Origin: an uncultured bacterium
Lineage (GTDB): Bacteria; Omnitrophota; Omnitrophia; Omnitrophales; Aquincolibacteriaceae
Direction of reading: 5' to 3'
Assembly: GCA_964562525.1 (NCBI GenBank)
Contig: CAZLTL010000002.1
Coordinates: forward strand, 82,468-146,467
Length of the DNA: 64,000 nt
Shown here: in pieces, positions 1 to 64,000 of the stretch
Layout of the letters: every line of letters begins with the position of its first letter
Position numbering within the stretch: position 1 is the first letter of the stretch
Notes under the pieces: generated by a model
The model's input: the letters and a program-made list of their open reading frames with translations, nothing else
Told to the model about the DNA's origin: nothing
The model's database searches: none
Translations under genes and position numbers: made by a program

Positions 1-1
1 C

Positions 2-2512
2 GTTACTTATTCGGATAGCTTTCAAAAACTAAAGCGGCTTCTGCCTTTCTTCCGCGCCTTAGGTTATGGGAAAATTTATTTGTACGGTGGGCTTTATGAA
101 ATGGGCGAAATTTCAAAGCGGCTTCACGGTGTCGCGGCTGATCCATCACGGTATGTGGTGGATGATGACGCATTTCCTCGTACGATGATTCGCGGCGGAT
201 ATGGCGTGAAAGCGGATGGTGTTTTAGCTGACAATAAAGGGAATAGCTTTTCACCTATCAGTATGCGTGATCTCAATCCCCGGCTTTCAGACGCTTATAC
301 GGAAGATAATTTTTCAAAAGGATCGCATGAAAAATCACGCGCGCAGCTAACGGAAGTAGCGGAGGCGGCGAAAGCGCAAGGAATGAAAGTGGTTGCGGAT
401 TTTATCCCGTGGCTCGCGCCGGAAGGTGTTACGGAAGACAATTATAAAATGTTTTTTTACAAAGAGCTTCCGGATGATTTTACGCAAGCGCGATTTAAAA
501 AATCGTTCCCCGATCTTTCTGAAGAACAAAAACAGGAAGCGATGCGCGAGCTGATCGCGAAGGGCGGGTTTTTTGTGAAGCGCTTCGGTGAACCCGGTTC
601 GGACCGGCTGGTTTTAATCCGTCATATGTATAACGAGCCCGGCGTGGATCAAGCCATGCCGAATCCTTTTCATCCGCTGACGCAGGAATATTATTTGAAT
701 ACTTTGAAGGACCGCTTAGCGGAAGGCGTTGAGGAAGTCCGTGTTGATTTAGCTCACAAGCTTCTGCGTCAAAATTTAAAACCCATTTTTGATGGGTGGC
801 TTGTTGACGGCTGGCAAGTGGGGCCGGGCGGAGAGTACCGTGAAAGTGAAGAGCCTTTTGAAACCGTTATCCGCCAAGCGAAAGCTTATGCGGCCGAAAA
901 AGGGCAAGTGATGGAGTTTGATATGGAGGCTTACGATGTGATTGGGCCGGAGCATGTTGCCGTCCACCGCCACTTGCAGTCGATCGGCGCGGACCGGGCG
1001 TATTTTGTACCCGTTCATCATGATTACCGCCGGCTTGCTAAGGGAGAAATCGACACCAATCATTTTCAGGGGCTTTTTGAACTTGTGCATAATCTTAAAA
1101 ATGGCAAGCTGTCCGGAAGAGATGTGACGCCTTTGCTGGAAATGATTTTTGCTTCAAATTATGACGAGCCCTCATTGAATCAAATGGGCGGACCTAAGCG
1201 TGCGATGTGGCTTTTACTTTTGTTAATGGCGAAATCCGGCGTTCCCGTGCTCATGGATTTTCGTGACATGCTCGATCATTTCGGTCAATTTATTCCTATT
1301 CCCGGATCAAGCCATCCGTTTCCGACTTTGAGTGAACGCGAAAGACGGCGTGATTTTAATGGGCTTATTTCTGAGCTTGAGCGCGCGCCCTCGATCCAAG
1401 AGGCTCGAGCGTTAAATGAGCTTGAAGCCTCTGAGAAACCGATCAACCTTGTTTTTTTAGATAACGAAAAACGGTATCAATTTATCAGCGCGGCATGGAA
1501 TAACCCCGGTCTTGAAGCGGGCGCATCTCCTGAGTGGAGGGTGGCGGTGATGAATTTTAAACCGCATGATGATCAAGTTATTTGGGTTGATTCTCCGGTG
1601 AAAGAAGGCGCGTGGGAGGCTGTGGATTCAACGACCGGAGAAATATTCCAAATAGAAAAAGGCAGGATTCGAGGCGTTGTCATGCCAAGTACATTGTCTT
1701 ATCGAACGCTTCGAATTGTTCCGGCCGCGAGGTCAGAAGTGAGAGCGGCTACAGCAGAAGATGGTTTTGTCGCGGCAGGTGAAGCGGCGCGAATGCTGTC
1801 TGTCAATCATTCCACGCATTTTGTTCCTGCGGCGATTGTGGCGGGGAATCAATCCGCGGCTGTTGGAGTTGATGTTGGCGCGCGTCAAAGAAATATGGAA
1901 AGCTTGATGCGTGCTTTAGAACAACGCGCACACGCACATTTTTCAAAATCCAAAAAAGAGCCGCTGCATCTTGGTTTTGCGATCGCGTATGATTCCGAAG
2001 CCGAAGCGGAAATGCTTTTATTTGCGGAAAAAATTCAAGAGCTGAAGCTTTTGTACGGTGACCGCGTTCAAAATCATTTCAAAGTGCTTTTGACGCCGGC
2101 GCAAGCTGCCGATGAAAGCATTAAAAAATTTACGGCCACTCTCAAGTTGAAGGGTGCGCTGGCTAAAGAAATTTCAACCGCGGTGACGGTTTCGAGCGAG
2201 CTCAAAGATCGGCATTTCTTCGCTTATGGTTTGGAAAATTTGGGAATCAGCTCCGAGGAGCTTTTTGCGGAAGTCAGACATTTGGCGGTTGATTCGGATT
2301 ATTCCATGCAGGATGTTTTTCCCGTCGCTTTGGCGCTTAATTTATATACCGCGTTTGAACCCAGGTTGGACGTGGGGCTGGTTGAAAAAATCCCTCAGCA
2401 CTTTCAGCATGTGCTTGGTTTGCGCAAGGGTCGGCTTTCTGTTTTGGCCGGATTTTTGGAAGCGCAGCTTTTCGAAGCTCAGGTTCAAAAACTTATCGCT
2501 TCCATGGCGTAA
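2..2512 (+). CDS. Large protein with divergent alpha-amylase-family (GH13-like) core motifs; 5' end probably lies outside the window
   Basis: ORF track gives 80..2512 (TTG start), but the same frame stays open back to nt 2 and reads protein-like (..LPFFRALGYGKIYLYGGLYEMGE..). Motifs KVVADFIPW, VRVDLAHKL and FVPVHHDY resemble GH13 regions I, II and IV; this is weak and needs an HMM search. Confidence 0.35.
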   Translation, partial: VTYSDSFQKLKRLLPFFRALGYGKIYLYGGLYEMGEISKRLHGVAADPSRYVVDDDAFPRTMIRGGYGVKADGVLADNKGNSFSPISMRDLNPRLSDAYTEDNFSKGSHEKSRAQLTEVAEAAKAQGMKVVADFIPWLAPEGVTEDNYKMFFYKELPDDFTQARFKKSFPDLSEEQKQEAMRELIAKGGFFVKRFGEPGSDRLVLIRHMYNEPGVDQAMPNPFHPLTQEYYLNTLKDRLAEGVEEVRVDLAHKLLRQNLKPIFDGWLVDGWQVGPGGEYRESEEPFETVIRQAKAYAAEKGQVMEFDMEAYDVIGPEHVAVHRHLQSIGADRAYFVPVHHDYRRLAKGEIDTNHFQGLFELVHNLKNGKLSGRDVTPLLEMIFASNYDEPSLNQMGGPKRAMWLLLLLMAKSGVPVLMDFRDMLDHFGQFIPIPGSSHPFPTLSERERRRDFNGLISELERAPSIQEARALNELEASEKPINLVFLDNEKRYQFISAAWNNPGLEAGASPEWRVAVMNFKPHDDQVIWVDSPVKEGAWEAVDSTTGEIFQIEKGRIRGVVMPSTLSYRTLRIVPAARSEVRAATAEDGFVAAGEAARMLSVNHSTHFVPAAIVAGNQSAAVGVDVGARQRNMESLMRALEQRAHAHFSKSKKEPLHLGFAIAYDSEAEAEMLLFAEKIQELKLLYGDRVQNHFKVLLTPAQAADESIKKFTATLKLKGALAKEISTAVTVSSELKDRHFFAYGLENLGISSEELFAEVRHLAVDSDYSMQDVFPVALALNLYTAFEPRLDVGLVEKIPQHFQHVLGLRKGRLSVLAGFLEAQLFEAQVQKLIASMA

Positions 2513-2577
2513 AGAGAATTTCCGGGCTTTCCCTCCATACCAAATCGGGGGTGGTCACTCCCAATGTGGCCTGGGTT

Positions 2578-2612
2578 GGTCTTTAGTCGGTAGTCTTTAG
2601 TCGGTAGTCTGT
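2578..2612. promoter_or_regulatory. Tandem heptamer array (GGTCTTT AGTCGGT AGTCTTT AGTCGGT AGTCTGT) ending 14 nt before the cysE ATG
   Basis: Five contiguous 7-nt units of consensus (T)AGTCTN read directly; the same unit type and the same 14-nt spacing to a start codon recur at 32431..32465. Confidence 0.4.
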
Positions 2613-2625
2613 GTTAAAATTCCGC

Positions 2626-3303
2626 ATGTCAAATTTCATCTATAAAGTTAAGGCTGATTTTCACGGCTGCATTGAACGTGACCCCGCGGCGCAAACACCA
2701 TTCGGCTGGCTCGAGGTTCTTTTACTTTGCCCGGGCTTTCACGCGGTTTTGCTTTACCGTATCGCGCATGTGATTCATTCCTGGGGCGTGCCTGTTTTAC
2801 CGCGTTTCCTTTCTCAGGTTGGCCGATTCTTAACCGGCGTTGAAATTCATTCCGGCGCAAAAATCGGCGCAGGGCTTTTTATTGACCATGGTATGGGTGT
2901 GGTTATCGGTGAGACTTCCGAAATCGGCGAGAATGTGACCTTGTATCAAGGCGTTACGCTCGGAGGCACCGGTAATGAGCGCGGTAAGCGCCATCCGACT
3001 TTGGGTGACCATGTGGTGGTGGGTGCGGGCGCTAAGGTTTTAGGCAATATTCGTATCGGAAATTCGGTGAAAATCGGAGCCGGTTCGGTTGTTGTTCATC
3101 CCGTGCCGGATAATTGCACCGTGGTGGGCGTTCCGGCGGAGATTGTCCGTAAAGAAGGCAAAAAAGTCGCCTGCATTGATCTGGAGCATGGTGACTTGCC
3201 CGATCCTGTGCGCGAACTTAAAAACCGCGTACGTGCCTTGCAAAAAGAAATCGAAACCCTGGAAGCCCATCTTAAAATTCAGTCGGAAAAGTCAGACACT
3301 TAG
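2626..3303 (+). CDS. cysE: Serine O-acetyltransferase (short type)
   Basis: DPAA motif; ..FLTGVEIHSGAKIGAGLFIDHGMGVVIGETSEIGENVTLYQGVTLGGTG..RHPTLGD.. hexapeptide-repeat left-handed beta-helix typical of CysE. The track start is GTG 2611; ATG 2626 sits 14 nt after a heptamer array. Confidence 0.85.
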   Translation: MSNFIYKVKADFHGCIERDPAAQTPFGWLEVLLLCPGFHAVLLYRIAHVIHSWGVPVLPRFLSQVGRFLTGVEIHSGAKIGAGLFIDHGMGVVIGETSEIGENVTLYQGVTLGGTGNERGKRHPTLGDHVVVGAGAKVLGNIRIGNSVKIGAGSVVVHPVPDNCTVVGVPAEIVRKEGKKVACIDLEHGDLPDPVRELKNRVRALQKEIETLEAHLKIQSEKSDT

Positions 3304-3427
3304 ACTTTCTTCACTTTATTATTTAGCTCCTCGAGCCGTAAATAAGGAGGCAGTTTGTTGCCGTGACGCCGATGTGCGCGGTAGTTTTAATTTAGCTCTC
3401 ATTTTATAAATGGTTTGCGGAGGATTT

Positions 3428-3913
3428 ATGGTAGTTAAGAGATTGGGTCAAAAGGGGTTTACGCTGGTTGAAATTTTAATTGTGATCGCGGTGCTCGGTC
3501 TTTTGGTGACGATTGCCTTGCCCGCACTTTTGCGTAACCGGATTATTGCCAATGAAGCCGCCGCAAAATCCAATTTACAAACTTTCGCGGGCGCGATGGA
3601 GTCTTACCGTTCCGCTCAAGCGGCCCCTGCTTATCCGACGGATATGGATGATTTAACAAGCGCGATTCCTCCTTATTTGGATACGACTTGGGGCACGGGA
3701 ACAACCTTGACCAAGAGCGGATATGATTTAACTTATGTGCGCACGGACGGCACGATTTACGCATTGATCGCGGAGCCCGATCAAGTGAATGTGACCGGCA
3801 ATAATTCTTTTTGCGTGGATGAAACCGGTTTGATTTGGACTTCCGCGACCGCTGCGGGTGCTTTTACTGCTTCGCCTTGTTCCGGCGGGACCGGCGCGGC
3901 GACCATCGCTTAA
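3428..3913 (+). CDS. Type IV pilin / type II secretion pseudopilin-like protein (prepilin N-terminal methylation motif)
   Basis: N-terminus ..GQKGFTLVEILIVIAVLGLLVTIALPAL.. is the class III prepilin signal (G|FTLVE followed by a hydrophobic helix). SD GCGGAGG precedes ATG 3428; the track start is 3410. Confidence 0.7.
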   Translation: MVVKRLGQKGFTLVEILIVIAVLGLLVTIALPALLRNRIIANEAAAKSNLQTFAGAMESYRSAQAAPAYPTDMDDLTSAIPPYLDTTWGTGTTLTKSGYDLTYVRTDGTIYALIAEPDQVNVTGNNSFCVDETGLIWTSATAAGAFTASPCSGGTGAATIA

Positions 3914-3920
3914 TTTTTGC

Positions 3921-4337
3921 ATGAGTTCAAAATACTTTTCCTATTCCGACGGCGGCGCCCGCGGCAACCCAGGCCCTGCCGCGATCGGCGTGCTCATTTG
4001 CGATGAAAAAGGCACGACTGTTTTCGAGCAAGGCGAGACCATTGGCGACAACACCAACAATGTCGCGGAATACCAAGCGGTGATTAAAGCGCTGCAAATC
4101 ATGGAAGGCTTGGGAGCGCATGAAATTGTGCACCACATGGACAGTGAGCTTGTGACTAAACAATTGCGCGGAGAATATCGCTTGAAGGCTGAGCATTTGC
4201 GCCCTTTTTTTCTTAAAGTCAAAGAGCTCGAGAAAAAATTCAAAAAAATTACTTATATCCACGTTCCGCGCGAACATCCGCAAATGCGAAGGGCGGATCG
4301 CCAAGTGAATCGCGCTCTGGACGAAGCTGGTTTTTAA
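3921..4337 (+). CDS. rnhA: Ribonuclease HI
   Basis: SDGGARGNPGPAAIGVLI.. plus ..NNVAEYQAVIKAL.. and an HxxD region, the classic RNase H type 1 signature. ATG is at 3921; the track ORF begins earlier at GTG 3858 and overlaps the pilin gene. Confidence 0.8.
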   Translation: MSSKYFSYSDGGARGNPGPAAIGVLICDEKGTTVFEQGETIGDNTNNVAEYQAVIKALQIMEGLGAHEIVHHMDSELVTKQLRGEYRLKAEHLRPFFLKVKELEKKFKKITYIHVPREHPQMRRADRQVNRALDEAGF

Positions 4338-4694
4338 ATGCAAATTTTCTGGATTGCCCTCATCGGAGTTTTTGGCGGAATTATGAGCGGTCTTTTGGGT
4401 GTCGGCGGCGGACTTATTTTTGTACCGCTGATGACTTTTTTACTGGGCTTCACCATTCATCAGGCCGTTGGAACTTCGCTTTTGATTATTATTCCGACTT
4501 CGATTGTCGGCGTTTGGGTGCACGCATCGCAGGGGCACGTGCAAATCAAGACCGCCCTTCTCATTGCCAGCTTTGCAATTTTAGGCGCCTGGTTGGGCTC
4601 ACATTTTTCAGGCAAAATTGACCCCATTCTTCTCAAACGTCTTTTCGCGGCCTTTTTAGTTTTGATCGCGCTTAAGCTTGTTTTTGGTAAGTAG
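4338..4694 (+). CDS. Half-size TauE/SafE (TSUP, DUF81) family membrane protein
   Basis: Gly-rich TM helices (GGIMSGLLGVGGGLIFVPLM) typical of TSUP. It has only 118 aa, one 4-TM repeat unit, and starts in the TAAATG overlap with the rnhA stop. Confidence 0.5.
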   Translation: MQIFWIALIGVFGGIMSGLLGVGGGLIFVPLMTFLLGFTIHQAVGTSLLIIIPTSIVGVWVHASQGHVQIKTALLIASFAILGAWLGSHFSGKIDPILLKRLFAAFLVLIALKLVFGK

Positions 4695-4722
4695 CTCAAC
4701 TTTGATCGCGTCCGATAATCTC

Positions 4723-4748
4723 TAGTTTTAGTCTTCTCTAAGTCTCTC
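4723..4748. promoter_or_regulatory. Degenerate heptamer array (TAGTTTT AGTCTTC TCTAAGT CTCTCC) upstream of ccsB
   Basis: Two or three AGTCT-type units about 78 nt upstream of ccsB ATG 4826. Confidence 0.25.
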
Positions 4749-4825
4749 CCGAAAGAGCTTCCAAGCCGCTGGGGCGGGACTTATAATACCTCCTCTTCCG
4801 AGCTTCAGAACAACGGGCTGAGATC

Positions 4826-6604
4826 ATGGCTATTAAATCATCCGAAAAAAAGGTGGGGCAGAGTCTTTTTTTAAACGGCGCTATTCCGCGCGCCGTGTTT
4901 CGCTTTTTTGCGTCACTTCAGTTGGCAATCGGCACACTTTCCGCGCTGATGATTATTTTGGCGGTAGGAACGATTATCGAATCTCGCTTTAATGCCGATG
5001 CTGCCCGTATTTTGGTTTATGACACACCTTGGCTGACGCTTATTTTAGTTATTCTTGTGCTGAATCTGGCTTGTTCTGCGGCAGATCGTTTGCCCTGGCA
5101 AAAAAAGCATATTGGTTTTGTTCTGACGCACTTGGGTATCATTATTATTCTTGCCGGATCGCTTGCGACTCAAAAAGCTGCGGTGGACGGACAAATGTCG
5201 ATGACCGAAGGCTCTTCGGGTAAATGGGTGACGCTCAGAGAGCCGATGATTTATGTTTACTCGCAAGCTTTCAAAGAAGAACGCATGCTTCCTATGAAGG
5301 AGCGCGCCTTACGCTGGAAAGGAAAAGAAAAAATCGCGCATTTTCAGTCGGAAGATAAAAAAGCCGAGATTTTACTGACTCAGTTTTATCCGAACGTAAA
5401 ATCCGAAGAAGTTTGGGTTCCGGCTGAAAAAGGTCCCGCCGCAATTCGTGTTTCATTGTGGAATAACTTTGTGAATGTTACCAAGTGGCTTGCGGATACT
5501 CCGGCGGCGCGCGAACTACCTTTGGGACCGGCAACACTGAAATGGGCGGATTCATTCATTGAGGCCGCCGCTTCTCCGCAAACGGCATCGATTGAAATCA
5601 AATCAGAAAACGGAAGCTGGGCCATTCCGCTTCCCGATAAAACCGCGCTTCCTTTTGAGCAAAGCCTCGCGGGCGGTGCTGCGGTTAAAATTTTATCGGT
5701 TTATCAATACGCTTATGTTGAAGAGAACACTTTGAAAGAAGGTTTGCCGCCGGCGCATGCCGATAATCCTGCCGCGGTGCTTGAAATTACGAAAGATGGA
5801 AAAACCGAAAAGCATACGGTTTTCGCGCAATTTCCTGATTTTCCGACAGTGCATGGTAAGCCCGACAGCGAGTTCGGATTTCAGGCTCGGTACGCAGATC
5901 CGCGATTTGTGCCCAGCGCGGAAAGACATGAACTGCGTTTTGTTTCTCAGCCGGACGGCGTTTATTATCAAGTTGCCAATAAGGATCAGCTGACTCAGGG
6001 CAAAGTGGTTGTCGGACAGGAAGTTCAAACCGGCTGGATGGATTTAAAATTTAAAATAGAAGAAGTGTTGCCTCAGGCTAAGGCCGATGTGCAAATTACT
6101 CCGCTCGATGATGATGACCCGAGTGAAGCGGCCGTTGCGGCAGTGAAGCTGGATATTCACGGTTCGCAAACTCAATCTTTTTGGATGACGGAAGGATTGC
6201 AAAAAAGTCTTATGGTGGAGGGCGGTTTGTTTGAAATGGTTTATGGTCGCCGTCAGCTTCCGCTTGGCTTTGAAGTGATGCTGAAAGACTTTCGCATTAA
6301 ATTTGATCCCGGCACCGAAAGACCCGCGGCTTATGAAAGCGATGTGGTCGTCAAAGACTTTACGCATGGAAAATCATTTGAACAAACTATTTCAATGAAT
6401 AAGCCTTTGGTTTATCGGGGGTTTCATATTTATCAGGCAGGCTATCAGCAGAATCCTGACGGCACGGAAGCTTCCGTTTTTGCTGTCGCGCGCGACCCCG
6501 GCATTCCGATGAAATACGCCGGCGCGGCGATTATGGTTTTTGGAATTTTATTGATGTTTTATACGCGCGCTTACTCATCGCGCAACGAAAAAGGACTCAA
6601 ATGA
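4826..6604 (+). CDS. ccsB: Cytochrome c biogenesis protein CcsB/ResB family
   Basis: N-terminal TM helices, a large soluble (periplasmic) domain and a C-terminal TM; sits directly upstream of ccsA with an overlap (ATGA at 6601). Confidence 0.7.
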   Translation: MAIKSSEKKVGQSLFLNGAIPRAVFRFFASLQLAIGTLSALMIILAVGTIIESRFNADAARILVYDTPWLTLILVILVLNLACSAADRLPWQKKHIGFVLTHLGIIIILAGSLATQKAAVDGQMSMTEGSSGKWVTLREPMIYVYSQAFKEERMLPMKERALRWKGKEKIAHFQSEDKKAEILLTQFYPNVKSEEVWVPAEKGPAAIRVSLWNNFVNVTKWLADTPAARELPLGPATLKWADSFIEAAASPQTASIEIKSENGSWAIPLPDKTALPFEQSLAGGAAVKILSVYQYAYVEENTLKEGLPPAHADNPAAVLEITKDGKTEKHTVFAQFPDFPTVHGKPDSEFGFQARYADPRFVPSAERHELRFVSQPDGVYYQVANKDQLTQGKVVVGQEVQTGWMDLKFKIEEVLPQAKADVQITPLDDDDPSEAAVAAVKLDIHGSQTQSFWMTEGLQKSLMVEGGLFEMVYGRRQLPLGFEVMLKDFRIKFDPGTERPAAYESDVVVKDFTHGKSFEQTISMNKPLVYRGFHIYQAGYQQNPDGTEASVFAVARDPGIPMKYAGAAIMVFGILLMFYTRAYSSRNEKGLK

Positions 6605-8316
6605 AGAACAGAACAAATCGGCTTTCGGCTTTATTGCTTTTGCTTTCTCCGCTGTTTTTTTTCGGATCTTTTTCATCTTCTGCGATTGCCGCGGAGACCG
6701 TGTGGACGGAAACTTTGGCAAAAATTCCGGTTCAGCAAGGCGGCAGAGTGAAGCCCTTTGAAACGTTTGCGCGTGAAACCATTCTTTATGTTACGGGCAA
6801 AACAGCTTGGGAGAAAAAACCAGCCGTTGAAACGGTTTGGGATTGGATGGCGGCCCCGCAAAAATGGTTCAGTCAGCCTTTGATTTATGTCGGCGCTCCA
6901 CAGATTCGCGATGAATTCGGCCTCAAGCTGATTCGTAAACGTGTTTCACCCGAAGTGGTATTGGGGGAAAAAAACTTCGCGCAAAAAGTGCAGGATGCCA
7001 TTCACCGTCGCGAAAAGAAAGAGGCTCTTTCGTTCAATGATAAAAAGCGCATTGAAATTTATGAGCGTGCGGTATTCATGAGTCAGCTGGGTTCAGGCGA
7101 ATTGCCCGGCTGGATTCCTGAAACCAATAATCCGCATGGCGCGTGGATGCGCTTCAGTGATTTTGTAGCTGAAGAACCGAAAGAGTGGATGAAGGCTTTA
7201 CCCCGGGAAGCGGTTGATAACTTTAAAAAGTCTGCCGAGCAATTTGCTGCTGCTTTTCATGAAGGCGAAAGCGCTTTAAGCGTTAAAAATAAAGCCGCCG
7301 AAGATTTCAAAACGGCTTTGAGTTTAATTTGGAGCGGGGCGGGCTTGGTGATTGACCAAGGGACATTGGATCGGGAAATTTTTTACAACCGTCTGCATGC
7401 ATTCGGCCGCGGGTCTAAGCTTTATTTGATGGCGGCGCTTTTCTTTTTTGTGGCTTTGGTTTCGAATCGCCGACGCAAACAAGAACGCGATTATCCGCTT
7501 TGGGTGGGATTGGGTATTTATGCCGGCGCGATCGCGCTCCATGTTTTGGGTTTCTATTTACGCTGTTCTATTTCGGGACGAGCGCCTGTGACCAACATGT
7601 ATGAATCGATTGTCTGGGTATCGTTAGCCGCCGCGTTGTTTGCCGTCCCGATCTTTTTTTATTTGAAAAATGTCGCGGTGATGATCATGGCTTCTTGTGT
7701 CGCGGCATTAGGATTACTTGTTGCCGAATCTTTTCCTGCGGTGTTGGATCCTGCGCTATCTCCGCTTGTTCCGGTTTTACGCAGCAACTTATGGCTGACC
7801 GTGCATGTCTTAACCATCACGATGAGTTATGGTGCTTTCGCGCTGGCTTGGGCTTTGGGACATATTGTTGTTTTTGGTTATGTCTTCCGCAAGCAGACGG
7901 AAAGCTTGGCTTCGCTCGCAAACGCGGTTTATCGCGCGATTCAAATCGGCGTGGTGCTTCTCGCGGCGGGAACGGTGCTCGGCGGAGTTTGGGCGAATTA
8001 TTCCTGGGGCCGTTTTTGGGGCTGGGATCCGAAAGAAACCTGGGCGTTGATTGCCCTGCTTGGATACTTGATTGTTTTGCATGGCCGTTTTATCGGATGG
8101 TTTGGATCTTTCGGAATTGCCATGGGTGCGGTGCTCGCGTTTATGGGCGTTGTGATGGCATGGTATGGTGTTAATTTCGTGTTAGCTGCGGGATTGCATA
8201 GTTATGGTTTCGGCGGCGGGGGATATTCTTCGGTGTCCACGGTTGTTCTTTTGGATTTGGCTTTGATGGCCGCCGCTGCGTGGTTTTACCGGCAAAAGCA
8301 AAGAGGAAGCAAATGA
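6601..8316 (+). CDS. ccsA: Cytochrome c-type biogenesis protein CcsA (heme exporter / cytochrome c synthase subunit) with long N-terminal extension
   Basis: Trp-rich WWD signature ..WANYSWGRFWGWDPKETWALIALLGY.., multiple TM helices and a conserved His. Confidence 0.8.
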   Translation: MKNRTNRLSALLLLLSPLFFFGSFSSSAIAAETVWTETLAKIPVQQGGRVKPFETFARETILYVTGKTAWEKKPAVETVWDWMAAPQKWFSQPLIYVGAPQIRDEFGLKLIRKRVSPEVVLGEKNFAQKVQDAIHRREKKEALSFNDKKRIEIYERAVFMSQLGSGELPGWIPETNNPHGAWMRFSDFVAEEPKEWMKALPREAVDNFKKSAEQFAAAFHEGESALSVKNKAAEDFKTALSLIWSGAGLVIDQGTLDREIFYNRLHAFGRGSKLYLMAALFFFVALVSNRRRKQERDYPLWVGLGIYAGAIALHVLGFYLRCSISGRAPVTNMYESIVWVSLAAALFAVPIFFYLKNVAVMIMASCVAALGLLVAESFPAVLDPALSPLVPVLRSNLWLTVHVLTITMSYGAFALAWALGHIVVFGYVFRKQTESLASLANAVYRAIQIGVVLLAAGTVLGGVWANYSWGRFWGWDPKETWALIALLGYLIVLHGRFIGWFGSFGIAMGAVLAFMGVVMAWYGVNFVLAAGLHSYGFGGGGYSSVSTVVLLDLALMAAAAWFYRQKQRGSK

Positions 8317-9194
8317 AGAACTTATACCGATTCAGTCTTTTTACCGCTTTTTCAGGCGCGGTTTTGATTGTTGCCGGCGGGCTGGTTAAAAGCCATGAAG
8401 CCGGTTTGTCCGTGCCGGATTGGCCGCTTTCTTACGGTGAATGGATGCCGCCGATGGTCGGTAAAATTTTTTGGGAACACGGACATCGCATGATCGCGAC
8501 CTTTGTCGGATTTTTGACTTTGATCGGAACATTTTGGACGCATTTCACCAAAGGCGCGTCTTCTTCTTTAAAAAGCTTTTCCCGAGTTTTGGTTTGGCTT
8601 GTGATTTTGCAGGGGGTTTTTGGCGGAGCGACCGTGCTTTTGAATTTACCCCCGATGGTATCGATTATTCACGGTGTTTTAGGGCAGGTGTTTTTCTCAG
8701 CTCTTTGTCTTTTTGCTTACGCGGTGAAGCGCGAAAGCGAGCCGCTTCAGTTGACGCTTTCAGATGAAACAAAAACCCGCCTCGAAAAGGCTTTTCGTTT
8801 AGCGCGGGTCACTTTATTTATTTTTCTTTTTCAGCTTTTGCTGGGCGCGGCAACGCGGCATCTTCGGCATTTACACATCGCGTTAACACATACCGTTTTT
8901 GCGTTAGTGGTCGTAGCGCATGTTATTTTGGTTTACCTCCGAGTTTCACATTTAGAACTGAAAGACAAAGGCTTGTCACAAACCGCGCACTTCTTACTTG
9001 CCGCGGTTATGCTGCAAGTTGTGCTGGGCGCGGGTAGTTTGGGGTTTACCCAGCTGATGGCTCGTTTGCAAGATCCGTCACAGGCGCAAATCGTGTTTAC
9101 GACGTTCCATCAAAGTTTGGGCGCGGGGCTTTTGGCTGCCATGGCGCTTTTAACCTTGATGCTTTCAAAACGGTTAAACGCAGCTACCCGCTGA
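8313..9194 (+). CDS. ctaA: Heme A synthase (COX15/CtaA family)
   Basis: ..VKSHEAGLSVPDWPLSYGEWMPP.. matches the CtaA/COX15 motif; polytopic membrane protein with conserved His. ATG 8313 overlaps the ccsA stop; the track start is 8280. Confidence 0.7.
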   Translation: MKNLYRFSLFTAFSGAVLIVAGGLVKSHEAGLSVPDWPLSYGEWMPPMVGKIFWEHGHRMIATFVGFLTLIGTFWTHFTKGASSSLKSFSRVLVWLVILQGVFGGATVLLNLPPMVSIIHGVLGQVFFSALCLFAYAVKRESEPLQLTLSDETKTRLEKAFRLARVTLFIFLFQLLLGAATRHLRHLHIALTHTVFALVVVAHVILVYLRVSHLELKDKGLSQTAHFLLAAVMLQVVLGAGSLGFTQLMARLQDPSQAQIVFTTFHQSLGAGLLAAMALLTLMLSKRLNAATR

Positions 9195-9200
9195 TTTTTT

Positions 9201-10049
9201 GTGTTAAAAGTTCTTTCCGAGCTGACAAAAATTCGGCTGGTCTTTTTGACCGTGATGAGTGCGATGGTCGGCTTTTATTTAGCGCCCGAAGCTTTCCGCT
9301 GGGGTGATTTTGTTTGGATGACGCTTGGGACCGGTCTTGCCGCCGCCGGCGCGATGGCTTTGAATGAGTGGATGGAGCTGGATGAAGATAGCCGGATGAA
9401 GCGCACGCAAAACCGTCCGCTGCCTACCGGAAAAATCAGACCGAATCCGGCGTTTTGGATTGGATTTGGTTTTTGCGCGGCCGGTTTGGCGCTTTTGATT
9501 TTAACCGGTTCTGAGCTTTGCGCGTTGGTAACCATCGCGATTGTCGGCTCGTATCTTTTTGCTTATACTCCGGCCAAGAAACGCTCTTCGCTCAATACGA
9601 TTTTGGGCGCCATACCGGGAGCGTTACCTCCGGTTGCGGGTTGGGCGGCGAGCTCGGGCGCAGTGCCTTTTCAGGCTTGGGTTTTGGCGAGCATTATTTT
9701 TTTATGGCAGTTGCCGCACTTTTTGTCTTTGGCGTGGGTGTATCGCGAAGATTATGAAAAGGCCGGCTTTGTGATGCTGACCGTGGAAGAAAAAAATCCC
9801 GCGCGCATCCGTGAAAAGCTGATGCTGTATACTTTCGCCTTGGTACCGGTCAGTTTGATTCCGTCTTTGGCGGGCATGACCGGAAAAATTTACTTTTTAG
9901 GCGCATTGGTTTTAGGTGTTTTGTTTTGCTGGAAAGCGGTGAAAGATTTACGCGATCTTGATAAGGGCGCGAAACCTTTTTTTCTTTATTCTGTTTTTTA
10001 TTTGTTTTTGCTTCAGATTTTGATGGTCGCCGACAAAGTTCGGCATTAA
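9201..10049 (+). CDS. ctaB: Protoheme IX farnesyltransferase (heme O synthase, UbiA family)
   Basis: NEWMELDEDSRMKRTQNRPLPTGKI is the UbiA prenyltransferase D-rich motif; second motif ..YREDYEKAGF..; 7-9 TM helices. Confidence 0.8.
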   Translation: MLKVLSELTKIRLVFLTVMSAMVGFYLAPEAFRWGDFVWMTLGTGLAAAGAMALNEWMELDEDSRMKRTQNRPLPTGKIRPNPAFWIGFGFCAAGLALLILTGSELCALVTIAIVGSYLFAYTPAKKRSSLNTILGAIPGALPPVAGWAASSGAVPFQAWVLASIIFLWQLPHFLSLAWVYREDYEKAGFVMLTVEEKNPARIREKLMLYTFALVPVSLIPSLAGMTGKIYFLGALVLGVLFCWKAVKDLRDLDKGAKPFFLYSVFYLFLLQILMVADKVRH

Positions 10050-10055
10050 GGCTTT

Positions 10056-10994
10056 ATGATTCGTATCCAAAATTTGGAATTCAGTTACGGAAAAAGAAAA
10101 GTTTTAAACAATGTTTCCCTCGATATTCCCGAGGGAACGATTTTTGGCATGCTGGGACCCAATGGTTCCGGCAAAACAACTTTGTTCCGAATACTCAGCA
10201 CCTTGCTTTCACCCGAAAAAGGCAGCGCGACCTGGTTTGGGCACGATTTATTTTGCGAAGCTTCCGCGGTGCGTGAAACTCTGGGGATTGTTTTTCAATA
10301 CCCCAGTTTGGACGCACAGCTGACCGTTGAAGAAAATTTAAAATGTCAGGGCGCGCTTTATGGCCTGAGCGGCGCTGATTTAAAACAAAGAATTGAAGTG
10401 CGCCTAAAGAAGCTTGGTGTGTGGGATCGGCGAGGCGATAAAGTCAAAACTCTGTCTGGCGGACTGAAGCGGCGCGTGGAGCTTGCCAAGGCGCTTTTGC
10501 ATGATCCGCAAGTTTTGCTTTTGGATGAACCCTCGACCGGTCTTGATCCTCGCGCGCGCGCCGAGTTTTGGGATTTTCTTTTGGAGATGAACCGCGAAAA
10601 AAAAATGACGCTTTTGGTGACGACGCACATGATGGAAGAAGCCGAAAAATGTTCACAGCTTGTGATTTTGGACAGGGGCGAGGTGATCGCCCAGGGTTCG
10701 CCCGCACATTTAAAAGCGGAGTTATCGGAAGGGTATATTTTAATTGAAACAGCGGCGCAGGATGAGCTTGCCGAAGAAGTGACACGCATATTTCAGGCGC
10801 GCGTTGAAAAAACGGCCCGAGGACTTCGGATTGAAAGCGCCGCGCCTCAAAAACTAATGGCGGATTTAGTGGCGAGGTTTTCCGAAAAAGTAAGTTCGGT
10901 TGCTTTTCATCGGGCTAGTTTAGAAGATGTTTTCTTGAAAAAAACAGGCCGCTCGTTTGACAGCGAGGAAGAGACTATCCATGCAAAAAAATAA
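10056..10994 (+). CDS. ABC transporter ATP-binding protein (ABC-2 / NosF-like exporter ATPase)
   Basis: Walker A GPNGSGKTT, signature LSGGLKRRV, Walker B LLLDEPSTGLD, H-loop. Confidence 0.85.
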   Translation: MIRIQNLEFSYGKRKVLNNVSLDIPEGTIFGMLGPNGSGKTTLFRILSTLLSPEKGSATWFGHDLFCEASAVRETLGIVFQYPSLDAQLTVEENLKCQGALYGLSGADLKQRIEVRLKKLGVWDRRGDKVKTLSGGLKRRVELAKALLHDPQVLLLDEPSTGLDPRARAEFWDFLLEMNREKKMTLLVTTHMMEEAEKCSQLVILDRGEVIAQGSPAHLKAELSEGYILIETAAQDELAEEVTRIFQARVEKTARGLRIESAAPQKLMADLVARFSEKVSSVAFHRASLEDVFLKKTGRSFDSEEETIHAKK

Positions 10995-11757
10995 ATCTCA
11001 GCACGGGGGATGGGGCGCTGTGGGAATGCTTTGGTGGCGCGAAGTGATCCGTTTTTACCGTCAGCCCAGCCGGGTTGCCGCAGCCATTTTGTCGCCCTTT
11101 CTTTTTTGGTTTTTGATCGGGTCGGGCGTCGGGCGCTCTTTTTCGGCAAGCGGAGAATCCTATTTGAATTATTTTTTTCCGGGCTCGATTTTACTTGTGA
11201 TTTTATTTGCCGCTGTTTTCTCGACGATTTCCATCATTGAGGACCGCCGCGAAGGCTTTCTTCAGGCTGTCATGGCATCACCCGTGTCGCGCGCGTCCAT
11301 TCCGCTCGGGAAAATTTTAGGCAGCGCCACATTAGCTTTTTTACAAAGCGGCTTATTCATTCTTTTAGCATGGGTTGCGGGCATCCGTTATTCTGTTGCG
11401 CAGCCTTGGGCGATTGTCGCCGCGGTCGCCCTGGCGTCGCTCTTATTCGCGACACTCGGGTTTTTAATGGCCTGGCAATTCCGTTCAATTCAGGGTTTTC
11501 ACGCGGTGATGAATATGCTGTTGATGCCCATGTGGTTTTTGTCGGGAGCTCTATTTCCTGCGGAAGGAGCTTCCGGTTGGATTCAGTTTTTGATGGCAAT
11601 TAACCCGCTTTATTACGGGCATCAATTTTTAAGCGCAGCTTTCGGCAATGCCGCGGCCGATGCTTCGGGCTCGGCTTTGATTATGCTTGCTTCTGTTTTT
11701 GCTCTTTGGATTTTGGCGGCTTTTCAAGTTGCCAAGAAAAAAGGAATGGATTCTTAA
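10981..11757 (+). CDS. ABC-2 type transporter permease (NosY-like)
   Basis: Six-TM hydrophobic profile; overlaps the stop of the preceding ATPase gene; the track start is 10957. Confidence 0.7.
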   Translation: MQKNKSQHGGWGAVGMLWWREVIRFYRQPSRVAAAILSPFLFWFLIGSGVGRSFSASGESYLNYFFPGSILLVILFAAVFSTISIIEDRREGFLQAVMASPVSRASIPLGKILGSATLAFLQSGLFILLAWVAGIRYSVAQPWAIVAAVALASLLFATLGFLMAWQFRSIQGFHAVMNMLLMPMWFLSGALFPAEGASGWIQFLMAINPLYYGHQFLSAAFGNAAADASGSALIMLASVFALWILAAFQVAKKKGMDS

Positions 11758-11924
11758 ACCTGCTTGATCAAATCTTTGCCCCGCTCGGACAGTTGCGTCC
11801 TTGCGGCGCAAAACTCGCAGGGCTAAAGATTTTGACTCAAACAGGTTTTGTGGGCGAGGTCGGTAAGCAGAGCTTCGCCCGTTATGATTTGTGCTCATAA
11901 ATTCGTGCTAAGGAAAAGAATAAA

Positions 11925-12515
11925 ATGAAAAAATGGCAGTTAATTTTGGTTGCGGTGATGCTGGTTGCGGCGGCATTTTGGGCTTCGGTAAAAAATGTTA
12001 AAACGGAATTGCCCGATTATGGCCCTGTTCCTGCTTTTGAATTTCAGGATCAAAGCAGCCAAACCTTTTCGAGCGCTGCCTTGGAAAATAAAGTTTGGGT
12101 AGCCGGATTTATTTTTACGCGCTGCATGGGGCCTTGCCCGATCATTTCGGCTAAAATGGCTGAGCTTAAAAAGCGTTTGAGTTATTCACCGCGCTTTGCG
12201 TTGGTTTCGTTTTCTGTCGATCCCGAGCATGACACCCCTGAGAAATTAGCCTCTTATGCTGAGAAGTTTAAACGAGAAGGTAAGCCCCAATGGCATTTCT
12301 TGACGGGCGCCAAAGAAAAAATCTATGAGTTGGCGGTACAGACATTTAAGCAAACCGCGTCAGAAGATATTCAGCAGTCCGATGTTCAGCAGAAGTTCAT
12401 GCATGGAACCCGCTTAGTGCTGATCGATAGCCAAGGGCGCATACGCGGTTTTTATGACAGCCAAGATTCCGCGATGACGAATCATCTCGAGCGGGATATC
12501 CGGGCTATTCTTTAA
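11925..12515 (+). CDS. SCO1/SenC family copper chaperone (thioredoxin fold)
   Basis: N-terminal TM anchor; ..GFIFTRCMGPCP.. CxxxC motif and a conserved downstream His, typical of SCO1/SenC. Confidence 0.75.
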   Translation: MKKWQLILVAVMLVAAAFWASVKNVKTELPDYGPVPAFEFQDQSSQTFSSAALENKVWVAGFIFTRCMGPCPIISAKMAELKKRLSYSPRFALVSFSVDPEHDTPEKLASYAEKFKREGKPQWHFLTGAKEKIYELAVQTFKQTASEDIQQSDVQQKFMHGTRLVLIDSQGRIRGFYDSQDSAMTNHLERDIRAIL

Positions 12516-12528
12516 TAAAGGTTATCCA

Positions 12529-12942
12529 ATGCAGTTATCTGATTTTCCGGCTTTAAACGCCTGTCTTAATTCCACTAGCGCTGTTTTTTTATTGCTGGGC
12601 TTTTACTTTATTAAAAACAAAAAAATCAATGCGCATCGGGCTTGCATGCTCATTGCGGCCGTCGCTTCCACGGTCTTTCTGATTTGTTATTTGTATTATC
12701 ACTATCATCATGGTTCGACTAAATTTCAGGGGCAGGGATGGATTCGCCCCGTTTATTTCACCATTTTGATTACCCATACCATTTTAGCCATGGTGAATTT
12801 GCCCATGATTATCAAAACTTTTTGGTATGCTCTTCGCGGCGATTTTGAAAAGCATAAAAAAATAGCCCGCCTCACATTTCCGGTTTGGCTGTATGTGTCC
12901 GTGACAGGCGTTATTATTTATTTAATGCTTTATCGTCTTTGA
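12529..12942 (+). CDS. DUF420 family membrane protein (commonly linked to heme-copper oxidase loci)
   Basis: Four TM helices and a 137-aa size; position after SCO1 in an oxidase-assembly cluster fits the family. Confidence 0.55.
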   Translation: MQLSDFPALNACLNSTSAVFLLLGFYFIKNKKINAHRACMLIAAVASTVFLICYLYYHYHHGSTKFQGQGWIRPVYFTILITHTILAMVNLPMIIKTFWYALRGDFEKHKKIARLTFPVWLYVSVTGVIIYLMLYRL

Positions 12943-13118
12943 AAAGGTTCTAAACTAGCAATTGCGCCTTGTTTATGGTCGCAGACCACATCCAAATACT
13001 TTTGAGAGAACAGTCAAAAATGGCGGTTTTCTGCCGATAAGAGTTCTTTAAAACGTTATTATTTCGATCAGCGGTTGTGCTTTTACGCACAGAGCTAAAC
13101 AAAATCGCAAGGAGCTTT

Positions 13119-14636
13119 ATGAATATTCAAATTTCGTCTTTATCCAAACTTTCCGGCAATGCAGATTTATTTTTTATCGGAGCCTTTGAAGGCGAAGACT
13201 TCGAAAAGTCAGCGGCGAAGATTGAGCCGGCGTTGGCTTCTGTTTTAGATGACGCAAAAGGGCGTAAACGTTTTATTGGCGCCTTTGATACCTCCGTCGA
13301 ATTATATGGGCAGTCTTCCAAGGCTGCCGAAGTGATCGTGCTCGGACTAGGACAAAAGAAAAACTACCGTTCTCTCTGCCTTCGAAAAACCATGGCAAAA
13401 ATCGCGCAGGTTGCCGCGGCGCGCAAAGCCAAAAAAGTACGCGTCGCGCTTGAGAGCTTTTCGGGCGGAAGCGTGAAAGCCGAAGATGTTGCCGCGGCCG
13501 CGGCGGGCATGCCGTATTTGGCGCTTTATAAATTCGATGCATATGTTCAGAAAAAGAAAGATGTCAAAGGCTGGCGCGACGGGCTTCCGCAAACCATCGA
13601 GCTTGTGGCCGCTTTAAAGCAAAATCCGAAAGCCTTGAATCAAGCCGCGGAGCGCGCTGAAAAAATCACGGAAGCTGTGATTCGCGCGCGCGATATCAAT
13701 AATCAACCCGCCAATATTATGACTCCGCAAGAGCTTGCCGAAACTGCGGAAAAGCTAGCCAAAGAAAAAAAATTGGGCTGCGAAGTTCTTGGCGTCCCGG
13801 AGCTGAAGAAAAATAAGATGGGCGGAATTTTAGCCGTGGGACAGGGCAGTGAAAACGCGCCGCGTTTTGTTGTCTTGGAATACGGAAAAGAATTCAAATC
13901 CAAAGGAACAATTTGCTTGGTCGGTAAAGGCGTTACCTTTGATACCGGCGGAATTTCGCTCAAGCCCGGCGCGCGCATGGAAGAAATGAAATATGATAAG
14001 TCCGGTGCGGTTGCCGTAATTTCCACGATGGGATTGCTGGCGGACTTGAAACCTTCCGTGCATGTGGTCGGATTAACTCCTCTCGTGGAAAACAATGTTT
14101 CCAATAATCCGCAACGCCCCGGCGATATCATTACTTTTATGAATGGCAAAACCGCTGAAATTTTGAATACGGACGCTGAGGGACGGCTTATTTTGGCGGA
14201 TGCTTTGGTGTATGCCGCGAAGTATGAACCTAGCGCGATTGTGGATATCGCGACTTTAACCGGTGCGGTTGTGGCAACGTTGGGAGATAAAGCTTCCGGT
14301 ATGTTGGGCAATAATGAAAAGCTAAAAAGCCAAATTCAAAAAGCCGGCGAAGCGGTAGGCGAGCGCGTTTGGGAATTACCGCTTTGGGATGAATATGGTG
14401 AAGCCATTAAGGGGCACCACAGCGATCTTTACAATATTGGCGGTCCTTACGGCGGAACCATTACCGCGGCGATGTTTTTAAAGGAATTTGTGCCCGAGAA
14501 CACACCTTGGGTTCATTTAGATGTAGCCGGAACAGCCTGGGCTACGGCCAATAAGTTTGATTGCCAAAAAGGCGCTACCGGCATGGGCGTGCGCCTTTTC
14601 ACCGAGTTTGTGGCGAATTGGAAGAAATTGAAATAA
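13119..14636 (+). CDS. pepA: Leucyl aminopeptidase (M17 family)
   Basis: NTDAEGRLILADAL M17 signature and GKGVTFDTGGISLKP; SD AAGGAG precedes ATG 13119; the track start is 13077. Confidence 0.85.
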   Translation: MNIQISSLSKLSGNADLFFIGAFEGEDFEKSAAKIEPALASVLDDAKGRKRFIGAFDTSVELYGQSSKAAEVIVLGLGQKKNYRSLCLRKTMAKIAQVAAARKAKKVRVALESFSGGSVKAEDVAAAAAGMPYLALYKFDAYVQKKKDVKGWRDGLPQTIELVAALKQNPKALNQAAERAEKITEAVIRARDINNQPANIMTPQELAETAEKLAKEKKLGCEVLGVPELKKNKMGGILAVGQGSENAPRFVVLEYGKEFKSKGTICLVGKGVTFDTGGISLKPGARMEEMKYDKSGAVAVISTMGLLADLKPSVHVVGLTPLVENNVSNNPQRPGDIITFMNGKTAEILNTDAEGRLILADALVYAAKYEPSAIVDIATLTGAVVATLGDKASGMLGNNEKLKSQIQKAGEAVGERVWELPLWDEYGEAIKGHHSDLYNIGGPYGGTITAAMFLKEFVPENTPWVHLDVAGTAWATANKFDCQKGATGMGVRLFTEFVANWKKLK

Positions 14637-14730
14637 AACGCTCTTTTCGGCTAAAATTTCAAGACTGAAGTTCTGAAAATAAAGGCCGATAATTCAGGGT
14701 GGATTCAATCATTCTTTCTGAGGAGGCATT

Positions 14731-15204
14731 ATGAAAAAACCGGTTTCATTCTTTATTTTTATTCTCATGGCATTGACTTCAATTTCCTTGCCGGCCCGCG
14801 CTGAGGGTATAAAACAGGGCGTTTCGTCCTTTGTTTTGCCGACCACCGGACAATATATGAACGGTGAGTTCAATGATGGTAAAACGAAGCTAATGGCGAC
14901 GATGGAAGTGGCCGCCATTACGACGACGGTGATTTTAGCGAGCGTGGTCGGTGGGCCGGTGGTTTGGGCCGGCATCGGACCGTTGATCGCGAATCATACC
15001 TGGAGCGGTTATGATGCGTACAAAACTGCCAAAGAGAAAAATGATCCCTATACCAACTATAATAATTACGGCGACCAGCAGGTGTATGACGCGCGCCGCG
15101 ATTTAGATTTAGCCCGTCAGCAGCGCTACGATTATTCCAACAATCAAAATTTGAGTTTAAGAGAGAGAATGCGTCTTGCGGCCGAACAAGCCAGCCGCGG
15201 ATAA
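14731..15204 (+). CDS. Hypothetical secreted protein
   Basis: Signal peptide MKKPVSFFIFILMALTSISLPARA; no recognisable domain; followed by a rho-independent terminator. Confidence 0.5.
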   Translation: MKKPVSFFIFILMALTSISLPARAEGIKQGVSSFVLPTTGQYMNGEFNDGKTKLMATMEVAAITTTVILASVVGGPVVWAGIGPLIANHTWSGYDAYKTAKEKNDPYTNYNNYGDQQVYDARRDLDLARQQRYDYSNNQNLSLRERMRLAAEQASRG

Positions 15205-15220
15205 AAGCTAATTATTTAAT

Positions 15221-15264
15221 AAAGCCCCGCGGCTTGATTTTAATCAGCCACGGGGCTTTTTTCT
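15221..15264 (+). terminator. Rho-independent terminator after 14731..15204
   Basis: Stem AAGCCCCG / CGGGGCTT with a long loop, followed by TTTTTTC. Confidence 0.5.
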
Positions 15265-15265
15265 T

Positions 15266-16597
15266 ATGGAAAATCCTTCAAAACCCATAGCCATTCCTGT
15301 TTCGCGGATTCTTTCGCAGCTCAAGTTTGCATCTAAAGCTTGGCGTGAATGGAGCCGGGACCGTTCTTTGCCCGCGGACCGTTTACTGGCCAACGTTTTT
15401 CTAGAGAATCGCAAAGTGCTGGGTTCCCGCGACCGTAAGTTTATTTCCGGCTGCGTCCATGAAGCTTTGCGCAATTTCACCTATTACGATTATTGGATTC
15501 AAAAATTCGCGCAAAGCGATGTGCGTGATCCCGTGAAATACGCGAAGTTTATTTGTTTGATGGGTGCTGCCAGCGACGGCTCGGTGGACGCTCCGCTTTT
15601 CACATCGGTTTGGAATGAAATTAAAGATCAGGCTCAGCTCGATAATCCCGCGCAATTATTCGACGTCATCCGCGAGAAAAAAACAATTCAAGCGGAAGCC
15701 GATGTTTCGCGCTCCGGATGGCTGGCGCTCAGATATTCATTTCCGGTTTGGCTGGTTGAGCGCTGGATCAAGGCTTGGGGCGATGCGGAATGTGAAGCTT
15801 TGCTGAAAGCAACGCATGACCGGCCGCCGCTCGTGATCCGGGTTAATACGCTTAAAATTACCCGTGATGGTTTGATCAAAAGTTTGCCCGCAGAATTTGC
15901 CGCCGAAGCCATGCCGAAGACTTCGACCGCGATTTCTTTTCCTCAGCATGTTTCTCTCAAGGGCACCGAGGCTTTTTTGGGCGGCGACTTCGAGGTTCAA
16001 TCCGAAGCCAGTCAGCGTGTGATTGAAATCGCGAATCCTCAGCCCGGTGAAAAAGTGTGGGACGTTTGCGCGGGTAGCGGCGGAAAAACATTACATCTTG
16101 CCGCGATGATGAAAAACCAAGGCGTCATTTACGCGACCGACCTGCGTTCTTTGGCGCTTAAAGAGCTCAAAGTTCGCGCGGACCGCGCGGGCGTTAAGAA
16201 CATCAAAGTCGCGGATGTGCAGCGCTTTTACAAGCGCGAGACCGACGAAAAATTTGATAAAATCTTCGTGGACGCGCCTTGTTCCGGTACCGGCACGCTG
16301 GGCCGCGCGCCTGATCTTAAGTGGCGCCTGAGCGAAGGCAGTTTTAAAGAGCACGCTAAGACTCAGCTTGAAATTCTGGAGATGACATTGCCTTATTTGA
16401 AAGAAGGCGGAAAAATATTTTATATGACCTGTTCGATTGATACGGAAGAAAATGAACAAGTCGCCCAAACTTTTTTGACCCGTCATCCCGGGCTTGCGCG
16501 TGACGCGGCAACGGGTGAGAATGGTTACCGGGTTTGGCCGCACCGCGAAAATACGGATGGTTTTTTTATGGCAGGGTTTGTTTTGAATAAAAAATAG
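15266..16597 (+). CDS. rsmB: rRNA cytosine-C5 methyltransferase, NOL1/NOP2/Sun (RsmB/RsmF) family
   Basis: SAM motif ..VWDVCAGSGGKT.., ..DAPCSGTGTLGR.. with the catalytic Cys, and the PRE C-terminal region. Confidence 0.7.
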   Translation: MENPSKPIAIPVSRILSQLKFASKAWREWSRDRSLPADRLLANVFLENRKVLGSRDRKFISGCVHEALRNFTYYDYWIQKFAQSDVRDPVKYAKFICLMGAASDGSVDAPLFTSVWNEIKDQAQLDNPAQLFDVIREKKTIQAEADVSRSGWLALRYSFPVWLVERWIKAWGDAECEALLKATHDRPPLVIRVNTLKITRDGLIKSLPAEFAAEAMPKTSTAISFPQHVSLKGTEAFLGGDFEVQSEASQRVIEIANPQPGEKVWDVCAGSGGKTLHLAAMMKNQGVIYATDLRSLALKELKVRADRAGVKNIKVADVQRFYKRETDEKFDKIFVDAPCSGTGTLGRAPDLKWRLSEGSFKEHAKTQLEILEMTLPYLKEGGKIFYMTCSIDTEENEQVAQTFLTRHPGLARDAATGENGYRVWPHRENTDGFFMAGFVLNKK

Positions 16598-16606
16598 GGA
16601 GGCGTC

Positions 16607-16966
16607 GTGAAAAATCGAATGAGTTTGTTTTTATTATTGGTTCTTCTTATTCCCGCGGTTTGTTTTGCGTCAGAGACGGGTGAAAAAAAGCGCGGTATTG
16701 TTTCCGGAATTTTATTTTTGGAAGGCCGCGGTTTTTCAAATTTTTTACTCTTTCCGGCTGAATGGGGACATTTACCCAAATCGGAAACAAACGGAATCAT
16801 CGGGTATTTCCCTGTTCTGCTAACGCACACAACTGCCCGCATTTTTTCAGGCGCTGCGGATATTGTTTTTATGCCGCTGATGTATCCCTTCAGCAAGTAT
16901 GATGATTCGATTCCGAAGAGTATGGGATGGGGCGAATTTCCTTGGCAAAAACCAAGCGAATCCTGA
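16607..16966 (+). CDS. Small secreted protein, member of a three-copy paralogous family
   Basis: Signal peptide; shares a K+xGxVxG..N...P.. and ..R..G..D.V..P...PF pattern with 18593..19210(-) and 37555..37899. Confidence 0.5.
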   Translation: MKNRMSLFLLLVLLIPAVCFASETGEKKRGIVSGILFLEGRGFSNFLLFPAEWGHLPKSETNGIIGYFPVLLTHTTARIFSGAADIVFMPLMYPFSKYDDSIPKSMGWGEFPWQKPSES

Positions 16967-17091
16967 AAAAGGCCCTCGCTTCATTGCGTCCTTCGCTTTC
17001 TCCCGCGATGTATTCATCAATACACCTTGGTCGGGTGCTTGGATGCGCCTAGCGTCTAATCCTTTTTGAGCTATTTCATATACAGCTGCCC

Positions 17092-17832
17092 ATGAAGTCT
17101 GAGAATATCTACATCATTCTTTCGCACCCCTTCAAGGCGGATAATATCGGGTCCGCCGCAAGGGCGATCAAGAATATGGGGTTTTCAAATTTACGGATCG
17201 TGGCGCCGCGCCGCAATTGGCGTAAAAGAGCCGCGGTTCTGGCTTGCAACGCCCAGGATATTTTAAAAAACATGGAAGTTTTTCCGACATTATCCGCGGC
17301 CGTACAAGATTTGAATTGGACCGTGGGGACAACTTGCCGGATGGGATCACGGCGCGGAAAATTTATCGGATTCAGCCGTTTTGTTGAAACCGCGAAACAA
17401 AAATCTTCAGCTCTTAAAATAGGAATTGTTTTTGGCCGCGAAGATAAGGGGCTTAATAATGAAGAACTGGATTGCTGCGATAAGCTGGTTAGCTTGCCTG
17501 CGGATGAGACTTACCCTTCGTTGAATCTCGCCCAGGCAGTGATGGTGACGGTTTTTTCATTGGCGCGTGAAAAGCTTGCGGGCGTTTCAAAGATCGGAGC
17601 ATTTGAAGAAAAAGCAGATACTTTGCTGGATAAAGCGGGCATTCAAAGCGCTTTGAGTCTTATGGCAGAAGCCTTAGAATGTGTGGGTTTTTATAAAGGC
17701 AAAGACGGTAAATTAGACCGGATTATGAAAATGACGGAAGCGCTTTTTAAGCGCGCCGGCATGCATCAGTATGAAGCGCAAATGATCAAAGGCGTTTCAG
17801 CAAGGCTGATTCAAAAAGTTTCAGAGAAATAA
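17092..17832 (+). CDS. SpoU/TrmH-family RNA 2'-O-methyltransferase (TrmJ-like)
   Basis: ..IILSHPFKADNIGSAARAIKNMGFSNLRIVAP.. and ..GIVFGREDKGLNNEEL..LVSLP.. SPOUT motifs. Confidence 0.7.
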   Translation: MKSENIYIILSHPFKADNIGSAARAIKNMGFSNLRIVAPRRNWRKRAAVLACNAQDILKNMEVFPTLSAAVQDLNWTVGTTCRMGSRRGKFIGFSRFVETAKQKSSALKIGIVFGREDKGLNNEELDCCDKLVSLPADETYPSLNLAQAVMVTVFSLAREKLAGVSKIGAFEEKADTLLDKAGIQSALSLMAEALECVGFYKGKDGKLDRIMKMTEALFKRAGMHQYEAQMIKGVSARLIQKVSEK

Positions 17833-17844
17833 TAAGGAGTATTT

Positions 17845-18393
17845 ATGGATGAAAAAGAATTAAAAGCCGCGTTGCTTAAACTGATTTTAGAAAAAGCACT
17901 TCGTCGCGGGGACTTCACGCTTGCCTCCGGAAAAAAGGCCTCATTTTATTTGGACGGAAAACAAATCACGCTGGATCCGCAAGGGTTGTTTTTAACCGGC
18001 AAAGTTATTTTAGCCATGCTGCATGGAGTTAAGGTGGACGCGGTTGGCGGACCGACCCTGGGGGCGGACCCGATTGCCGCGGCGGTATCGCTTTTGAGTT
18101 CTCAGAGCGGTAAACCATTGCGCGCGTTTATTGTCCGCAAGGAAGCTAAGAAACACGGAACGCAAAAAATGGTGGAAGGTCCCGCGATTCAGCCCGGCGA
18201 TCATGTGGTCATGTTGGAAGACGTGATTACGACAGGCGGCTCCGTTTTGAAAGCGATTCAGGATGTTGAAGCGCTTGGTGCTAAAGTTGTAAAAACAATT
18301 TGCCTGGTTGACCGCAATGAAGGCGCCGCGCAGACGCTTGATAAATACGGTTACTCGCCGATTTTCACTCTCGAAGATCTCGGCGTCTCGTAA
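17845..18393 (+). CDS. pyrE: Orotate phosphoribosyltransferase
   Basis: ..GDFTLASGKKASFYLD.. and PRPP-binding motif VVMLEDVITTGGSV; followed by a strong terminator. Confidence 0.7.
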   Translation: MDEKELKAALLKLILEKALRRGDFTLASGKKASFYLDGKQITLDPQGLFLTGKVILAMLHGVKVDAVGGPTLGADPIAAAVSLLSSQSGKPLRAFIVRKEAKKHGTQKMVEGPAIQPGDHVVMLEDVITTGGSVLKAIQDVEALGAKVVKTICLVDRNEGAAQTLDKYGYSPIFTLEDLGVS

Positions 18394-18411
18394 GTTTCGT
18401 TTCTTTTAAGT

Positions 18412-18457
18412 AAAAAGGCCGCACTGATATTTTCAGTGCGGCCTTTCTCTTTTTTAT
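18412..18457 (+). terminator. Rho-independent terminator after pyrE
   Basis: AAAGGCCGCACTGA..TCAGTGCGGCCTTT 14-bp stem followed by CTCTTTTTTAT. Confidence 0.75.
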
Positions 18458-18540
18458 GATTTACTGCAAGTGCTCTGGGTTTGCGGTTGCGCCTGTTAAG
18501 GCGCAGAGCAAAATATGATGAACAAATCTTATCTATGAAA

Positions 18541-18581
18541 AGAAAAAGCCCCGTGGAAGATTCCACGGGGCTTTTATTTTC
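18541..18581. terminator. Bidirectional terminator hairpin (serves the minus-strand gene 18593..19210 and the + strand)
   Basis: GCCCCGTGGAA-GA-TTCCACGGGGC flanked by an A-run 5' and TTTTATTTT 3'. Confidence 0.7.
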
Positions 18582-18592
18582 GCTGGCGAAAA

Positions 18593-19210
18593 TTATTTGT
18601 TCACGTAGCGTGCGCTGCCTGAACCGTACGGAGAACCGTTTTTATCAACATAACGGTTGTTCTTGTCGACATAAGCGTTGCTGTCCGTTGCCCAAGTTGT
18701 TGAACCTGCGGGAGCTGCGGCCCAAGTGCCTGCGGCTGCCGGAGCAACATACTGTGAACCTTCCCAATTTTTTCCGGCATCGGGTGATTCAAGACAGTTA
18801 GTGTAGGAACGAGAAACGGGAATACCATTAAACGAAGGAACCCAGAAAGTTGCAACGTCGATGATACCTGAACCCGCGCGTACAACGGTGCAGCCCAAGC
18901 CACTTCCGAGACCGGCCAAAGTACCGATAATCGGCGGACCGCTTTTGGTCTTATCAACCGTTTGAACGATAAGATCAACAGGGCTTGTGATTACATTGAG
19001 GAGTCCGCGTCCAACCATTCCCAAAGCTTTGCGGCCGTAAGAAGGTGATTCTGCCATGGTCCAAACATCCGCTGCATGCGCGTTCGGTGTCATCATAGCG
19101 AGAATTAAGAAAAGGCATCCCAGCCCTTTAAGTGATTTCATGCGTTCCTCCTTAAAAAAGTTCCAATAAAAAAATAGATTTCGTGCGGACAATAGATGCA
19201 GATGATACAT
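18593..19210 (-). CDS. Secreted protein, longest member of the three-copy paralogous small secreted family
   Basis: Signal peptide MKSLKGLGCLFLILAMMTPNAHA; core ..YGRKALGMVGRGLLNVITSPVDLI...VATFWVPSF aligns with the 37555 and 16607 proteins; has a Tyr/Asn/Gly-rich C-terminal tail. Confidence 0.5.
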   Translation of the reverse strand: MYHLHLLSARNLFFYWNFFKEERMKSLKGLGCLFLILAMMTPNAHAADVWTMAESPSYGRKALGMVGRGLLNVITSPVDLIVQTVDKTKSGPPIIGTLAGLGSGLGCTVVRAGSGIIDVATFWVPSFNGIPVSRSYTNCLESPDAGKNWEGSQYVAPAAAGTWAAAPAGSTTWATDSNAYVDKNNRYVDKNGSPYGSGSARYVNK

Positions 19211-19439
19211 GGAAGACTAGGTTGAATCAATATTTTTAGTGGTGGTTTTTAGAGTGAGATTTTTCCGAAGTCATTGGCGCATGTGTTTTTGCAAACAGAG
19301 GAGTATTTTTTTTAGCGTTGATTTTGGGTGTTCTGTCACGGAAGTTTGTATGAGAAGTGCGCTGGTTGTTTTGAGTCCAAAAGCCTGTTTTTTGTGTTAA
19401 AACGCGCTTGGAGACTTTAATCAACAAAAAAGTCGCATT

Positions 19440-19530
19440 CTTAACCTTATTTATAGTAATAACTTACAATAATTAGCATCTATAGCATTTATAACAAACA
19501 TTGACAATTTATAGTGCTTCAGATACTTTA
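19440..19530. promoter_or_regulatory. AT-rich upstream region with three direct TnTATAG repeats and a TTGACA -35-like hexamer, upstream of the excisionase-family HTH gene
   Basis: tttatagtaat (about 19452), atctatagcat (about 19478), atttatagtgc (about 19507), spaced roughly 27-29 bp; TTGACA at about 19500. Confidence 0.3.
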
Positions 19531-19591
19531 TGTTGTGAGATCTAGCATAATCGATCATAGAACTAGCAATATGAAACAAGGAAGGTAGTTT

Positions 19592-19804
19592 ATGGACCAG
19601 AAACCGGAAGATCAGGGACAATTCCCAAGACGGGAAAGAACTCAGATTATGACGCCCAAAGAAGCGGCGAAATATCTGGGCTTCCATCTTGTGACCATTT
19701 ATCGTCTGTTGAAGAAGCAGGAAATTCCCGCTACAAAAATCGGCGGACAATGGCGTTTCAAGAAAGACATTTTGGATGAATGGTTGATGAGCCGCATGAA
19801 ATAA
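19592..19804 (+). CDS. Excisionase-family (MerR-like) helix-turn-helix DNA-binding protein
   Basis: ..MTPKEAAKYLGFHLVTIYRLLKKQEIPATKIGGQWRFKKDILDEWL.. matches the excisionase-family HTH; SD AAGGAAGG; preceded by a 380 bp AT-rich region with direct repeats. Confidence 0.6.
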   Translation: MDQKPEDQGQFPRRERTQIMTPKEAAKYLGFHLVTIYRLLKKQEIPATKIGGQWRFKKDILDEWLMSRMK

Positions 19805-19840
19805 ACAAACCGGAGGTGCTTGATGCAGTCCGTTGAGTCT

Positions 19841-20740
19841 TTATGGTTTGCGGAGAGCAGAAGTTCGCGCCGTTATGTTTGTTTCGGCTTTGATGGAAAC
19901 TTCTATTGGCATCTCAAAAAATCCGCGTTTTAACCAGCCGAGGCCGACCATTTTTTTAAGAAATGGAGAATAGGTCCGGCTGGTCAAGCGGCCGATTTCA
20001 GCGCCGCTCTGAATATCTAAAATCATCGCGCCGTTTTCAGGAGATTTTTCTGCGTCCCACTCCAATCTGACAAAAGAGCGGTTCAGCCTTTTGTAAGTTT
20101 CAATTTTCGCGACAACTTCTTGTCCCGGATAGCAGCCCTTAGTTTCGCTGGCCGCGATTTTTTCCAAAAGTGTTTCTGAAAGCATGATGCTTTCGTCAAA
20201 ATCTTTTCCGTAAGCGAGCATTCCGTTTTCAATCCGCAGCATTTCACGCGCATTCTCCGTTCCCATGCCTGCTCCAGCCGGAATTTTTTCTGATGCGGGC
20301 ACTAAGACACGGGCGCACTTCAAATGTTTTTGCCGGCCGATTTGAGCCGAGGCGCCGAGCCGATTTAGAAAATCTTCCTTCTTCGGTCCCCAAACTTCCA
20401 GCAATTGCCAATCTGCGGAGAGGTCATTTATTTGGACGTCTTCAGTAATAATATATCGGTCCAGTTTTTTAGAAATGATATCGGCTTGCCCCGCGACGCT
20501 TAAAAGCAAAATAGAATCCGCATTTTTAATCGCGGTCATATAAGCCGCGATGTGGCTTGTTGCGGTGAGCAGCGCTGCTTCGCGCCATTCGCCCAGGATC
20601 ATGCTTTCAATATCCTGCGACAAAATACTGTGTAAAAAAGAAACGGCATCCGAGCCCGAGACGCGCAGCAAACAAAAGTCTTTAATGGGAAAAATCAAAA
20701 CTTCCGGAGGAGTCATTTTGTCATGCGTAGAGTTATGCAT
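19841..20740 (-). CDS. ygfZ: Folate-binding YgfZ / aminomethyltransferase (GcvT)-like protein
   Basis: GcvT-fold features and ~300 aa length; overlaps mutY by 8 nt in an operon arrangement. Confidence 0.55.
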   Translation of the reverse strand: MHNSTHDKMTPPEVLIFPIKDFCLLRVSGSDAVSFLHSILSQDIESMILGEWREAALLTATSHIAAYMTAIKNADSILLLSVAGQADIISKKLDRYIITEDVQINDLSADWQLLEVWGPKKEDFLNRLGASAQIGRQKHLKCARVLVPASEKIPAGAGMGTENAREMLRIENGMLAYGKDFDESIMLSETLLEKIAASETKGCYPGQEVVAKIETYKRLNRSFVRLEWDAEKSPENGAMILDIQSGAEIGRLTSRTYSPFLKKMVGLGWLKRGFFEMPIEVSIKAETNITARTSALRKP

Positions 20741-21776
20741 TGCAGTTTAAAACCTCATCGATGATTTTTTGATAAACCGCGGGAAAAGCATAATTTTTAA
20801 TTTCTTTTTTTGTGATCCAGCAGGAGTCGGAGCGCGTTTTGAATGCTTTTGCCGAAACCGGCGCTTTAAATGAATGAAGTGTAATTTGATAACGGGTGAA
20901 TCCATGCTTGTGGCTGCGGAGTTTTTGAAGCGCCTCCGCTTTGACGTTGAGCTCGGACAAGCCTTTTTTCAGATTTGTGAAGTGCGGTAAAGTCCAAAGG
21001 CCTGCCCAGCGGTCGCCGTTCTTTTGTTTTTGAATCAAAATCCGCTCTCGCGCATCAACCGGCGCCAACGCGTAAAAAATCTGTTTGGTTATTTTTGTTG
21101 CCGGTGTTTTAACGGGAAAGCATTCCTGCTTATTCCGGCGGCGCGCTTCGCAGGTAAAAGAAACCGGGCATTTTCCGCAATCTGGATTTTTAGGAAAACA
21201 AACCGTGGCACCCAATTCCATAAGCGCTTGGTTAAAGTCGCCGATATTTTTTTCAGGGAGCAGGCTTTCAGCTTTTTCCCAAAGATTTTCCACCGTGGTT
21301 TTAAGCGCGGTGTTTTCTTGAATCGCGAAAAGACGAGTCAGAATTCGAATGACATTACCATCCAGTACGGGCTTCTTTTTTTCAAATGCAATGCTGGCGA
21401 CCGCGCCTGCGGTGTAGCGACCGATGCCCGGCAAGTTCAGCAGAGACTGAAAATCGGAAGGTAGCTTTCCGCCTTGTTCGCGGCAAACGGCTTGCGCGTT
21501 AAGCCGCAGCATTTTTGCGCGGCGGTAATAACCCAGACCTTGCCATTGTTTTAAAACTTCACCCTCGCTTGCGGAGGCCAGCGTCTCAAAATCAGGGAAT
21601 TGTCTCAGCCAGCGCTCGTAATAAGGGATGACGGTGTCTACCTGAGTTTGCTGGAGCATGATTTCCGAAACCAAGATGGCGTAAGGATCGCGTGTGCGGC
21701 GCCAAGGCAAGTCGCGCTTGGAGCGCTGATACCAGGCTTGAAGTGCGGACCTGAATTTTTTAATTTGAAACGGCAT
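20733..21776 (-). CDS. mutY: A/G-specific adenine DNA glycosylase
   Basis: ..WYQRSKRDLPWRRTRDPYAILVSEIMLQQTQV.. HhH-GPD with ..LPGIGRYTAGA.., a 4Fe-4S Cys cluster (C-x6-C-x2-C-x5-C) and a C-terminal NUDIX-like domain. Confidence 0.85.
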   Translation of the reverse strand: MPFQIKKFRSALQAWYQRSKRDLPWRRTRDPYAILVSEIMLQQTQVDTVIPYYERWLRQFPDFETLASASEGEVLKQWQGLGYYRRAKMLRLNAQAVCREQGGKLPSDFQSLLNLPGIGRYTAGAVASIAFEKKKPVLDGNVIRILTRLFAIQENTALKTTVENLWEKAESLLPEKNIGDFNQALMELGATVCFPKNPDCGKCPVSFTCEARRRNKQECFPVKTPATKITKQIFYALAPVDARERILIQKQKNGDRWAGLWTLPHFTNLKKGLSELNVKAEALQKLRSHKHGFTRYQITLHSFKAPVSAKAFKTRSDSCWITKKEIKNYAFPAVYQKIIDEVLNCNA

Positions 21777-21881
21777 AGATGCTTTATCCTGAGTTGGCTA
21801 TATAATACGCGTTCATCGGGTCCGCGCAAATCAAACAAAAGAGATTGTTTTGCTGTTTGAATAAGTAAAAAAAGGAATGAG

Positions 21882-22295
21882 ATGAAGGCTTGGATTCAAA
21901 GTAAAAATGGGATGATGGCAGCTGCGGTATGCGCGATTGCCTTTCTGCTTTTGATTTCACATTTTTTTGGCGGTTTTTCACCTTCCGCTGTGCGTGTTCT
22001 GGATACGCGCATTTCATTTCGATTTACCGCCTACGAAGACAAGGAAGAGCATTTTATTGCTTACTCGCTTGAAAACACCAAGAAAAGAAAAGTCAAAGCC
22101 GCGGTCCGGGTTCAATTGGGCGCCAATGGGGTGGCCGGCTTTTTCCAGCCCTTGAAAGATATGCGCGATGCGGCTGTTTTAGAGCCGCTTGAGACAAAAG
22201 CGTTTGTGACCAAAATCGAGCTTCCAAAATCAAAAGTTCCCAAGAATAAAGATTTGAGCGCGAAAGTGAAAGTGAAGCGGGTTTCCCGCGCCTAG
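21882..22295 (+). CDS. Hypothetical secreted protein
   Basis: N-terminal hydrophobic signal-like segment; first gene of three consecutive or overlapping exported-protein ORFs. Confidence 0.45.
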   Translation: MKAWIQSKNGMMAAAVCAIAFLLLISHFFGGFSPSAVRVLDTRISFRFTAYEDKEEHFIAYSLENTKKRKVKAAVRVQLGANGVAGFFQPLKDMRDAAVLEPLETKAFVTKIELPKSKVPKNKDLSAKVKVKRVSRA

Positions 22296-22300
22296 AATTT

Positions 22301-22885
22301 GTGAAAAAATCTCTCCTCTTTTGGATTTTGGTTTGTTCTCTGCAGGTGGGCTGCGCCGCGATTTACGGCTGGAATATTCACGCGCCCGGACTTTTATCCG
22401 ATGAATTTGCGCGCGATATTCCGCAAGTTTCAAAGCGTGTCGCGCTTTATATTCCCGAAGGCCAAAAAGAATTTATCTCCAAAGACAAAGGGACGTTTTG
22501 GTCGGATCCGCAAACCTATTACATCGGCGAGGCCTTTGTCCCGATGCTGATCGAGTCTTTTCAAAGCGGCTTCACAGAATTTATTTTAATGGAGGCTTTG
22601 CCCAATCCCGACATCATGAATCAGTACGCGATTGATGCCGTGGTGGTTTCCGAAATCAAAGATTTTTCAAACCGTAAAACTTTACCTGCGCAAGGGCTTG
22701 ATATTTATACGGAAACAACGGTGTTTAACCGTGATTTAAAACTCATTCGCCGCTTTGAAACTCGCGGCACCAGCGAAGCGAAAGGAACATTCGCCAAAAA
22801 AGGCGGATTGGAAGTAAATCTCAATGCTGCGATTGAAGGAAACCTGCGTGAAACCGTCTTACAGGTGCAGGAGGCAATTAAATGA
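22301..22885 (+). CDS. Hypothetical lipoprotein
   Basis: Signal peptide with lipobox ..LQVGC|AAIYG; 4-nt overlap with the next ORF. Confidence 0.5.
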   Translation: MKKSLLFWILVCSLQVGCAAIYGWNIHAPGLLSDEFARDIPQVSKRVALYIPEGQKEFISKDKGTFWSDPQTYYIGEAFVPMLIESFQSGFTEFILMEALPNPDIMNQYAIDAVVVSEIKDFSNRKTLPAQGLDIYTETTVFNRDLKLIRRFETRGTSEAKGTFAKKGGLEVNLNAAIEGNLRETVLQVQEAIK

Positions 22886-23526
22886 AGTACGGAGACCAGC
22901 GGCCGGAGGCCAGAGGGTTGTTAGTTTTAAGTTTAATTCTTTGTTTTTCTCTCGGCGCACCGGCCTCCGGCCTCCAGCCCGTGTTTGCCAATGAAGTTTT
23001 GAATTCGCAGGAAATAGCCATGCCGTCTTCCGGTGCCGCTGTCATGGTTCGCGAAAACTCCAAAACCGGCACGCCTTATATCGTGATCACGGATCCCAAA
23101 GCTCCTCGATCTGATTTGGCCTCGCTTGATTCCAACAAATATCGCCGACCCGATTACCGCATGCTCGAAAAAAACGTGACCGCGAAAGATGTCGGGTATG
23201 ACGGTCCGTATAGTTCCAAGAAGAAAATATATATTCTCGCCGCAAGTTTGGCGGTTGCCGGAGCTGGAGCGGCGATCGCGGCGCCTGCGATTGCGCCTGC
23301 CGCGGCCGCAACCGGAGCTGTGGGAAGTGCCGCAGGTCCTGCCGTTGCAGCTGTTGGCGCAGGATCGGCATTAGCCGTAGCGGCAAAAAAATATCAGGAT
23401 CATTTCGAAAACCTGCCCGACGATTACAGCCGTGAATCGGAATCAAAAATCATCGAGACGGAAACGGACTTTTATCAAATGTATGTATCAAAGGTCGATA
23501 GGCGACCTTTTCAAAATCAGAACTGA
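22882..23526 (+). CDS. Hypothetical secreted protein with an Ala/Gly-rich low-complexity segment
   Basis: Signal peptide; ..AASLAVAGAGAAIAAPAIAPAAAATGAVGSAAGPAVAAVGAGSALAVAA.. Confidence 0.45.
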   Translation: MKYGDQRPEARGLLVLSLILCFSLGAPASGLQPVFANEVLNSQEIAMPSSGAAVMVRENSKTGTPYIVITDPKAPRSDLASLDSNKYRRPDYRMLEKNVTAKDVGYDGPYSSKKKIYILAASLAVAGAGAAIAAPAIAPAAAATGAVGSAAGPAVAAVGAGSALAVAAKKYQDHFENLPDDYSRESESKIIETETDFYQMYVSKVDRRPFQNQN

Positions 23527-23625
23527 TAAATCAGAAATCAAAACCATAGCCCAAAGCCTTTTAGATATTTGTAAAATCTTGGAGCCTTTAAGTTATGGTT
23601 CTGATCTTTGATTTTTAAACTATGA
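23525..23625. repeat. Repeat family A (palindromic REP/MITE-like element, about 100 bp), copy A1
   Basis: Arms ..AAATCAGAAATCAAAACCATAG.. and ..CTTTAAGTTATGGTTCTGATCTTTGATTT.. are inverted repeats; shared with A2-A5. Confidence 0.7.
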
Positions 23626-23634
23626 GTTATCTTT

Positions 23635-24489
23635 GTGCCTGAACTTCCCGAAGTCGAAACCATCAAAAATGATTTAGTGCGCGCCGGGCTTTGCGCGCGG
23701 ACGGTCGCCACAGCGGATATTTTTTGGCACCGTACATTGGCGCGTCCTTCCGCTGTTGAATTTCAAAAGCAAATCAAAAGCATGAGAATTGAAAAGCTTT
23801 CCCGCCGCGGCAAGTATTTGATATTGGAGTTGATGTCTCGCGGGCCTCAGGGCTCCGGCCGCCGGCCTGCGTTTTTAATTATGCACTTGAGGATGAGCGG
23901 ACGCATCGATTTAAAAGAAGCCGGTTTTGTTCCTCGTACGCATGATCGCGCACGGCTTGTCTTGGATGACGGAAGCCAACTCGTATTTCATGATACGCGC
24001 AAATTTGGACGCTGGTATTTTGTGGATGATGCCGAAAAAATTGTCGGCAAGCTCGGCATCGAACCGCTCGATAAGAATTTTACGGTCGGGTGGCTGGCTG
24101 AAAAAATAAAAAGCAAAAGCCGTGCTTTAAAACCGCTTTTGCTTGATCAGTCTTTTGTCGCGGGAATCGGCAACATCTATGCCGACGAGGCGCTTTGGTA
24201 TGCGAAGCTGCATCCCGAAACCAATTCGGCCAAATTAAAGGCGGAAGAAATTAAAGCGTTGCACGCGGGAATTGTAAAAGCGATTGAGTTGGGCATTCGC
24301 AACGCAGGAACTTCCATGGGAGTCGGCAAGGCTAACTTTTATAGCGTGGGTGGGAAGCGCGGGGGTAATCAAGAAAAGCTGAAAGTGTTTCGGCGAACCG
24401 GCGAAAAATGTCCGCGGTGTCATGCTAAAATTGTGCGCATTGTGGTGGGGCAGCGAAGCACGCATCTTTGTCCGAAATGCCAAAAATAG
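23635..24489 (+). CDS. mutM: Formamidopyrimidine-DNA glycosylase
   Basis: N-terminal PELPEVE with catalytic Pro2/Glu3 (GTG start), H2TH region, C-terminal zinc finger CPRCHAKI..THLCPKCQ. Confidence 0.85.
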   Translation: MPELPEVETIKNDLVRAGLCARTVATADIFWHRTLARPSAVEFQKQIKSMRIEKLSRRGKYLILELMSRGPQGSGRRPAFLIMHLRMSGRIDLKEAGFVPRTHDRARLVLDDGSQLVFHDTRKFGRWYFVDDAEKIVGKLGIEPLDKNFTVGWLAEKIKSKSRALKPLLLDQSFVAGIGNIYADEALWYAKLHPETNSAKLKAEEIKALHAGIVKAIELGIRNAGTSMGVGKANFYSVGGKRGGNQEKLKVFRRTGEKCPRCHAKIVRIVVGQRSTHLCPKCQK

Positions 24490-24497
24490 ATCAAAAT

Positions 24498-24600
24498 GCA
24501 TAAATCAGAAAGCAGAGCTATAGATTAAAACCGTTCGGATTTTCGAAAATCTTTGAATTTTAAGTTATGGTTCTGATTTCTGATCTTTGAACTCTGATCT
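24498..24600. repeat. Repeat family A, copy A2 (3' of mutM)
   Basis: ..ATAAATCAGAAAGCAGAGCTATAGATTAAAACC...TTTTAAGTTATGGTTCTGATTTCTGATCTTTGA.. Confidence 0.7.
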
Positions 24601-24615
24601 AAAACAGGGGGGATA

Positions 24616-25020
24616 ATGGAACAGCATTTTAAGAAAGCGCGCAAAATCACTTTCGGCATGATGATTAGTCTCGTGACTATGGGGTTGGTCGTGTTGCTCC
24701 TTTCCGGCGCGCGCGGTTATGGCGGTTCCTCTGAAGCAAAGATGAACTTTTTCAGGCTTATCCTTTTTGTTTTTGCTTTTGCTCAAATCGCCATGGCCGG
24801 AGCGATTTATGCCGGCGCGACGCGTCTGAAGACGTCTGTGAATGCCGGCAAAAAACTCGTTTCGCAAATCATTGCCTGCGCGCTTTGTGAATCGGTAGGT
24901 GTTTTTGGTTTTGCTCTCGCGATCATGACAAAAGCCTTTACAGACTATGCTATGTTCGCCGTGATCGCCTTGGCTGCCTTGCTATTTTATTTTCCCAAAG
25001 AAAAAGATTGGAAGGATTGA
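24616..25020 (+). CDS. Hypothetical small membrane protein
   Basis: Three or four TM helices; no recognisable family. Confidence 0.45.
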   Translation: MEQHFKKARKITFGMMISLVTMGLVVLLLSGARGYGGSSEAKMNFFRLILFVFAFAQIAMAGAIYAGATRLKTSVNAGKKLVSQIIACALCESVGVFGFALAIMTKAFTDYAMFAVIALAALLFYFPKEKDWKD

Positions 25021-25340
25021 TGATGTCTCAAATATTTGTGCTCGCGTTCGCTCAAGCTAAGCCCGGCTGTTCCGAAAAACTCGAAAAAGCTTTCCGCACG
25101 GCCATGCCGCCGACGCATGCCGAGCCGGGCTGTATCAAGTACGCGCTGCAGCAATCGCAGGAAAATAAAAGCGAATTTGTCATGGTGGAAAAATGGTCTT
25201 CAAAAGAAGCTCTCGACAATCACCTTAAAACACCGCATATTCAGGCGCTTTTTAAACAGCTGCCCGACTTACTTGCCGCGCCGATCCGCATTCAGGTGCT
25301 GGACTCGATTCAAGAGGGTTCGCCTGAAAAGCTGATCTGA
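25020..25340 (+). CDS. Antibiotic-biosynthesis-monooxygenase (ABM) domain protein
   Basis: ~100 aa ferredoxin-like ABM pattern (..FVLAFAQAKPG..KYALQQSQEN..FVMVEKWSSKEALDNHLKTPH..); ATGATG start overlaps the previous stop. Confidence 0.55.
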   Translation: MMSQIFVLAFAQAKPGCSEKLEKAFRTAMPPTHAEPGCIKYALQQSQENKSEFVMVEKWSSKEALDNHLKTPHIQALFKQLPDLLAAPIRIQVLDSIQEGSPEKLI

Positions 25341-25447
25341 AAGCAGAGCAGAGTTCAAAGATCAGAAATCAAAACCACAGATCAAAGCTTTTGAGACGTT
25401 TGAAATCTTTGAGCTTTAAGTTATGGTTCTGATTTTTAAGTTTTAAA
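25341..25447. repeat. Repeat family A, copy A3 (3' of the ABM gene)
   Basis: ..CAAAGATCAGAAATCAAAACCACAGATCAAAG...CTTTAAGTTATGGTTCTGATTTTTAAG.. Confidence 0.7.
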
Positions 25448-25464
25448 TTATTAACTAGGATTTT

Positions 25465-27396
25465 ATGGCGCTTATTAGTTTGCAGGGCGTTTCGCTTGCG
25501 TTCGGCGGCCCAAAATTGTTCGATGAAATGACGCTTCAAATCGAACTTGGTGAGCGCGTCGCTTTGCTTGGACGTAACGGTACGGGAAAAACCACGCTCA
25601 TGCGCGTGATCGCGCGCGAAATTTCATTGAACGAAGGTTCGGTTGTTTATCAGAAGAACAGCCGCGTGGCGTATCTTCCGCAGGAAGTGCCGGTCGATCT
25701 CGAAGGCACGGTTTTTGAAGTAGTCATCTCCGGCATGGGCGACCAGGTGAAATTGATCCGTGATTACCATCATGTGGCGCATCTGCTGCAAACCGAATAC
25801 AGCGAACAGCTCATGAAACGGCTCGACACTTTGCAGTCCGAAATGGACCGCACCAATGGCTGGGAAATTAACCAGCAAGTGGAACAAGTTGTCGCGCAAG
25901 TTCGGCTCGATCCTGAAAGTGACTTTAAAACTTTATCCGGCGGACAAAAGCGACGCGCTCTTTTAGCCAAAGCGCTTGTTTTAAAACCCGATTGTTTGTT
26001 GCTCGACGAACCGACCAACCATTTGGATATTGAATCCATCGACTGGCTCGAAGCTTTTTTGAAAGAATTCAAAGGCACCATTATTTTCGTCACTCATGAC
26101 CGTATGTTTATGACGCGGCTCGCCACTAAAATTGTGGAGCTCGACCGAGGTAAACTTTTCAGCTGGTCTTGCGATTACCCGACTTTTCTTGAGCGTAAAC
26201 AAATGGCCCTTGATGCCGAAGCCGCCGAGGGCGCGCGCTTTGATAAAAAGCTGGCGCAAGAAGAAGTTTGGATTCGTCAGGGAATTAAAGCCCGCCGCAC
26301 CCGTAACGAAGGCCGCGTGCGCGAACTTGAAAAATTGCGTTTGCAGAAAAAAGCTCAACGCAAACAAATCGGCAAAGTCAAAATGCAGGCACAGGAAGCG
26401 GATGTTTCAGGGCAGGTGGTGACGAAGGCCGATCATATTTACCAGGCTTACGGCGATAAGAATCTGATCGAAAATTTTTCAACGCGCATTATGCGCGGCG
26501 ATAAAATCGGCATCATCGGCCCCAACGGCTGCGGAAAAACCACTTTGCTTAAAATCTTGCTCGGACAAATGCCTCCGCAAAAAGGCACGGTGCATTTGGG
26601 CACGAACTTGCAAGTGGCGTATTACGATCAGCTGCGCGAAGAGCTGGATGGAGAAAAAACCGTCATGCAAAACGTCGCCGATGAAGGCGACTTTGTGCAC
26701 ATCAACGGCAAGGCGCGTCACGCCATGGGCTATTTGATGGATTTTCTTTTTTCTCCCGAGCGCGCGCGCACTCCCGCGAAAGTTTTATCGGGCGGCGAAC
26801 GTAACCGTCTTTTTCTTGCGCGCCTTTTTACTAAGCCTTGCAATACTTTGGTGATGGACGAACCCACCAACGATCTCGACATTGAAACCTTAGAATTGCT
26901 CGAAGAACTTTTGATCGAATTTTCAGGTACGGTGATTGTCGTCAGCCATGACCGCGAATTTTTAAACAAAGTGGTTACTTCAACCATTGTGTTGGACGGT
27001 AAAGGCAAAATCGAAGAATACATCGGCGGCTATGATGATTGGGTGCGCCAGCACAACTCCAAAGCCGAAACGGTTCAGCAGCAAATCGAACACGAAGAAG
27101 AGGATGAGCCCCAGCCTAAGAAAAAAGAGCCTGAGCCTGAGAAAAAAACCGCAGTTAAAAAAATGACCATGGGGGAGAAGCTCGAGCTCGAAAAACTTCC
27201 CGCGCAGATCGATAAGCTGGAAACTGAGCAAAAAGAAATTTATCTGCGCATGGCCGACCCCATGTTTCGCCATGGTAAGGCGGAGGAGATTGCCCAAATC
27301 AAACAGCGCCTCAAAGACATCGCCGAAGAGCTTAAGACGGCTTATGCCCGCTGGGAAGTTTTGCTTGAGAAAGAAAAAGAATCTCCCAAAAAATAA
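25465..27396 (+). CDS. uup: ABC-F family ATPase (Uup/YheS-like, two ABC domains, no TMD)
   Basis: Two Walker A motifs (GRNGTGKTT; GPNGCGKTT), two LSGGQ/LSGGE signatures, a linker and a charged coiled-coil C-terminus. Confidence 0.85.
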   Translation: MALISLQGVSLAFGGPKLFDEMTLQIELGERVALLGRNGTGKTTLMRVIAREISLNEGSVVYQKNSRVAYLPQEVPVDLEGTVFEVVISGMGDQVKLIRDYHHVAHLLQTEYSEQLMKRLDTLQSEMDRTNGWEINQQVEQVVAQVRLDPESDFKTLSGGQKRRALLAKALVLKPDCLLLDEPTNHLDIESIDWLEAFLKEFKGTIIFVTHDRMFMTRLATKIVELDRGKLFSWSCDYPTFLERKQMALDAEAAEGARFDKKLAQEEVWIRQGIKARRTRNEGRVRELEKLRLQKKAQRKQIGKVKMQAQEADVSGQVVTKADHIYQAYGDKNLIENFSTRIMRGDKIGIIGPNGCGKTTLLKILLGQMPPQKGTVHLGTNLQVAYYDQLREELDGEKTVMQNVADEGDFVHINGKARHAMGYLMDFLFSPERARTPAKVLSGGERNRLFLARLFTKPCNTLVMDEPTNDLDIETLELLEELLIEFSGTVIVVSHDREFLNKVVTSTIVLDGKGKIEEYIGGYDDWVRQHNSKAETVQQQIEHEEEDEPQPKKKEPEPEKKTAVKKMTMGEKLELEKLPAQIDKLETEQKEIYLRMADPMFRHGKAEEIAQIKQRLKDIAEELKTAYARWEVLLEKEKESPKK

Positions 27397-27839
27397 GCTC
27401 TGAATAAGATCCCGAATCTAAGGAAACAGATCCGGAATTTGTGCCGGTTCCGGGCTTTTGCAACCGCCTTCGCTTCTTTGTCTTTAAAATAAATTTGCTT
27501 TCCCCCTTGAATATGGGGATAGATCGTGCACCCTTTAATCATAGGCACGATTTTGAAGCTGTACTCAAAGGAGGCCATATGAACGAAGATTGGGATATCG
27601 AATAACAGCATTCCGCTAAACTGATATTTCGCTTGCTCTGATGGTCTGCGACCACAGGCAGTACTCGCTTCGCTGTTAAATACCGCGGAAGCATAAGCAA
27701 ACCCCTGACCGCGCGCATGCCTTTGTATTACCCCGATCGATGATTTAGCCTCCCTCTGAAAAAGCATATCCCCGCTATAAGCCCTTTGTCCGCGCGCTCA
27801 AAATGGATTCATTGAAATAGATGAACCAAGCGAGGCGTT

Positions 27840-28115
27840 ATGAAAAAATATTTGTTTGTAAGTACTGTCGTTGTTCTTGTTTTAATTTTTAGCGCTCCTG
27901 TTTTTGCTTATTCGGTTTCGGTTCAAGCCAAACTTCAAAATACGTGGGAACAAAAAGGTTCGCTTTGGGATGGAGCGGCGCTTCTGTTTTCGAATTTCAA
28001 AGCCGGCCAAAATAAAAATGCGGGCGTTGCTAAAGTGACGCGGCCGGTTGTGGTGCAGGAGCCGGAGTGGAGTCAGCAGTTGAATTCGATGCGTGCGTTT
28101 GCAACATCAGCTTAA
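27840..28115 (+). CDS. Small hypothetical secreted protein
   Basis: Signal peptide MKKYLFVSTVVVLVLIFSAPVFA; 91 aa; followed by a hairpin plus T-run inside repeat family D. Confidence 0.4.
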   Translation: MKKYLFVSTVVVLVLIFSAPVFAYSVSVQAKLQNTWEQKGSLWDGAALLFSNFKAGQNKNAGVAKVTRPVVVQEPEWSQQLNSMRAFATSA

Positions 28116-28119
28116 TTTG

Positions 28120-28200
28120 CTCAGTCGCCGCATGGCTTTTGTCCTCACCGCCGGACGGGCTAGCCGCTCCAAAGCCGCGGCTGGCTTCGGAAAGCCTTTT
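28120..28200. repeat. Repeat family D, copy D1
   Basis: CTCAGTCGCCGCATGGCTTTTGTCCTCACCGCCGGACGGGCTAGCCGCTCCAAAGCCGCGGCTGGCTTCGG; compare D2. Confidence 0.6.
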
Positions 28201-28202
28201 TT
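28176..28202 (+). terminator. Hairpin plus T-run inside repeat D1, after 27840..28115
   Basis: GGCTTCGGAAAGCC followed by TTTTTTG. Confidence 0.4.
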
Positions 28203-28213
28203 GCTACGGTATT

Positions 28214-28240
28214 TTTTGAACAAATGATTTTGTTCAAAAA
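28214..28240. repeat. Perfect 12-4-12 palindrome TTTTTGAACAAA-TGAT-TTTGTTCAAAAA
   Basis: Read directly; the arms resemble the family-B terminal inverted repeats (..GTTCAAAA..). Confidence 0.5.
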
Positions 28241-28329
28241 CACCTGTCGCTCAAGCGCCGATCTTTAAATAAAAGGGAATCGTTGATTTCCGCGATGCCG
28301 CAAAAAAGTGCTTTCCTGTATAAAGCAGA

Positions 28330-28402
28330 GGCGGTTGCCTTCGGCGTTTCCCGTCTTATTGCTTCCTCAGCTCGTGAATCTCGCTTCGGAAGCTGGCGCT
28401 TG
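28330..28402. repeat. Repeat family E, copy E1 (immediately upstream of arsR)
   Basis: ..TTGCCTTCGGCGTTTCCCGTCTTATTGCTTCCTCAGCTCGTGAATCTCGCTTCGG.. Confidence 0.65.
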
Positions 28403-28428
28403 ACTATATCTGCTTATGCAGATATAGT
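28403..28428. promoter_or_regulatory. Perfect palindrome ACTATATCTGC-TTAT-GCAGATATAGT abutting the arsR start; candidate ArsR operator
   Basis: 11-bp arms with a 4-bp spacer read directly; ArsR/SmtB repressors classically bind inverted repeats overlapping their own promoter. Confidence 0.5.
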
Positions 28429-28785
28429 TTGATTATGAAATTGAAAGACACGCAGGTTATTTTTGGGGCTTTGGCGGACGCGACGCGTTTCCGTATTTTG
28501 AATTTGCTCTCCGAAGGGGAGCTTTGCGTTTGCGACATCATGCAGGTTTTAAAAGCGCCGCAGTCGAAGATATCTCGGCATTTGTCTTATTTGCGCCGCG
28601 CGGGGCTTGTGGATGCGCGCAAAGAGGGCCTGTGGATGCATTACCGGCTCGCTAAGCCGAAGATCAAAGTTTTAAAGGCGGTGTTTCAGTCTTTCGGCTG
28701 CTGCCGAGAAGATTTTGCCGAGCTACAAAATGATTTGAATGAATTTCGTAAAAATAAAAACTGTCTAGTCTCTTGCTGTAAGTGA
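28429..28785 (+). CDS. arsR: ArsR/SmtB family metalloregulator
   Basis: wHTH with the canonical ..ELCVCDIMQVL.. metal site in helix alpha-3; C-terminus ends ..NCLVSCCK; a perfect palindrome abuts the start (TTG 28429 or ATG 28435). Confidence 0.8.
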   Translation: MIMKLKDTQVIFGALADATRFRILNLLSEGELCVCDIMQVLKAPQSKISRHLSYLRRAGLVDARKEGLWMHYRLAKPKIKVLKAVFQSFGCCREDFAELQNDLNEFRKNKNCLVSCCK

Positions 28786-28814
28786 TTTAGTTAAAATCAA
28801 AGGGGGTGAGAATC

Positions 28815-28850
28815 ATGGACGGTTGTTGCGGAAGCGGATGCTGCAAATAG
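28815..28850 (+). CDS. Candidate 11-aa cysteine-rich micro-ORF (MDGCCGSGCCK) between arsR and acr3
   Basis: SD AGGGGGTGAG lies 4 nt upstream of ATG 28815; four Cys in 11 residues; it ends in CCK like the ArsR C-terminus. Not in the ORF track because it is under 60 aa. Confidence 0.3.
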   Translation: MDGCCGSGCCK

Positions 28851-28927
28851 GCATTCCAATCACTCCCCACAAAGATGATGACGATCATCTTTGCCGGGAG
28901 TTTTTAAACATATGAAAAGTTGAATCG

Positions 28928-29989
28928 ATGCAAAAGCTTTCTTTTTTAGACCGGTATTTAACAGTTTGGATTTTTGCGGCCATGGCCGTGGGCGTGGCGC
29001 TTGGGTATTTCTTTCCCGGCGTTGAACGGGTTATTAATTCATTTCAAGTTGGCACGACGAATATTCCCATCGCGGCAGGACTCATTCTGATGATGTATCC
29101 ACCCCTTGCCAAGGTTCGCTATGAAGAACTGGGGGATGTTTTTAAGAATAAAAAAATTCTGATTCTAAGCCTCATCCAAAACTGGGTGATCGGTCCGGTG
29201 CTCATGTTTGTTTTGGCGGTTCTTTTTTTACGCGACCAGCCCGAATATATGGCCGGCCTTATTTTAATCGGCCTCGCGCGCTGTATTGCCATGGTGATTG
29301 TTTGGAATAAACTCGCCGAAGGCAATTCCGAATATGCCGCGGGGCTTGTGGCCTTCAACAGTGTGTTTCAGGTTTTATTTTTCAGCGCATACGCCTATTT
29401 CTTTATTTCATTTTTACCCAAGCTTTTCGGTATGGAAAGTTTCGCCGTAGCGGTTTCTATGCGCCAAATTGCCGAAAGTGTTTTTATTTATCTCGGCATT
29501 CCGTTTCTGGCGGGCATGATCACGCGATTCAGTTTGCTTAAAGCAAAAGGCGCCGCTTGGTATGAAAATCAATTTTTGCCCAAAATTAGCCCGCTAACTC
29601 TCGCGGCTTTGCTTTTCACCATTTTGATCATGTTCAGCCTCAAAGGAAATTACATCGTTCAAATCCCGCTGGATGTCGTCAAAATCACGCTCCCGCTTCT
29701 GATTTATTTTGTCGTCATGTTTCTTTTCAGTTTTTGGATGTCAAAAATAGCCGGCGCTGATTATTCCAAATCCGTCACGCTTTCATTCACCGCTGCGAGC
29801 AATAACTTTGAGCTCGCCATCGCGGTTGCCATCGCTGTTTTCGGCGTGAATTCCGGGCAAGCGTTTACCGCCGTGATCGGGCCGCTTGTCGAAGTGCCCG
29901 TCATGATTGGCTTGGTGCATGTTGCATTTTGGATTCGCGGAAAATATTTTAAAAATATCGAGATCAAACAAACCGAGGGTTGCTGCTGA
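28928..29989 (+). CDS. acr3: Arsenite efflux permease, ACR3 family
   Basis: 10-TM BART-superfamily profile; N-terminal ..[16 protein letters not shown].. and ..[17 protein letters not shown].. are typical of ACR3. Confidence 0.85.
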
Positions 29990-29990
29990 T

Positions 29991-30410
29991 ATGAAAAAAA
30001 GTGTTTTAATTCTCTGTACGGGCAATTCATGCCGCTCGCAAATGGCAGAGGGCATTTTGCGGCATTTCGGTTCCGATAAGTTCAATGTTTTAAGCGCGGG
30101 CACAAAGCCGTCAGTTGTGAACAAGACTGCAATTAAAGTGATGCAGGAAATCGGCATCGATATCTCAGAGCATCGATCGAAACACATTGATGAGTTTTTA
30201 GGTCAAAAAATAGATTTTATTATTTCAGTTTGCGACAATGCCAAAGAATCTTGCCCGATCTTTCCGGGCGGAACGACTCGTCTGCATTGGCCGTTTCCGG
30301 ATCCGCCTCACGACAAAGATATTACCGAAGCTGTTTTGAATGAGTTTCGGAAAGTGCGTGATTTGATTCTTGTTCGGTTTAAGGCTTTGGGGGAGACGGG
30401 GAAGTTTTAG
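29991..30410 (+). CDS. arsC: Arsenate reductase (thioredoxin-coupled LMW-PTP type)
   Basis: ..VLILCTGNSCRSQMAEG.. P-loop C-x5-R; downstream Cys and Asp residues; ATG 29991 lies 1 nt after the acr3 stop (the track ORF starts earlier at 29907). Confidence 0.85.
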   Translation: MKKSVLILCTGNSCRSQMAEGILRHFGSDKFNVLSAGTKPSVVNKTAIKVMQEIGIDISEHRSKHIDEFLGQKIDFIISVCDNAKESCPIFPGGTTRLHWPFPDPPHDKDITEAVLNEFRKVRDLILVRFKALGETGKF

Positions 30411-30487
30411 ATTTCTTGTCGCTACTGCTCTTGGCTTGTCATCCTCGCGAATGCGGGGATCCAGTGATTGACTCTCATGATGGTTCC

Positions 30488-30565
30488 TCGACTTGAAACT
30501 CTTCGTCTGCTCAGACAGTCGCGTCCGTTGGCGCGAAACTCGCATTCGAAGAGTTTCAATTCGAG
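30488..30565. repeat. Repeat family C, diverged partial copy C5 (reverse orientation, 3' of arsC)
   Basis: Reverse complement ..GAGTTTCGCGCCAACGGACGCGACTGTCTGAGCAGACG.. parallels the C core GAGTTCTGCGCCGAYAGGACGCAGCTGTYTGAGC. Confidence 0.4.
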
Positions 30566-30611
30566 TCTCTTCCGCAAAAGGGGCGGTGGGCTGTCAAAGG
30601 AGAAAGCCTTG

Positions 30612-30682
30612 GCTTTGCCTTCGGCGTTTCCCGTCATATTTGCCCCCTCGGCTAGTGAATCTCGCCTTTGGGAGCAGTTTTT
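30612..30682. repeat. Repeat family E, copy E2 (downstream of arsC, same orientation as E1)
   Basis: ..TTTGCCTTCGGCGTTTCCCGTCATATTTGCCCCCTCGGCTAGTGAATCTCGCCTTTGG.. is about 80% identical to E1. Confidence 0.65.
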
Positions 30683-30743
30683 ATCCTCAAAATATCGGTT
30701 GCGATTGATTTAAAATCTGACAGAATTCACAGCAGACTAAAGA

Positions 30744-30775
30744 CCAAAGACTGACGACCAATGACTTTTTCAGAG
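30744..30775. promoter_or_regulatory. Tandem heptamer array in inverse orientation (AGACTAA AGACCAA AGACTGA CGACCAA TGAC) upstream of the 30822 island ORF
   Basis: Reverse complement of the TAGTCTN unit, four or more copies; it forms an imperfect inverted repeat with the 32431..32465 array across the island ORF. Confidence 0.4.
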
Positions 30776-30821
30776 CCAGTATCTTTGGAAATATTCCGAT
30801 CCCTGCTGCGATAAGGACTTC

Positions 30822-32381
30822 ATGAGAATTGTTAGGCTTCAAAAAGCGGTTAGTATAATTGCTTCGGAAATTCGAAATAATATTGAGAATCATCGTCTGC
30901 CCAAATTGGTTCGAGATGAAATAAAGGCAATCATTTCAGAGTATGTGGAAGAAATCTATAAAATCGCGGCCGTAAACTCTCTTGAAAAGCGAATTGTTGA
31001 GTTGAAGAAGGCGGATCTATCTTCTATAGCAAAAGTTTTGGACATTATTTTAGAATACCATCCCCCCAAATATACTCTTACTTTTGCGGATGAAAAAACA
31101 AGAGAAGTTGACCCGATACAAAAGATCAATGAGCTTAAGAGTTGGATTTCCAATGCTGATGGCAATCAAATTAAATTGGGCTCAATGGAAATATTATTTC
31201 GATTGGAGCTTGTTTTTGATTCCAAAATGAATGAGATAATGATGGCTTTTGAAAAGAGAAGCCCTGTTTTTAAGAGAGTCAAACAAGATGTTCTTGCTAA
31301 ACTTAAAAAAGTTAGAAAAGATGACCTGTTATTGTTGTGGGCAGATTTGAAATCTAAGTTTCGAAATAAAGATGATGATCATCACGGCTACGTTTTTTAT
31401 AAAGATATTATTCCTGAGGATTTTTGGGATATATCACCCAAGTCAATTTCGTTAGATGAGGTGGCGGAAAGATATGCAGATTTTATTGTCGAATATAAAC
31501 CGCTTACTGTGCGGAGAATGATAGCTGAAGGTTACAATGCTTACCCAGTTGGGCCATTGGGGATTGCCCGCAGCCTAGCCCTCTCCTCATCTCAAGGAAA
31601 AAATAATGTTTCGGAGTTTGATGTGTTGGTAATTCGAACTTTAAGCAAAGTTATTAGCCTTTTTGAGAAAATTACATATGCAAATAAATCAGAACTAGCC
31701 AGAGCTATTAACGCCAATCAAGACTCGTTTGTTTTTGACGGTGAGTTTTTTCAAGCCGCAAAAAAAGAATTGGAGGAAATGCGAAATAATTCGTCGGTGA
31801 GTTTTGTGGAAAGCCTTTCAGCGTCTATGGAAAGATTAAATAGCTACGCCATGGAAAATCAAAGTTCTGGCTCTAAAGTTGAAAGACTGCTCTTTAACTA
31901 TAAGCTCTCGCGTGAGGTTTCGCCCCCTGATATTTCAGCTGGTAAGAAAAATGAAATAGCTCTACAGAAGGATCTTTGTAAGTTTCTCATAGAGAATGAT
32001 ATTGTTGCATATGGGAAAATCTTTGGTAGAAGCCAAATTGATTTTTATATAAAAGAAGGGGAGCTTCCGATTGCTGAAGAGTATGTTGTGGAAACAAAAG
32101 TTTTTCGTAGAGGCAGGGCTGTTAATCCAAGTGTGATAAAGGCAAATTTAGTGCAGTTGCAATCTTACATGGATATTCACAAGCAGCCGCGCGGTATTTT
32201 GGCTATTTATAACTATTCGGATGATTTGATTTACGTGCCCGATAAACGTTGGTTGCATGGACAATACTGGATATTGGTGGTTAATATTGGGACAGCAACA
32301 GCAAGCAAAAGGAAAAGGTCTTTAAAAATCGTTGAATCAAGCAGCCCCAAAAATTTGATAGATATAATAGTTAATGCGTAG
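30822..32381 (+). CDS. Hypothetical 519-aa protein in an AT-rich (probably acquired) segment; no recognisable domain
   Basis: Long uninterrupted ORF at roughly 37% GC against a ~50% background; flanked by inverted heptamer arrays. The C-terminal region (..QIDFYIKEGELPIAEEYVVETKVF..) has a D..E.K arrangement faintly reminiscent of PD-(D/E)xK nucleases; this is inference only. Confidence 0.55.
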   Translation: MRIVRLQKAVSIIASEIRNNIENHRLPKLVRDEIKAIISEYVEEIYKIAAVNSLEKRIVELKKADLSSIAKVLDIILEYHPPKYTLTFADEKTREVDPIQKINELKSWISNADGNQIKLGSMEILFRLELVFDSKMNEIMMAFEKRSPVFKRVKQDVLAKLKKVRKDDLLLLWADLKSKFRNKDDDHHGYVFYKDIIPEDFWDISPKSISLDEVAERYADFIVEYKPLTVRRMIAEGYNAYPVGPLGIARSLALSSSQGKNNVSEFDVLVIRTLSKVISLFEKITYANKSELARAINANQDSFVFDGEFFQAAKKELEEMRNNSSVSFVESLSASMERLNSYAMENQSSGSKVERLLFNYKLSREVSPPDISAGKKNEIALQKDLCKFLIENDIVAYGKIFGRSQIDFYIKEGELPIAEEYVVETKVFRRGRAVNPSVIKANLVQLQSYMDIHKQPRGILAIYNYSDDLIYVPDKRWLHGQYWILVVNIGTATASKRKRSLKIVESSSPKNLIDIIVNA

Positions 32382-32430
32382 AAAAAAGGTGCTGCGCACC
32401 AAAGGGACAAGTAAGTTTTGACCTGAATTA

Positions 32431-32465
32431 TAGTCTGTAGTCTTCAGTCGTTGGTCGTTAGTCTT
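32431..32465. promoter_or_regulatory. Tandem heptamer array (TAGTCTG TAGTCTT CAGTCGT TGGTCGT TAGTCTT) ending 14 nt before ATG 32479
   Basis: Five contiguous 7-nt units; immediately followed by SD AGGAG. Confidence 0.4.
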
Positions 32466-32478
32466 AATAGGAGTATTT

Positions 32479-32955
32479 ATGGCAAAAGTTAAAAAAGCAA
32501 AAGCAGTGAAGGCGCCGAAAGCGCCGAAGAAGTCAAAAGCGGTGGAAGCGCCGTTTATGCCGACGATTGTTGAGGGGCTGGCGAAGCTCGTTGAGCGGCT
32601 TGAGATTGTTGAGCGCAAGATTGATCAGGTGAATAGCCGTATTTCGAACACGCTTTTTGAAATTCGCGACAACCTTCAGCAGAACACCCGTCAAAATGCG
32701 TCGCATGAACAAAACCCTTATGGATATTCGCGTCCTCAGGCACCGTTGCCGCAGCGCCAAATGTATCAAGTGATTTGCGCGGACTGTAAGAAGAACACGG
32801 AAGTGCCTTTCAAGCCGGGCGATCGTCCCGTGTATTGCAAAGAATGTTTCGCCGCCCGCAAAGCGGGGAATGTTCCTGTCAGCGCCCCCAAACCCGCTGC
32901 GCCCGTTGCTGTTATCGAAAAGAGCGGCAAAGTGAAGACCAAGAAAAAGAAATAA
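32479..32955 (+). CDS. Lys-rich (histone H1-like tails) coiled-coil protein with a C-terminal CxxC-x16-CxxC zinc ribbon
   Basis: N-terminus AKVKKAKAVKAPKAPKKSKA; central coiled coil; ..CADCKKNTEVPFKPGDRPVYCKEC..; C-terminus ..KVKTKKKK. SD AGGAG precedes ATG 32479. Its 3' end abuts a MITE-like element that is followed by a diverged duplicate of the gene tail. Confidence 0.5.
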   Translation: MAKVKKAKAVKAPKAPKKSKAVEAPFMPTIVEGLAKLVERLEIVERKIDQVNSRISNTLFEIRDNLQQNTRQNASHEQNPYGYSRPQAPLPQRQMYQVICADCKKNTEVPFKPGDRPVYCKECFAARKAGNVPVSAPKPAAPVAVIEKSGKVKTKKKK

Positions 32956-32969
32956 AGATTTTCGGATTT

Positions 32970-33128
32970 AAATTTTGTTTTTTGTTCAGCGATTCAATTC
33001 CGCCGCGAGTTCTGAGCGAAGCATCAGCTGTGTGAGCGCCGGAATGAATCGCGGAGCCCGCGCCGGCTCCGGAGGCGCAAGGCCATCCGCCGGTGAGGAT
33101 AAAAAGCCTATCGGCACCTGAGATAATC
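32970..33128. repeat. Repeat family C (about 150 bp), copy C1, sitting in the 3' end of gene 32479..32955
   Basis: ..TCCGCCGCGAGTTCTGAGCG...CAGCTGTGTGAGCGCCGGAATGAATCGCGGAGCCCGCGCCGGCTCCGGAGGCGCAAGG...GAGATAA.. is about 85% identical to C2 over ~140 bp. Confidence 0.7.
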
Positions 33129-33130
33129 CC

Positions 33131-33186
33131 GCCCCTGTCGCGGTTGCTCAAGCCCCCACAAAAGCAAAGACCAAGAAAAAGAAATA
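33131..33186 (+). pseudogene. Diverged duplicate of the 3' tail of gene 32479..32955 (..PVAVAQAPTKAKTKKKK*), separated from the gene by repeat C1
   Basis: cctgtcgcggttgctcaagcccccacaaaagcaaagaccaagaaaaagaaataa translates to PVAVAQAPTKAKTKKKK-stop. The gene itself ends ..PVAVIEKSGKVKTKKKK-stop with the identical final 21 nt. Confidence 0.5.
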
Positions 33187-33194
33187 ATTTTCTC

Positions 33195-33232
33195 AAGCCC
33201 CGGACCGCCTTTGCGGATCCGGGGTTTTTTAT
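33195..33232 (+). terminator. Rho-independent terminator downstream of 32479..32955 and its duplicated tail
   Basis: CCCCGGACCGCCTTTGCGGATCCGGGG followed by TTTTTTAT. Confidence 0.75.
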
Positions 33233-33359
33233 TTCCGCCCTCTGATTCTATTTATAGGTTAAATCAATGAACATTAATTAAATTATCTATTTTATAAATG
33301 CCTACTCCGGGCGTTATATTTCTCGCGAATGGCATTGTTTCAAAAGCAAGAGGAGGCGT

Positions 33360-33485
33360 TATGGAAACCTTGATCTTTGTGGCGATGGGAGCTTTGATTT
33401 TAGGGGGTGCTGTTTATGCGCGTTACAAAGCCCTCAAATCAATGGCGGTTGCGCGGGTGATGCCGCGTCGAGCGAGCAGGAATTA
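33360..33485 (+). CDS. Candidate 41-aa single-TM micro-protein
   Basis: SD AGGAGG lies 6 nt upstream of ATG 33360; METLIFVAMGALILGGAVYARYKALK.. is one TM helix plus a basic tail. The track shows a longer 62-aa ORF from 33298. Confidence 0.3.
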
Positions 33486-33536
33486 GTATTTGCGGTTTTG
33501 CCGATGTGCGGCAAAAAAATGAAATAGGAGGGTGAA

Positions 33537-33863
33537 ATGCTGATTGTCACAACGCCTTCGGTTGAAGGCCAAAAAATAAAAAGTCATTTGGGGCTGGTTA
33601 CGGGTGAGGTGATTTTGGGCGCAAACATATTTAAAGATTTGTTTGCCGGAATTCGCGACATCGTTGGCGGTCGAGCGGAAGCCTATGAAAAAGAATTACG
33701 CAAAGCCAAAGACCTTGCTGTTCAGGAAATGATCCAAAACGCGAAACAGCTGGGCGCCAACGGGATTGTCGGTGTTGATTTGGATTATGACTCCATTACC
33801 GCCAACAGTAGCATGTTGATGGTGAGCGCGAGCGGGACAGCGGTTGTTTTTGAAAACAGTTAA
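33537..33863 (+). CDS. ybjQ: YbjQ/UPF0145 family protein
   Basis: ..[52 protein letters not shown].. is the characteristic UPF0145 pattern. Confidence 0.7.
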
Positions 33864-33884
33864 AGGGTAGCTGAGGAGGGGCGT

Positions 33885-34793
33885 ATGGATTCGGAACATC
33901 GTTCAATTTTAACTTTGGCTTTGATGGCTGCTTTTGCTGATCGGCACAAAGCGGACGCGGAGCGTGACGCAATTAAAAAGGTCGCCGAGTCGCTTTCTCC
34001 GGGAGCGGGTGAAAATATACCCGCGATTTGTCAGGATATTTTGTTGATGCGCATAAGCTCCGAACAAGCCGTTCAAGGATTGACTCGCCCCGAAACTCGG
34101 CGGTTGGCCTATGAGATGGCGGTTTGCGTGTGCGATTCGGATGGCGAGCAGACGCCTGATGAAAAAGCGTTTCTCAAAAATTTAAGCACTCAGCTGGGGC
34201 TCGATAAAAAAGAGGCTGAACAGATGAGTCAGCAGGCTGATACGTTGGTTGCGGCTCCGATTCGAGAGACTTATTCCGCTCCACAAAACACCAACGATCC
34301 CATGATATTGAATTATTCGATTTTAAACGGCGCGCTTGAGCTTTTGCCCGATTCGATATCGTCTTTAGCCATTATTCCTCTGCAAATGAAGATGGTTTAC
34401 CGTATCGGCAAGAGTTATGGTTTTGAATTGGATCGAGGGCATATCAAAGACTTCATCGCGACCGCGGGCGTGGGGCTAACATCCCAGTATCTTGAAAAAA
34501 TCGGCTCCAAGATTATCGGGAAAGTGATCGGTAAAGCCGGCGGAAAGATTTTAGGCGGGTTAGGACGGCAAGCGACAAGTTCCGCATTTTCTTTCGCGAC
34601 GACTTACGCGTTAGGACAGGTTGCGAAAACTTACTATGCCGGCGGGCGAAAATTAAGCACGGCTGATTTAAAAGCGACATTTCAAAATATTTTCAATCAG
34701 GCGAAAACGATGGAGTCACGCTATCAGGGGGAAATGGCCGAGAAGGCGAAGACGTTGGATCTCAAACAAATTTTAGCTTCGGTAAGAAATTAG
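33885..34793 (+). CDS. Hypothetical protein with a TerB-like N-terminal region and a Gly-rich C-terminal region
   Basis: ..LTLALMAAFADRHKADAERDAIKKVAE.. and a second ..LAYEMAVCVCDSDGEQTPDEKAFL.. repeat (TerB-like pair); C-terminus ..GKVIGKAGGKILGGLG.. Confidence 0.45.
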   Translation: MDSEHRSILTLALMAAFADRHKADAERDAIKKVAESLSPGAGENIPAICQDILLMRISSEQAVQGLTRPETRRLAYEMAVCVCDSDGEQTPDEKAFLKNLSTQLGLDKKEAEQMSQQADTLVAAPIRETYSAPQNTNDPMILNYSILNGALELLPDSISSLAIIPLQMKMVYRIGKSYGFELDRGHIKDFIATAGVGLTSQYLEKIGSKIIGKVIGKAGGKILGGLGRQATSSAFSFATTYALGQVAKTYYAGGRKLSTADLKATFQNIFNQAKTMESRYQGEMAEKAKTLDLKQILASVRN

Positions 34794-34812
34794 AAGCGTT
34801 TTCAAAGAGAAA

Positions 34813-35544
34813 TCAGCGGTTCAAATATTTGCGGTATGCGGTTGCGATCATGTTGGATGTGATCGCGTATGTTGCGCTGCCTACGACTTGGCCCGCGCTG
34901 ATCATGCCGAGCAAATTGCCGTTGCCGTCCAAAATCGGTGAGCCGCTGTCGCCTTTGTATGCTTTGAAATTAATTTGAAGCGAGGTTACGCGCTGAACGC
35001 CGTCGATTGGATCAATTCCCAAAGCGCTGATGGCTCCTCCCGTTAGCGTTCCCTCCAGCCATTGCGCGCGGCCCATGGCATAAACCGGCATGCCAACCGG
35101 CGCGGCGTCGGAATTCGCGAAAGAAATTGTGTCGAGCGCGAACGGCGGATGAACTCCGATAAAAGCGATATCCTGCGACGGCACTTCATGCAAAACTTTA
35201 GCATCCAACTTGGTTCCGTCAAAAAGCGTAACGACAATATTTTGCTTACCCCGCAAAGTGTGCGCAGCGGTCACGATCAAACCATCTGAGCTCAAAATAA
35301 TTCCTCCGCCGACTTGTACCGAGGCCACGCGGCGCATTCGTTGCACCACTAAAACCTGTCCCGTCGCGGGATCGAAAATGCCTTGAGGCTGTCCGTCTTT
35401 GAAAATCGCTGCGTCAATCGCTTCAATGCTGACGACTGCTTTGCCTTTTTCAAGCACACGATGAACCGGCGATTCCTGTGCCATGAGCGGAGCATCCGAA
35501 ACAAGCAGACAAAACATTAAAATAAAAGCTGCTACATTTTTCAT
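34813..35544 (-). CDS. Secreted trypsin-like (S1 family) serine protease
   Basis: Signal peptide; catalytic His in ..TAAHTL.., Asp in ..DIAFI.., Ser in GDSGSPILD. Confidence 0.75.
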   Translation of the reverse strand: MKNVAAFILMFCLLVSDAPLMAQESPVHRVLEKGKAVVSIEAIDAAIFKDGQPQGIFDPATGQVLVVQRMRRVASVQVGGGIILSSDGLIVTAAHTLRGKQNIVVTLFDGTKLDAKVLHEVPSQDIAFIGVHPPFALDTISFANSDAAPVGMPVYAMGRAQWLEGTLTGGAISALGIDPIDGVQRVTSLQINFKAYKGDSGSPILDGNGNLLGMISAGQVVGSATYAITSNMIATAYRKYLNR

Positions 35545-35569
35545 GTAACTATTCTATACTTTTATTGAT

Positions 35570-35791
35570 ATGACAAATCAATCATCAAATGATCCTCTGC
35601 ATGGCGTGACCCTTGAGCAAGTTGTCACAAGGCTGGTCGAGCACTATGGCTGGCAAGAGCTGGGAAAAATTGTGCGCATTAATTGCTTCAACTTTGACCC
35701 CAGCATTACCTCCAGCTTGCGGTTTTTGCGCAAAACCCCCTGGGCGCGCAAACAAGTCGAAGAGCTGTATGTCATCGCTTTCGGAAAATGA
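35570..35791 (+). CDS. DUF2132 (VF530-like) small conserved protein
   Basis: ..[60 protein letters not shown].. matches my memory of the DUF2132 consensus. Confidence 0.5.
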
Positions 35792-35904
35792 CCCTGCTTG
35801 GTACGGTTGATTTCTTACTCCGAATAAGGTAGTTTCCTCGCTCTCAAAGTTAATAAATGAATTTGGAACCCGCGGTTGCGCCTTCGGCGCAGAGCAGAAA
35901 TATA

Positions 35905-37494
35905 ATGGAAAACGAGATTTCAAAACGGCGGACATTCGCCATTATCGCTCACCCTGACGCGGGTAAAACCACGCTCACGGAAAAATTTTTGCTTTATGGC
36001 GGCGCGATTCAGCTCGCGGGTTCGGTTACCGCACGCAAAGAACAGCGCGCGACGGCTTCCGACTGGATGGAGCTTGAAAAGCAGCGCGGCATTTCAATCA
36101 GTTCAACTTTGCTGCAATTTGATTATGGTCCCTACCGTATCAATTTGCTCGATACTCCGGGCCACAAAGATTTTTCCGAAGATACTTACCGTGTTTTGAT
36201 GGCGGTGGATGCTGTCATTATGGTCATGGACGGCGGCAAAGGTATTGAAAGCCAAACGCGCAAACTTTTTGAGATTTGCCATCGCCGTAAAATTCCTACT
36301 TTTACATTCGTGAACAAAATGGATCGCCCCAGCTTGTCGCCGCTGGAGCTGATTGACCAGCTTGAGAATGTTTTGAAAATCGATGCTTATCCCGTGAATT
36401 GGCCTCTCGGTAATGGAAAAGATTTCAAAGGCGTGTATGACCGCGTGAATAAAGAGGCGCATATGTTTGAGCGTGTTCCGGGCGGCGCGTATCGTCCCCC
36501 CGTTTCAGTCAGCGATTTTTCGGATCCGTTTGTGAAAAGCAAAATGGATGAAGACAGCTACAAACAGGCCGCCGAAGAGCTGGATCTTTTAAGCGGCGCG
36601 CATGTTGATTTTGATATGCAGGATGTGATCGACGGTAATACCACGCCGGTTTTTTTTGGCAGCGCTGTGAATAACTTTGGCGTTGAACTTTTGCTGAAGG
36701 GTTTTTTGAAATATTCGCAAGGTCCCACGCCGCGCAAATCCGCGGGAGAGATTGTGCCTGTGGACCACGATAAATTTTCGGGGTTCGTTTTCAAGATGCA
36801 AACCAATATGGATCCGATGCACCGCGACCGCATCGCGTTTATCCGCGTTTGTTCGGGCAAGTTTACGCGCGACCTGCAGGTTACCAACGTTCGCACTGGC
36901 GACAAAGTGCGCCTTGGTAGCACACATAAACTTTTCGGACAAAACCGCGAAGTCGTTGAAGACGCTTATGCGGGAGACATTCTCGGCGTGGTTGTGAAAA
37001 CCGATTTCCGCGTCGGCGATACCGTTACCGAAGACAGAAGCATTGTGTACAACGAAATTCCTAAATTCGCGCCCGAATGTTTCGGCTATTTGAATAACCC
37101 TGAACCGGGCAAATACAAAGCCTACCGCAAAGGTATCGAGCAGCTCCTTGCCGAAGATATTGTGCAGGTCTTTCAGCTGAAAGAACCTTGGAAAAGTGAC
37201 CCCTTGCTTGGCGCGGTTGGGCCGTTGCAATTTGAGGTTTTGCAATACCGCCTTGAAAGTGAATACGGTGCCAAGTCAGATTTGACACGTGCTCCATGGC
37301 AGCTGTTGCGTTGGATTCACACGAGCCTTGATGATGACACTTTGAAACTCAAGGTTCCCTCCGGGGGAGCTTTTGGGGTGGATGAAAACGGCCGGCGTGT
37401 TCTGATTTTCGGCAGTGAATGGTCGATGAATTATTATCGCGACAAAAATCCCGACATCTTGCTTTTCGATTCTCCGAACCTGCTTCCTGTCTAA
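35905..37494 (+). CDS. prfC: Peptide chain release factor 3
   Basis: ..RRTFAIIAHPDAGKTTLTEK.. G1 motif, DTPGH, NKMD; 529-aa size; ATG 35905 gives the canonical N-terminus (the track ORF starts at 35857). Confidence 0.85.
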   Translation: MENEISKRRTFAIIAHPDAGKTTLTEKFLLYGGAIQLAGSVTARKEQRATASDWMELEKQRGISISSTLLQFDYGPYRINLLDTPGHKDFSEDTYRVLMAVDAVIMVMDGGKGIESQTRKLFEICHRRKIPTFTFVNKMDRPSLSPLELIDQLENVLKIDAYPVNWPLGNGKDFKGVYDRVNKEAHMFERVPGGAYRPPVSVSDFSDPFVKSKMDEDSYKQAAEELDLLSGAHVDFDMQDVIDGNTTPVFFGSAVNNFGVELLLKGFLKYSQGPTPRKSAGEIVPVDHDKFSGFVFKMQTNMDPMHRDRIAFIRVCSGKFTRDLQVTNVRTGDKVRLGSTHKLFGQNREVVEDAYAGDILGVVVKTDFRVGDTVTEDRSIVYNEIPKFAPECFGYLNNPEPGKYKAYRKGIEQLLAEDIVQVFQLKEPWKSDPLLGAVGPLQFEVLQYRLESEYGAKSDLTRAPWQLLRWIHTSLDDDTLKLKVPSGGAFGVDENGRRVLIFGSEWSMNYYRDKNPDILLFDSPNLLPV

Positions 37495-37554
37495 GTCGTA
37501 AAAGTTTTTTTAGAAACTGCCGATATATTCCTCACAACCATCCATGGGGGATTT

Positions 37555-37899
37555 ATGAAAAAATTATTGTCCGTTTTTGTTTTTATTCTTTTTCTTGCGC
37601 CGCAATCCGGATTTTCATCCGCGGCATTTAATGAATTTCCACCCAGCCAATGGACCAAGGGTATGAGCTATGGCGAAAAAACGGTGGGCAAGGTTGGTTT
37701 TGGTTTGGTTAATATTTTGCTCGGCTGGACTGCGCTTGGAACCGAATACTTTCAAGATCCTGAAACCAATGTGGGCGTTTATTTTCTGCGCTCAATCGCT
37801 CGCACCGTGACAAATACAGTCGGCGGCGCTTTGCATGTGGTGACTTTTCCGGCGCCGTTTGATATTCCGCTCCCCGGCGGCGGCACCGCCTTCGAATAA
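37555..37899 (+). CDS. Small secreted protein, paralogous family member
   Basis: Signal peptide; ..YGEKTVGKVGFGLVNILLGW...HVVTFPAPF aligns with 18593(-) and 16607. Confidence 0.5.
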   Translation: MKKLLSVFVFILFLAPQSGFSSAAFNEFPPSQWTKGMSYGEKTVGKVGFGLVNILLGWTALGTEYFQDPETNVGVYFLRSIARTVTNTVGGALHVVTFPAPFDIPLPGGGTAFE

Positions 37900-37904
37900 T
37901 AAGT

Positions 37905-38035
37905 CGTTGAAAAGGCTTCGTCTGCGGCGTTAAATTCGTCACTCCCTTGTGCGGTGTAGGTTTCACTACACCTCCGCGGTCGTTCGAATTTGCCTAGCAT
38001 CCGAAACCTTTTGAACGACTTTTTGCAGACAAGAG
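37905..38035. repeat. Repeat family B (MITE-like, about 110 bp, terminal inverted repeats GTCGTTCAAAAG / CTTTTGAACGAC), copy B1
   Basis: Conserved core ..CGTCTGCGGCG...CTTGTGCGGYGTAGGTTTCACTACRCCTCCGCGG...GCCTAGCATCC..; TIRs read at both ends. Confidence 0.7.
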
Positions 38036-38059
38036 TCTTCGCTGAACTTTGCTGCCGAT

Positions 38060-38110
38060 GAACACGGCGCTTGTGGTCGTAGACCATTCCTTTCGCCTCA
38101 TTCGCAAGAA
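38060..38110. repeat. Repeat family D fragment D3
   Basis: ..GGCGCTTGTGGTCGTAGACCATTCCTTTCGCCTCATTCGCAAG.. matches the D2-specific insert plus flanks. Confidence 0.4.
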
Positions 38111-38194
38111 TCATTCCCTTTACCGCGCATGTTTCTCAACATTGCCTTGCTGAAAAAAAACAAATCAGGATGGAAATTTAGAATAGCAAAAGCT

Positions 38195-38250
38195 TTAGGT
38201 TTTGATCTATGGCTTTGAGCTCTGAGCTTTAACTTATCAGTTTCAAAAAA
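38195..38250. repeat. Repeat family A, partial or diverged copy A5
   Basis: ..GGTTTTGATCTATGGCTTTGAGCTCTGAGCTTTAACTTATCAG.. resembles the right arm of A4. Confidence 0.4.
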
Positions 38251-38254
38251 GGCG

Positions 38255-39064
38255 TTAGCCTTTTTTGATGGGGCTGATGCCGACATGACGATAGGGCTCG
38301 ATGGCTTTCAGCATGGCTTCGTGAATGAGCCCGTTTGACGCGACATTTTGCCGGCCTTTGAGCGTCATCGGATTACCTGAGTAATCCGAAACTTTTCCGC
38401 CGGCTTCGGTCACAAGCAGCATGCCCGCGGCTTTATCCCAAGCTTCAATGTTCGCTTCCCAATATCCGTCAAACCGTCCGCAGGCCACATAACACATATC
38501 GAGCGCGGCTGCGCCCACACGGCGGATATCATGTGTCAAAAGCAGAAAAGCTTTGATCATCGCCAAATAGTCGTCGATGCGTTCTTTGCGGTCATACGGA
38601 AATCCCGTTGCCATAAGTGAATGCGAAAGCGACTTGGTTTCGGAAACAAAAATTCTTTTCCCGTTTAAGAAAGATCCCGCTCCCTTGGCTGCGAAGAACA
38701 TCTCATCGCGGAAAGGGTCATAAATCGCGCCCATCATGATGACGCCTTCTTCTTCATAGGCGATGGAAACGCAAGAAGCCGGAAAAGTGTGGGCAAAGTT
38801 GGTTGTGCCGTCAATCGGGTCAATAATCCAGCGGTGATGTGAGCCTTCAATGGCAGCTGACTCTTCTGAGAGGATTGAGTGGTCGGGAAAAGCGCCCAGA
38901 ATTTTATCTAAAACGATTTTTTCGCACTCTTTATCCGTTTCCGTCACGATGCTGATCTCGGTCTTCTCCGCAAAGCTTCCGCGCGCGGAAATTTTCGCCA
39001 ACATATGCTTGCCGGCCGTGCTTGCCGCGTCCAATAGCACGCTTTTAATTTTGTCTCTGTTCAT
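38255..39064 (-). CDS. suhB: Inositol monophosphatase family protein
   Basis: ..WIIDPIDGTTNFAH.. metal-binding motif and a downstream ..WD.AAG.. motif of the IMPase/FBPase fold. Confidence 0.8.
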   Translation of the reverse strand: MNRDKIKSVLLDAASTAGKHMLAKISARGSFAEKTEISIVTETDKECEKIVLDKILGAFPDHSILSEESAAIEGSHHRWIIDPIDGTTNFAHTFPASCVSIAYEEEGVIMMGAIYDPFRDEMFFAAKGAGSFLNGKRIFVSETKSLSHSLMATGFPYDRKERIDDYLAMIKAFLLLTHDIRRVGAAALDMCYVACGRFDGYWEANIEAWDKAAGMLLVTEAGGKVSDYSGNPMTLKGRQNVASNGLIHEAMLKAIEPYRHVGISPIKKG

Positions 39065-39187
39065 ATAGAATGCTCTTTCTGATTTGGCTCCCTGCCTATC
39101 GGCAGGCAGGTGCGCAGCCTGCGCCCTGCTAAGGCCGCCATTCTAGCGAACGGCAGTGAACTTGTAATTATTATTTAAGGAGAAATT

Positions 39188-40273
39188 ATGTCATATAAAA
39201 TTACTTTGATTCCCGGTGACGGTGTCGGTCCGGAAATCGCGGAAGCTTCCAAAATTGCCATTGAATCCACCGGCGTTAAAATCGAGTGGGATGTTCAGTC
39301 CGCCGGCGTGGATGTGATGGAAAAAGAAGGCACGCCGCTTCCTCAGCGCGTGATTGATTCCATCCGCAAAAATAAAATCGCTTTAAAATCTCCGATCACG
39401 ACTCCGGTCGGCGGCGGTTTCCGTTCAGTGAATGTCGCGCTCCGCAAAGAGCTTGATCTTTACGCGTGCGTGCGTCCCTGCAAATCGTATGAAGGTGTGC
39501 GTTCCCGTTACAAGAATATTGATCTCGTCATCGTGCGCGAAAACACCGAAGATCTTTATGCGGGCATTGAATTTCAAAAGGGAACGCCCGAAGCGAATCA
39601 GATTCTCGAGCTTTCTTCCAAGCTTTCGCAGAAAAAAATCCGTCCCGATTCCGGCGTCAGCATTAAGCCGATTTCGGTTTCCGGTTCCGAACGCATTGTG
39701 AAATATGCTTTTGAATACGCGCGCAAGTACAAGCGCAAGAAGGTGACCGCGGTTCATAAAGCCAACATCATGAAATTTTCCGACGGGCTTTTTCTTGAAG
39801 TGGCGCGTAATGTTGCGAAGCAATACAACGACATTCAATTCGAAGACCGCATCGTAGACAATATGTGCATGCAGTTGGTTCAAAAGCCCGAAGATTATGA
39901 TGTGTTGGTGTTGCCGAATCTTTACGGCGATATCGTTTCCGATCTTTGCGCTGGCTTAATCGGCGGTCTCGGCGTGGCTCCGGGCGCGAACATCGGCGAA
40001 GGCGGCATGCTTTTCGAAGCGACGCATGGTTCCGCGCCGAAATACAAGGGTTTGAATAAAGTGAATCCGACCGCAGTGATTTTGTCGGGCATGTTGATGC
40101 TGCGTTATATCGGTGAAACCGCCGCCGCGGACAAACTTGAAAAGGCCGTTGCTGCCGTGATCAAAGAAGGCAAAGATGTGACTTACGACATGAAAAATGA
40201 TCGCAATGATCCGAGCGCGGTTGGCACGATGCAAATGGCGGAAGCGATCGCAAAGAAAGTTAAGCAAGCTTAA
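39188..40273 (+). CDS. icd: Isocitrate dehydrogenase (NAD-type IDH/IMDH family beta-decarboxylating dehydrogenase)
   Basis: ..[13 protein letters not shown].., ..[17 protein letters not shown].., ..HGSAPKY.. family motifs; placement in a TCA gene cluster favours IDH over LeuB. Confidence 0.75.
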
Positions 40274-40279
40274 CTTTCT

Positions 40280-40398
40280 TAGTTCAAAGATTAGAAATCA
40301 AAAATCAGAACCATAGATTAAAGATTTCAAGCCGTCCGGGCATCTTTGAATTTTGAGTTATGGTTTTGAGCTCTGATCTTTGATTTCTAATTTTTAAA
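40280..40398. repeat. Repeat family A, copy A4 (3' of icd)
   Basis: ..AAAGATTAGAAATCAAAAATCAGAACCATAGATTAAAGATTTC...TTTTGAGTTATGGTTTTGAGCTCTGATCTTTGATTTC.. Confidence 0.7.
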
Positions 40399-40408
40399 AA
40401 CGAGAGGT

Positions 40409-41347
40409 TTGAATATTATGGGTTATCCAAAAGTAACGGTAGTGGGTGCAGGTTTCGTAGGCGCAACAACAGCACAGCGTATTCTTGAAAAAGAAATCGC
40501 AGATGTGGTTTTGATTGATGTCGTTGAAGGTTTGCCCCAAGGCAAAGCTCTCGACATGATGGAGTCGGCGCCGACTGAAAAGTTCCGCACGAAAATTGTA
40601 GGTACGAATAATTATGCGGATACCGCGAACTCCGACGTGGTTGTGATCACCGCCGGTCTCGCTCGTAAGCCCGGTATGACCCGTGATGATTTGCTTTTCA
40701 AGAACGCCGAAATCGTCGGCGACATCGTTGAAAACATTGTGAAGCATTCTCCGAATACGATTTTGATCATCGTCACCAATCCTTTGGATGTCATGGTGTA
40801 TCTTGCCTGGAAAAAATCCGGTTTTCCGGCGAACCGCGTGATTGGTATGGCAGGCGAACTTGATTCCGCGCGTATGGCGTATTTCATCGCCGAAAAAACC
40901 GGCGTTCCGGCGGGCGAAGTTGAAGCCATCGTTCTCGGTGGGCACGGCGACCAAATGGTGCCGGTACCGCAGCACACGAAAGTTCAGGGTAAACCTTTGC
41001 CGCAAGTTTTAGACAAAGACACGATTGAAAAAATCAATCAGCGCACGCGCGACGGCGGCGCCGAAATTGTCGGTTTGCTTAAAACCGGTTCCGCTTACTA
41101 CGCACCGTCCGCTTCATCGGTACGCATGGTGCGTTCAATTTTGCAGGACAAAAAAGAAACCATCGCCAGCTGCGTTCTTCTCAAAGGCGAATACGGCATC
41201 AACGATATTTATGTCGGCGTGCCCGTGGTGCTTGGTCGCAAAGGCGTTGAGAAAGTTGTCGAGCTGCCTTTAACTGCTGATGAGTCCAAAGCGCTTCATG
41301 TTTCCGCAAATCATGTCAAAGAAAACTGCGACAAACTGAAACTTTAA
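40409..41347 (+). CDS. mdh: Malate dehydrogenase (LDH-like MDH)
   Basis: ..[13 protein letters not shown].. Rossmann motif, ..[16 protein letters not shown].., catalytic His in ..GGHGD.. Confidence 0.85.
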
Positions 41348-41355
41348 TTGGAGAG

Positions 41356-44061
41356 ATGAATATCGTGGATAGTTTTAAAAGCAAATCGGTTCTCAAGGTC
41401 GGCAATAAAACCTTTTCTATTTTTAAACTGTCCGCGGTAAAAAGTCTCGCAGGTCTTCCGCTCGAACAGCTTCCGTATTCCGTCCGCATTTTAATCGAGA
41501 ATCTTTTGCGTCGCGAAGACGGCAAATCGGTTTTAAAAGCCGATATTGAAGCGCTACGTAATTGGAATCCGAAAGAAAAATCTCAGAAGGAAATTGCTTT
41601 CACGCCCGCGCGCGTGATCTTGCAAGATTTTACCGGTGTGCCTTGTGTGGTGGATCTCGCTGCGATGCGCGACAAAATGAAAGAGTTTGGCAAGGACCCG
41701 AAGAAAATCAATCCGCTTGAACCCGTGGATTTGGTGATCGATCACTCTGTTCAGGTGGATGCGTTTGGTAATGCCGGCGCGCTTGCTGAAAACACCCGTA
41801 TTGAATTTGAACGCAATCAAGAGCGGTATGAGTTTTTGAAGTGGGGACAAAAAGCGCTTTCTGATTTTCGCGCCGTTCCGCCGGGTATGGGCATTGTCCA
41901 TCAGGTTAATTTGGAATATCTCGCGTCGGTTGTTATTACCAAAAATGTGAATGGTGAAACGCTCGCTTATCCCGATACCTTGGTCGGAACCGATTCGCAT
42001 ACCGTCATGATTAACGGTCTCGGCGTTTTGGGTTGGGGCGTGGGCGGTATTGAAGCCGAAGCCGCGATGCTCGGTCAGCCTTCCTCGATGCTGATTCCGG
42101 AAGTTGTGGGCTTTAAATTTACCGGCAAACTTCCCGAAGGCGCGACCGCAACAGATCTAGTTTTGACTGTGACGCAAATGCTGCGCAAAAAAGGTGTGGT
42201 TGAAAAGTTCGTTGAGTTTTATGGCTCAGGTCTCGATTCGCTTTCACTTGCCGACCGCGCGACGGTGGCGAATATGGCGCCTGAATACGGCGCGACGATG
42301 GGTTTCTTTCCTGTGGATGACGAAGCCGTCAACTACTTGCGCGTTTCCGGACGCAGTGAAGAACAAATCGCATTGATTGAAGCTTACTTGAAAGAACAGG
42401 GGCTTTTCCGCACAAAAAATTCTCCCGACCCGGTTTTTTCCGACACGCTTGAACTTGATCTTGGCACCGTCAAGCCTTGTCTTGCCGGTCCGAAGCGTCC
42501 GCAAGACCGCGTGGCGCTGTCCGATGTGAAAGCTAATTTTCAAGCTGCCGTTCCGGGCTTTCAGATTTCCAAGGCGGGTTCTTCCGCAGCCGTTGCAACT
42601 TTGGAAAAAGTAAAAGTGAAATATGCCGGCCAAGAATTTGATTTGGAAAATGGCGCCGTAACGATTGCTGCGATCACAAGCTGCACGAATACATCGAATC
42701 CGTCGGTGCTTATGGCTGCGGGGCTTGTCGCGAAAAAAGCCGCCGCGCTGGGACTTAAAGCCAAGCCGTGGGTGAAGACTTCGCTCGCGCCGGGATCGAA
42801 AGTGGTTACTGAATATTTGCGAGCGTCCGGGCTTTTGTCCGAACTTGAGAAAACCGGTTTTTTTGTCGTGGGTTACGGCTGCACCACTTGCATCGGAAAT
42901 TCAGGGCCTTTGCCGGAAGAAATCGGCAAAGCCGTAAAAGATAATAACTTGGTCGCCGCCGCCGTGATTTCGGGCAACCGCAATTTTGAAGGCCGTGTGA
43001 ACCCGCTTGTGAAAGCGAACTATCTCGCATCGCCGCCGCTGGTTGTGGCTTATGCGTTGGCGGGCTCGGTTGAAAAAGATCTCACCACCGAGCCGGTCGC
43101 GAATGACAAAAACGGCAAACCTGTTTATCTCAAAGATATTTGGCCATCGAACAAAGAAGTTGCCGACGCCGTCGCGCAAGTGACGCGCAAAATGTTTGAA
43201 AAAGAATACTCCGTTGTTTTTGACGGTGATAAAAATTGGCAATCCATTCAAGTTGCCGAAGGCGATACTTTTAAATGGAGCGATAAATCGACTTACATCA
43301 AAAAAGCGCCTTACTTTGACGGTATGCAGGCGGAGCCCGCGAAATTAAACGACATTAAAGATGCGCGTGTTTTGGTGATGGTGGGCGACTCGGTAACCAC
43401 GGATCATATTTCTCCCGCGGGCAATATTGCTAAAGACGGTCCTGCAGCGAAGTATTTGATGGATAACGGCGTGACGGCAAAAGATTTTAATTCTTATGGC
43501 GCGCGTCGCGGCAATCACGAAGTGATGGTGCGCGGAACTTTTGCGAATATCCGTTTAAAAAATTTGATCGCACCCGGCACGGAAGGCGGCGTGACGCGTC
43601 TTTTGCCTGATGGTAAAACAATGTCGATTTTTGATGCCGCGCAGGAATACGCAAAAAAGAAAACACCGTTGATTGTGATCGCGGGCAAAGAATACGGCAC
43701 GGGTTCATCGCGCGATTGGGCTGCGAAAGGACCGATGTTGCTTGGTATCAAAGCCGTCATCGCGGAAAGCTTTGAACGTATTCACCGCAGTAATTTAATC
43801 GGAATGGGAATTTTGCCGCTTATTTTTACCGACGGACAAACTCCCGCGTCATTGGGTTTGACAGGCGAAGAAACCTTTACGATTGAGGGTATTTCAAGCA
43901 TTAAACCAGGACAAGTTGTTAAGGTGCGAGCCTCGGGGCTCGGGGCTCAGGCCTCCGGACTTGAATTTAGTGTTAAATGCCGCATTGATACGCCGGTGGA
44001 GCTGGAATACTTCAAACACGGCGGGATTTTACAGTATGTCCTCCGCCAGCTCATCAAGTAG
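41356..44061 (+). CDS. acnA: Aconitate hydratase A
   Basis: ~900 aa; Fe-S ligand Cys (..SCTNTSNP.., ..[10 protein letters not shown]..); ..[10 protein letters not shown].. swivel-domain motif. Confidence 0.9.
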
Positions 44062-44062
44062 G

Positions 44063-44596
44063 ATGAAAAAAGAGCAGAGAAAGATCTACAGGCCCAAGGT
44101 TGGGCGACATGTTTTTATTCATCCTTCCGCTGTGGTGGAAGGGCGCGTTAAAATCGGCGATTACTCTTCCGTTTGGCCGAATTGCGTTTTGCGCGGCGAC
44201 ATCAACACGATTACGATCGGTAAACGCACCAATATCCAAGACCTCACCTGTATTCATCTCGAAACCAATCACGGAACCAAAATAGCTGATGATGTGACTG
44301 TCGGACATCAAGTAACCTTGCATGCTTGCACGATTAAACAGTATTCCTTGATTGGGATCCAATCAATCATTTTAGATGGAGCTGTAGTCGGAGAATGTTG
44401 TTTGGTTGGAGCCGGAAGCTTAGTGACGCATGGCCAAAAATTGAAGCCTTACTCCCTTTACCTCGGAAAACCCGCGAAATATATCCGTTCGCTTAAAAAA
44501 GAAGAAATCGAGAAGCTGAAAAATTGGGGCAAGCGTTATGTGAAGTACGCGGCCAATTACGCAACCGGAATGTATCAGCCCTATTCTCCGCGTTAA
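44063..44596 (+). CDS. Gamma-carbonic anhydrase-like hexapeptide-repeat protein (PaaY/CaiE/YrdA family)
   Basis: Left-handed beta-helix repeats with conserved His (..CIHLETNHGT.., ..VGHQVTLHAC..); MKKEQ start sits 1 nt after the acnA stop (the track ORF starts earlier, inside acnA). Confidence 0.7.
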   Translation: MKKEQRKIYRPKVGRHVFIHPSAVVEGRVKIGDYSSVWPNCVLRGDINTITIGKRTNIQDLTCIHLETNHGTKIADDVTVGHQVTLHACTIKQYSLIGIQSIILDGAVVGECCLVGAGSLVTHGQKLKPYSLYLGKPAKYIRSLKKEEIEKLKNWGKRYVKYAANYATGMYQPYSPR

Positions 44597-44739
44597 AAAA
44601 AAGCTTGGTTCTCAGTGATTCTTCGCTAAAATAAAATTTCTTCAAAGGGTTCAGCGCTTTCGCTGAAGGGTTATCGTAGATGGTGGGGCCGCCATTTGCT
44701 CATAGTGTTACCTTGTCTGATAAAACGAGAGGAACAGCG

Positions 44740-45723
44740 ATGACTGCTAAAAATCTAAACACTGCCAAGCTTGCCTTATTCACTGCCTCTTTTCTGTTTT
44801 GCGGCGGTTATTCCGTGTTTGCTCAAAACGAGGCAGCGAATTTTTTCTCGGGAATTAATTGGCAAGAGAAGCTTTTTCGCATAGCTATTATTTTATTGGT
44901 TGGGGCAGCGTTATTTAAACTGCTGAAAATCGGCGTTGCGAAAATGACTCTCAGGGCTTCCGAGAAGAATGCTTTGCGTGAAAGCGAGCAGGCGTTGCAA
45001 TTTAAAACGCTTTTACAGCTCGTTAATTGGACCGGCTCGATTCTCATTGTCGGGACTGTCTCCTACATGCTGCTTGAAAATTTCGGCATCAACATGGCCC
45101 CTCTTTTAGCCGGAGCCGGCATTGCGGGACTTGCTTTTGGCTTTGGCGGACAATATCTCATTCGCGATGTGATCAACGGCATTTTTATTTTAATCGAAGG
45201 GCAATACCGGATTGATGACGTGGTTAAAATCGGTGAGCATGGCGGCTTGGTAGAGTCGGTGAATTTGCGCCATACCCGGCTCCGTGATTTGGAAGGACGT
45301 GTGATTTATATTCCAAACGGAGAAATAAAATCCGTGATCAACTTTACGAAAGAGTTTTCTTACGCTCTTTTTGATCTCGGCGTGGCTTACAAAGAAAATG
45401 TTGATGACGTTATGAGAGTCGTCATTGAAACCGCGAAAGAGATGCGCGGGCATGAATACTTCAATAAGCTGATTTTGAATGATATAGAAATGCTGGGCGT
45501 GGACGGCTTTGAATCATCGCAGGTTACGATTAAGTGCCGCATCAAAACGCTTCCGATCAAACAGTGGGAAGTGGCGCGTGAATTTCGGCGCCGTTTAAAA
45601 AACCGCTTCGATGAATTGGGCATCGAGATTCCTTTTCCGCATCAAACCGTTTACTTTGGCTCCGCCAAAGAAAATGATTTTCTAAGACAGGCATTTTCAA
45701 AGGCGAAGGGTGAACGCCCATGA
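44740..45723 (+). CDS. Small-conductance mechanosensitive channel (MscS family)
   Basis: N-terminal TM helices, then ..GQYLIRDVINGIFILIEGQYRIDDVVKIG..GLVESVNLRHTRLRDLEGRVIYIPNGE.. MscS beta-domain motif; the track start is 44680. Confidence 0.65.
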   Translation: MTAKNLNTAKLALFTASFLFCGGYSVFAQNEAANFFSGINWQEKLFRIAIILLVGAALFKLLKIGVAKMTLRASEKNALRESEQALQFKTLLQLVNWTGSILIVGTVSYMLLENFGINMAPLLAGAGIAGLAFGFGGQYLIRDVINGIFILIEGQYRIDDVVKIGEHGGLVESVNLRHTRLRDLEGRVIYIPNGEIKSVINFTKEFSYALFDLGVAYKENVDDVMRVVIETAKEMRGHEYFNKLILNDIEMLGVDGFESSQVTIKCRIKTLPIKQWEVAREFRRRLKNRFDELGIEIPFPHQTVYFGSAKENDFLRQAFSKAKGERP

Positions 45724-47972
45724 ACCTCAAAGTTATATTTAGATTAGTGGGAAGTTTGACCGCTGTGGTTTTGGCGGTTGCGCTTTACTTTGCTTTTTCC
45801 AGCAGTCATCAAGAAAAATTGCGTTTATTGGGAGATATTGAGAAGCGCGCGGTTTTGCTTGCTGACGGAGTCAGCGACTCGCTCAGAGGACATCTTGCCG
45901 CGGGGCGGCAAGAGCCGGCGCAAAAGATCGCCGAAAAATTTTCAAACCGTGAAAAAATTCTAGGTCTTGCGGTTCAAACGGCTGACGGACAAGCTCAAAT
46001 CTTCTCTCCGAGCGTGAAATCTTATCTGGAAAGCGCGCAGCAAAAATGGCTGGATCACCGGCTTTCCAACTCTGAACAAAACAGCTTTTCCTATTTTTCA
46101 TGGACAACGGCGCCCCCCTTGCATGTTTACTCGGCAAAGTTGGATGAGACCGTCCCGGACGGCGGACTCTATTTGACGGTGTATCAGGATGCGTCTATCG
46201 TTAAAGAGCGCGTGATGCGCATATGGGTTGTGACCTTCTTGCGTGTCGGCGCGCAGGTGCTATTGATTATTTTGGTGTGCCTTGCTGTGATTCATACCAA
46301 TATTACCGCGCCGATTCGCGACGCGGTTTATTGGCTGCGCGGTGTTCGGCTGGGAAAAGAAACCAATGACCTTAAAGCGAGTTCACGTGACCTTTTAGGG
46401 CCGCTCGCAGATGAGGTCGGACGCATCGCGCGCAGTTTGCAAAATGCGCGCATTAAAGCGGAAAAAGAAGCTCGGCTCCGAAACCAAGGCGCTGCGATTT
46501 GGACGCCGGAAAGATTAAAAGAGCTGGTCAAAGATAAGTTAGAGACGGGATCGCTTTATGTCATCGCGAATCGCGAGCCTTATATTCATGAGCATGGAAA
46601 AAAAGGCATTGAGTGTATGACTCCGGCAAGCGGGCTTGTCACCGCGATCGAACCTTTGCTTAAGGCTTGCGGAGGAACTTGGATCGCGCATGGAAGCGGA
46701 AACGCGGATAAAGAAACCGTCGGTCCTGGAGACCGTTTGCGCGTACCGCCCGAACAGCCCGAATATACCTTGCGTCGAATTTGGCTTTCGGAGGAAGAAG
46801 AGAAAGGGTATTACTACGGATTCTCGAATGAAGGGCTTTGGCCGCTTTGTCATATCGCGCATCATCGCCCGATTTTTCGGGTGGAAGACTGGAATTATTA
46901 CCAATCCGTCAACCGCAAGTTTGCGGACGCGCTTTTGGAAGAAATTCGCGATCAAAAAGACCCTGTGATTTTAGTGCAGGATTATCATTTTGCGCTGATA
47001 TCGAAGATGATCAAAGATGCCCGCCCTGATGCACGCATCGCGATTTTTTGGCATATTCCGTGGCCGAATCCCGAATCTTTCGGTATTTGTCCCTGGCGCG
47101 TGGAGATTTTAGAGGGGATGCTTGGGGCGGACATTTTGGGATTTCATACGCAATTTCATTGTAATAATTTTATGGAAACAGTGGACCGCTTTTTGGTTTC
47201 GCGCATCAATTATGAAAATTTTAGCATTTTTCAAAATAACCAAATTTCACTCGTGCGCCCCTATCCGATCAGTATTCCCGCTGATTCCGCTTCTGAGGAA
47301 GAAGATATCAATCCGCCAAGCGTGAAAGAGTTGCTGACAGAACATGGCGTTGAAGCCGAAATGATCGGTGTCGGCGTTGATCGCTTGGATTACACCAAGG
47401 GATTGGTAGAGCGTTTTCTCAGCCTCGAAACTTTTTTTCTGAAACATCCCGGATATATCGGAAAGCTGTGCTTTGTTGAGCTCGGAGCGCCGACACGCTC
47501 CGCGATTCCGAAATATGCCCAATTTATGCAGGAAGTGGAATCGGAGGTGGAACGAATTAATCAACGGTTTCAAACTAAAAATTGGAAACCGATATTGTTT
47601 TTGAAAAAAAACCACAGCCACGCGGTTATTAACCGTTTTTATAAAGCCGCGCGGTTTTGTTTTGTCAGCTCTTTGCATGACGGTATGAATTTGGTTGCCA
47701 AAGAATTTGTTGCGGCGCGGGCGGATCAACGCGGAGTTTTAATTTTGAGTCAATTTACCGGCGCCGCGCGTGAAATGGAAGACGCGCTGATTGTGAATCC
47801 GTATGATTTTGAGCAATCCGCCGGGGCGATTTTTCAGGCGCTGCAAATGCCTGGGGCCGAACAAGAGCGGCGTATGCTTTTTTTGCGGCAAGGCGTGATC
47901 GAAAATAATATTTACCGCTGGGCTGCGATTTTAATGGGTGATTTGAGCCGTTTGCGTGTTGTGTCTTCATAG
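45720..47972 (+). CDS. otsA: Alpha,alpha-trehalose-phosphate synthase (GT20) with an N-terminal two-TM periplasmic sensor-like / HAMP-like extension
   Basis: C-terminal ~470 aa carry GT20 OtsA motifs (..EPYIHEH.., ..GFSNEGLWPLCHIAHHRP.., ..ILVQDYHFALIS.., ..FWHIPWP.., ..GADILGFHT..). N-terminal ~280 aa is TM1, a ~140-aa soluble domain, TM2 and an amphipathic linker, not found in canonical OtsA. Confidence 0.8.
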   Translation: MNLKVIFRLVGSLTAVVLAVALYFAFSSSHQEKLRLLGDIEKRAVLLADGVSDSLRGHLAAGRQEPAQKIAEKFSNREKILGLAVQTADGQAQIFSPSVKSYLESAQQKWLDHRLSNSEQNSFSYFSWTTAPPLHVYSAKLDETVPDGGLYLTVYQDASIVKERVMRIWVVTFLRVGAQVLLIILVCLAVIHTNITAPIRDAVYWLRGVRLGKETNDLKASSRDLLGPLADEVGRIARSLQNARIKAEKEARLRNQGAAIWTPERLKELVKDKLETGSLYVIANREPYIHEHGKKGIECMTPASGLVTAIEPLLKACGGTWIAHGSGNADKETVGPGDRLRVPPEQPEYTLRRIWLSEEEEKGYYYGFSNEGLWPLCHIAHHRPIFRVEDWNYYQSVNRKFADALLEEIRDQKDPVILVQDYHFALISKMIKDARPDARIAIFWHIPWPNPESFGICPWRVEILEGMLGADILGFHTQFHCNNFMETVDRFLVSRINYENFSIFQNNQISLVRPYPISIPADSASEEEDINPPSVKELLTEHGVEAEMIGVGVDRLDYTKGLVERFLSLETFFLKHPGYIGKLCFVELGAPTRSAIPKYAQFMQEVESEVERINQRFQTKNWKPILFLKKNHSHAVINRFYKAARFCFVSSLHDGMNLVAKEFVAARADQRGVLILSQFTGAAREMEDALIVNPYDFEQSAGAIFQALQMPGAEQERRMLFLRQGVIENNIYRWAAILMGDLSRLRVVSS

Positions 47973-47990
47973 AGTGAAACAAGGTGTTGC

Positions 47991-49799
47991 GTGAGCGATA
48001 AATATCCGTATGGGTTGATCGGAAATTGCATGGTTTCGGCGCTTGTGTCCAAGGATGCGAGCGTGGACTGGCTTTGCATGCCTTATTTTGATTCGCCGTC
48101 GCTTTTTACGGAACTGCTCGATAAAAAGAACGGCGGATCTTTTAAAATTGAAGGCATCAATACCGTGCGCATTCATCAGGAATATGTCCGGTTTACTCCG
48201 ATTTTAAAAACCCGCGTTGAAACTCAAGACGGTGTTTTTGATATTTATGATTTTATGCCCCGCTATGAAGCGGACGGAGGACATTTCTATTGTCCCGCCG
48301 AGCTTCATCGAAGCATTCGTGTGATTTCGGGAAATCCGCGCATCCGTGTTCGTTTAAACATTCGCCCTAATTACGGAAAAAACGGCTGCCGAGTCGAGCG
48401 CTCAAAAGAGCATCTCAAATTTTTATCTGACGGCGGTGAATACCACAGTTATTATTTTTATTCCGACATTCCTTTTGAAGATGTGCTTGAGGCGCGCGAC
48501 TTTGTGATTCCCGGGTCAGCCTATTTTGTTTTGTCGTATCATCAGAAAATAAGGCCGTTCAACGCGGATTTGGCTTACGTAGAATTTGAAAGAACCAAAA
48601 GCCATTGGCTGGGCTGGTCTTACCGCTCGCATTTACCGGAAAAGTATCGTGACATGCTTATCCGTTCATTGATTACGCTGAAGCTTTTGATGTATCAAAA
48701 TACCGGCGCCGTGATTGCCGCTCCGACCACTTCGCTTCCGGAAACCGCGGGCAAAGACCGCAATTGGGATTACCGTTTCTGCTGGATCCGCGATGCGTCG
48801 ATGATTGTGGAGCTTTTTGCCCGCTTGGGCCATGTGACTTCATCCGCTAAATACATGCGTTTTATCTTGGACCGGATGCTTTTAAAAAATAACGGCGTGG
48901 CCATTATGTACGGCATTCACGGCGAGACGCAGCTGCAAGAAAAAATACTCGAGCATTTACCCGGCTACCGCGATTCAAGGCCGGTGAGAATCGGCAACGA
49001 GGCATACATTCAAACGCAGAATGACCTTTACGGTGAATTGCTCGACGCGATTTATACTTATTTTGAATCGCATGCCGACGCGAGCTTTCAATTTGACCAC
49101 GAATTGTGGACGGCGGTGCGGACGCTTGTCCGTTCTTCCAAAAAAGTTTGGAGAGAGCCCGATAACGGAATCTGGGAATATCGCGGCGCAAAACAACATC
49201 ATGTTTTTTCCAAATTGATGAATTGGGTTGCGATGGACCGCGGCGGGCGCATTGCCAAGATTATCGGTAAAAAAGATTTTGCGGAAGACTGTTTTAAAAA
49301 CGCCGAAGAAGTTCGGAAAGATATTTTAGAAAATGGCTGGAATGAAGAGTGTCAGGCTTTCACGATGTATTATGGTTCCCGTCACGCTGACGCGGCGGTG
49401 CTTTTGATGCTGCATTACGGATTTTTACCCAAGAATGACCCGCGCATGGTGAAGACGGTTGATTTTTGTTACAGAGAGCTGGTGCGTGACGGCTTGTCGA
49501 TGCGCTACACGGCCGAAGATGATTTTGGAACGCCTGAAAGCACCTTTTTGATTTGTACCTTTTGGATGGTTAACGCATTGCATATGGTCGGCCGCAGCAA
49601 GGAAGCGCAAGAGATGTTTGCCCGCGCCGTCGGCTCGGCGAACCATCTGGGCTTGATGGCCGAAGGCGTGGAGCCCAAGACAGGCGCGCAAACCGGCAAT
49701 TTCCCTCAAGGCTATTCGCATATGGCATTCATTCAAACCGTGCTTTTTCTCGAAACGGATTATGACTGGGGGCCGCATATCCGGCCCTTGCAAAACTGA
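47991..49799 (+). CDS. Glycoside hydrolase family 15 protein (glucoamylase/trehalase-like)
   Basis: N-terminal beta-sandwich (..YGLIGNCMVSALVSKDASVDWLCMPYFDSPSLF..) and a C-terminal (alpha/alpha)6 barrel with ..WDYRFCWIRDAS.., characteristic of bacterial GH15; sits between otsA and otsB. Confidence 0.75.
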   Translation: MSDKYPYGLIGNCMVSALVSKDASVDWLCMPYFDSPSLFTELLDKKNGGSFKIEGINTVRIHQEYVRFTPILKTRVETQDGVFDIYDFMPRYEADGGHFYCPAELHRSIRVISGNPRIRVRLNIRPNYGKNGCRVERSKEHLKFLSDGGEYHSYYFYSDIPFEDVLEARDFVIPGSAYFVLSYHQKIRPFNADLAYVEFERTKSHWLGWSYRSHLPEKYRDMLIRSLITLKLLMYQNTGAVIAAPTTSLPETAGKDRNWDYRFCWIRDASMIVELFARLGHVTSSAKYMRFILDRMLLKNNGVAIMYGIHGETQLQEKILEHLPGYRDSRPVRIGNEAYIQTQNDLYGELLDAIYTYFESHADASFQFDHELWTAVRTLVRSSKKVWREPDNGIWEYRGAKQHHVFSKLMNWVAMDRGGRIAKIIGKKDFAEDCFKNAEEVRKDILENGWNEECQAFTMYYGSRHADAAVLLMLHYGFLPKNDPRMVKTVDFCYRELVRDGLSMRYTAEDDFGTPESTFLICTFWMVNALHMVGRSKEAQEMFARAVGSANHLGLMAEGVEPKTGAQTGNFPQGYSHMAFIQTVLFLETDYDWGPHIRPLQN

Positions 49800-49809
49800 T
49801 TGGCTGTTC

Positions 49810-50598
49810 ATGGCAGAGCATTTTTCGAAGGCCTTGTCTGAAATTTTAAATTTACCGGTAAGCCAAAAGCTTGTTTTCTGCCTCGATTTTGACGGTACTT
49901 TGGCGCCGATTCGGCGTAAACCCAGCCATGTGAAAGCGTCCGCGGCGCTCTTAAAGTTTTTAAAGCAAGCCGCCGCGCTTCCTTCCTGCAAAGTCGCGAT
50001 TGTCAGCGGCAGACAGCTTAAAGACCTTAAGCGCAAGCTTCGCGTTCCGGGAATTATTTTGGCCGGCAGCCATGGTTTGGAATGGAATATTCGCGCTGAT
50101 CGGGACTTGTCGCGTTTTAAGAAATTAAAAAAACTTCAAAGCCAATGGGACAAGGTTTTGCGGCGCATGAAGGGGGTTTCAATCGAGAACAAGCCGTTTT
50201 CTTTTGTGGTGCATTACCGGCGCGCTTCGCGTAAACAGCAAGAACAAGTGAGCGCTTTTTTCTTGAAGCAGCACGATGATTTGGCCAGGAAAGGTTTTGA
50301 ATGGACCCTGGCGCACAAGGCTTTTGAGATTTTTGAGTCTCAGCGTGGACGCAAGGAGCATGTCAGCCGCGATTTGATGGAGCGCTTTCAGGGGGCGTGC
50401 ATGATCGCGGCGGGGGATGATGTTACTGATTTTGAAATGCTGCGCCACGGAACACGGTTTGGGTGGGCCGCGACGGTGGGCTTTAAGCTGAGAGGCATCC
50501 AATATTTTGCCAAGGGGCCGGGTGATTTTGTGCGTTGTCTCAATCGGATTCTTGCGCCCAGGCTTCGCGCCGCGCGTGACGCGCAAAAAAAAAGCTGA
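49810..50598 (+). CDS. otsB: Trehalose-6-phosphate phosphatase (HAD family)
   Basis: HAD motif I ..FCLDFDGTLAP..; motif II ..IVSGR..; motif IV ..AAGDDVTD..; ATG 49810 (the track ORF starts at 49762). Confidence 0.7.
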   Translation: MAEHFSKALSEILNLPVSQKLVFCLDFDGTLAPIRRKPSHVKASAALLKFLKQAAALPSCKVAIVSGRQLKDLKRKLRVPGIILAGSHGLEWNIRADRDLSRFKKLKKLQSQWDKVLRRMKGVSIENKPFSFVVHYRRASRKQQEQVSAFFLKQHDDLARKGFEWTLAHKAFEIFESQRGRKEHVSRDLMERFQGACMIAAGDDVTDFEMLRHGTRFGWAATVGFKLRGIQYFAKGPGDFVRCLNRILAPRLRAARDAQKKS

Positions 50599-50654
50599 AA
50601 TTTTTTTAAAATAGTGTTTTTGGCGCCCCGAAAACGCTCGCCAGAATAGGCTTT

Positions 50655-51821
50655 TTGGGTATAATGTGCGCCATGTCACAGCTAGAAACCAACGAAAAAG
50701 CGGAATTTGCGAAAGGCCTTGAAGGTATTGTTGCCGGAGAGACGGCGCTTTCGCTTGTTGACGGCAAGAATAGCAAACTCTACTACCGCGGCATTTCAGT
50801 CGAAGAATTTGTCGGGCACTCCTGTTTTGAAGAAGTTGTTTATCTGCTTTGGAATTTACGCTTCCCGAAAAAATCCGAACTCGAAGAATTCAAAAAAGGG
50901 TTAGCTGAAAATCGTTTTATTTCTCAGGCTTTTATTGATTGGCTTGCTTTGCTTCCTAAAACCGCGCATCCGATGTCGGTTTTACGCACGGCCGTTTCCG
51001 AAATGGGCTGCTTTGATAAAGATGCCGACAAGATGGACGCTGTTTCTTTAAAGCGCATGGCGCATGATCTCACCGCCAAAATTCCGACGATTCTTGCCGC
51101 GTATCATCGCGTGCGCGAAGGCAAAAAGCCGATTCTTCCGGATGTGTCGCTTTCGCACGCCGCGAATTTCCTTTATATGCTGAACGGCGAAAAGCCTTCG
51201 CCTGAAATGGAAAAGGCCCTCGACACTTATTTGATTCTGCTCGCGGACCATGGTTTTAACGCGTCTACTTTTTCGGCGCGTGTTACGGTCGCGACACTTT
51301 CGGATATGTACTCCGGAGTCACCGCCGCGATCGGCGCCTTGAAAGGCGACTTGCATGGCTCCGCGGTTCAAAATGTGATGCAGATGTTTCTTGAAATCGG
51401 CGAACCGGAAAAGGCCGCGCAATATGTGAATGATGCGTTTGCCGCTAAGAAAAAAATTATGGGTTTTGGACACCGCATTTACAAAGAAGTGGATCCGCGA
51501 GCGACCGCTTTTCGCGGCGTTGCGGAAGCTTTGGCAACAAGCCAAGGCGGCGAAAAGAAATGGGTTCAGATGGCGGCCAATATTGAAAAAGCCGTGCACG
51601 CGCATAAAAAGATTCCCTGCAATGTGGATTTCTTTTCATCGTATGTGCTTTATACCGTGGGTTTTCCGGTAGATTTTTTTACGACGATTTTTGCCGCAAG
51701 CCGGGTTTCCGGCTGGACGGCGCATGTGATCGAGCAGTTGGGTAATAATCGTTTGATTCGCCCTGAGGCGATATATACCGGCCCAATGAACGAGCACTAC
51801 ATTCCAATCGACGCTCGTTGA
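50655..51821 (+). CDS. gltA: Citrate synthase
   Basis: ..GFGHRIYKEVDPRA.. citrate-synthase signature; ..HGSAVQNVM..; catalytic His and Asp pattern. The start could be the third Met (50673). Confidence 0.85.
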   Translation: MGIMCAMSQLETNEKAEFAKGLEGIVAGETALSLVDGKNSKLYYRGISVEEFVGHSCFEEVVYLLWNLRFPKKSELEEFKKGLAENRFISQAFIDWLALLPKTAHPMSVLRTAVSEMGCFDKDADKMDAVSLKRMAHDLTAKIPTILAAYHRVREGKKPILPDVSLSHAANFLYMLNGEKPSPEMEKALDTYLILLADHGFNASTFSARVTVATLSDMYSGVTAAIGALKGDLHGSAVQNVMQMFLEIGEPEKAAQYVNDAFAAKKKIMGFGHRIYKEVDPRATAFRGVAEALATSQGGEKKWVQMAANIEKAVHAHKKIPCNVDFFSSYVLYTVGFPVDFFTTIFAASRVSGWTAHVIEQLGNNRLIRPEAIYTGPMNEHYIPIDAR

Positions 51822-51825
51822 AAAA

Positions 51826-51935
51826 GTCTGTCTGCGGCATTCCAAACTCGCTTCCTTGTGCGGCGTAGGTTTCTACTACGCCTCCGCGGGCGCTCGTTTG
51901 AGCTTTGCATCCAGAGCTTTTTGAACGAGCAAAAA
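51826..51935. repeat. Repeat family B, copy B2 (3' of gltA)
   Basis: ..GTCTGCGGCATTCCAAACTCGCTTCCTTGTGCGGCGTAGGTTTCTACTACGCCTCCGCGG...CTTTTTGAACGAGC.. Confidence 0.7.
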
Positions 51936-51979
51936 GTAGCGTTTAACAAACATAGAATTATGATAAGAAAGTTTGTGCG

Positions 51980-53179
51980 ATGAACATTCATGAATATCAG
52001 GCTAAGGAAATTTTCAAAAAGTACGGCATTCCCGTTGCTTCCACCGGGCGTTTAGCCAAAACACCTGACGAAGCTTATGCCGCGGCGAAGTCGATTTTGA
52101 CTCCGGGAGAAATCATTGCCGCTAAAGCACAGGTGCATGCCGGCGGACGCGGAAAAGGCGGCGGAATCAAGATCGCCAAAACCCCCGAAGATGTCAAAGC
52201 GTTTGCCGAAAAAATGCTCGGTAAAAGTTTGGTGACACCGCAAACCGGTCCCGAAGGCAAGCCGATTCACTCGATTTGGATGGAATCCTCGCTGGGCCTT
52301 AAGAAAGAATTTTATGTCGGCATTGTTCTTGATCGCGGAACTTGCCAGGGATGTTTGATTGCGTCTTCCGCGGGCGGAATGGATATCGAAGAAGTCGCGG
52401 CGCATCATCCTGAAAAAATGGTTCGCCAACTTTTCTCGGTGCAAACCGGACTTATCAAATCGGACGCGGTTCAGGTTGCCTCAAAATTAATCGAAGACAA
52501 GAAATATCAAGATCAGCTTGCTGATGTATTTGTCGCGCTTTCCAAGATTTTTATCGACTTGGATGTGTCGCTGATTGAAATCAATCCGCTCGCGATTATG
52601 GACGACGGCAAATTGCTCGCGATTGACGCGAAAATTAATTTCGACGACAACGCGCTTTTCCGCCACCCGGAAATTGCCGCGATGTATGACCCTTCGCAGG
52701 ATGACAGCCGCGAAGTGGAAGCTAAAAAATTTGATCTTAGCTATGTTGGGCTTGATGGTGAAATCGGCTGCGTTGTGAACGGCGCGGGTCTCGCGATGGC
52801 GACCATGGATATCATTAAGTACGAAGGTGCGGAACCGGCTAACTTTTTGGATGTCGGCGGCGGTGCGAGTCAAGAAAAAGTCGCGGCGGCATTTAATATT
52901 CTTTTGAGCGATAAGCGTGTGAAAGCGATTTTGATCAATATTTTCGGCGGCATTATGCGCTGTGATGTTCTCGCAAAAGGGATTTTGCAGGCGGTTGAAT
53001 CTTTGTCGCCCGAGCGTCGCGCACAGCTTGACCGCACACCGATCGTGGTGCGGCTTGAAGGCACAAACGCCAAAGAAGGTCGCGAAATTTTAGCGAATTC
53101 AAATATTAAAATTTTCTCGGTAACGGATTTCAAAGAAGCCGCCAAGAAAGTTGTCGCCGAATTGAAGAAGGTTAAATAA
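51980..53179 (+). CDS. sucC: Succinyl-CoA synthetase beta subunit
   Basis: [19 protein letters not shown].. ATP-grasp N-terminus; ..[15 protein letters not shown]..; CoA-ligase C-terminal domain. Confidence 0.9.
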
Positions 53180-53181
53180 GT

Positions 53182-54060
53182 ATGAGTATCCTCGTAAATA
53201 AAAATACAAAAGTTTTGGTTCAGGGTATTACCGGTACGCATGGCGCATTTCACGCTGAAAAAATGGTTGAGTACGGAACAAAGATTGTCGGCGGTGTGAC
53301 CCCCGGCAAAGGCGGACAAAAAGCCGTTTGCAATGTTCCGGTTTTTAATTCCGTTAAAGAAGCCCGCGAACAAACCGGCGCCAACGCGTCGATTATTTAT
53401 GTGCCTGCGAAATTCGCAATTGCCGCGGTTCAGGAAGCGGTTGATGCCGGCATTGAACTTGTTGTTTGTATCACTGAAGGTATTCCCGCTCTCGATATGG
53501 CGAAAATTAAGCCGACTCTCGCTGGTAAGAAAACTCGTTTGATCGGGCCTAATTGCCCGGGACTTATTACGCCCGAAGAATGTAAGCTCGGCATTATGCC
53601 CGGGTACATTCATAAAAAAGGCCCTGTCGGTGTGGTTTCGCGCAGCGGAACTTTGACTTATGAAGCGGTTTGGCAGTTGACGGAATTGGGTATCGGCCAA
53701 TCGACTTGCGTTGGTATCGGCGGCGACCCGATTATCGGAACGAATTTCGTGGATGTACTCGATCTTTTCAACAAAGATCCTGAAACCGAAGCCATTGTCA
53801 TGATCGGTGAAATTGGCGGCAGCGCGGAAGAAGAAGCCGCGGAGTTTATCAAGAAGTACGTTAAGAAACCGGTCGTCAGCTTTATTGCGGGTGCGACGGC
53901 TCCGAAGGGAAAACGCATGGGCCATGCCGGCGCGATTATTTCCGGCGGTTCCGGCAAAGCGGAAGATAAAGTTGCTTGCCTCAAGGCGGCAGGGGTTTTT
54001 GTGGCTCCGTCACCGGCATTGTTGGGCGTCACAGTTCGCGACGCTCTAAAAAGAGCATGA
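53182..54060 (+). CDS. sucD: Succinyl-CoA synthetase alpha subunit
   Basis: ..[14 protein letters not shown].., ..[10 protein letters not shown].., phosphohistidine loop ..SRSGTLTYE.. / ..[10 protein letters not shown].. Confidence 0.9.
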
Positions 54061-55412
54061 GCGAAAACCTCGATCACGCCTACGACGAGTACCTTAAATC
54101 TAAATCTGATCAGGCAATGCAGTCCATTGCCGCGTTTCAGAAAAAAATTGCCGCTTCCGATTTAAAGTACGGAAAAAATTCCATTCCGACTTTTTTCAAA
54201 CCTATTTTTCTCGCACCGCGCCAAACACATCTCGTGAAGCGCGTTACGTCCACCCTGCAGCAAGTCGTGAACACCGCAATCCGTATTTACTTTGAAGACA
54301 ATCGCTTCGCGCGCTATTTTCGTCTTACGCCTGAAATCGAAAATCTTGTGAAAATTGATCCCGGTTATTCGTCGGCGGTGGTATTTGCGCGCTTTGACGG
54401 TATTTTGGAGGGCGGACGGCTTAAGTTCGCTGAGTTTAACTGTGATTCGCCTGTAGGCGCGGCGTATTCCACTTTGCTATCCGATCAATTGCTTTCCGAC
54501 CCGCTCTTTAAAGCTTTTGCCGACGAACACGCGGTGGAGCCTTTCCGGCCCGCGGATGATATTTTAAATGCTTTGTTATCTGTGTATGAAGAGTTTGGCG
54601 GATTCGAAACACCGACTATCGCCATCATGGACTGGAAAAATGTTCGTACGCGCCCCGAGTTTGTGCTTTTACAAAAACGTTTTGAAGAGCGCGGCTACCG
54701 CACGCTGATTGTGGACCCGCGCGAGCTGACTTTTAAAGGCGGCAAGCTTTACTCGAAAGAAACCCGCGTCCATTTAATTTACCGCCGCGCTCTTGTCGAG
54801 GAGCTCGCGATTCAAAATGATGAAATTCAGGATTTTTTAAATGCTTACCGCGAGCGCGCCGTTTGCGTTGTGAACCCTTTGCGTTCCGCGATTGGCAGTC
54901 ACAAAGGCATGCTTTCGATTTTGACGCACCCTTATTTCGATTCTTTTTTCACGCAATCTGAAAACCAAATCAAGCATGAGCATTTGCCGTGGACGCGCCA
55001 GGTCGCGGACGCGGAAGATTTTTTCGGCCATCAAAAAATGTATTTAGTCGATTTTCTCAAAGATGAAAAAGATTCTCTGGTGGTGAAGCCCAGCCGCAAA
55101 GAGCCGCACCGCGAAATTCGCGTCGGCGCCGATACGTTTGACGATATTTGGAATGAAACCATTTCTTGGGCGATGAATGAAAATGCCGTCATGCAGGAAT
55201 TTGTTTCAGTGCCCACAACAACGGTCCCCAAAGTTTCCGACGGTAAAATTGACTGGGATTATAAAAAATATAATTTCAGCGCCCTCGCGGTAGCCGGAAA
55301 AATGTGCGGCGCATTCAGCCGTCTGAGCGATACGAATGTGATAAGAGTTGCTGACCAGGGCGGACTAATACCCGCATTCTGGTCGGACCAAACCGCCGAC
55401 GCCTTTCAGTAA
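54057..55412 (+). CDS. ATP-grasp superfamily protein (glutathionylspermidine-synthase-like / circularly permuted ATP-grasp type)
   Basis: ..[16 protein letters not shown].. resembles the E(Y/F)N(A/C)D(T/S)P motif of GspS-like and circularly permuted ATP-grasp proteins; its start ATGA overlaps the sucD stop. The track ORF begins at 53976 in another phase of sucD. Confidence 0.4.
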
Positions 55413-55427
55413 CTCGGCGATTGAAAA

Positions 55428-55550
55428 CAGCTCGTCTGCTTCGTTGCAAACTCGCAACTTTCGGTCAATGTGCGTTTTCAGCACACCTCCCTCACTTGCT
55501 CGTTTACGCCTAGCATCCAAGCTGTTTTGAATCACCTTTCATCTTAGGTG
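55428..55550. repeat. Repeat family B, diverged copy B4 (3' of the ATP-grasp gene)
   Basis: ..TTGAAAACAGCTCGTCTGC...CGCCTAGCATCCAAGCTGTTTTGAA.. has TIRs and the shared CGTCTGC and GCCTAGCATCC blocks, but the centre differs. Confidence 0.55.
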
Positions 55551-55654
55551 GGCTCATTTTGAATTACTGAACCAAACGTCTCGCATCTAAAGCCTTCTCC
55601 TTAGATTTTTAATATTGCGGTTCCTTTATTCATAATGGAATCCCGCTGGCGCTT

Positions 55655-55815
55655 TGTTTTTTATTAATTTCAGCATTCAAAGTCCGCCGCGAGTTCTGCG
55701 CCGATAGGACGCAGCTGTTTGAGCGCCGGACTTGAATGCGGAGCCTGCGCCGGCTCCGGAGGCGCAAGCCTGTCCGGCGATGAGGACACAAAGCCCATCG
55801 GCGTTTGAGATAAAG
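55655..55815. repeat. Repeat family C, copy C2
   Basis: ..GTCCGCCGCGAGTTCTGCGCCGATAGGACGCAGCTGTTTGAGCGCCGGACTTGAATGCGGAGCCTGCGCCGGCTCCGGAGGCGCAAGCC...GAGATAA.. Confidence 0.7.
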
Positions 55816-55859
55816 AGGGTGAAGGGAAACTTCCCTTAAAACACAACCGAAGGTATAAT

Positions 55860-56279
55860 TTGCGCATGTCCAAATCCTTCACGCTTGAGCAAGTCAATCA
55901 AATGCTGCCCGATATTGCGCGTCGCTTCGCGCTGATTGCCGAAAAACGTTCCGTTTATCTCCGTGTGCATGACGCGATTTTTGTGCAGGAGCTCGCCAAT
56001 AACGCTGAGAAGCAGTCCGGCGCCGATCTTTTTGCGGGCGACCTTGAAAAAGATATTCAAAGCCTCGAAGAAACGATTTTTGACCTTTCCAAAGAAATCG
56101 ACGAACTGATCAGCTTGGGCTGTATTTTGCGCAGCATGGATCAGGGGTTGATTGATTTTCCGGGTGAGCTGCGCGGTGAGCGTGTTTATTTCGCTTGGAA
56201 AACAGGCGAAAAGCAAATCGCTTTTTACCGCAAGCGCAGTGCTGTGGGCGCTTCTGCAGAACGTATTTCTCTCGGCTGA
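55860..56279 (+). CDS. Hypothetical conserved protein (DUF2203-like)
   Basis: ..LIDFPGELRGERVYFAWKTGEKQIAFYRKR.. C-terminal pattern; 139 aa; flanked by repeat elements on both sides. Confidence 0.4.
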   Translation: MRMSKSFTLEQVNQMLPDIARRFALIAEKRSVYLRVHDAIFVQELANNAEKQSGADLFAGDLEKDIQSLEETIFDLSKEIDELISLGCILRSMDQGLIDFPGELRGERVYFAWKTGEKQIAFYRKRSAVGASAERISLG

Positions 56280-56291
56280 TTTCTTACTTCT

Positions 56292-57158
56292 TTAAATCTG
56301 CGGCGGCGGGGCAATTTCATCGATTGGAACCGATTCCGGAATTTCTATTTCCCACGCCTCATCCGGAAAGCCCGGCTGAAGCGTGACATTTGAAATGTTC
56401 ATGACCGTTCGGTCTTCCGTTTCGGGGTGGGTAACAATGGTTTGCGGCGCGTAATAAAACTTCGTATTGATCCGGTCAAATTTATTTTTCATTCTCTTGA
56501 ATTTTTCGCGCACGATGACCGTGGTCGCGGTGCCGTCGGGCGTCAAAAAAGTTTCATGCTCCACTTGCCCATGCTTATTTAAAATAATCCGCCGCGCCAT
56601 ATAACGGATGCTCTGATAGGGCTTCGCGATTTCAATCTCCATGCCTTCGCCCACACCGTTTGCGCTTACGGCCTGGTCTTCAGAAAAAGGCTCGGGCGAG
56701 GCCGCGCGGTAAAGATCGAGCGGTTTGAGGTGACTGTCAAAATCCAGAGAATACTCCAGCTGGTACATATTCCCGAACCAGGCGCGGTTCATTCCCGGCA
56801 TATAAAGCATAAAATCCAAGTCATCGTTTTTGAAAATAAAAACCGGCAAACCCGATTCGCCCATGCAATCCATCAGAAGTTTTTTTCGCAGAGGATCAAA
56901 AAGCAAAGTGCCCGAACAGCGGCTTTGCGCGCCGTTCGCTTTATAAAAAAGTAATTCAATCGACGCGGCGAAAGGCGTCCAGTTTTTATTGCGGAAATAA
57001 GTATCGGTCGCTTGCTTCAGTTCGAGAACCGTTTTCGGCTCAGCCGCAAAAGCAAAGCAGGTAAAAGATAAAAAGGTTGCGAGAAAAACCAGAGACCGTA
57101 GGCCGGTGCTTTGGGTCCCGCCTTTGGGCTTCGGGCTCCGGGCTACTTTAAAGTGCAG
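56292..57158 (-). CDS. Hypothetical secreted protein (possibly LolA-like fold)
   Basis: Signal peptide ..LRSLVFLATFLSFTCFAFAAEP..; the track ORF extends to 57188 and overlaps pgsA, so the true start is probably internal. Confidence 0.45.
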   Translation of the reverse strand: MHFKVARSPKPKGGTQSTGLRSLVFLATFLSFTCFAFAAEPKTVLELKQATDTYFRNKNWTPFAASIELLFYKANGAQSRCSGTLLFDPLRKKLLMDCMGESGLPVFIFKNDDLDFMLYMPGMNRAWFGNMYQLEYSLDFDSHLKPLDLYRAASPEPFSEDQAVSANGVGEGMEIEIAKPYQSIRYMARRIILNKHGQVEHETFLTPDGTATTVIVREKFKRMKNKFDRINTKFYYAPQTIVTHPETEDRTVMNISNVTLQPGFPDEAWEIEIPESVPIDEIAPPPQI

Positions 57159-57759
57159 CATCGGCTTCCGCGGATGCAGGTCTTTCAAGCGTGTTCTTCG
57201 TGTACATAATGCGTTGATAAACTGTCCAAACCGAGCCCGCGAAAGAAATCAAAAGCAGGGGTTTCAGCAAAAAAGGAAGCAAAATACCGACGCCTACGGC
57301 GGCCCAGCGGGTTTCACGGGTAAAAATACCCACCGAACATTTTTCAATGAAGTTTTCAGCCCGCGCCTTAGCATAGCTGACTCCGAAAGAAGCGATGATC
57401 AAACCGATTGAGACTGCGATCCAAAATGGCTCGTCTTGATTAAAGAAGTGGAGCGCAATTCCGCCGAATAAGAATCCATCCGCGAAACGATCCATGGTGG
57501 AGTCGAAAAAAGCGCCGAATTTCGATTCTTTGCCCGAGAGCCGCGCAAGCGGGCCGTCCACGGCATCGCAAACTCCGCCCAGCGCCATAAAAATCGCGCC
57601 GACAAGCAAAGAGCTATTTGAAAAGCAATAACCCGCCAAAAAGCTTAAAGCCACGCCGGCAATGGTGAGTTGGTTCGGCGTTACGCCCTTACGGTTTAAA
57701 GCATCGGCCCAGCTGTTTAAAATGGAAACAACTTGGGGGTAGAATTTTTCTCTTAACAT
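57148..57759 (-). CDS. pgsA: CDP-alcohol phosphatidyltransferase (PgsA-like)
   Basis: ..DAVDGPLARLSGKESKFGAFFDSTMDRFAD.. is the D-G-x2-A-R-x8-G-x3-D-x3-D motif; 4-5 TM helices. Confidence 0.7.
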   Translation of the reverse strand: MLREKFYPQVVSILNSWADALNRKGVTPNQLTIAGVALSFLAGYCFSNSSLLVGAIFMALGGVCDAVDGPLARLSGKESKFGAFFDSTMDRFADGFLFGGIALHFFNQDEPFWIAVSIGLIIASFGVSYAKARAENFIEKCSVGIFTRETRWAAVGVGILLPFLLKPLLLISFAGSVWTVYQRIMYTKNTLERPASAEADAAL

Positions 57760-57784
57760 TTTTCTCTCTCCAGAAGGCTGTTGA

Positions 57785-57892
57785 AAAAGGTCGTTCGCAT
57801 CGTTACAAACCGCGCTTCCTTGTGCGGCGTAGGTTTCACTACGCCTCCGCGGTCGCTTGTTTGATGCCTTGCGTCCGTCCCTTTTTGAACAG
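57785..57892. repeat. Repeat family B, copy B3 (between pgsA and csaA)
   Basis: ..TTGAAAAAGGTCGTTCGC...CTTCCTTGTGCGGCGTAGGTTTCACTACGCCTCCGCGGTCG...CTTTTTGAACAGCC.. Confidence 0.7.
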
Positions 57893-58031
57893 CCTATATA
57901 ATTCTCAGATTAAATGAAATGATGACTTCGATCGGCAAGTATTGTATTTTCTCTTCCGTTGAGATTCAACAAGTGAAAAAAGACTTTTTACGGCTGCGGT
58001 TCGCGTAGCTCAGAGCAAAGGATAAAGACAG

Positions 58032-58364
58032 ATGGATAAAATTAAAATCGAAGATTTTGGCAAGTTGGATTTGCGCGTCGCAACCGTTTTGGACGTTGCT
58101 CCGCATCCGAACGCCGACCGTTTATACGTGCTTCAGCTGCAAGTCGGCGCGGAACGCAAGCAAATCGTGGCCGGCGTACGCAAGTTTTACGGCATCGATG
58201 AGTTGCGCGGCCGAAAAATCGTCATCGTTAATAATCTCGAACCTTCCGTAATTCGCGGTGTTGAATCGAACGGCATGTTGCTGGCGGCGTCGAATGCAGA
58301 GAAGACGGCGTTGTCGTTGATTGGACCTGAGAGACAACTCGACGATGGATGTAGGGTAGGGTAA
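58032..58364 (+). CDS. csaA: tRNA-binding domain protein (CsaA/YgjH family)
   Basis: ..KLDLRVATVLDVAPHPNADRLYVLQLQVG..QIVAG.. Myf/EMAP-II-like OB fold. Confidence 0.7.
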   Translation: MDKIKIEDFGKLDLRVATVLDVAPHPNADRLYVLQLQVGAERKQIVAGVRKFYGIDELRGRKIVIVNNLEPSVIRGVESNGMLLAASNAEKTALSLIGPERQLDDGCRVG

Positions 58365-58455
58365 AGCTCAGTCGCCGCATGGCTATTTCGCCTCACCGCC
58401 GGCTGGGCGCTTGTGGTCGTAGACCAAGCCGCTCCGAAGCCGCGGCGGGCTTCGC
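58362..58455. repeat. Repeat family D, copy D2 (has an internal about 20 bp insert relative to D1)
   Basis: CTCAGTCGCCGCATGGCTATTTCGCCTCACCGCCGGCTGGGCGCTTGTGGTCGTAGACCAAGCCGCTCCGAAGCCGCGGCGGGCTTCG. Confidence 0.6.
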
Positions 58456-58525
58456 ATTCAAGTCCGGCGCTCAGACAGCTGCGTCCTGTCGGCGCAGAAC
58501 TCGCGGCGGACTATAAATGCTGAGA
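58455..58525. repeat. Repeat family C, partial copy C3 (reverse orientation)
   Basis: Reverse complement reads ..TCCGCCGCGAGTTCTGCGCCGACAGGACGCAGCTGTCTGAGCGCCGGACTTGAA.. Confidence 0.6.
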
Positions 58526-58547
58526 ATCTTCGGAAGAAAATAAAAAC

Positions 58548-59372
58548 GTGTTTAAGCTGATTAAAAAAATCCTGATCTCGCTCGCCGTGCTTGCGGCGCT
58601 GGTTTATATTTCAGCGTGCGCGTATCTTTATTCCCAGCAAGATAAAATTCTTTTTCCGGGGAATCACACGCCGGCTGATTTCAAATACTCTTTCGATATT
58701 CCTTTCGAAGAAGTTTTGATTGAAGTCGATGGCGCCAAACTGCATGGCCTTTATTACCCCGCAGAAGGGGATCCTAAGGGCATGATCATTTTCTTTCACG
58801 GCAACTCCGAACGTGCCGAGCAATTCGGCGAATCGGCCGATGTGTTTACCTCGCGTGGTTGGGATTACTTCATTCCCGATTACCGCGGTTACGGCAAAAG
58901 CACAGGTGAGGTGACAAGCGAAGCGCAGTTTTTGGCGGATATTGACCGTATTTACGAATGGGCGCGCGCGAAGTATCCCGAAAATAAAATTGTTTTCGCG
59001 GGCCGTTCCATGGGCGCTGTGCCGGCCGCGTATTTAGCCTCCAAGCATCAGCCCAAAGTCACGGTTATGATCGCGGCTTTTTACAATGTTGCCGCTATGA
59101 AAGATATTCGCTATCCATTTTTGCCCGATTTTCTTTTGAATTATGAATTTCCGAATAATAAATGGATTGCCGAATCGAAAAGCCCCATTTATTTGGTGCA
59201 TGGCACCGAAGATAAAACCGTGCCTTATGAGCACTCCCTCAGGCTTTCGCCCTTAGCCAAAGCTCCGCACAAGCATTTCTCCGTACCCGGCGCAGGGCAT
59301 AGCAACTTACAAGAATTTCCCATTTACCACGAAATTTTGTATTACATCCTCAAGCTCGACGACCCGGCCTAA
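58548..59372 (+). CDS. Alpha/beta-hydrolase fold protein
   Basis: N-terminal TM anchor; ..IIFFHGNSE..; nucleophile elbow GRSMG; ..LVHGTEDKTVP..; C-terminal His. Confidence 0.7.
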   Translation: MFKLIKKILISLAVLAALVYISACAYLYSQQDKILFPGNHTPADFKYSFDIPFEEVLIEVDGAKLHGLYYPAEGDPKGMIIFFHGNSERAEQFGESADVFTSRGWDYFIPDYRGYGKSTGEVTSEAQFLADIDRIYEWARAKYPENKIVFAGRSMGAVPAAYLASKHQPKVTVMIAAFYNVAAMKDIRYPFLPDFLLNYEFPNNKWIAESKSPIYLVHGTEDKTVPYEHSLRLSPLAKAPHKHFSVPGAGHSNLQEFPIYHEILYYILKLDDPA

Positions 59373-59569
59373 TATTTCAGCATAAAACGCATCGCGTTTT
59401 TCCGCTTTATTGCCCCCACCCCTTGAGAGCTGATTTGAACCCCTCTTTTTCAGCATCGCTTGTTAGGCTGAAAAAGGATAACCAGGAAAGCCGCAGATAC
59501 ACTTGCCCAGGCTTTCACCGTTTCTAGCCTCCACCCAACTTTGGCGAGGAAAGCCCGGGAAAACAGTCC

Positions 59570-59625
59570 GGAGATAGGAGTTCTGCGCCGCAGGACGCAG
59601 TTGTTTGACTAGCGCCGGATCTGTT
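59570..59625. repeat. Repeat family C, partial copy C4
   Basis: ..GAGTTCTGCGCCGCAGGACGCAGTTGTTTGACTAGCGCCGGATCTG.. Confidence 0.5.
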
Positions 59626-59705
59626 TTTCGGGCATCTATCCCATTTTGTTAATTGAACAAAACTGTGCTTCTCTTTTAAAAGAGCTTTGCTATAATCCTC
59701 GACCT

Positions 59706-61025
59706 ATGAACACAGCCACACAGACAGATCAGCTCGATGTAAAACCTTTTCGCGCCTACCGGTACAACCCGGCACGCGTCGATTTCAAAAAAGTCATCGC
59801 ACCGCCGTATGACGTCATTTCACCGGCAAAGCAAGATCATCTCTATGGTTTGTCGCCGTTCAACGTGGTTCGCCTTATTCTGAATAAAAAAGAACCCGCA
59901 GATAACGATACTTTCAACACTTACTCCCGCGCCGCCGAAGCTTTCAACACTTGGATTCAAGAGCAAGTTTTCATGCGCGATGACAATCCTTGTTTTTATG
60001 TTTACCGTCAGTCTTATGTTGCGCCGGACGGCAAGCGCCGCGAACGCACCGCACTGCTCGGCAAAATCAAAGTTGAGCCTTTTGAAAAAGGTCTCATCAT
60101 TCCGCATGAAATCACTTTGAAAGGCCCGCGCGCTGACCGCATGAATTTGATCAAAAAAATTCACACTAATCTTTCGCCTGTATTCGGCCTTTATAAAGAT
60201 CAGGGCGGCGAAACGCATAAGCTCATTTCAAGCGCCGCGCAAGGCAAGCCTGTTTTTGACCTCATTGATGAAGACGGCATCGGTCAAACCATGTGGGTTG
60301 TTACCGACCACAAACTTTGCCAGCAAATTTCCGAAAGCTTCAAAGATAAAAAAGTTTATATCGCCGATGGTCATCATCGTTATGAAACTTCACTTGAATA
60401 CGCTCAGCTCAAGCGCGCCGAAGAAAAAACACCGCCGAAAAGCGCTCAGCCTTACGATTACACTTTGATGGCTTTCGTTTCTTTTAGTGATCCCGGATTC
60501 ATGGTGATGCCGACGCATCGCCTCATGATCAAGCTTACGCTTCCGCAAGATCAAATGCTGGCTCAGCTCAAAACACAATTTAATGTTGAAGAAATTGCCG
60601 CAGAGAAAATCGAATCCACTTTAGACAATGGCCCCGATCTTCCGGTTCGTCTCGGCCTCGTTTTCAAAGATAAGTCTTATTTGCTTACGCTTAAAGATCC
60701 GCAAGCCGCGAAAAAAGTTCTCGGCTGGGACAAGCCCGACGTTTGTTTGGATTTGAATGTGAACATTCTTGGCTATCTTGTTTTCAGCAAACTTCTTAAC
60801 TTTCCCGCGGATAAATGGGAAGGTAACTTGAAGTTTGAGCATGAAGCCAAGCCTTCAATCGAAGCCGTTAAAAAAGGCGAAGTTGAAGCCGCATTCATTC
60901 TTAAAGCCGCTCCGATTGCGATGCTTGAGAAGCTGGGTGCGGTTCAGGAGAGAATGCCGCAGAAGTCGACGTACTTCTACCCTAAGTTAGCCAGCGGCAT
61001 TGTCTTCCACCACCACAGCGCCTAA
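59706..61025 (+). CDS. DUF1015 family protein
   Basis: N-terminus ..VKPFRAYRYNP.. and ~440 aa length match DUF1015; the track ORF begins at 59646. Confidence 0.55.
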   Translation: MNTATQTDQLDVKPFRAYRYNPARVDFKKVIAPPYDVISPAKQDHLYGLSPFNVVRLILNKKEPADNDTFNTYSRAAEAFNTWIQEQVFMRDDNPCFYVYRQSYVAPDGKRRERTALLGKIKVEPFEKGLIIPHEITLKGPRADRMNLIKKIHTNLSPVFGLYKDQGGETHKLISSAAQGKPVFDLIDEDGIGQTMWVVTDHKLCQQISESFKDKKVYIADGHHRYETSLEYAQLKRAEEKTPPKSAQPYDYTLMAFVSFSDPGFMVMPTHRLMIKLTLPQDQMLAQLKTQFNVEEIAAEKIESTLDNGPDLPVRLGLVFKDKSYLLTLKDPQAAKKVLGWDKPDVCLDLNVNILGYLVFSKLLNFPADKWEGNLKFEHEAKPSIEAVKKGEVEAAFILKAAPIAMLEKLGAVQERMPQKSTYFYPKLASGIVFHHHSA

Positions 61026-61029
61026 AATT

Positions 61030-61150
61030 CGCTGAAAATTGCCGTCTGCGGCGTTGCGAATCTCGCAACTCTCGTCAACGTATTAGCACATACGCCTCCT
61101 CAGTTACTCAATTCGCGCCTAGCATCCAATCAATTTTGATCGAATTTTTC
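61030..61150. repeat. Repeat family B, diverged copy B5 (3' of the DUF1015 gene, at the left edge of the terminal AT-rich island)
   Basis: ..GCCGTCTGCGGCGTTGCGAATCTCGC...ACGCCTCCTCAG...CGCCTAGCATCCAATCAATTTTGATCGAATTTTTCAAACG.. Confidence 0.55.
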
Positions 61151-61298
61151 AAACGCTGACAAAAGCTCGCACCTTGCTTGAAACCAATGGATGACTGTGT
61201 ACCCAAAACACCTTTGACAGGTCTTATTATCAGGCGGAGAATATTGCACTTATGCGATTTTATATTACGCATCTCCTCGTTACACTGCCAAAATCTCC

Positions 61299-62768
61299 AT
61301 GAAATTTTTAATCGATACAAATATTTTTATTCCATTAGAACCTACTCAGCCAAACGAAGTGGGGCAAAAGGCTGACCGTGCAGCTGAATTTTTTAGATTA
61401 GCCGCAGACAGTGGTAATCAGATTTATTTGCACCCTTTAATTAAGACAGACTTTGAGCGTGATACAAATAAAGATCGCCAAAAATTAAGAACTCAGATGT
61501 TAAAGCGGTATAGTTATTTGGTTAATCCGCCCGAATTGAATTCTGTGCTAAATGCAGTTATTGGGACGGCGCCGGAAGGCTCAAATGATTGGGTCGATAA
61601 CAATCTTATTTCGGCATTGCATGGTGATGCAGTTGATTATTTAGTTACAGATGATGACGAGATTCATAAAAAAGCTAAGAAACTAAATCTTTCCGACCGA
61701 GTTTTAACAACTAACGATGCAATAGGTTTGCTTGCAAAGTTTTATGACAAAGCATTGGTTCCGCCGCCTGCAGTTCAAAGCACGCAAGCATATTCATTAA
61801 ATGAAGCCGATCCTATTTTTGATGAGCTGAGGTCAAAATACCCTGATTTCGATGGCTGGTTAAAGAAATGTAAGCGTGAACATCGGCAGACGTGGGTGAT
61901 TGCCCCCTCGGAATCTAAGTTGGCAGCAATTTGTATAATTAAAAAAGAAACACCGGAGGAGTACGGTTTAACTGGCAAAGTAATGAAGGTTTGTCTTTTT
62001 AAAGTTAGCCCAGACTTTGCGGGCTATAGGTTTGGTGAACTTTTGTTGAAAGCAGTGTTTACGCATGCTCACGAAAATTCTTATGATGGATTATTCGTTA
62101 CAACTTTTTCAGAGCAGCAGCAGCTGATTAGAATGTTTAATGACTTTGGATTTATAGAAATATCAGAAAAAACAAATTTGGGCGAGGTGGTTTTAATAAA
62201 AAAAATGAAACCCACTACGAAGGACTATCAAAGCCTCGATTCTTTAACCTTAAATATTCGGTTTGGACCATTTGTAACGAAGTTTGAAAGCACCCCATGC
62301 TATATCATTCCGGTGCAGCCGCGATTTCATAGCCTTCTTTTTCCGGAAGCCGAGAAACAGGCATCGCTTTTTTCTGGCCAAAATCCGTTTGGTAATAGTA
62401 TCCGCAAGGCATATTTATCGCAGGCGGTTATAAAAACATTGCCGGAAGGCTCCAATATTTTATTTTATCGATCCGAAGATCAAAAAGCTGTTACAGTGCT
62501 AGGAATTGCAGAAACGACTATGCGATCGCAGGATGCTATGCAAGTAGCTCGTTTTGTTGGGAAGCGGACCGTTTACTCGTTTGAGGAGATTCAAAGGATA
62601 ACTGCAAAAGAAACCATAGTGATATTATTTCGTCAAATAAAAGTGCTAAAAGTGCCGATAACTTACGACGAATTGAAAGGCGCAGGCATTTTAAATGGTC
62701 CACCCCAATCCATTACAACTATTCCACAAGGAGGCATACCATGGCTAAAGACGAGACTGGAGATGTAG
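61299..62768 (+). CDS. Three-domain protein: N-terminal PIN-like nuclease, central GNAT acetyltransferase, C-terminal PUA/ASCH-like region (AT-rich island)
   Basis: MKFLIDTNIFIP.. with further conserved acidic residues (..VDNNLISAL.., ..DYLVTDDD..) fits a PIN domain. GNAT motif A ..VSPDFAGYRFGELLLKAV.. and motif B ..LIRMFNDFGFIE.. are present. C-terminal ~170 aa are uncharacterised. Codon usage is AT-rich at roughly 36% GC. Confidence 0.5.
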   Translation: MKFLIDTNIFIPLEPTQPNEVGQKADRAAEFFRLAADSGNQIYLHPLIKTDFERDTNKDRQKLRTQMLKRYSYLVNPPELNSVLNAVIGTAPEGSNDWVDNNLISALHGDAVDYLVTDDDEIHKKAKKLNLSDRVLTTNDAIGLLAKFYDKALVPPPAVQSTQAYSLNEADPIFDELRSKYPDFDGWLKKCKREHRQTWVIAPSESKLAAICIIKKETPEEYGLTGKVMKVCLFKVSPDFAGYRFGELLLKAVFTHAHENSYDGLFVTTFSEQQQLIRMFNDFGFIEISEKTNLGEVVLIKKMKPTTKDYQSLDSLTLNIRFGPFVTKFESTPCYIIPVQPRFHSLLFPEAEKQASLFSGQNPFGNSIRKAYLSQAVIKTLPEGSNILFYRSEDQKAVTVLGIAETTMRSQDAMQVARFVGKRTVYSFEEIQRITAKETIVILFRQIKVLKVPITYDELKGAGILNGPPQSITTIPQGGIPWLKTRLEM

Positions 62769-63127
62769 CATTATTATCCATTCACCCTAAATATGCCGAA
62801 GCAATTCTAGAGGGGCGCAAGAAGGTTGAGTTTCGAAAAATTAACTTCACAAAAGAAATAAAAGAAATATTTATTTACGCGACTAGCCCTATTCAAAAAG
62901 TTATCGGCACATTTAGCGTGAAAGAATTGGATTCAGATAGCCCTAAGTCTTTATGGAAAAAATATGGTTCCGTTGGTGAGATATCACATCGAGATTATAA
63001 GGATTATTATAAAAATCATGATGTCGGAATGGCTATAGTGATCGATTCAGCGAGTTCTTTCGAGAGCCCCATGTCATTATCAGACTTTGGTATTAATGTC
63101 GCGCCGCAAAGCTTTGTTTACTTATAA
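62741..63127 (+). CDS. ASCH domain protein (PUA-like fold)
   Basis: ..LLSIHPKYAEAILEGRKKVEFRK.. is a typical ASCH N-terminal beta-strand plus Gly-Arg/Lys motif; 128 aa; its start overlaps the upstream gene by 28 nt (translational coupling). Confidence 0.6.
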   Translation: MAKDETGDVALLSIHPKYAEAILEGRKKVEFRKINFTKEIKEIFIYATSPIQKVIGTFSVKELDSDSPKSLWKKYGSVGEISHRDYKDYYKNHDVGMAIVIDSASSFESPMSLSDFGINVAPQSFVYL

Positions 63128-63163
63128 GTTTTGGGGTGCATTCAAAGATAAGCGGTAAGAGGC

Positions 63164-63598
63164 ATGTCGGAAGATAAGTGGGAATACATATTGAAGCTAG
63201 ATGAGGAGCTGCTTAAGGGCGGCATAATATTATCCGAGTGGACCAGCGCTCTTATTCGGGATTCGGACAAAGCGTTCTGTGCCGACGCAAATATTGCAAC
63301 CATTGTGCTTGTTCAAGCTGGTTTAGAGTCTTACCTCAAGGCCGAATTCTTTTCCGATGACTCCACCGCCAAACTATCATTTTTTGAGATGATAAATGAT
63401 AGCTCTATGGATAAAAACTTAAAATGCAAAATGCATGATCTGCGGAAAAACCGAAACAAATGGATGCATATTAATGATCCCTGGGATGATGCTGCGCTTT
63501 TGAAGTATGGCGATAATTTTGAAAACACACTCGAGCAGGATGCAAAAGAAGCGATTAAACTACTGAGGCAAGTGATTTATCAAAATCCGTGCGTTTGA
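63164..63598 (+). CDS. Hypothetical protein with an Rx4H (HEPN-like) motif
   Basis: Predicted alpha-helical, 144 aa; ..LRKNRNKWMHIND.. contains R-N-x3-H, as in HEPN RNase active sites. Assignment is speculative. Confidence 0.4.
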   Translation: MSEDKWEYILKLDEELLKGGIILSEWTSALIRDSDKAFCADANIATIVLVQAGLESYLKAEFFSDDSTAKLSFFEMINDSSMDKNLKCKMHDLRKNRNKWMHINDPWDDAALLKYGDNFENTLEQDAKEAIKLLRQVIYQNPCV

Positions 63599-63641
63599 TT
63601 TTTTAAAAGTTGGAATTTTTTAAAGCTAACGAGATAAACAA

Positions 63642-64000
63642 ATGAATGAAATAGTAAAATTGGAAGAGGCCCAGCATTTTCTTTCTCTTTGCGAAAAAGA
63701 AAGTGGGAAAAAAGAGTTCCAATTTTATCTCAGCGCTTTTTTAAGCGCCTCTCGCAGCGTGCTGCAGTATGCCCGTGAAGAGGCCAAGCTGAAAGCCCAG
63801 GGACTAACTTGGTACAATAAATGGATGCAGACAGACGCGTTTATTTTTTTTAAAGATAAACGGGATTTTAATATTCATAGCGCCCCTGTTTCCTCGCGTG
63901 CAACTCATCATATTTCCGCAGAGATCAGCATTAAGGTATCCACTGCTGTAAAATTAGAAATAAGAGACAAAAACAACGTCCTCTTAGGTTCGCATGACTC
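63642..64000 (+). CDS. Hypothetical protein, 3'-truncated by the window end; has an Rx4H motif and a shared NKWM segment
   Basis: ATG 63642 and an open frame to the window end; ..NKWMQ.. and ..KRDFNIH.. echo the previous gene; AT-rich. Confidence 0.35.
   Translation, partial: MNEIVKLEEAQHFLSLCEKESGKKEFQFYLSAFLSASRSVLQYAREEAKLKAQGLTWYNKWMQTDAFIFFKDKRDFNIHSAPVSSRATHHISAEISIKVSTAVKLEIRDKNNVLLGSHD

Follow-up and report, generated by a model that had tools for sequence, protein, structure and literature searches.

The 64,000-nt stretch of DNA analyzed here (the window), which probably derives from a member of Candidatus Omnitrophota, contains three arrays of tandem heptamers, each comprising exactly five units (35 nt) joined head-to-tail without spacers and unified by an RGTC core that recurs with a period of 7 (Table 1). 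The first two arrays lie upstream of cysE and of a gene for a lysine-rich zinc-ribbon protein, and the third, inverted, array lies within a variable island. The unit of these arrays can be summarized as T-R-G-T-C-K-K, or as GTC-K-K-Y-R when read in the GTC register.

Table 1. Coordinates of the heptamer arrays and the adjoining features in the window
Feature	Coordinates	Strand	Description
Array 1	2577..2611	+	Five units: TGGTCTT TAGTCGG TAGTCTT TAGTCGG TAGTCTG; upstream of cysE
Extended -10 element of cysE	2612..2620	+	TGtTAAAAT, followed by 5 nt (tccgc), then ATG
cysE (serine O-acetyltransferase)	2626..3303	+	225 aa; TIGR01172, Hexapep domain, orthologues
Variable island	30676..32380		Array 3 and a 519-aa ORF
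Array 3 (inverted)	30733..30767	-	Five units: AAGTCAT TGGTCGT CAGTCTT TGGTCTT TAGTCTG
Array 2	32431..32465	+	Five units: TAGTCTG TAGTCTT CAGTCGT TGGTCGT TAGTCTT; upstream of the zinc-ribbon gene
Shine-Dalgarno of the zinc-ribbon gene	32469..32473	+	AGGAG, 5 nt before ATG
Lys-rich CxxC-x17-CxxC zinc-ribbon protein	32479..32955	+	158 aa; PF23477, TIGR04272

The three arrays are non-random, with a chance expectation of none: shuffled sequence contained no array with at least 4 units, and AGTCNNNAGTCNNNRGTC was matched four times as against zero times in shuffled sequence. Repetition is imperfect, with 74% matches for period 7. The GTC core is constant in 32–33 of 33 units, with the remaining four positions free to vary. 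For the distinct units of the window such constancy has a probability of (4/7)^11 = 0.002, and its combination with four free positions argues against neutral decay. The lineage consensus in the GTC register is GTCTTTA, with T being commonest at positions 4–6. Array 1 additionally carries a perfect 14-nt tandem duplication (period 14, 2.3 copies, 100% matches). The arrays are unstructured (z ~ +0.6), they have no flanks in common and no larger repeat family contains them. Searches with the Rfam covariance models recovered no match at the gathering threshold across the whole window, and nothing relevant even at E <= 1 around 30500–32700. Over this region, two assemblies made independently for the same strain do not differ.

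A sequence-only reading of this DNA had listed four array sites and had proposed, from an identical 14-nt spacing before two start codons, that the arrays function in the 5' UTR or operator, for example as binding sites for a regulator. Its start codons and Shine-Dalgarno sequence are correct, and so is its inverted copy, although the coordinates given for it (30744–30775) were slightly off. The supposed degenerate copy upstream of ccsB, on the other hand, contains no heptamer array: its AGTC/AGTT cores, at distances of 6 and 11 nt, keep no 7-nt register, and it was ruled out as an array. The blocks on either side of this segment (4723..4748, plus strand), cgtccgataat and cccgaaagagct, are conserved, whereas the segment varies and is not conserved in a 96%-identical orthologue. 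The equal spacing likewise disappears once all arrays are read in a common register, which places 14 nt before the cysE start codon and 13 nt before that of the zinc-ribbon gene (17 and 16 nt, respectively, if measured between the final GTC and the A of ATG); the apparent equality arose because a different repeat register had been used for each array. The arrays are non-random and do adjoin initiation signals, which gave good grounds for raising the question of function; the argument from identical spacing fails because of this 1-nt difference and because the two gaps contain different signals.

At the cysE locus the 225-aa gene product matches TIGR01172 with 229.9 bits (cut-off 210.65), and its start is backed by full-length 225-aa orthologues covering 100% of the query. 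Array 1 spans roughly -15 to -49, i.e. the place of the -35 box and spacer, and abuts the extended -10 element, whose core recurs as T-A-n-n-A-T, with 5 nt separating it from ATG, at the orthologous cysE loci of six genomes. A -10 box only 5 nt before the ATG implies that the cysE mRNA is probably leaderless. The array is upstream of this box, and hence does not lie in the 5' UTR of the proximal cysE transcript as had been suggested. Two relatives without an array at this site (L136 and L138) show TTGAAG-N17-TATAAT-N5-ATG instead. Judging from these promoter sequences, the loci with an array or its remnant appear to rely on the TGn extended -10 element, and the array-less ones on a normal TTGAAG -35 box. 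Elsewhere among the orthologous sites, L135 (86% amino acid identity) retains five diverged units, L260 (88%) a decayed array in which some cores are lost, and L134 (96%) has (CTGATTT)n instead of a GTC-type array. The L134 contig starts and stops within perfect heptamer arrays.

At the zinc-ribbon gene, 3 nt separate the end of array 2 from the Shine-Dalgarno sequence, and a purine run resembling a Shine-Dalgarno sequence is found at the equivalent position in all orthologues of this gene. As at cysE, the array itself turns over between relatives: the site has three units in L127 (87%) as against five in the window, a hairpin followed by (CTCGGGN)4 in L130 (95%), whose upstream flank can still be aligned, and no array in four other relatives. 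Array 3 lies in the intergenic DNA between two divergent reading frames, preceding the ATG of a 71-aa minus-strand ORF by 95 nt and the ATG at 30822 by 54 nt. The latter begins the 519-aa island ORF (30822–32381), which is low in G+C (0.41) and has no family match. In the closest relative, three small ORFs take the place of the island between conserved flanks.

These arrays belong to a wider population of heptameric repeats. Among the imperfect tandem repeats of the window, period 7 is dominant, with 13 arrays compared to 0.1 expected and 0–5 arrays for any other period, and intergenic DNA, which makes up 12% of the window, contains seven of these 13 arrays (P = 3.5e-4). Relatives show the same excess, with nine period-7 arrays in 114 kb. 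The T-R-G-T-C-K-K family, with three loci in the window, is also represented in the relatives L127, L131, L132 and L135, where arrays of this unit also occupy a convergent 3' region in L132 and a position 60 nt upstream of a start codon in L131. Of about 5 independent loci in the lineage, only 2 are adjacent to start codons. Taken together, the orthologous sites contain five, three or decayed units, other heptamers, or nothing: unrelated heptamers replace the arrays in relatives at 95–96%, the arrays are absent at 76–85%, and both the cysE and the zinc-ribbon loci retain an array in relatives at 86–88% amino acid identity. Several independent arrays of unlike units also end just 5' of the Shine-Dalgarno sequence or -10 box at cysE, at the zinc-ribbon gene and at ychF in L136, as do the right arms of hairpin repeats. 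This tendency to stop immediately upstream of such signals argues against a uniform seeding of repeats in 100-nt spacers. Beyond this lineage, similar heptamer arrays were found in many phyla, with many cyanobacterial TGGTCAT and TAGTCAT arrays emerging in a genome scan; across phyla, GTC-type arrays show no excess 0–30 nt before start codons.

Given the above observations, the arrays are unlikely to be regulator sites whose distance to the start codon is fixed. We consider it reasonably probable that they are members of a lineage-wide, fast-turnover family of heptameric simple-sequence repeats, of a kind known in other bacteria (cyanobacteria, Xanthomonas and Beggiatoaceae); the sequence-only reading had not recognized the motif. 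Contiguous 7-nt units, dispersed loci, a period-7 and intergenic excess, and variation between relatives are all features shared with the cyanobacterial STRR families. The perfect 14-nt repeat in array 1 and the presence of three versus five units at the same site suggest recent unit duplication. Accordingly, slippage that duplicates one or two units at a time may create and lengthen arrays in non-essential intergenic DNA, with rapid turnover. At two loci they reach the 5' edge of the signals for the start of expression, such that the near-constant gap of 13–14 nt would represent the width of those signals and no measured distance. As promoter DNA, the cysE array may weaken or tune its promoter, and the zinc-ribbon array, if transcribed, would form an unstructured, U/G-rich leader. 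The equal number of units (five) in all three arrays of the window counts against the repeat-family interpretation. The retention of arrays at both loci at 86–88% amino acid identity also counts against it, as do the near-invariant GTC core and the ending of several arrays just 5' of initiation signals.

The best functional lead beside the repeat-family interpretation appears to be binding by a single-strand-specific protein, in view of the unit GTCTTTA and of a GTC core that is invariant. In its fullest form, which we regard as rather unlikely, the arrays would be docking pads for a single-strand-binding OB-fold protein, foremost one with a cold-shock domain and alternatively S1; each 7-nt unit would be the footprint of one domain, with five monomers side by side; the mRNA leader, or read-through intercistronic RNA at cysE, would be kept single-stranded before the start codon; and translation would be tuned, possibly with temperature, to a strength set by unit number. 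The consensus, with its invariant G, T and C and its preponderance of T at positions 4–6, fits the heptanucleotide 5'-GTCTTTG/T-3' of Bacillus subtilis CspB, with the unit length matching the domain footprint. This protein has a strong preference for T at positions 2, 4 and 6 and for C at position 3, and GUCUUUA is the RNA co-crystallized with it (PDB: 3pf4). Moreover, a 7-nt period fits a single-strand footprint rather than one face of duplex DNA, the arrays are devoid of structure, the GTC strand is the sense strand at both co-directional loci, and cold-shock proteins, S1 and CsrA have earlier been proposed as binders of the TAACTGA repeats (PMC4679880). The CspB match is, however, post hoc, with several binders under consideration; a random unit would match GTCTTT in any rotation or on either strand in about 14/4096 cases per candidate binder. 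The sequence selectivity of cold-shock domains is limited, and what the closest relatives have at these sites is (CTGATTT)n and the G+C-rich (CTCGGGN)4, with cores also lost in the L260 array. Further, intergenic DNA shows no enrichment of single GTCKKT motifs (0.77 versus 0.75 per kb-strand), the cysE array is upstream of the proximal -10 box, and no start-proximal excess is seen across phyla. The absence of a cold-shock gene from the window and from 114 kb of relatives is uninformative.

A phase-variable promoter switch, in which frequent slippage within a population changes the unit number and toggles the expression of cysE or the zinc-ribbon gene in the manner of hmw, is distinctly improbable. 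The position of array 1 inside the cysE promoter, the variation of unit number between relatives, the perfect 14-nt duplication and the breaks of the L134 contig within perfect arrays are consistent with such a switch, and a precedent exists in Haemophilus influenzae (PMC2651432). However, imperfect units of the kind seen here suppress slippage, and no variation of the window arrays was seen between the two assemblies of the one strain. In addition, with a periodic array and a fixed junction to the -10 element, gain or loss of units would leave the -35 sequence unchanged, and cysE is a housekeeping gene.

We find still less probable the sequence-only view of a duplex operator or iteron-like array at a fixed 14 nt, defining a regulon of cysE, the zinc-ribbon gene, ccsB and the island ORF. 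What speaks for it is that the three arrays are equally long (35 nt) and have a core in common, and that two of them are near start codons. Against it, apart from the unequal spacing and the lack of an array at ccsB, the third array is separated from a start codon by 54 or 95 nt, and a contiguous 7-bp period turns successive sites by about 240 degrees on B-DNA. Iterons are typically 17–22 bp, and no replication or regulator gene is adjacent to the arrays. The unit sequence is unconserved at orthologous promoters, the closest relatives having unrelated heptamers or nothing at the same places, and the array-less promoters of L136 and L138 suggest that function is possible without arrays. The least credible alternative is a mobile element, with the arrays as sub-motifs of MITEs or with arrays 3 and 2 as terminal repeats of a 1.7-kb island: these two arrays are inverted, enclose a low-G+C segment, different in the closest relative, and are ~77% complementary when compared by eye, but any two arrays of the family are ~75% alike, rendering the complementarity unspecific, the island boundaries (30676 and 32380) are off the arrays, array 2 belongs to the zinc-ribbon leader and is present in L127 despite a different upstream gene, neither common flanks nor target-site duplications nor a larger repeat family surround the arrays, and no transposase or integrase is nearby.

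Among known systems, the sites of the Bacillus proteins TRAP and HutP combine a short invariant core with a fixed short period and recruit a ring-shaped oligomer close to a start codon or terminator, with the HutP pattern being UAG plus 4 nt at a period of 7. The arrays resemble these sites in their invariant core, period and free spacer bases, but their core is GTC, with UAG merely occurring in some units; they also lack the conservation of those regulons, and no such protein was found here. In the case of the B. subtilis CspB ligand, the G, T and C of the arrays correspond to ligand positions 1–3, including the preferred T2 and C3; the ligand was, however, defined in vitro for a Bacillus protein of limited selectivity, and we found no description of a natural tandem array of this heptanucleotide in the publications consulted.

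In H. influenzae, the heptameric repeats TGAAAGA at hmw1A/hmw2A and AACAACC 13 bp before a TonB-receptor gene are accompanied by evidence that unit number in promoter repeats modulates expression, and that the repeat type at one promoter differs between strains (PMC2651432). The present arrays are similar in being 7-nt repeats in or beside promoters with differing types at the same locus, but are short and imperfect, unlike the H. influenzae repeats with 13–38 perfect units that vary within populations. In the marine Beggiatoaceae, TAACTGA occurs in 2–6 contiguous copies at many intergenic sites, mostly forward before start codons (MacGregor 2015, PMC4679880). The downstream genes share no functional pattern, the repeats occur in other phyla too, and most sets end ~1 nt before the start codon, replacing the ribosome-binding site (PMC4679880). 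While both families consist of contiguous 7-nt direct repeats scattered over intergenic sites, ours has the unit T-R-G-T-C-K-K, stops 13–14 nt upstream with the Shine-Dalgarno sequence or -10 box intact, and has other members in the lineage that are either 54–95 nt away from start codons or situated in a 3' region.

Heptameric simple-sequence repeats are over-represented in bacteria, being intergenic, usually of ~4 units and variable in length between close species (PMC4692102). The Xanthomonas GGGAATC and Nostoc GGGGA(T/C)T repeats, with a modal ~4 units, recur between the same gene pairs in related species with differing length and sequence, and include some inverted pairs (Rehm et al. 2015, PMC4692102). 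They share with the present arrays a unit in which some positions are conserved and others free, but are G-rich and G-quadruplex-capable, which the units described here are not. The cyanobacterial STRR arrays often exceed those of the window considerably in length and uniformity, and their host phylum is a different one. Nevertheless, like the STRR1 (CCCCAGT), STRR2 (TTGGTCA) and STRR3 (CAACAGT) repeats reportedly described by Mazel et al. in 1990 (cited in PMC4692102), the arrays of the window constitute a lineage-specific family of tandem heptamers dispersed in intergenic DNA, with STRR2 having the same GGTC core.

True heptamer arrays on the consensus T-R-G-T-C-K-K are present at three of the four sites where the sequence-only reading had placed them, and each consists of exactly five units. 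All three were detected by Tandem Repeats Finder, which also reports a perfect 14-nt repeat (2.3 copies, 100% identity) inside array 1. The remaining site, a supposed degenerate copy upstream of ccsB (4723-4748), has to be discarded: its AGTC-like cores lie 6 and 11 nt apart without a 7-nt register, and the orthologue retains the conserved blocks on either side but not the segment itself, which is variable. Arrays 1 and 2 do lie beside initiation signals, and the non-random character claimed for the genuine arrays is borne out by shuffled sequence, which yielded 0 arrays of at least four units; a three-unit pattern likewise gave four matches in the window versus none in the shuffles, ruling out a chance origin. 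Of 33 units, 32-33 keep the GTC core, variation being confined to the other four positions; for the distinct units of the window, restriction of invariance to this core amounts to (4/7)^11 = 0.002. The exact 14-nt spacing proposed for both start codons is lost on re-measurement in a single, T-first register, which gives 14 nt from array 1 to the ATG at 2626 and 13 nt from array 2 to the ATG at 32479 (17 and 16 nt, respectively, when measured between the last GTC and the first base of the ATG); the contents of the two gaps also differ.

Coordinates of the arrays and of other elements in the window
Feature	Position	Strand	Description
Array 1 (cysE)	2577-2611	+	five contiguous units TGGTCTT TAGTCGG TAGTCTT TAGTCGG TAGTCTG
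Array 2 (zinc-ribbon gene)	32431-32465	+	five contiguous units TAGTCTG TAGTCTT CAGTCGT TGGTCGT TAGTCTT
Array 3 (inverted site)	30733-30767	-	five contiguous units AAGTCAT TGGTCGT CAGTCTT TGGTCTT TAGTCTG
Variable island	30676-32380		array 3 and 519-aa ORF; G+C 0.41
41-nt element	30690-30727		adjoins array 3; cggttgcgattga...aaaatctgacagaatt
Terminator-like hairpin	32388-32400	-	GGTGCGCAGCACC then TTTTTT
Second swapped segment	32957-34810		3' of zinc-ribbon gene; corresponds to L130 1996-2402
~150-nt repeat	32973-33126, 55657-55813, 58432-58523 (inverted)		three copies, 80-90% identity
~120-nt hairpin repeat	23506-23629, 24492-24608, 25345-25460, 40274-40399		full copies
~120-nt hairpin repeat	38189-38243		half copy
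G+C-rich arrays inside ORFs	43927-43961, 22960-22979, 57122-57144, 23843-23867		CTCGGGN/CCGGCCT-type units
Composite intergenic repeat	37918-38024, 57791-57898		hairpin-containing block (CTTCCTTGTGCGGCGTAGGTTTCACTACGCCTCCGCGGTCG), then after ~10 nt a GCCTAGCATCC-N-TTTTGA motif
Composite intergenic repeat	51844-51873		partial copy
GCCTAGCATCC...TTTTGA motif	17047, 55508, 61117		further occurrences

Imperfect tandem repeats of period 7 number 13 in the window, against 0.1 expected from shuffles, with 0-5 for each other period among 4-15. Seven of the 13 are intergenic, in a window of which intergenic DNA makes up 12% (P = 3.5e-4), and at least three unit families can be recognized, namely T-R-G-T-C-K-K, the CTGATNT units of hairpin-repeat arms and the G+C-rich CTCGGGN type. 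This excess, taken together with that in 114 kb from relatives, suggests that the lineage as a whole tends to form heptamer arrays, those of the T-R-G-T-C-K-K type being one family among them. The ~120-nt hairpin repeats combine a conserved core (...AGAAATCAAAACCATAGAT... / ...AAGTTATGGTTCTGATTTCT...) with arms built from CTGATNT-like heptamers. All of them lie between co-directional genes, and 5-20 nt separate the right arm from the following start codon. Folding is weak for the full copy at 25345-25460 (-25 kcal/mol, z -1.3) and good for the other three (MFE -31 to -41 kcal/mol, z -2.7 to -4.9). Among the G+C-rich arrays inside ORFs, one falls in the C-terminal tail of aconitase past the last Pfam domain and another in the Fpg N-terminal domain; this unit type recurs in the ychF leader of L136, a relative's locus, and before the zinc-ribbon gene in L130, the closest relative at that site, where it replaces the TAGTCTN array. 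The window also contains a composite intergenic repeat (see table).

The architecture of the cysE promoter was recognized by comparing the window with five fetched orthologous loci (L134, L135, L136, L138 and L260; 81-96% protein identity), six genomes in all; the -10 box was detected only through the orthologues, having been missed by a consensus scan that gave no full sigma-70 promoter at the arrays. The sole upstream sequence common to the six loci is T-A-n-n-A-T followed by 5 nt and the ATG. In the array-less L136 and L138 the arrangement is TTGAAG-N17-TATAAT-N5-ATG, a textbook sigma-70 promoter from which transcription is predicted to begin on, or adjacent to, the first base of the ATG. 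The TTGAAG -35 box at 17 nt is confined to the cysE loci without a heptamer array; in the window, L260 and L135 there is no -35-like hexamer, and the -10 boxes are TGn-extended (TGtTAAAAT, TGtTAATAT and TGgTATAAT, respectively). The 14-nt gap at cysE (2612-2625) comprises this extended -10 box and a 5-nt discriminator, and array 1 spans about -15 to -49, where a -35 box and spacer would be expected. Given the conservation of the -10 box 5 nt before the ATG and the established geometry of sigma-70 promoters, the cysE mRNA appears to be leaderless. The position of array 1 upstream of the -10 box would put it outside the 5' UTR of the proximal transcript, which the sequence-only reading had offered, besides an operator, as its place of action. 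Read-through from the upstream co-directional gene is possible, since no convincing terminator was found between the two genes. The presence of the array in place of the -35 box, together with the dependence on an extended -10 box, suggests that array 1 probably lowers or tunes the strength of the promoter.

At the zinc-ribbon gene, the 13-nt gap contains a Shine-Dalgarno sequence (aatAGGAGtattt), as had been noticed earlier, and a purine-rich Shine-Dalgarno occupies the corresponding place in every orthologue; a consensus scan located no promoter for this gene. The nearest named homologues of the zinc-ribbon protein and of cysE are from Candidatus Omnitrophota, at about 40-73% identity, which suggests that the window comes from this phylum. 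A terminator-like hairpin just 5' of the gene is kept in L130; no minus-strand gene lies to its right, and it may terminate an antisense transcript. One copy of the ~150-nt repeat directly follows the gene, and the Logan contigs L001 and L002 stop within this repeat, which may be a MITE, a small RNA or a terminator module.

Both sites show extensive turnover among close relatives. At cysE, L135 (86% amino acid identity) has five units with an unchanged junction and diverged non-core positions, L260 (88%) has a decayed array in which the last unit and junction alone are retained, L134 (96%) has a perfect (CTGATTT)n array abutting TATAAT, and L136 (85%) and L138 (81%) have no array. Before the zinc-ribbon gene, the relative L127 (87%) has three units (TAGTCTG TAGTCTT AAGTCTT) and then 14 nt to the ATG; in L130 (95%) the upstream flank is alignable and is followed by a small hairpin and the units CTCGGGC CTCGGGG CTCCGGC CTCTGGG, and four relatives (76-85%) lack an array. 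Further arrays of the T-R-G-T-C-K-K family are found in a convergent 3' spacer of one relative (L132) and in another (L131), where 60 nt separate the array from a start codon. The 4.2-kb contig L134, the closest cysE relative, opens inside its perfect (CTGATTT)n array (1-27) and closes inside a perfect (CGAGCCA)n array (4154-4184) with its start 15 nt inside the gene that follows ccsB. Contig ends of this sort are expected from assemblers where repeats are long or polymorphic, which points to arrays of that nature in the L134 population. Judged from these alignments, the turnover is that of the birth, growth, decay and replacement of a simple-sequence repeat, unlike the conservation expected of an operator, and it does not support the operator or iteron function proposed earlier. 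The comparison lets the life cycle of a heptamer repeat be followed with uncommon clarity: an array within a promoter displaces the -35 box alongside an extended -10 box, units are gained and lost, and the array decays or is replaced.

The inverted copy reported near the island ORF is a real minus-strand array in a divergent spacer, at 54 nt from the start codon of the 519-aa ORF and 95 nt from that of a 71-aa ORF. In the closest relative, three small ORFs replace the island between conserved flanks (L130 161-1395), and a second swap lies 3' of the zinc-ribbon gene. The 519-aa ORF has no match in Pfam, NCBIfam or PADLOC, and its annotation as a defence system or otherwise was accordingly dropped; an E-x-K-like motif was seen, by eye only, in its C-terminal part. 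The island boundaries do not fall at the arrays, and array 2 stays with the zinc-ribbon gene in L127 despite a different upstream gene; hence arrays 2 and 3 are not terminal repeats of the island. Nor are they a sub-motif of MITE copies, an eventuality raised by the sequence-only reading, as no larger repeat family was found around them. The 41-nt element, with the sequence cggttgcgattgaWtYaaaatctgacagaatt, is readable as a promoter-like TTGCGA-N16-CAGAAT and recurs with 90% identity in L131 (1088-1128); the array is on its right side in the window and on its left side, with three units, in L131.

Taken together, these observations make it reasonably probable that the arrays are simple-sequence repeats in dispensable DNA, limited only by initiation signals. 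Such arrays would expand by unit duplication and persist while not intruding on a -10 box or Shine-Dalgarno, and the 13-14 nt gap would correspond to the width of the initiation signals; at cysE the array would have replaced the -35 box, leaving the promoter dependent on the extended -10 box. Several independent arrays, built from different units, end immediately 5' of an initiation signal: those at cysE and the zinc-ribbon gene, that at ychF in L136, and the right arms of the hairpin repeats; at ychF a TATAAT lies upstream of the array, placing the latter in the leader. This halting at initiation signals and the near-invariant GTC core both resist a purely neutral view.

Alternatively, cold-shock-domain (or S1-type OB-fold) proteins might dock in tandem on the arrays, with one unit per 7-nt footprint, and so tune initiation, a proposal we consider rather improbable. 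The invariant GTC could put its cytosine into the cytosine pocket of the protein, five units would seat five domains side by side, and arrays directly 5' of initiation signals could provide a copy-number-tunable, possibly temperature-responsive control of initiation. In the GTC register the consensus unit, GTCTTTA, matches the heptanucleotide preferred by the Bacillus subtilis cold-shock protein CspB (consensus 5'-GTCTTTG/T-3', C being strongly favoured at position 3 and T at 2, 4 and 6; PMC1904285), and GUCUUUA is the RNA co-crystallised with CspB (PDB: 3pf4). Furthermore, a contiguous 7-bp period cannot place sites on one face of duplex DNA, and therefore any reader should be single-strand-specific. 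However, the match was noticed post hoc, cold-shock domains have little selectivity, unrelated heptamers occupy the corresponding sites in close relatives, the L260 array has lost cores, and single GTCKKT motifs are not enriched before genes. No cold-shock gene was found in the window or in 114 kb of relatives, an uninformative absence. Other readings were dropped: a HutP- or TRAP-type UAG array is at odds with units whose conserved core is GTC and in which UAG is not conserved, a rut-like Rho-binding site with an array strand richer in G than C, and a folded RNA element with 35-nt arrays that, as RNA or ssDNA, are no more structured than shuffles (z about +0.6) and have no Rfam matches.

Arrays of the GTC type are widespread. 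A genome scan (one genome per species, five RGTC cores at period 7) recovered, among the matches listed, Cyanobacteria, Acidobacteriota, Verrucomicrobiota, Planctomycetota, Chloroflexota, Gemmatimonadota and Bacteroidota, along with Streptomyces, and a metagenome scan with the narrower T-R-G-T-C-K-K pattern recovered contigs of 34-76% G+C, again among the matches listed. Within these lists, about 14% (genomes) and 31% (metagenomes) of the intergenic arrays have a nearby inverted, hairpin-forming partner, and long stretches free of stop codons contain about 40% of all arrays. Among the listed (T/C)(A/G)GTCNN loci (L003-L122 from genomes, L140-L259 from metagenomes), the array is often followed by an inverted array with which a long hairpin is possible (e.g. 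L021, L014, L019, L189, L248 and L153), and some arrays are in coding sequence, that of L221 encoding a hydrophobic N-terminus. The suggested check for positional enrichment, run here across phyla with crude ORF heuristics, gave no excess of forward-orientation arrays 0-30 nt before start codons among the 223 arrays listed, so that no general rule placing GTC-type arrays just before start codons can be drawn. We count the cyanobacterial STRR2 repeats among the GTC-type arrays; to our knowledge, the function of the STRR repeats is still unknown more than 30 years after their description.

As they stand, the arrays reveal no new regulatory system, and their importance would rise only if docking by cold-shock domains holds true. 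It could then explain the recurrence of GTC-type arrays, including STRR2, in many phyla, and would give the long-unexplained excess of bacterial heptamers a testable molecular reader; the hypothesis that the array unit is the best cold-shock-protein ligand can be tested cheaply. Heptamers are an over-represented class among bacterial simple repeats, of unknown function, and differ in length and sequence among close species (PMC4692102). Comparable cases include the TAACTGA repeats just before start codons in Beggiatoaceae, whose proposed binders are S1, cold-shock proteins or CsrA (PMC4679880), and the promoter heptanucleotide tracts of Haemophilus influenzae, which modulate expression and among which one locus can hold different repeat types in different strains (PMC2651432). 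The window arrays belong to the already known heptameric intergenic repeats, to which they add a family from an uncultivated phylum that has received little study. They resemble the heptamers of Xanthomonas and Nostoc, which are strongly intergenic, typically of about four units and sometimes in inverted pairs (PMC4692102): the window arrays are similarly intergenic, short and variable between close relatives.

Follow-up and report, generated by a model that had tools for sequence, protein, structure and literature searches.

The analysed window is a stretch of 64,000 nucleotides from an Omnitrophota genome, and the spacers between its genes hold several families of hairpin-forming repeats of 80-160 bases each. 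The best named matches of its citrate synthase are proteins of Omnitrophica/Omnitrophota. Such families had been reported in an initial annotation made from the letters alone, and BLASTN self-comparison together with a repeat search recovered all of them where they had been placed, with E-values of 1e-5 to 1e-30. When every ORF of 120 aa or more is taken as a gene, the region from 23.5 to 61.3 kb has 17 spacers of 60 nt or longer, of which 14 hold an element, against one of 11 before this region. The statement that intergenic space is built from them was too strong, as by this gene definition they account for about 22% of the spacer bases of the whole window, a value to be read as a lower bound. 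The elements and related features are the following.

16951-17081, + strand: B6, diverged copy outside the range of the initial annotation; R1 covariance model 76.6 bits, E 7e-16
23510-23638, + strand: A1; R2 116.4 bits on + versus 78 on -; fold z -4.3
24484-24610, + strand: A2; R2 128.6 bits; occupies the spacer after fpg
25341-25466, + strand: A3; R2 115.9 bits; occupies the spacer between an ABM-domain gene and an ABC-F gene
28119-28189, - strand: D1, partial C element, 3' half alone; BLAST match to 58366-58454
28213-28240, no strand: perfect 12+12 palindrome, TTTTTGAACAAA-TGAT-TTTGTTCAAAAA; not in family B
28335-28393, + strand: E1, upstream of arsR
30485-30680, + strand: C5+E2 composite, with the C5 hairpin at 30485-30567, a G-rich block CCGCAAAAGGGGCGGTGGGC...GGAGAAA, and E2 at 30615-30675
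32984-33126, + strand: C1, full, with C hairpin, second hairpin and tail
37894-38026, + strand: B1; R1 130.6 bits; between convergent genes
38020-38150, no strand: D3 of the initial annotation; a block of about 20 nt (GGTCTACGACCACAAGCGC) in common with a D2-specific insert, nothing more
38144-38252, + strand: A5, partial or decayed; R2 27 bits, E 0.007
40277-40403, + strand: A4; R2 119.3 bits; spacer between isocitrate dehydrogenase and malate dehydrogenase
51805-51936, + strand: B2; R1 125.7 bits; spacer between citrate synthase and sucC
55408-55542, + strand: B4; R1 86.1 bits; diverged, variant apical hairpin
55667-55813, + strand: C2, full; adjoins B4
57768-57900, + strand: B3; R1 135.3 bits; between divergent genes
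58366-58525, - strand: D2+C3 of the initial annotation; a single full-length C element
59500-59632, - strand: C4, with the C hairpin at 59555-59632, then a G-rich block CGCCAAAGTTGGGTGGAGGC...GGTGAAA
61019-61151, + strand: B5; R1 93 bits; diverged, variant apical hairpin

The four full copies and one partial copy proposed for family A were recovered with the R2 covariance model, the partial one (38144-38252) only weakly; by BLAST, positions 38200-38249 of this copy match 40351-40400 at 80%. A1 is an AU-rich hairpin of about 115 nt that occupies the entire spacer from the ORF at 22882-23526 to fpg, and the outer stem of A2 takes in the UAG stop codon of fpg. Of the composite described as B1+D3+A5, B1 was recovered, A5 is a weak partial copy, and D3 has just the block of about 20 nt in common with the insert of D2.

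For family C, the two full and three partial copies in both orientations were confirmed by BLASTN self-comparison, C1 matching 55653-55813 at 81% (E 5e-30). The number of independent families is nevertheless below the five originally counted, because D corresponds to the 3' half of C in reverse complement and, in other genomes, E travels with the C hairpin. The D2+C3 pair thus aligns as one full-length C element on the minus strand. D1 begins 3 nt past the stop of a small ORF (27840-28115), and C4 is antisense to its flanking genes. E1 and E2 are 85% identical over 61 nt (E 6e-10 by BLAST). The order of C hairpin, G-rich block and E seen in C5 and E2 recurs in other Omnitrophota genomes (L004, two sites in L005, and L013), and the pair is thus one composite unit. 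It folds with -41.1 kcal/mol (z -6.4). The C hairpin has one architecture in the 12 copies folded, consisting of an asymmetric loop GAGUUY / YUGUNUGAG with a covarying apical stem, an invariant centre and outer stems of 13-25 bp that are private to each copy.

The palindrome had been taken for an empty pair of family B terminal inverted repeats, an interpretation that is not supported, as its halves are reversed relative to B and the G-G mismatch of B is missing. It has the T/A runs outside and GAAC/GTTC inside, the opposite of B, and the sole nearby match of the R1 model (28222-28282, - strand) covers just its right half at 13.7 bits and E 1.3.

No match to Rfam release 15 at the gathering score was found across the whole window, and scans of A4, B1, B4+C2, C5+E2 and D1+E1 at a permissive E-value returned sub-threshold noise alone, such as plant miRNA precursors for the AU-rich A hairpin or CRISPR-DR47 at 22.9 bits versus a gathering score of 39. 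The literature searched contains no description of these repeats. No transposase, RAYT or integrase domain was detected among about 50 window ORFs scanned, and neither the window nor the other loci examined showed a RAYT gene.

Structure and orientation of family B

All five copies of family B listed initially, two of them diverged, were recovered, and a sixth lies outside that range at 16951-17081. The terminal repeat originally given needs correction, since the 5' terminus of B1 is GTCGTTGAAAAG, not GTCGTTCAAAAG, and the differing position is a conserved G-G mismatch. The R1 model is specific, with no matches in 205 kb of unrelated metagenome contigs. According to RNAalifold the B consensus is a rod-shaped hairpin of 115 nt with 35 pairs; B1 itself folds with -51.8 kcal/mol (z -6.5). 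The apical 40 nt or so are almost invariant among copies and include a central module in which CCUCC comes after a 7-bp hairpin and which also has conserved internal loops. The outer stems (7-14 bp) have a sequence private to each copy with complementarity kept, and the termini are the least conserved part of the element, as in C.

Among 27 aligned copies, 92.8% of the cells are paired, versus 36-49% with slid partners, and both sides are altered in 29 of the 35 pairs. The covariation score of 0.474 was reached by none of 500 shuffles, and slid partners give at most 0.113. These compensatory changes back one consensus structure, and by sequence comparison B is a candidate new RNA motif. Two U-G pairs are conserved; the remaining pairs include 19 G-U cells versus 28 A-C cells, and the sense strand is thus not favoured by this wobble test: a DNA palindrome or a function on both strands fits equally well as RNA.

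The orientation of family B is nearly absolute. All six window copies are on the + strand, where they score 76-135 bits, versus 13-17 bits for the reverse strand. With co-oriented ORFs of 120 codons or more counted, 15 of 26 copies had a stop codon at the start of the outer stem or within the element; in 12 of them the end of the stop lies between -3 and +1 nt relative to the first paired base, and in three the stop is the element's own conserved UGA. Two further cases are at contig ends, and the mirrored arrangement occurs once. In the window, the outer stem of B1 begins 2 nt past the stop of the ORF at 37555-37899, B4 begins 3 nt past that of the ORF at 53976-55412, and B5 1 nt past that of the DUF1015 gene (59646-61025), while the conserved UGA of B6 is the stop codon of a 119-aa ORF (16607-16966). 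Citrate synthase takes its final two codons and its UGA stop from B2, the protein ending in IPIDAR before the stop, versus IPIDKR or IPIEKR in relatives. Another copy begins at the CCA end of a tRNA-Ser gene. Three copies are antisense to both adjoining genes (L144, L147 and L006), and two lie between divergent genes (L011, and B3 between a CDP-alcohol phosphatidyltransferase gene on the - strand and a tRNA-binding protein gene on the + strand), where a 3'-end role is impossible. By itself, adjacency to stop codons is weak evidence of function, because in compact operons with spacers of 0-10 nt every insertion that is tolerated has to fall beside a stop.

Flanking direct repeats of at least 4 nt were found in none of 26 B copies, where shuffled partners give 1.3, and filled and empty sites are too diverged for exact boundaries to be compared. 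The initial annotation had overlooked the strict polarity, the registration with stop codons and the purifying selection with compensatory changes.

Distribution among relatives and selection

The expectation that the elements are repeated beyond the window was borne out in other Omnitrophota genomes. The B core occurs in four Omnitrophota MAGs and two further relatives, thus in at least six other genomes or assemblies, and the C hairpin in three of those four MAGs, one further relative and two metagenome contigs. The elements are gained and lost, since B and C elements are missing at orthologous spacers of relatives. In relatives with 85-86% identical citrate synthase the site of B2 is a spacer of 9-24 nt; B2 is missing at the orthologous spacer of L139, L140, L145, L146 and L148, and at the junction of citrate synthase and sucC an element is missing in eight relatives' contigs and present in three lineages. 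The relative with 86% identical citrate synthase is also without B4+C2 and B3, and B2, B4+C2 and B3 are all missing from the orthologous spacers of the syntenic contig L139. In relative L143 the spacer that holds A4 in the window measures 3 nt. B2, B4+C2, B3 and A4 are therefore polymorphic insertions among related genomes.

At fourfold-degenerate sites the window and L139 are 31-41% identical, that is, saturated. An orthologous minus-strand C copy (58366-58525 in the window, 14954-15020 in L139) retains about 90% identity over a 40-nt core. Because synonymous sites are saturated yet the element cores are intact, sequence comparison indicates that the elements of at least two families are kept by purifying selection once in place.

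Interpretation and alternatives

We consider it somewhat probable (about 0.55) that these are REP/ERIC-like structured elements that are co-transcribed with the upstream gene and act as RNA hairpins at its 3' end. Both their transcription and processing and their function as 3'-end hairpins we infer from sequence; transcription with the upstream gene is suggested by the strict polarity of B and by an outer stem that begins at the stop codon. In the proposed scheme, three or four families of non-autonomous, interspersed hairpin elements have spread into the spacers of a housekeeping region of a Candidatus Omnitrophota chromosome. They turn up at new spacers over evolutionary time and then persist under purifying selection. 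Within the mRNA of the upstream gene they would form a 3' untranslated or intercistronic segment, and the RNA rods would define or protect the 3' end of that transcript, acting as an exonuclease barrier or as an RNase III-type site of double-strand processing, with the invariant apical module as a candidate binding site of a trans-acting protein. The elements do not seem to spread by classical cut-and-paste transposition via terminal inverted repeats.

It is possible, although we hold it only tentatively, that the repeats are selfish at the DNA level and have no host function, being MITE-like or derived from single-stranded DNA transposons. The core would then be kept because active master copies need it for mobilisation, the stems would remain paired through a required hairpin intermediate or through mismatch correction between the palindrome arms, and polarity and stop adjacency would merely reflect the insertions that are tolerated. 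Such a view accommodates the presence and absence of elements among relatives, the roughly equal G-U and A-C mismatches, which are expected from transitions in either arm of a DNA palindrome, the ancestral spacers of just 0-24 nt, which force insertion beside stop codons, and the few decayed B copies (L016 3542-3653, L010 2244-2377). In addition, the reverse complement of the B core contains GGAGG with GUG 5 nt later, and a possibly harmful effect of antisense copies could explain the polarity. However, pairwise identities among B copies are 54-83%, without clustering by genome, and thus give no sign of recent bursts. Although synonymous sites are saturated over the age of the copies, nearly all of them have an intact core and paired stems; if selection did not act on every copy where it sits, decay would be expected. 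Conserved termini and target-site duplications are absent, and no transposase was found in the window.

That B, and perhaps A, are specialised intrinsic terminators or attenuators seems unlikely, although A/T runs (GAAAAAG ... CUUUUUGA) bracket the large inner hairpin of B in every copy, B1 sits between convergent genes, and the canonical terminators elsewhere in the window (18414-18446 and 18544-18575) share the layout of A run, stem and T run. An intrinsic terminator is a G+C-rich uninterrupted stem followed by a U run, whereas the U run of B pairs with the upstream A run within a longer stem that is interrupted by large loops; the hairpin beside the U run has 1-2 pairs before it opens into a large internal loop. 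As modelled, its base has more irregularities than a strong intrinsic terminator would allow, and a terminator scan of the window reports mere fragments of B. Moreover, the gene clusters that hold B2 and A4 are tightly coupled in relatives, B3 and the L011 copy are in divergent promoter regions, and the invariant apex of 40 nt would be left without a reason. For the unit of C hairpin, G-rich block and E, we regard as quite improbable a free-standing small RNA gene or a riboswitch-like 5'-UTR regulator instead of a repeat. The block order is conserved across four genomes, in three cases the unit is in sense orientation upstream of a gene (the 30822 gene of the window, L005 and L004), and E1 is upstream of arsR; but in three other cases it is antisense to its neighbours, the downstream genes are mutually unrelated, the hairpin module also occurs in the different composite of C1-C3, with three copies of the hairpin within 2.5 kb in L005, and the six sequences establish a consensus structure for the hairpin alone.

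Comparison with known repeat systems

The designation of the repeats as REP-like is apt, as they are interspersed, hairpin-forming and modular, of the REP/ERIC kind. ERIC elements or IRUs (about 127 bp), found in Enterobacteriaceae and Vibrionaceae, are imperfect palindromes of about 120 bp with the centre best conserved; they reside in transcribed spacers, at different sites in related species, and orientation-dependent effects at the RNA level have been reported. To our knowledge, no dedicated transposase of ERIC has been described. Family B has a similar imperfect palindrome with a conserved centre, an intergenic position and different sites in related species, but its sequence is unrelated and it belongs to another phylum, the resemblance being one of kind, not of sequence. 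Unlike ERIC, it also combines a near-absolute polarity and registration with stop codons within 3 nt with outer stems private to each copy.

Correia (NEMIS), RUP, BOX and bcr1-type MITEs are elements of 100-160 bp that form long hairpins and mosaics and share the transcripts of adjoining genes; RNase III cleaves the RNA of Correia elements. However, in these MITEs the terminal inverted repeats are conserved and the target site is duplicated (TA for Correia), and B and C have neither feature; with variable termini, no target-site duplications and no transposase seen among the window ORFs scanned, the name MITE, also used initially, does not apply to the repeats in the strict sense.

We find it hardly credible that B copies are integron attC-type sites for site-specific recombination. 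Both conserve structure over sequence, as imperfect palindromes (about 115 bp in B) with conserved asymmetries immediately 3' of a co-oriented ORF, and L010 has a gene-B-gene-B-B series. However, attC sites are conserved at the ends and variable in the centre, form cassette arrays and need the IntI integrase, none of which holds for B: its ends are variable and its centre conserved, there are no RYYYAAC/GTTRRRY boxes, the copies are 2-21 kb apart among housekeeping genes, and no integrase was found in the window.

By definition, a REP is a palindrome of 20-40 bp whose terminal tag, GTAG or CGTC, is unpaired (PMC3733652). REPs are extragenic, mostly downstream of ORFs and less than 20 bp from the upstream ORF ends, for the most part where the flanking genes are unidirectional or convergent; they can supply stop codons and do not duplicate the target site, and an action as RNA has been proposed for them (PMC3733652). 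REP, BIME and REPIN elements are tagged by GTAG or CGTC, mobilised by RAYT and often inverted dimers, whereas B is a single rod of 115 nt, with GTAG among the paired bases of its apical stem and CGTC within an internal loop, and its two arms are not copies of one REP. As with REPs, 15-17 of 26 B copies abut a stop codon.

Interspersed repeats of the window and their kind

All repeats reported in the initial annotation were recovered in the same places by BLASTN self-comparison and a repeat search, with E-values from 1e-5 to 1e-30. It divided them into at least five families (A to E), but there are fewer than five, D being part of C and E being tied to the C hairpin. By alignment, D is the reverse complement of the 3' half of full-length C copies. 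Thus the pair described as adjoining elements D2 and C3 is one whole minus-strand C element, and D1 is half of one; the supposed family member D3 has only a 20-nt block in common with D2. Three other Omnitrophota genomes have loci in which a conserved G-rich block (CGCAAAAGUGGGGNGGAGGC ... GGAGAAA) comes after the C hairpin and precedes an E-like block (UUUCCCGUCAUAU), an order that matches the window composite C5+E2 and, in part, C4.

Elements of the window named in the text
16951-17081, + strand: B6, family B
37894-38026, + strand: B1, family B
51805-51936, + strand: B2, family B
55408-55542, + strand: B4, family B
57768-57900, + strand: B3, family B
61019-61151, + strand: B5, family B
40277-40403: A4, family A
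30485-30567: C5, family C
55667-55813: C2, family C
59500-59632: C4, family C
28119-28189: D1, half of a C element

The density of repeats is very uneven, positions 1-23000 being poor and 23500-61300 rich. At 23.5-61.3 kb, 14 of 17 spacers measuring 60 nt or more contain an element, versus one of 11 upstream of that region, and elements cover at least 22% of the spacer bases in the window overall. Neither base composition nor GC skew changes from one part to the other, and the window has no tRNA genes. Its genes are of the housekeeping type (fpg, an ABC-F protein, the ars operon, RF3, isocitrate and malate dehydrogenases, aconitase, citrate synthase, succinyl-CoA ligase, and others), and no transposase, integrase, or RAYT domains were found among them. 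The best named homologues of the citrate synthase come from Candidatus Omnitrophica/Omnitrophota, and the family B core is present in four Omnitrophota MAGs, which places the window on an Omnitrophota chromosome. In the region 3858-4694, an RNase H-like (RVT_3) ORF (3858-4337) precedes a 118-aa ORF whose match to the TauE/SafE exporter family is confined to the C-terminal half of that family; this second ORF may be a truncated gene or have a wrongly set start.

The proposed MITE/REP-like nature was borne out on the REP/ERIC side. A strict MITE is rejected by the unconserved termini, by the lack of any target-site duplication found at 26 B copies, and by the lack of any transposase seen in the window. 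The perfect palindrome at 28213-28240, once taken for an empty pair of B terminal inverted repeats, is not an empty B site, since its halves stand in the opposite order. We conclude that the elements are bacterial interspersed structured repeats of the REP/ERIC-like kind, for which no earlier description in the phylum was found in Rfam or the papers searched. Omnitrophota are an uncultivated phylum known almost solely from metagenomes; the literature searched held nothing relevant on their repeats, and neither Rfam nor the papers searched describe their non-coding sequence. Rfam models gave no match in the window at gathering score and nothing credible in permissive mode. Both the B core and the C core were absent from viral contigs, and a distant BLAST search of B1 against plasmids gave no match. 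As possible additions to RNA family libraries, the elements offer two or three candidate structured-RNA families strongly supported by covariation.

Structure and placement of family B

The alignment of 19 B copies, five from the window and 14 from MAG loci, folds into a consensus rod with 35 pairs (RNAalifold) and served to derive a covariance model, R1. With R1, six B copies were detected in the window, all on the + strand and including a new one at 16951-17081; extra copies were found in the loci, and none in 205 kb of unrelated metagenome contigs. The structure is conserved with compensatory changes: among 27 copies, standard pairing occurs in 92.8% of cells, compared with 36-49% when partners are slid by 1-3 columns, and two-sided changes are found at 29 of the 35 pairs. 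The covariation score of 0.474 was reached by none of 500 shuffles, slid partners giving at most 0.113. Almost no variation is seen in the apex of about 40 nt (CUUCCUUGUGCGGCGUAGGUUUCACUACGCCUCCGCGGGCG) or in two internal loops, and a G-G mismatch within UUGAAAAAG / CUUUUUGAA is conserved. The sequence of helices 1 and 4 differs in nearly every copy, and the outer stem, well paired throughout, is private to each copy. Polarity is clear, since window copies score 76-135 bits on their own strand versus just 13-17 bits on the reverse strand.

B is also in register with stop codons. Of 26 copies, 15 adjoin the end of a same-orientation ORF of at least 120 codons: for 12 copies the stop of that ORF ends at -3 to +1 nt relative to the first paired base, and for three it is the element's own conserved UGA. 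Two more stop-abutting cases are cut by contig ends, and the mirrored arrangement was seen in one case. Three copies have an antisense orientation with respect to both adjacent genes, and two are situated between divergent genes. Upstream of B lie mutually unrelated housekeeping genes, among them, to judge by N-terminal sequence, apparent genes for enolase, acetolactate synthase, and MnmE, together with PurH, aconitase, and citrate synthase. At 3147-3361 of one locus outside the window (L016), a B copy begins precisely where a tRNA-Ser(GGA) gene ends with CCA, its outer stem pairing with the last bases of that gene, and a second, decayed B-like copy lies downstream at 3542-3653. Placement beside ORF ends is a point of likeness to REPs, which lie at most 20 bp from upstream ORF ends and sometimes supply the stop codon; in the definition of Di Nocera et al. 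(PMC3733652), however, REP denotes a unit of 20-40 bp whose terminal tag is unpaired, unlike B.

Insertion into the loops of pre-existing terminators would account for the private outer stems. It was rejected, since the A/T runs lie inside the private stem and not outside it; many outer stems are, moreover, AT-only with no U run after them. Derivation of the outer stem from an inverted target flank fails as well: the 5' arm of B2 (GCTCGTTGA) differs from the native coding sequence (AAGAGATAA) in the relative L144, and internal helix 4 is as variable as the outer stem. Only the outermost 2-4 pairs may be adapted to native flanks, namely AGC in B2 and, in L016, the tRNA's GCCA end. Coding by the reverse strand of the core, as a small ORF (GGAGG, 5 nt, GUG), was also rejected; its frame is broken by one-base changes in loop length, and its variation follows pair covariation and is not codon-like.

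Several minor observations concern individual copies. Two B copies stand tail to tail (+ then -) with a 25-nt gap at 5715-6007 of an outside locus (L006), between an acetolactate synthase gene and the next gene; this is the sole inverted pair seen. The apex of B4 (55462-55499, minus strand) matched the Rfam family CRISPR-DR47 below threshold (22.9 bits, gathering score 39, E 0.07), which we regard as chance, there being no repeat array. Small ORFs of 114-119 aa lie directly 5' of B at 37555-37899 and 16607-16966 in the window and at 2520-2879 (minus) of outside locus L010. The three proteins have a signal-peptide-like N-terminal segment and a common hydrophobic ...V(T/F)(F/M)P... motif near the C-terminus; none of them matches Pfam, and BLASTP at E 1e-3 does not connect them.

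Gain, retention, and possible function

Syntenic contigs of relatives were obtained via citrate synthase homologues. In L139, a relative with an 86% identical citrate synthase, the citrate synthase-sucC spacer has 9 nt where the window has 158 nt (B2), the occupied spacer that follows has 58 nt instead of 447 nt (B4 and C2), and the divergent-gene spacer has 100 nt instead of 272 nt (B3). R1 detected no B in the 77 kb of five such syntenic contigs. The isocitrate-malate dehydrogenase spacer, which holds A4 in the window, is 3 nt in a relative. The citrate synthase-sucC junction carries B on the + strand in the window (51822-51979), on the minus strand in two relatives at 93% and 79% identity (L144, 2956-3106, and L147, 1427-1575), and not at all in the eight other relatives' contigs. 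With three lineages occupied, on both strands, the junction is either an insertion hot spot or the site of an old copy that was inverted and repeatedly lost. B2 replaces the last codons of citrate synthase (IPIDAR* versus IPIDKR*/IPIEKR*) and supplies its stop codon, so the elements can rewrite the ends of essential genes. They also lengthen spacers inside operons and probably break short-read assemblies.

Fourfold-degenerate identity to the window is 58.5% for L144 and 31-41%, i.e., saturated, for L139. Despite this saturation, a C copy 3' of the tRNA-binding protein gene is also at the orthologous place in L139 and keeps about 90% identity over the 40-nt core hairpin. B copies are 54-83% identical pairwise, are not grouped by genome, and include no near-identical pair, which indicates saturation of their free positions but retention of core and pairing; clear decay was seen in just two copies. 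Such retention is what purifying selection on each resident copy predicts, and it is hard to reconcile with neutral decay of dead transposon copies. The elements provide a natural case of interspersed repeats that are gained and lost yet kept by purifying selection, and so bear on the long-standing debate over the selfish or functional nature of REP/ERIC-type repeats.

We assign a probability of about 0.55 to a reading in which the elements would be transcribed together with the upstream gene and work as RNA rods at its 3' end or between cistrons, the invariant apex being a putative protein binding site. Parallels are offered by REP, ERIC, and Correia elements and by RNase III sites in polycistronic mRNAs of phages. 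Two points weaken this reading: outside two conserved U-G pairs, B cells contain 19 G-U versus 28 A-C, a count not favouring the sense strand, and ancestral spacers are so small that this alone would bring insertions up against stop codons. A purely selfish element acting at the DNA level is in our estimate about half as probable. Terminator, sRNA or riboswitch, and recombination-site readings share the small remainder. B resembles neither of the two good canonical terminators of the window, and an attC-like site is rejected because B has variable ends, a conserved centre, and no core boxes. Those terminators (18414-18446 and 18544-18575) are near-perfect 14-bp G+C-rich hairpins with A and T runs at their sides, located between the convergent genes 17845-18393 (+) and 18593-19210 (-); the second is bidirectional, and no other convincing canonical intrinsic terminator lies in the scanned 16-56 kb.

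A bolder proposal, which we consider improbable, is that B represents a new cis-acting class of 3'-UTR RNA coupled to translation termination. The base of the rod would lie in the mRNA channel of the ribosome at the stop codon, and the outer stem would be melted in each round of translation. The apex, a hairpin followed by the anti-Shine-Dalgarno-like CCUCC, would serve as the binding site for a trans factor or for a Shine-Dalgarno sequence, thereby deciding what becomes of the transcript or how the following cistron is translated. Genomic spread of the module would have resembled that of a mobile element, with retention by the host. We take this apex to be loosely reminiscent of helix 45 and the 3' tail of 16S rRNA.

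Families A and C and the ars operon

Family A, an AU-rich rod of about 115 nt, is represented by four full window copies and a single copy from a MAG locus. Scores are 116-129 bits for the + strand versus 68-82 for the minus strand, and each window copy occupies a whole same-strand intergenic spacer, starting within about 15 nt of the stop codon. Folding of 12 C hairpins, five from the window, five from MAG loci, and two from metagenome contigs, gave one architecture in all 12.

Parts of the C hairpin
Outer stem: 13-25 bp, private to each copy
Clamp: 2-3 bp, G-C changed to A-U in one copy
Asymmetric loop: GAGUUY / YUGUNUGAG, conserved
Apical stem: covarying, usually with a bulged A

The pattern GCGAGTTYN{8,30}CTGTNTRAG, used for C in metagenomes, was too degenerate: nearly all of its 120 loci are chance matches, and only two (L045 and L126) are C-hairpin-like. 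C composites are sense to their neighbours in three cases and antisense in three. One Omnitrophota MAG contig (L005) has three C hairpins inside 2.5 kb (256-348, 659-751, and 2412-2507), two of which start about 8 nt past the upstream gene's stop, on the transcribed strand.

Finally, the two E copies (28335-28393 and 30615-30675) are direct repeats flanking the ars operon (28429-30410), which encodes ArsR, an ACR3-type SBF transporter, and a low-molecular-weight (LMW)-phosphatase-type ArsC. Thus the operon possibly came in, or was rearranged, between two copies of the composite element. The best match to a sigma-70-like promoter in the scanned region (TTGACT, 17 nt, TATAGT; 28400-28428) overlaps an inverted repeat, TATATCTGC-TTAT-GCAGATATA, immediately 5' of the arsR start, which looks like a candidate ArsR operator.

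Follow-up and report, generated by a model that had tools for sequence, protein, structure and literature searches.

An open reading frame of 11 codons, four of which encode cysteine, lies between the repressor gene and the arsenite efflux gene of an ars operon from an uncultivated Omnitrophota bacterium. The question raised by this locus is whether so small an ORF is a gene at all and, if so, whether its product binds arsenic or its translation serves the gene behind it. The operon belongs to a 64-kb stretch of DNA, which was analysed as a whole and is referred to as the window, and consists of a promoter with the putative operator O1, arsR, the micro-ORF, a hairpin, acr3 and arsC. About 40 related ars loci of Omnitrophota served for comparison, and 1.64 Mb were scanned. 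The features of the operon are located as follows:

28400..28428, plus strand: sigma-70-like promoter (-35 box TTGACT, 28400-28405; 17-nt spacer; -10 box TATAGT, 28423-28428)
28403..28428, no strand assigned: operator O1, predicted ArsR dimer site, a perfect 11-4-11 palindrome (ACTATATCTGC-TTAT-GCAGATATAGT) overlapping both promoter hexamers
28435..28785, plus strand: arsR, ArsR/SmtB repressor of 116 aa (HTH_5, 1.5e-18; NF033788, 96.6 bits, cutoff 55)
28801..28810, plus strand: SD of the micro-ORF, AGGGGGTGAG, 5 nt upstream of its ATG
28815..28850, plus strand: micro-ORF, MDGCCGSGCCK, unannotated (ATG GAC GGT TGT TGC GGA AGC GGA TGC TGC AAA TAG)
28862..28906, plus strand: stem-loop followed by TTTTT (arms 28862-28879 and 28884-28901, loop GACG, -23 kcal/mol; T5 at 28902-28906)
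28928..29989, plus strand: acr3, arsenite efflux permease of 353 aa (TIGR00832, 456.5 bits, cutoff 282.8; SBF)
29991..30410, plus strand: arsC, arsenate reductase of the LMW-PTP type (thioredoxin-coupled family), 139 aa (LMWPc, 1.1e-20)

Operon layout, predicted operator and repressor

As expected for an ars operon, a Cys-bearing HTH repressor of the ArsR family is encoded beside an arsenite transporter and an arsenate reductase, and it is proposed that the whole region forms one operon autoregulated by ArsR. Neither arsA nor arsD was found in this operon (arsR, micro-ORF, acr3, arsC) on the basis of gene content and profile searches. The arsC gene starts 1 nt past the acr3 stop codon, and its product matched TIGR02691 with 4.6e-41, which is under the equivalog cutoff. 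Every feature described in the original prediction was found at its predicted position, and the region recurs in an independent assembly (L161, SRR13355622) with a single mismatch in 2,841 nt. A scan for tRNA and tmRNA genes as an integration site around the flanking repeats revealed none, and an Rfam scan of positions 27000-31000 gave no match even at a permissive E-value.

The promoter hexamers TTGACT and TATAGT match the consensus at 10 of 12 positions, and both are kept in a set of 12 divergent loci with non-alignable upstream sequence. Since the -10 box ends 7 nt upstream of the arsR ATG, the arsR mRNA is probably leaderless; an SD is also lacking (duplex of -1.5 kcal/mol). The two arms of O1, ACTATATCTGC (28403-28413) and GCAGATATAGT (28418-28428), are 100% complementary, which verified the perfect repeat that had been reported to abut the arsR start. 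The window contains six distinct inverted repeats that are perfect over arms of 11 nt or more, compared to about 0.4 expected from a first-order Markov model, while the ATCTG-N6-CAGAT box is present there solely in O1. In about 30 of the 40 related Omnitrophota loci, the box ATATCTGY-N4-GCAGATAT is located 29/27 nt upstream of the arsR ATG, and the footprint TTGACTATATCTGYnTAAGCAGATATAnT keeps a fixed distance from this codon between non-alignable flanks. This phylogenetic footprint supports the earlier reading of O1 as the putative ArsR operator. In the proposed model, an ArsR dimer would occupy the palindrome over the -35 and -10 boxes as long as arsenic is absent, and As(III) or MAs(III) would be bound by the thiols of ArsR and thereby release the repressor from O1. 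A second copy of the box, O2, lies 3' of arsR in about 20 of these loci, and in relatives it is found ahead of the micro-ORF. It is missing from the window, which is 35 bp shorter at this position than the loci L081 and L001. O2 may be a promoter or a roadblock operator; as a promoter, its predicted -10 box would often put the first transcribed base within the conserved SD or past it.

ArsR contains the cysteines C31-V-C33, C89-C90 and C110 and a C-terminal pair, C114-C115, that is followed by a lysine (..NCLVSCCK), in agreement with the SCCK end noted before. In an alignment of 34 ArsR homologues, C31 and C33 are invariant, C114 and C115 nearly so. The CVC motif exists as claimed but the site is not fully canonical: compared with R773 ArsR, the window protein (ELCVCDIMQ) is devoid of the third type-1 Cys (CVCDIM), and this residue is absent in 34 of 34 aligned homologues. 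The type-1 As(III) site comprises Cys32-X-Cys34-X2-Cys37 in helix alpha-3 (PMC11868830). What the operon has in common with those of R773 ArsR, AfArsR and ArArsR is an inverted repeat over the arsR promoter and a Cys-bearing repressor, and the CVC and C-terminal Cys pairs of the window ArsR resemble Cys41/43 and Cys107/108 of ArArsR (PMC11868830). By contrast, the box ATATCTGY-N4-GCAGATAT is peculiar to the present clade of Omnitrophota, arsR is apparently leaderless, many relatives possess a second box, and the third type-1 Cys is missing.

The micro-ORF and its variants

As predicted, an SD-led ORF of 11 codons with four Cys lies between arsR and acr3. Its SD forms a duplex of -17.1 kcal/mol with the anti-SD and is the strongest SD site of the 64-kb window, in which the best SD among 59 long ORFs reaches -12.3 kcal/mol and only 2 of 1,967 ATGs are equally strong. 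That so short a peptide would be missed by annotation was borne out by the gene calls of the L161 assembly, which skip it. A literature search on Cys-rich small ORFs in ars operons and on arsenic genes of Omnitrophota found nothing relevant.

Approximately half of the about 40 related loci harbour an SD-led, Cys-rich ORF of 9-26 codons 3' of arsR. There are 19 distinct variants, and the ArsR proteins encoded by their loci are 53-92% identical to that of the window. All variants start with ATG or GTG 5-8 nt past an SD of the GGAGGTGA type; in the relatives the SD is GGAGGTGAT, which can pair over 9 nt with the 3' end of the 16S rRNA and has a strength of -15 to -24 kcal/mol throughout. Cys accounts for 37% of the micro-ORF residues versus 0.9% in window genes, and in 15 variants 67 of 183 residues are Cys with zero F, W, Y or H. 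The Cys codons (TGC 46, TGT 21) match genome usage, all four Gly codons are in use, and the remaining two reading frames are interrupted by stops. At least three Cys are present in every variant; the longer ones (MNDCKCGQSCKCCDDTAGCC, MKKLIKKIKECCKECRCCKCCC, MKKRIKKLKKCCCKTCRCSRRACCPC and MKKETKQPKKCCCGDCKCCKCS) possess seven to nine, and the variant of L003/L083 carries the exact motif CCGGCC. Cys-rich variants of 20-53 aa gave no Pfam match and in NCBIfam only a spurious 12-bit hit to SspM (E=0.16); the 11-aa form is below the length usable for a profile scan. No free-standing tetracysteine ORF came to light among some 120 ars loci from Planctomycetota, Elusimicrobiota, Acidobacteriota and other phyla, and apparent cases there (e.g. 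L042) turned out to be C-terminal fragments of ArsR, ArsM or ArsD-fusion proteins.

According to the original prediction, a reading frame that is not conserved in orthologous loci would speak against the micro-ORF. However, frame, SD and Cys pairs are kept in the 19 variants, with synonymous variation and with RBS and start codon at proper spacing. The alternative of a chance ORF or an assembly artefact, to which a length of just 36 nt and the failure of gene finders to call it might point, is refuted by the comparative data and retains hardly any probability: the ORF is identical in the independent assembly, conserved in more than 20 loci and preceded by the strongest SD in 64 kb, and 25 of the 26 SD-led Cys-rich small ORFs in the 1.64 Mb lie directly 3' of arsR. 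Judged by this conservation, the micro-ORF is a real 11-codon gene, which probably either encodes a very small peptide that binds arsenic or serves as a leader in translation.

Half-size aquaporin genes and the hairpin

In the relatives, the stop codon of the micro-ORF overlaps the start of a half-size MIP (aquaporin) gene as ATGA or TAATG, and in loci without a micro-ORF the arsR stop overlaps the half-MIP start. In the window, the half-MIP gene is replaced by acr3; its sole remnant is the 5' hairpin (28862-28901), and the micro-ORF frame is intact. The same replacement is seen in at least eight lineages, in which the MIP frame has decayed and the micro-ORF is intact. The distance between the micro-ORF and the next start is 77-109 nt in these acr3-type loci (77 nt in the window), and the stop/start overlap typical of a coupled upstream ORF is a trait of the half-MIP relatives, not of the window. 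The ancestral coupling of the micro-ORF was to the half-size aquaporin gene; the micro-ORF did not originate as a leader for acr3, and the acr3 junction in the window is secondary. Among the Gly codons of the micro-ORF, GGA amounts to 55% compared to 20% in window genes (p ~1e-6). The bias yields an internal SD (GGAGGA) 7-9 nt upstream of the MIP ATG and thus indicates an RNA-level constraint on part of the micro-ORF sequence, in keeping with translational coupling.

The 18-bp hairpin with T5 between the micro-ORF and acr3, which was absent from the original prediction, looks like an intrinsic terminator or an mRNA 3' stabiliser. Its region is homologous to the ..KALAEMxGTFAxIFVGG.. coding stretch of half-MIP genes and, by this homology, it is a relic of a half-size MIP 5' coding end. 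The same 17-bp helix was detected in 19 intact half-MIP genes (88.5% paired versus 39-63% in slid controls), where it begins about 10 nt past the start codon, and its stem contains a compensatory series of A-U (window), G.U (L001) and G-C (L081). A U-run follows only 3 of about 10 hairpins and is lacking in most relatives. Since the hairpin is MIP-derived and also found in loci devoid of a micro-ORF, it was not built for the latter. The micro-ORF stop is always positioned 7-18 nt ahead of a stable hairpin or overlaps the initiation region beside it. The window, L081 and L001 share the block of SD, micro-ORF and hairpin at about 95% identity, although L001 has a different transporter downstream.

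Two regulatory structures were considered and rejected. In the MFE structure, the micro-ORF SD pairs with the 5' base of the terminator, as required for an attenuator switch (probability 0.28 versus 0.54 for the terminator stem), but L001 and L081, the closest relatives, carry other bases at the paired positions, and the z-score of the whole region is only -1.5. Of the marks of an attenuator, the Cys-enriched upstream ORF is present, while neither a conserved alternative structure nor target genes of cysteine metabolism were found. Nor did the fold show the micro-ORF masking the RBS of acr3 in the mycobacterial style.

Possible functions of the micro-ORF

The favoured reading, held tentatively and at somewhat less than even chance, is a thiol peptide that binds As(III) or MAs(III) in trans. 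Accordingly constructed, the model assumes that the micro-ORF would be a genuine and heavily translated gene whose product, in which a Gly/Ser linker joins two vicinal Cys pairs, may act as a gene-encoded thiol ligand in the manner of a micro-metallothionein or of a free-standing Cys-pair tail of ArsD, ArsM or ArsR. It might bind one As(III) via three thiolates or two MAs(III), one per pair, and would buffer the metalloid upon induction of the operon, perhaps handing it to the transporter. The stem-loop past the micro-ORF stop could give the mRNA segment of arsR and the micro-ORF a higher yield than that of acr3, through either partial termination or 3'-end protection. In ArsR sites, As(III) is ligated by three Cys and MAs(III) by two, vicinal pairs included (PMC11868830), and in the ars operon of Bacillus sp. 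CDB3 a hairpin between cistrons is known to reduce expression of the genes behind it (PMC4562236). A thiol relay via the C-terminal CC of Acr3 (..TEGCC) was also considered; the window, L081, L020 and L022 have this tail regardless of a micro-ORF, and no correlation was found.

That the peptide matters beyond coupling is suggested by the micro-ORF remaining intact in at least eight lineages despite decay of the MIP gene, by the retention of the SD-micro-ORF-hairpin block in L001 despite its different transporter, by the gain of Cys without aromatic residues in longer variants, a metallothionein-like composition, and by the minimum of three Cys in each variant, the number that As(III) needs. 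On the other hand, the micro-ORF is dispensable since about half of the related loci do without it, the overlap of its stop with the half-MIP start and the GGA bias indicate a coupler constraint, and the terminal CCK-stop is shared with the arsR 3' end and could have been inherited by duplication. Moreover, a free peptide of only 9-11 residues does not usually persist for long in a cell. Ranked close behind, as a possible though slightly less probable explanation, is a cis-acting translational coupler or leader whose peptide is irrelevant and whose strong SD would load ribosomes for a poorly initiating membrane-protein gene. Delivery would take place by termination-reinitiation at the stop/start overlap and the structured initiation region, and the Cys codons might tie it to the status of Cys-tRNA or thiols, or to As(III) on the nascent chain; in the window, a leftover leader would work through the terminator-like hairpin ahead of acr3. 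This reading accounts well for the overlapped half-MIP start, be it by the micro-ORF stop or by the arsR stop, for the hairpin close to that start, which would impede de novo initiation, for the internal SD formed by GGA codons and for the weak SD of acr3 in the window (-3.2 kcal/mol). The order of promoter/operator, a short ORF rich in one residue, hairpin with U-run and structural gene is attenuator-like as well, and mycobacterial polycysteine sORFs are Cys-responsive attenuators (bioRxiv 10.1101/834739). By contrast, the gap in acr3-type loci excludes overlap coupling, yet frame and Cys are kept there; the micro-ORF does not mask the acr3 RBS (P(unpaired) 0.68), the sole alternative pairing, between the SD and the terminator 5' arm, is not conserved in L001/L081, and U-runs are rare. 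A coupler has no need for conserved Cys pairs, for Asp2 or for the Lys-rich N-termini common to L016 and L164, and the downstream genes are outside cysteine metabolism. Stalling at Cys codons would mask the MIP start, so that less channel would be made, not more, and the mycobacterial sORFs are leaderless whereas the SDs here are maximal. The sequence evidence does not separate the thiol peptide from the leader.

Two further explanations are considerably weaker. It is rather unlikely that the micro-ORF is a by-product without present function, i.e. a duplicated arsR 3' end that gained SD and ATG at the O2 insertion and was kept by inertia. The junction TGYTGYAAATGA is identical at the arsR end (type A loci, e.g. 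L005 and L090) and at the micro-ORF end, and the patchy presence in about 50% of the loci would suit this view; however, the ORF is kept down to 53% ArsR identity with a near-perfect 9-nt SD, it is intact beside a visibly decayed MIP fragment, it was independently elaborated to as many as 7-9 Cys, and a duplication leaves the first Cys pair unexplained. Still less probable is an on-ribosome arsenic sensor, in which the Cys pairs of a nascent chain of 9-11 residues would become cross-linked by As(III) or MAs(III) within the exit tunnel. The ribosome, arrested at or near the stop, would then act on the transporter gene by way of termination, mRNA stability or reinitiation, and the peptide, once released, would double as an arsenic ligand.

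For the preferred thiol peptide, several known systems offer themselves for comparison. ArsD likewise contains two vicinal Cys pairs a few residues apart in a Gly-rich unstructured stretch, is encoded in ars operons and is presumed to ligate As(III)/Sb(III). The C-terminal tail of R773 ArsD, CC-X5-CC, comprises Cys112-113 and Cys119-120; the protein itself has a thioredoxin fold of about 120 aa with the essential Cys12/13/18 and works with the ArsA ATPase. By contrast, the micro-ORF product is a fold-less, ArsA-less, free-standing peptide of 11 aa, which shares with ArsD only the vicinal-pair motif and no testable sequence homology. The comparison of vicinal Cys is supported by PMC4562236. CC..CC tails on ArsD and ArsM were also seen in the ars loci examined. 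With metallothioneins and phytochelatins the micro-ORF products have in common a low mass, at least 30% Cys, the lack of aromatic residues, CC/CxC motifs and presumed As(III) thiolate binding, and SmtA is expressed under the ArsR-family repressor SmtB as the micro-ORF would be under ArsR/SmtB-type control. Bacterial metallothioneins have about 50 aa, that of Neurospora 25 aa. The peptides of 9-26 aa differ in being ribosomal and transporter-linked rather than stand-alone storage proteins; they are metallothionein-like in composition but no homology to a described metallothionein family was found. Phytochelatins, (gamma-Glu-Cys)n-Gly, are enzymatically made (PMC9917255). The mycobacterial polycysteine sORFs, which precede cysteine-metabolism genes, lack a leader and unmask a sequestered RBS (Canestrari et al., bioRxiv 10.1101/834739), are likewise unannotated and have consecutive Cys codons, a conserved Cys tract near the C-terminus and RNA structure downstream. 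Both they and the micro-ORF are placed as first cistron ahead of operon genes, while the latter stands out by its maximal SD, its association with arsenic-detoxification genes, the lack of RBS sequestration and a repressor that is already arsenic-responsive. Finally, CCXXCC tags bind biarsenicals, each pair chelating one arsenic atom (PMC3037950). Tag and micro-ORF product share two vicinal Cys pairs with two to three small residues between them, and L003/L083 literally encode CCGGCC. However, the tag is synthetic, its selection having been for binding of a rigid biarsenical, whereas the peptide of the window is CC-X3-CC and would in nature have As(OH)3 or MAs(III) as ligand.

Provided that it binds arsenic, no shorter gene-encoded ligand of a metal(loid) would have been described than this peptide, which would be nature's equivalent of the engineered tetracysteine tag and a ribosomal analogue of phytochelatins. 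It would also be a further ars-operon component, overlooked by annotation pipelines for its size. Omnitrophota are an uncultivated phylum with very small cells, in which a thiol peptide could stand in for glutathione-type buffering. If it is a leader, control by polycysteine sORFs would reach beyond mycobacteria and cysteine metabolism. An on-ribosome sensor would be the first metalloid-sensing arrest peptide and among the smallest dual-function genes known.

Apart from the micro-ORF, a family of half-size aquaporin homologues was uncovered in ars operons, which bears on the origin of the MIP fold by duplication.

The ars operon and its predicted operator

All elements named in the original prediction were recovered in the window at the positions assigned to them.

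28403-28428: palindrome O1, ACTATATCTGC / TTAT / GCAGATATAGT, arms perfectly complementary
28400-28428: sigma-70-like promoter, TTGACT at 28400, 17 nt, TATAGT ending at 28428 (10/12 match)
28435: ATG of arsR, 7 bases past the -10 box, no Shine-Dalgarno (SD) sequence
28815 (ATG) to 28850 (TAG): micro-ORF MDGCCGSGCCK, behind AGGGGGTGAG at 28801-28810
28928-29989: acr3 (TIGR00832, 456 bits vs. a cutoff of 283)
29991-30410: arsC, LMW-PTP type, downstream of acr3

Promoter and operator O1 through arsC form a single transcription unit, and a promoter search of the region revealed no second promoter-like site upstream of acr3. The operon and its operator logic are ordinary. An independent public assembly differed by one mismatch in 2,841 nt over the region; its gene calls skipped the micro-ORF, in line with the expectation that standard annotation misses such short peptides. 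Loci around ArsR relatives were fetched (80 genome loci, 80 metagenome loci and eight by exact-protein look-up), about 40 of which constitute the Omnitrophota ArsR clade with ArsR proteins 53-92% identical to that of the window. All close ArsR homologues came from Candidatus Omnitrophota.

A first-order Markov model predicts about 0.4 perfect inverted repeats with arms of 11 nt or longer per 64 kb; the window contains six distinct ones. The motif ATCTG-N6-CAGAT occurs at a single site, the O1 palindrome, whose perfect complementarity had been correctly predicted. In about 30 of the 40 clade loci, a box ATATCTGY-N4-GCAGATAT lies 27-30 nt upstream of the arsR ATG. An alignment of 12 divergent promoter regions (A3) revealed a nearly invariant block, TTGACTATATCTGYnTAAGCAGATATAnT, with the ATG 7-8 nt later, while the sequence further upstream was unalignable. 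Such a block beside unalignable sequence is a clear phylogenetic footprint: a promoter with a predicted dimer-binding site lying across it. The suggestion that the palindrome is the ArsR operator is therefore well supported as a prediction. The SD strength of arsR is -1.5 kcal/mol, i.e. there is none, and in 12 of 12 loci in A3 the -10 box ends 7-8 nt before the ATG, again without SD. Thus, the arsR mRNA is probably leaderless. A second box copy, O2, was detected 14-23 nt past the arsR stop codon in about half of the loci. It is absent from the window, where a 35-bp stretch with O2 is missing relative to the closest relatives L081 and L001 (ArsR 92% identical; alignment A2 of these three loci). 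L168 is also devoid of O2 and has kept the micro-ORF.

The ArsR alignment (A1) revealed C31-V-C33, conserved C89-C90 and a nearly invariant C-terminal pair C114-C115, the latter matching the predicted ..SCCK terminus. Measured against the ArsR arsenic-site types (PMC11868830), the proposed canonical CVC site holds only in part: C31-V-C33 is present, but A1 lacks the third cysteine of the R773 type-1 site in the window protein. Another perfect palindrome (12-4-12; TTTTTGAACAAA-TGAT-TTTGTTCAAAAA) was observed at 28213-28240, about 190 bp upstream of arsR and directly past a terminator-like hairpin (28183-28196). Its TGAACA/TGTTCA half-sites are reminiscent of operators of other ArsR/SmtB-family regulators. 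The remaining four of the six perfect palindromes (18417-18443, 18545-18574, 38243-38268 and 40253-40280) are probably terminators.

A cysteine-rich micro-gene downstream of arsR

An SD-led, cysteine-rich small ORF was found downstream of arsR in about half of the approximately 40 clade loci, and the micro-ORF frame is thus conserved in related ars loci.

Micro-peptides encoded in the window and related loci
Short: MDGCCGSGCCK, MGGCCGGCCK, MDGCCGNGCCKC, MDGCGGGCCK, MDGCGGGCCQ, MDCCGGGCC(K)
Further short: MDCCDGAGCC, MDCCDKGCC, MDRCCGGGCKC, MDRCCDGGCEC, MDCCGGGTGCCR, MDDKKKKGCCGCCSC
Long: MNDCKCGQSCKCCDDTAGCC, MKKLIKKIKECCKECRCCKCCC, MKKRIKKLKKCCCKTCRCSRRACCPC, MKKETKQPKKCCCGDCKCCKCS

Cysteine accounts for 37% of the residues in 15 variants, compared to 0.9% in window genes, and aromatic residues are absent from these 15. 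Every variant has at least three cysteines, encoded near genome usage (TGC 46, TGT 21), and both alternative frames are interrupted by stops. Every start is preceded, at 5-8 nt, by a GGAGGTGA(T)-type SD that can pair with up to 9 nt of the 16S 3′ end; the duplex energies are -15 to -24 kcal/mol. The strong SD reported ahead of ATG 28815 reaches -17.1 kcal/mol vs. -12.3 kcal/mol for the best of the 59 long window ORFs; only 2 of 1,967 window ATGs have an equally strong one.

Both strands of all loci and the window (1.64 Mb) were scanned for small ORFs, 6-40 codons long, that had three or more cysteines, a cysteine share of 20% or higher and an SD no weaker than -10 kcal/mol. The scan yielded 26 matches, 25 being the element after arsR and one an in-frame ArsR fragment. 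About 120 ars loci of other phyla contained no tetracysteine micro-ORF; apparent candidates there were actually tails of ArsR, ArsM or ArsD-fusion proteins. Neither a matching family in Pfam, NCBIfam and Rfam nor a description in the literature searched was found. On this comparative evidence, the micro-ORF is a genuine, conserved gene with which half of the relatives dispense. The libraries and literature searched do not describe it; the known kinds to which it would belong are ligands of metal(loid)s that are rich in thiols, or leader ORFs of the poly-Cys type. It is a solid finding as a gene that is conserved and unannotated, and it is chemically suggestive.

At the micro-ORF position of L010 (3400-3558) and L013 (3419-3580), past O2 and an SD, Lys/Glu-rich proteins of 52-53 aa are encoded which end in ..SCCAP..(S/T)SCC(K/S) and match no Pfam or NCBIfam family; in L013 an ArsP_1 (PF03773) permease gene follows. 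Functionally, these proteins may belong with the micro-peptide, as a long form of it. Three of the four operon products of the window terminate with a vicinal Cys pair before the next start (ArsR ..SCCK, micro-peptide ..GCCK, Acr3 ..EGCC). The Acr3 end (..GCC-stop, 29981-29989) lies 1 nt before the arsC ATG and recurs in L081, L020 and L022; no correlation between this tail and the presence of the micro-ORF was seen.

A half-size aquaporin gene and the origin of the hairpin

In many relatives, arsR or the micro-ORF is followed not by acr3 but by a gene for a half-size MIP/aquaporin homologue (half-MIP), with arsC directly after it. The protein (about 103-107 aa; in related loci outside the window, e.g. 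L003 3424-3747, L004 3434-3745, L168 1517-1828, L164 1933-2295) has three TM segments and a single NPA motif; of the 231 positions in the AqpZ profile it covers 4-102 and no more. Assembly of the MIP fold would require such halves to associate in pairs, perhaps in dual topology. The homologues form about 80 protein-database clusters of constant length, some on contigs larger than 100 kb, labelled 'aquaporin', 'aquaporin NIP' or hypothetical, and the literature search found no description of the family.

The micro-ORF stop overlaps the half-MIP start (ATGA, TAATG), and in loci without micro-ORF this start overlaps the arsR stop (..CCK-stop). Half-MIP codons ~4-19 (..ALAEMxGTFAxIFVGG..) form a 17-bp RNA helix starting about 10 nt past the start codon. 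In 19 distinct half-MIP genes (A5; e.g. L089 2861-2905) 88.5% of the helix is paired, compared to 39-63% with the partners slid by 1-3 columns, and at synonymous sites the third base of Glu (GAG/GAA) covaries with that of Ile (ATC/ATT; GC:9, AU:7, GU:2). The helix probably enforces translational coupling of half-MIP to the upstream ORF, be it arsR or the micro-ORF. Gly codons of the micro-ORF linker are GGA in 55% vs. 20% in window genes (p about 1e-6), and the GGAGGA in this linker, which precedes the overlapping MIP start by 7-9 nt, is a predicted internal SD. Since the GGA bias places GGAGGA there, part of the peptide sequence is constrained at the RNA level.

In the window, the 77-nt spacer past the micro-ORF aligns to half-MIP codons ~4-19 (alignment A4), which marks a half-MIP relic at 28858-28906. 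The hairpin at 28862-28901 (-23 kcal/mol, followed by TTTTT) is thus what remains of a half-MIP 5′ end that has lost 9 nt and, due to this derivation, was not built for the micro-ORF. Such remnants also occur in L081, L166, L006, L008 and L098. The relics have preserved, or even improved, this hairpin, as seen from the compensatory series A-U / G.U / G-C in window / L001 / L081, and the window lineage added the U-run. As reconstructed by alignment, the ancestral order was arsR-(O2)-microORF-halfMIP-arsC, the channel gene having been replaced by acr3 in the window lineage.

Possible roles of the micro-peptide

Tentatively, we favour a trans-acting thiol peptide over a cis-acting coupler. In at least eight lineages the micro-ORF frame is intact next to a decayed MIP frame, where overlap coupling is impossible, and the Cys pairs are retained there. 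The same preference follows from the minimum of three cysteines throughout, from the long forms reaching 7-9 cysteines with metallothionein-like composition, and from non-Cys residues shared by diverged loci (Asp2; MKKxIKKxKK). The main rival, a purely cis-acting coupler or leader, is only slightly less probable. Arguments for it are the stop codon that overlaps the MIP start, the internal SD in the Gly linker, the structured initiation region of half-MIP and the precedent of a mycobacterial polycysteine sORF (10.1101/834739). However, a conserved alternative RNA structure was not found, the acr3 RBS is not sequestered, the downstream genes are unrelated to cysteine, and stalling at the Cys codons would block, not expose, the downstream start. 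The two roles are compatible with each other. That the micro-ORF is an inert duplication relic is unlikely, and a chance ORF is hardly credible.

In the proposed scheme, repression would be exerted by ArsR bound at O1 and lifted by trivalent arsenicals. The micro-ORF would be translated at a high rate and its peptide could bind one As(III) by three thiolates, or two MAs(III), one by each vicinal pair, because ArsR sites, which bind trivalent arsenicals by thiolates (PMC11868830), ArsD pairs and the CCXXCC biarsenical tag, whose vicinal Cys pairs bind arsenic (PMC3037950), use such chemistry. The micro-peptide of L003 literally contains CCGGCC. The stem-loop may raise the amount of the arsR and micro-ORF mRNA segment relative to acr3, whose initiation signals are weak; in the ars operon of Bacillus sp. 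CDB3, a hairpin comparable to that after the window micro-ORF reduces downstream expression (PMC4562236).

The whole arsR-microORF-acr3-arsC cassette lies between two direct-repeat copies of about 55 nt (28331-28384 and 30611-30665), which are 85-96% identical in parts and 2,280 nt apart. A further copy lies upstream of arsR in L001/L082, and no tRNA gene is located near the repeats, which may be the scar of a recombination or insertion event, or else an intergenic element present in several copies. The 400-bp non-coding stretch past arsC contains, immediately ahead of the right-hand copy, an inverted repeat (30487-30510 / 30542-30565) with 24-nt arms, 88% complementary, and a 31-nt loop.
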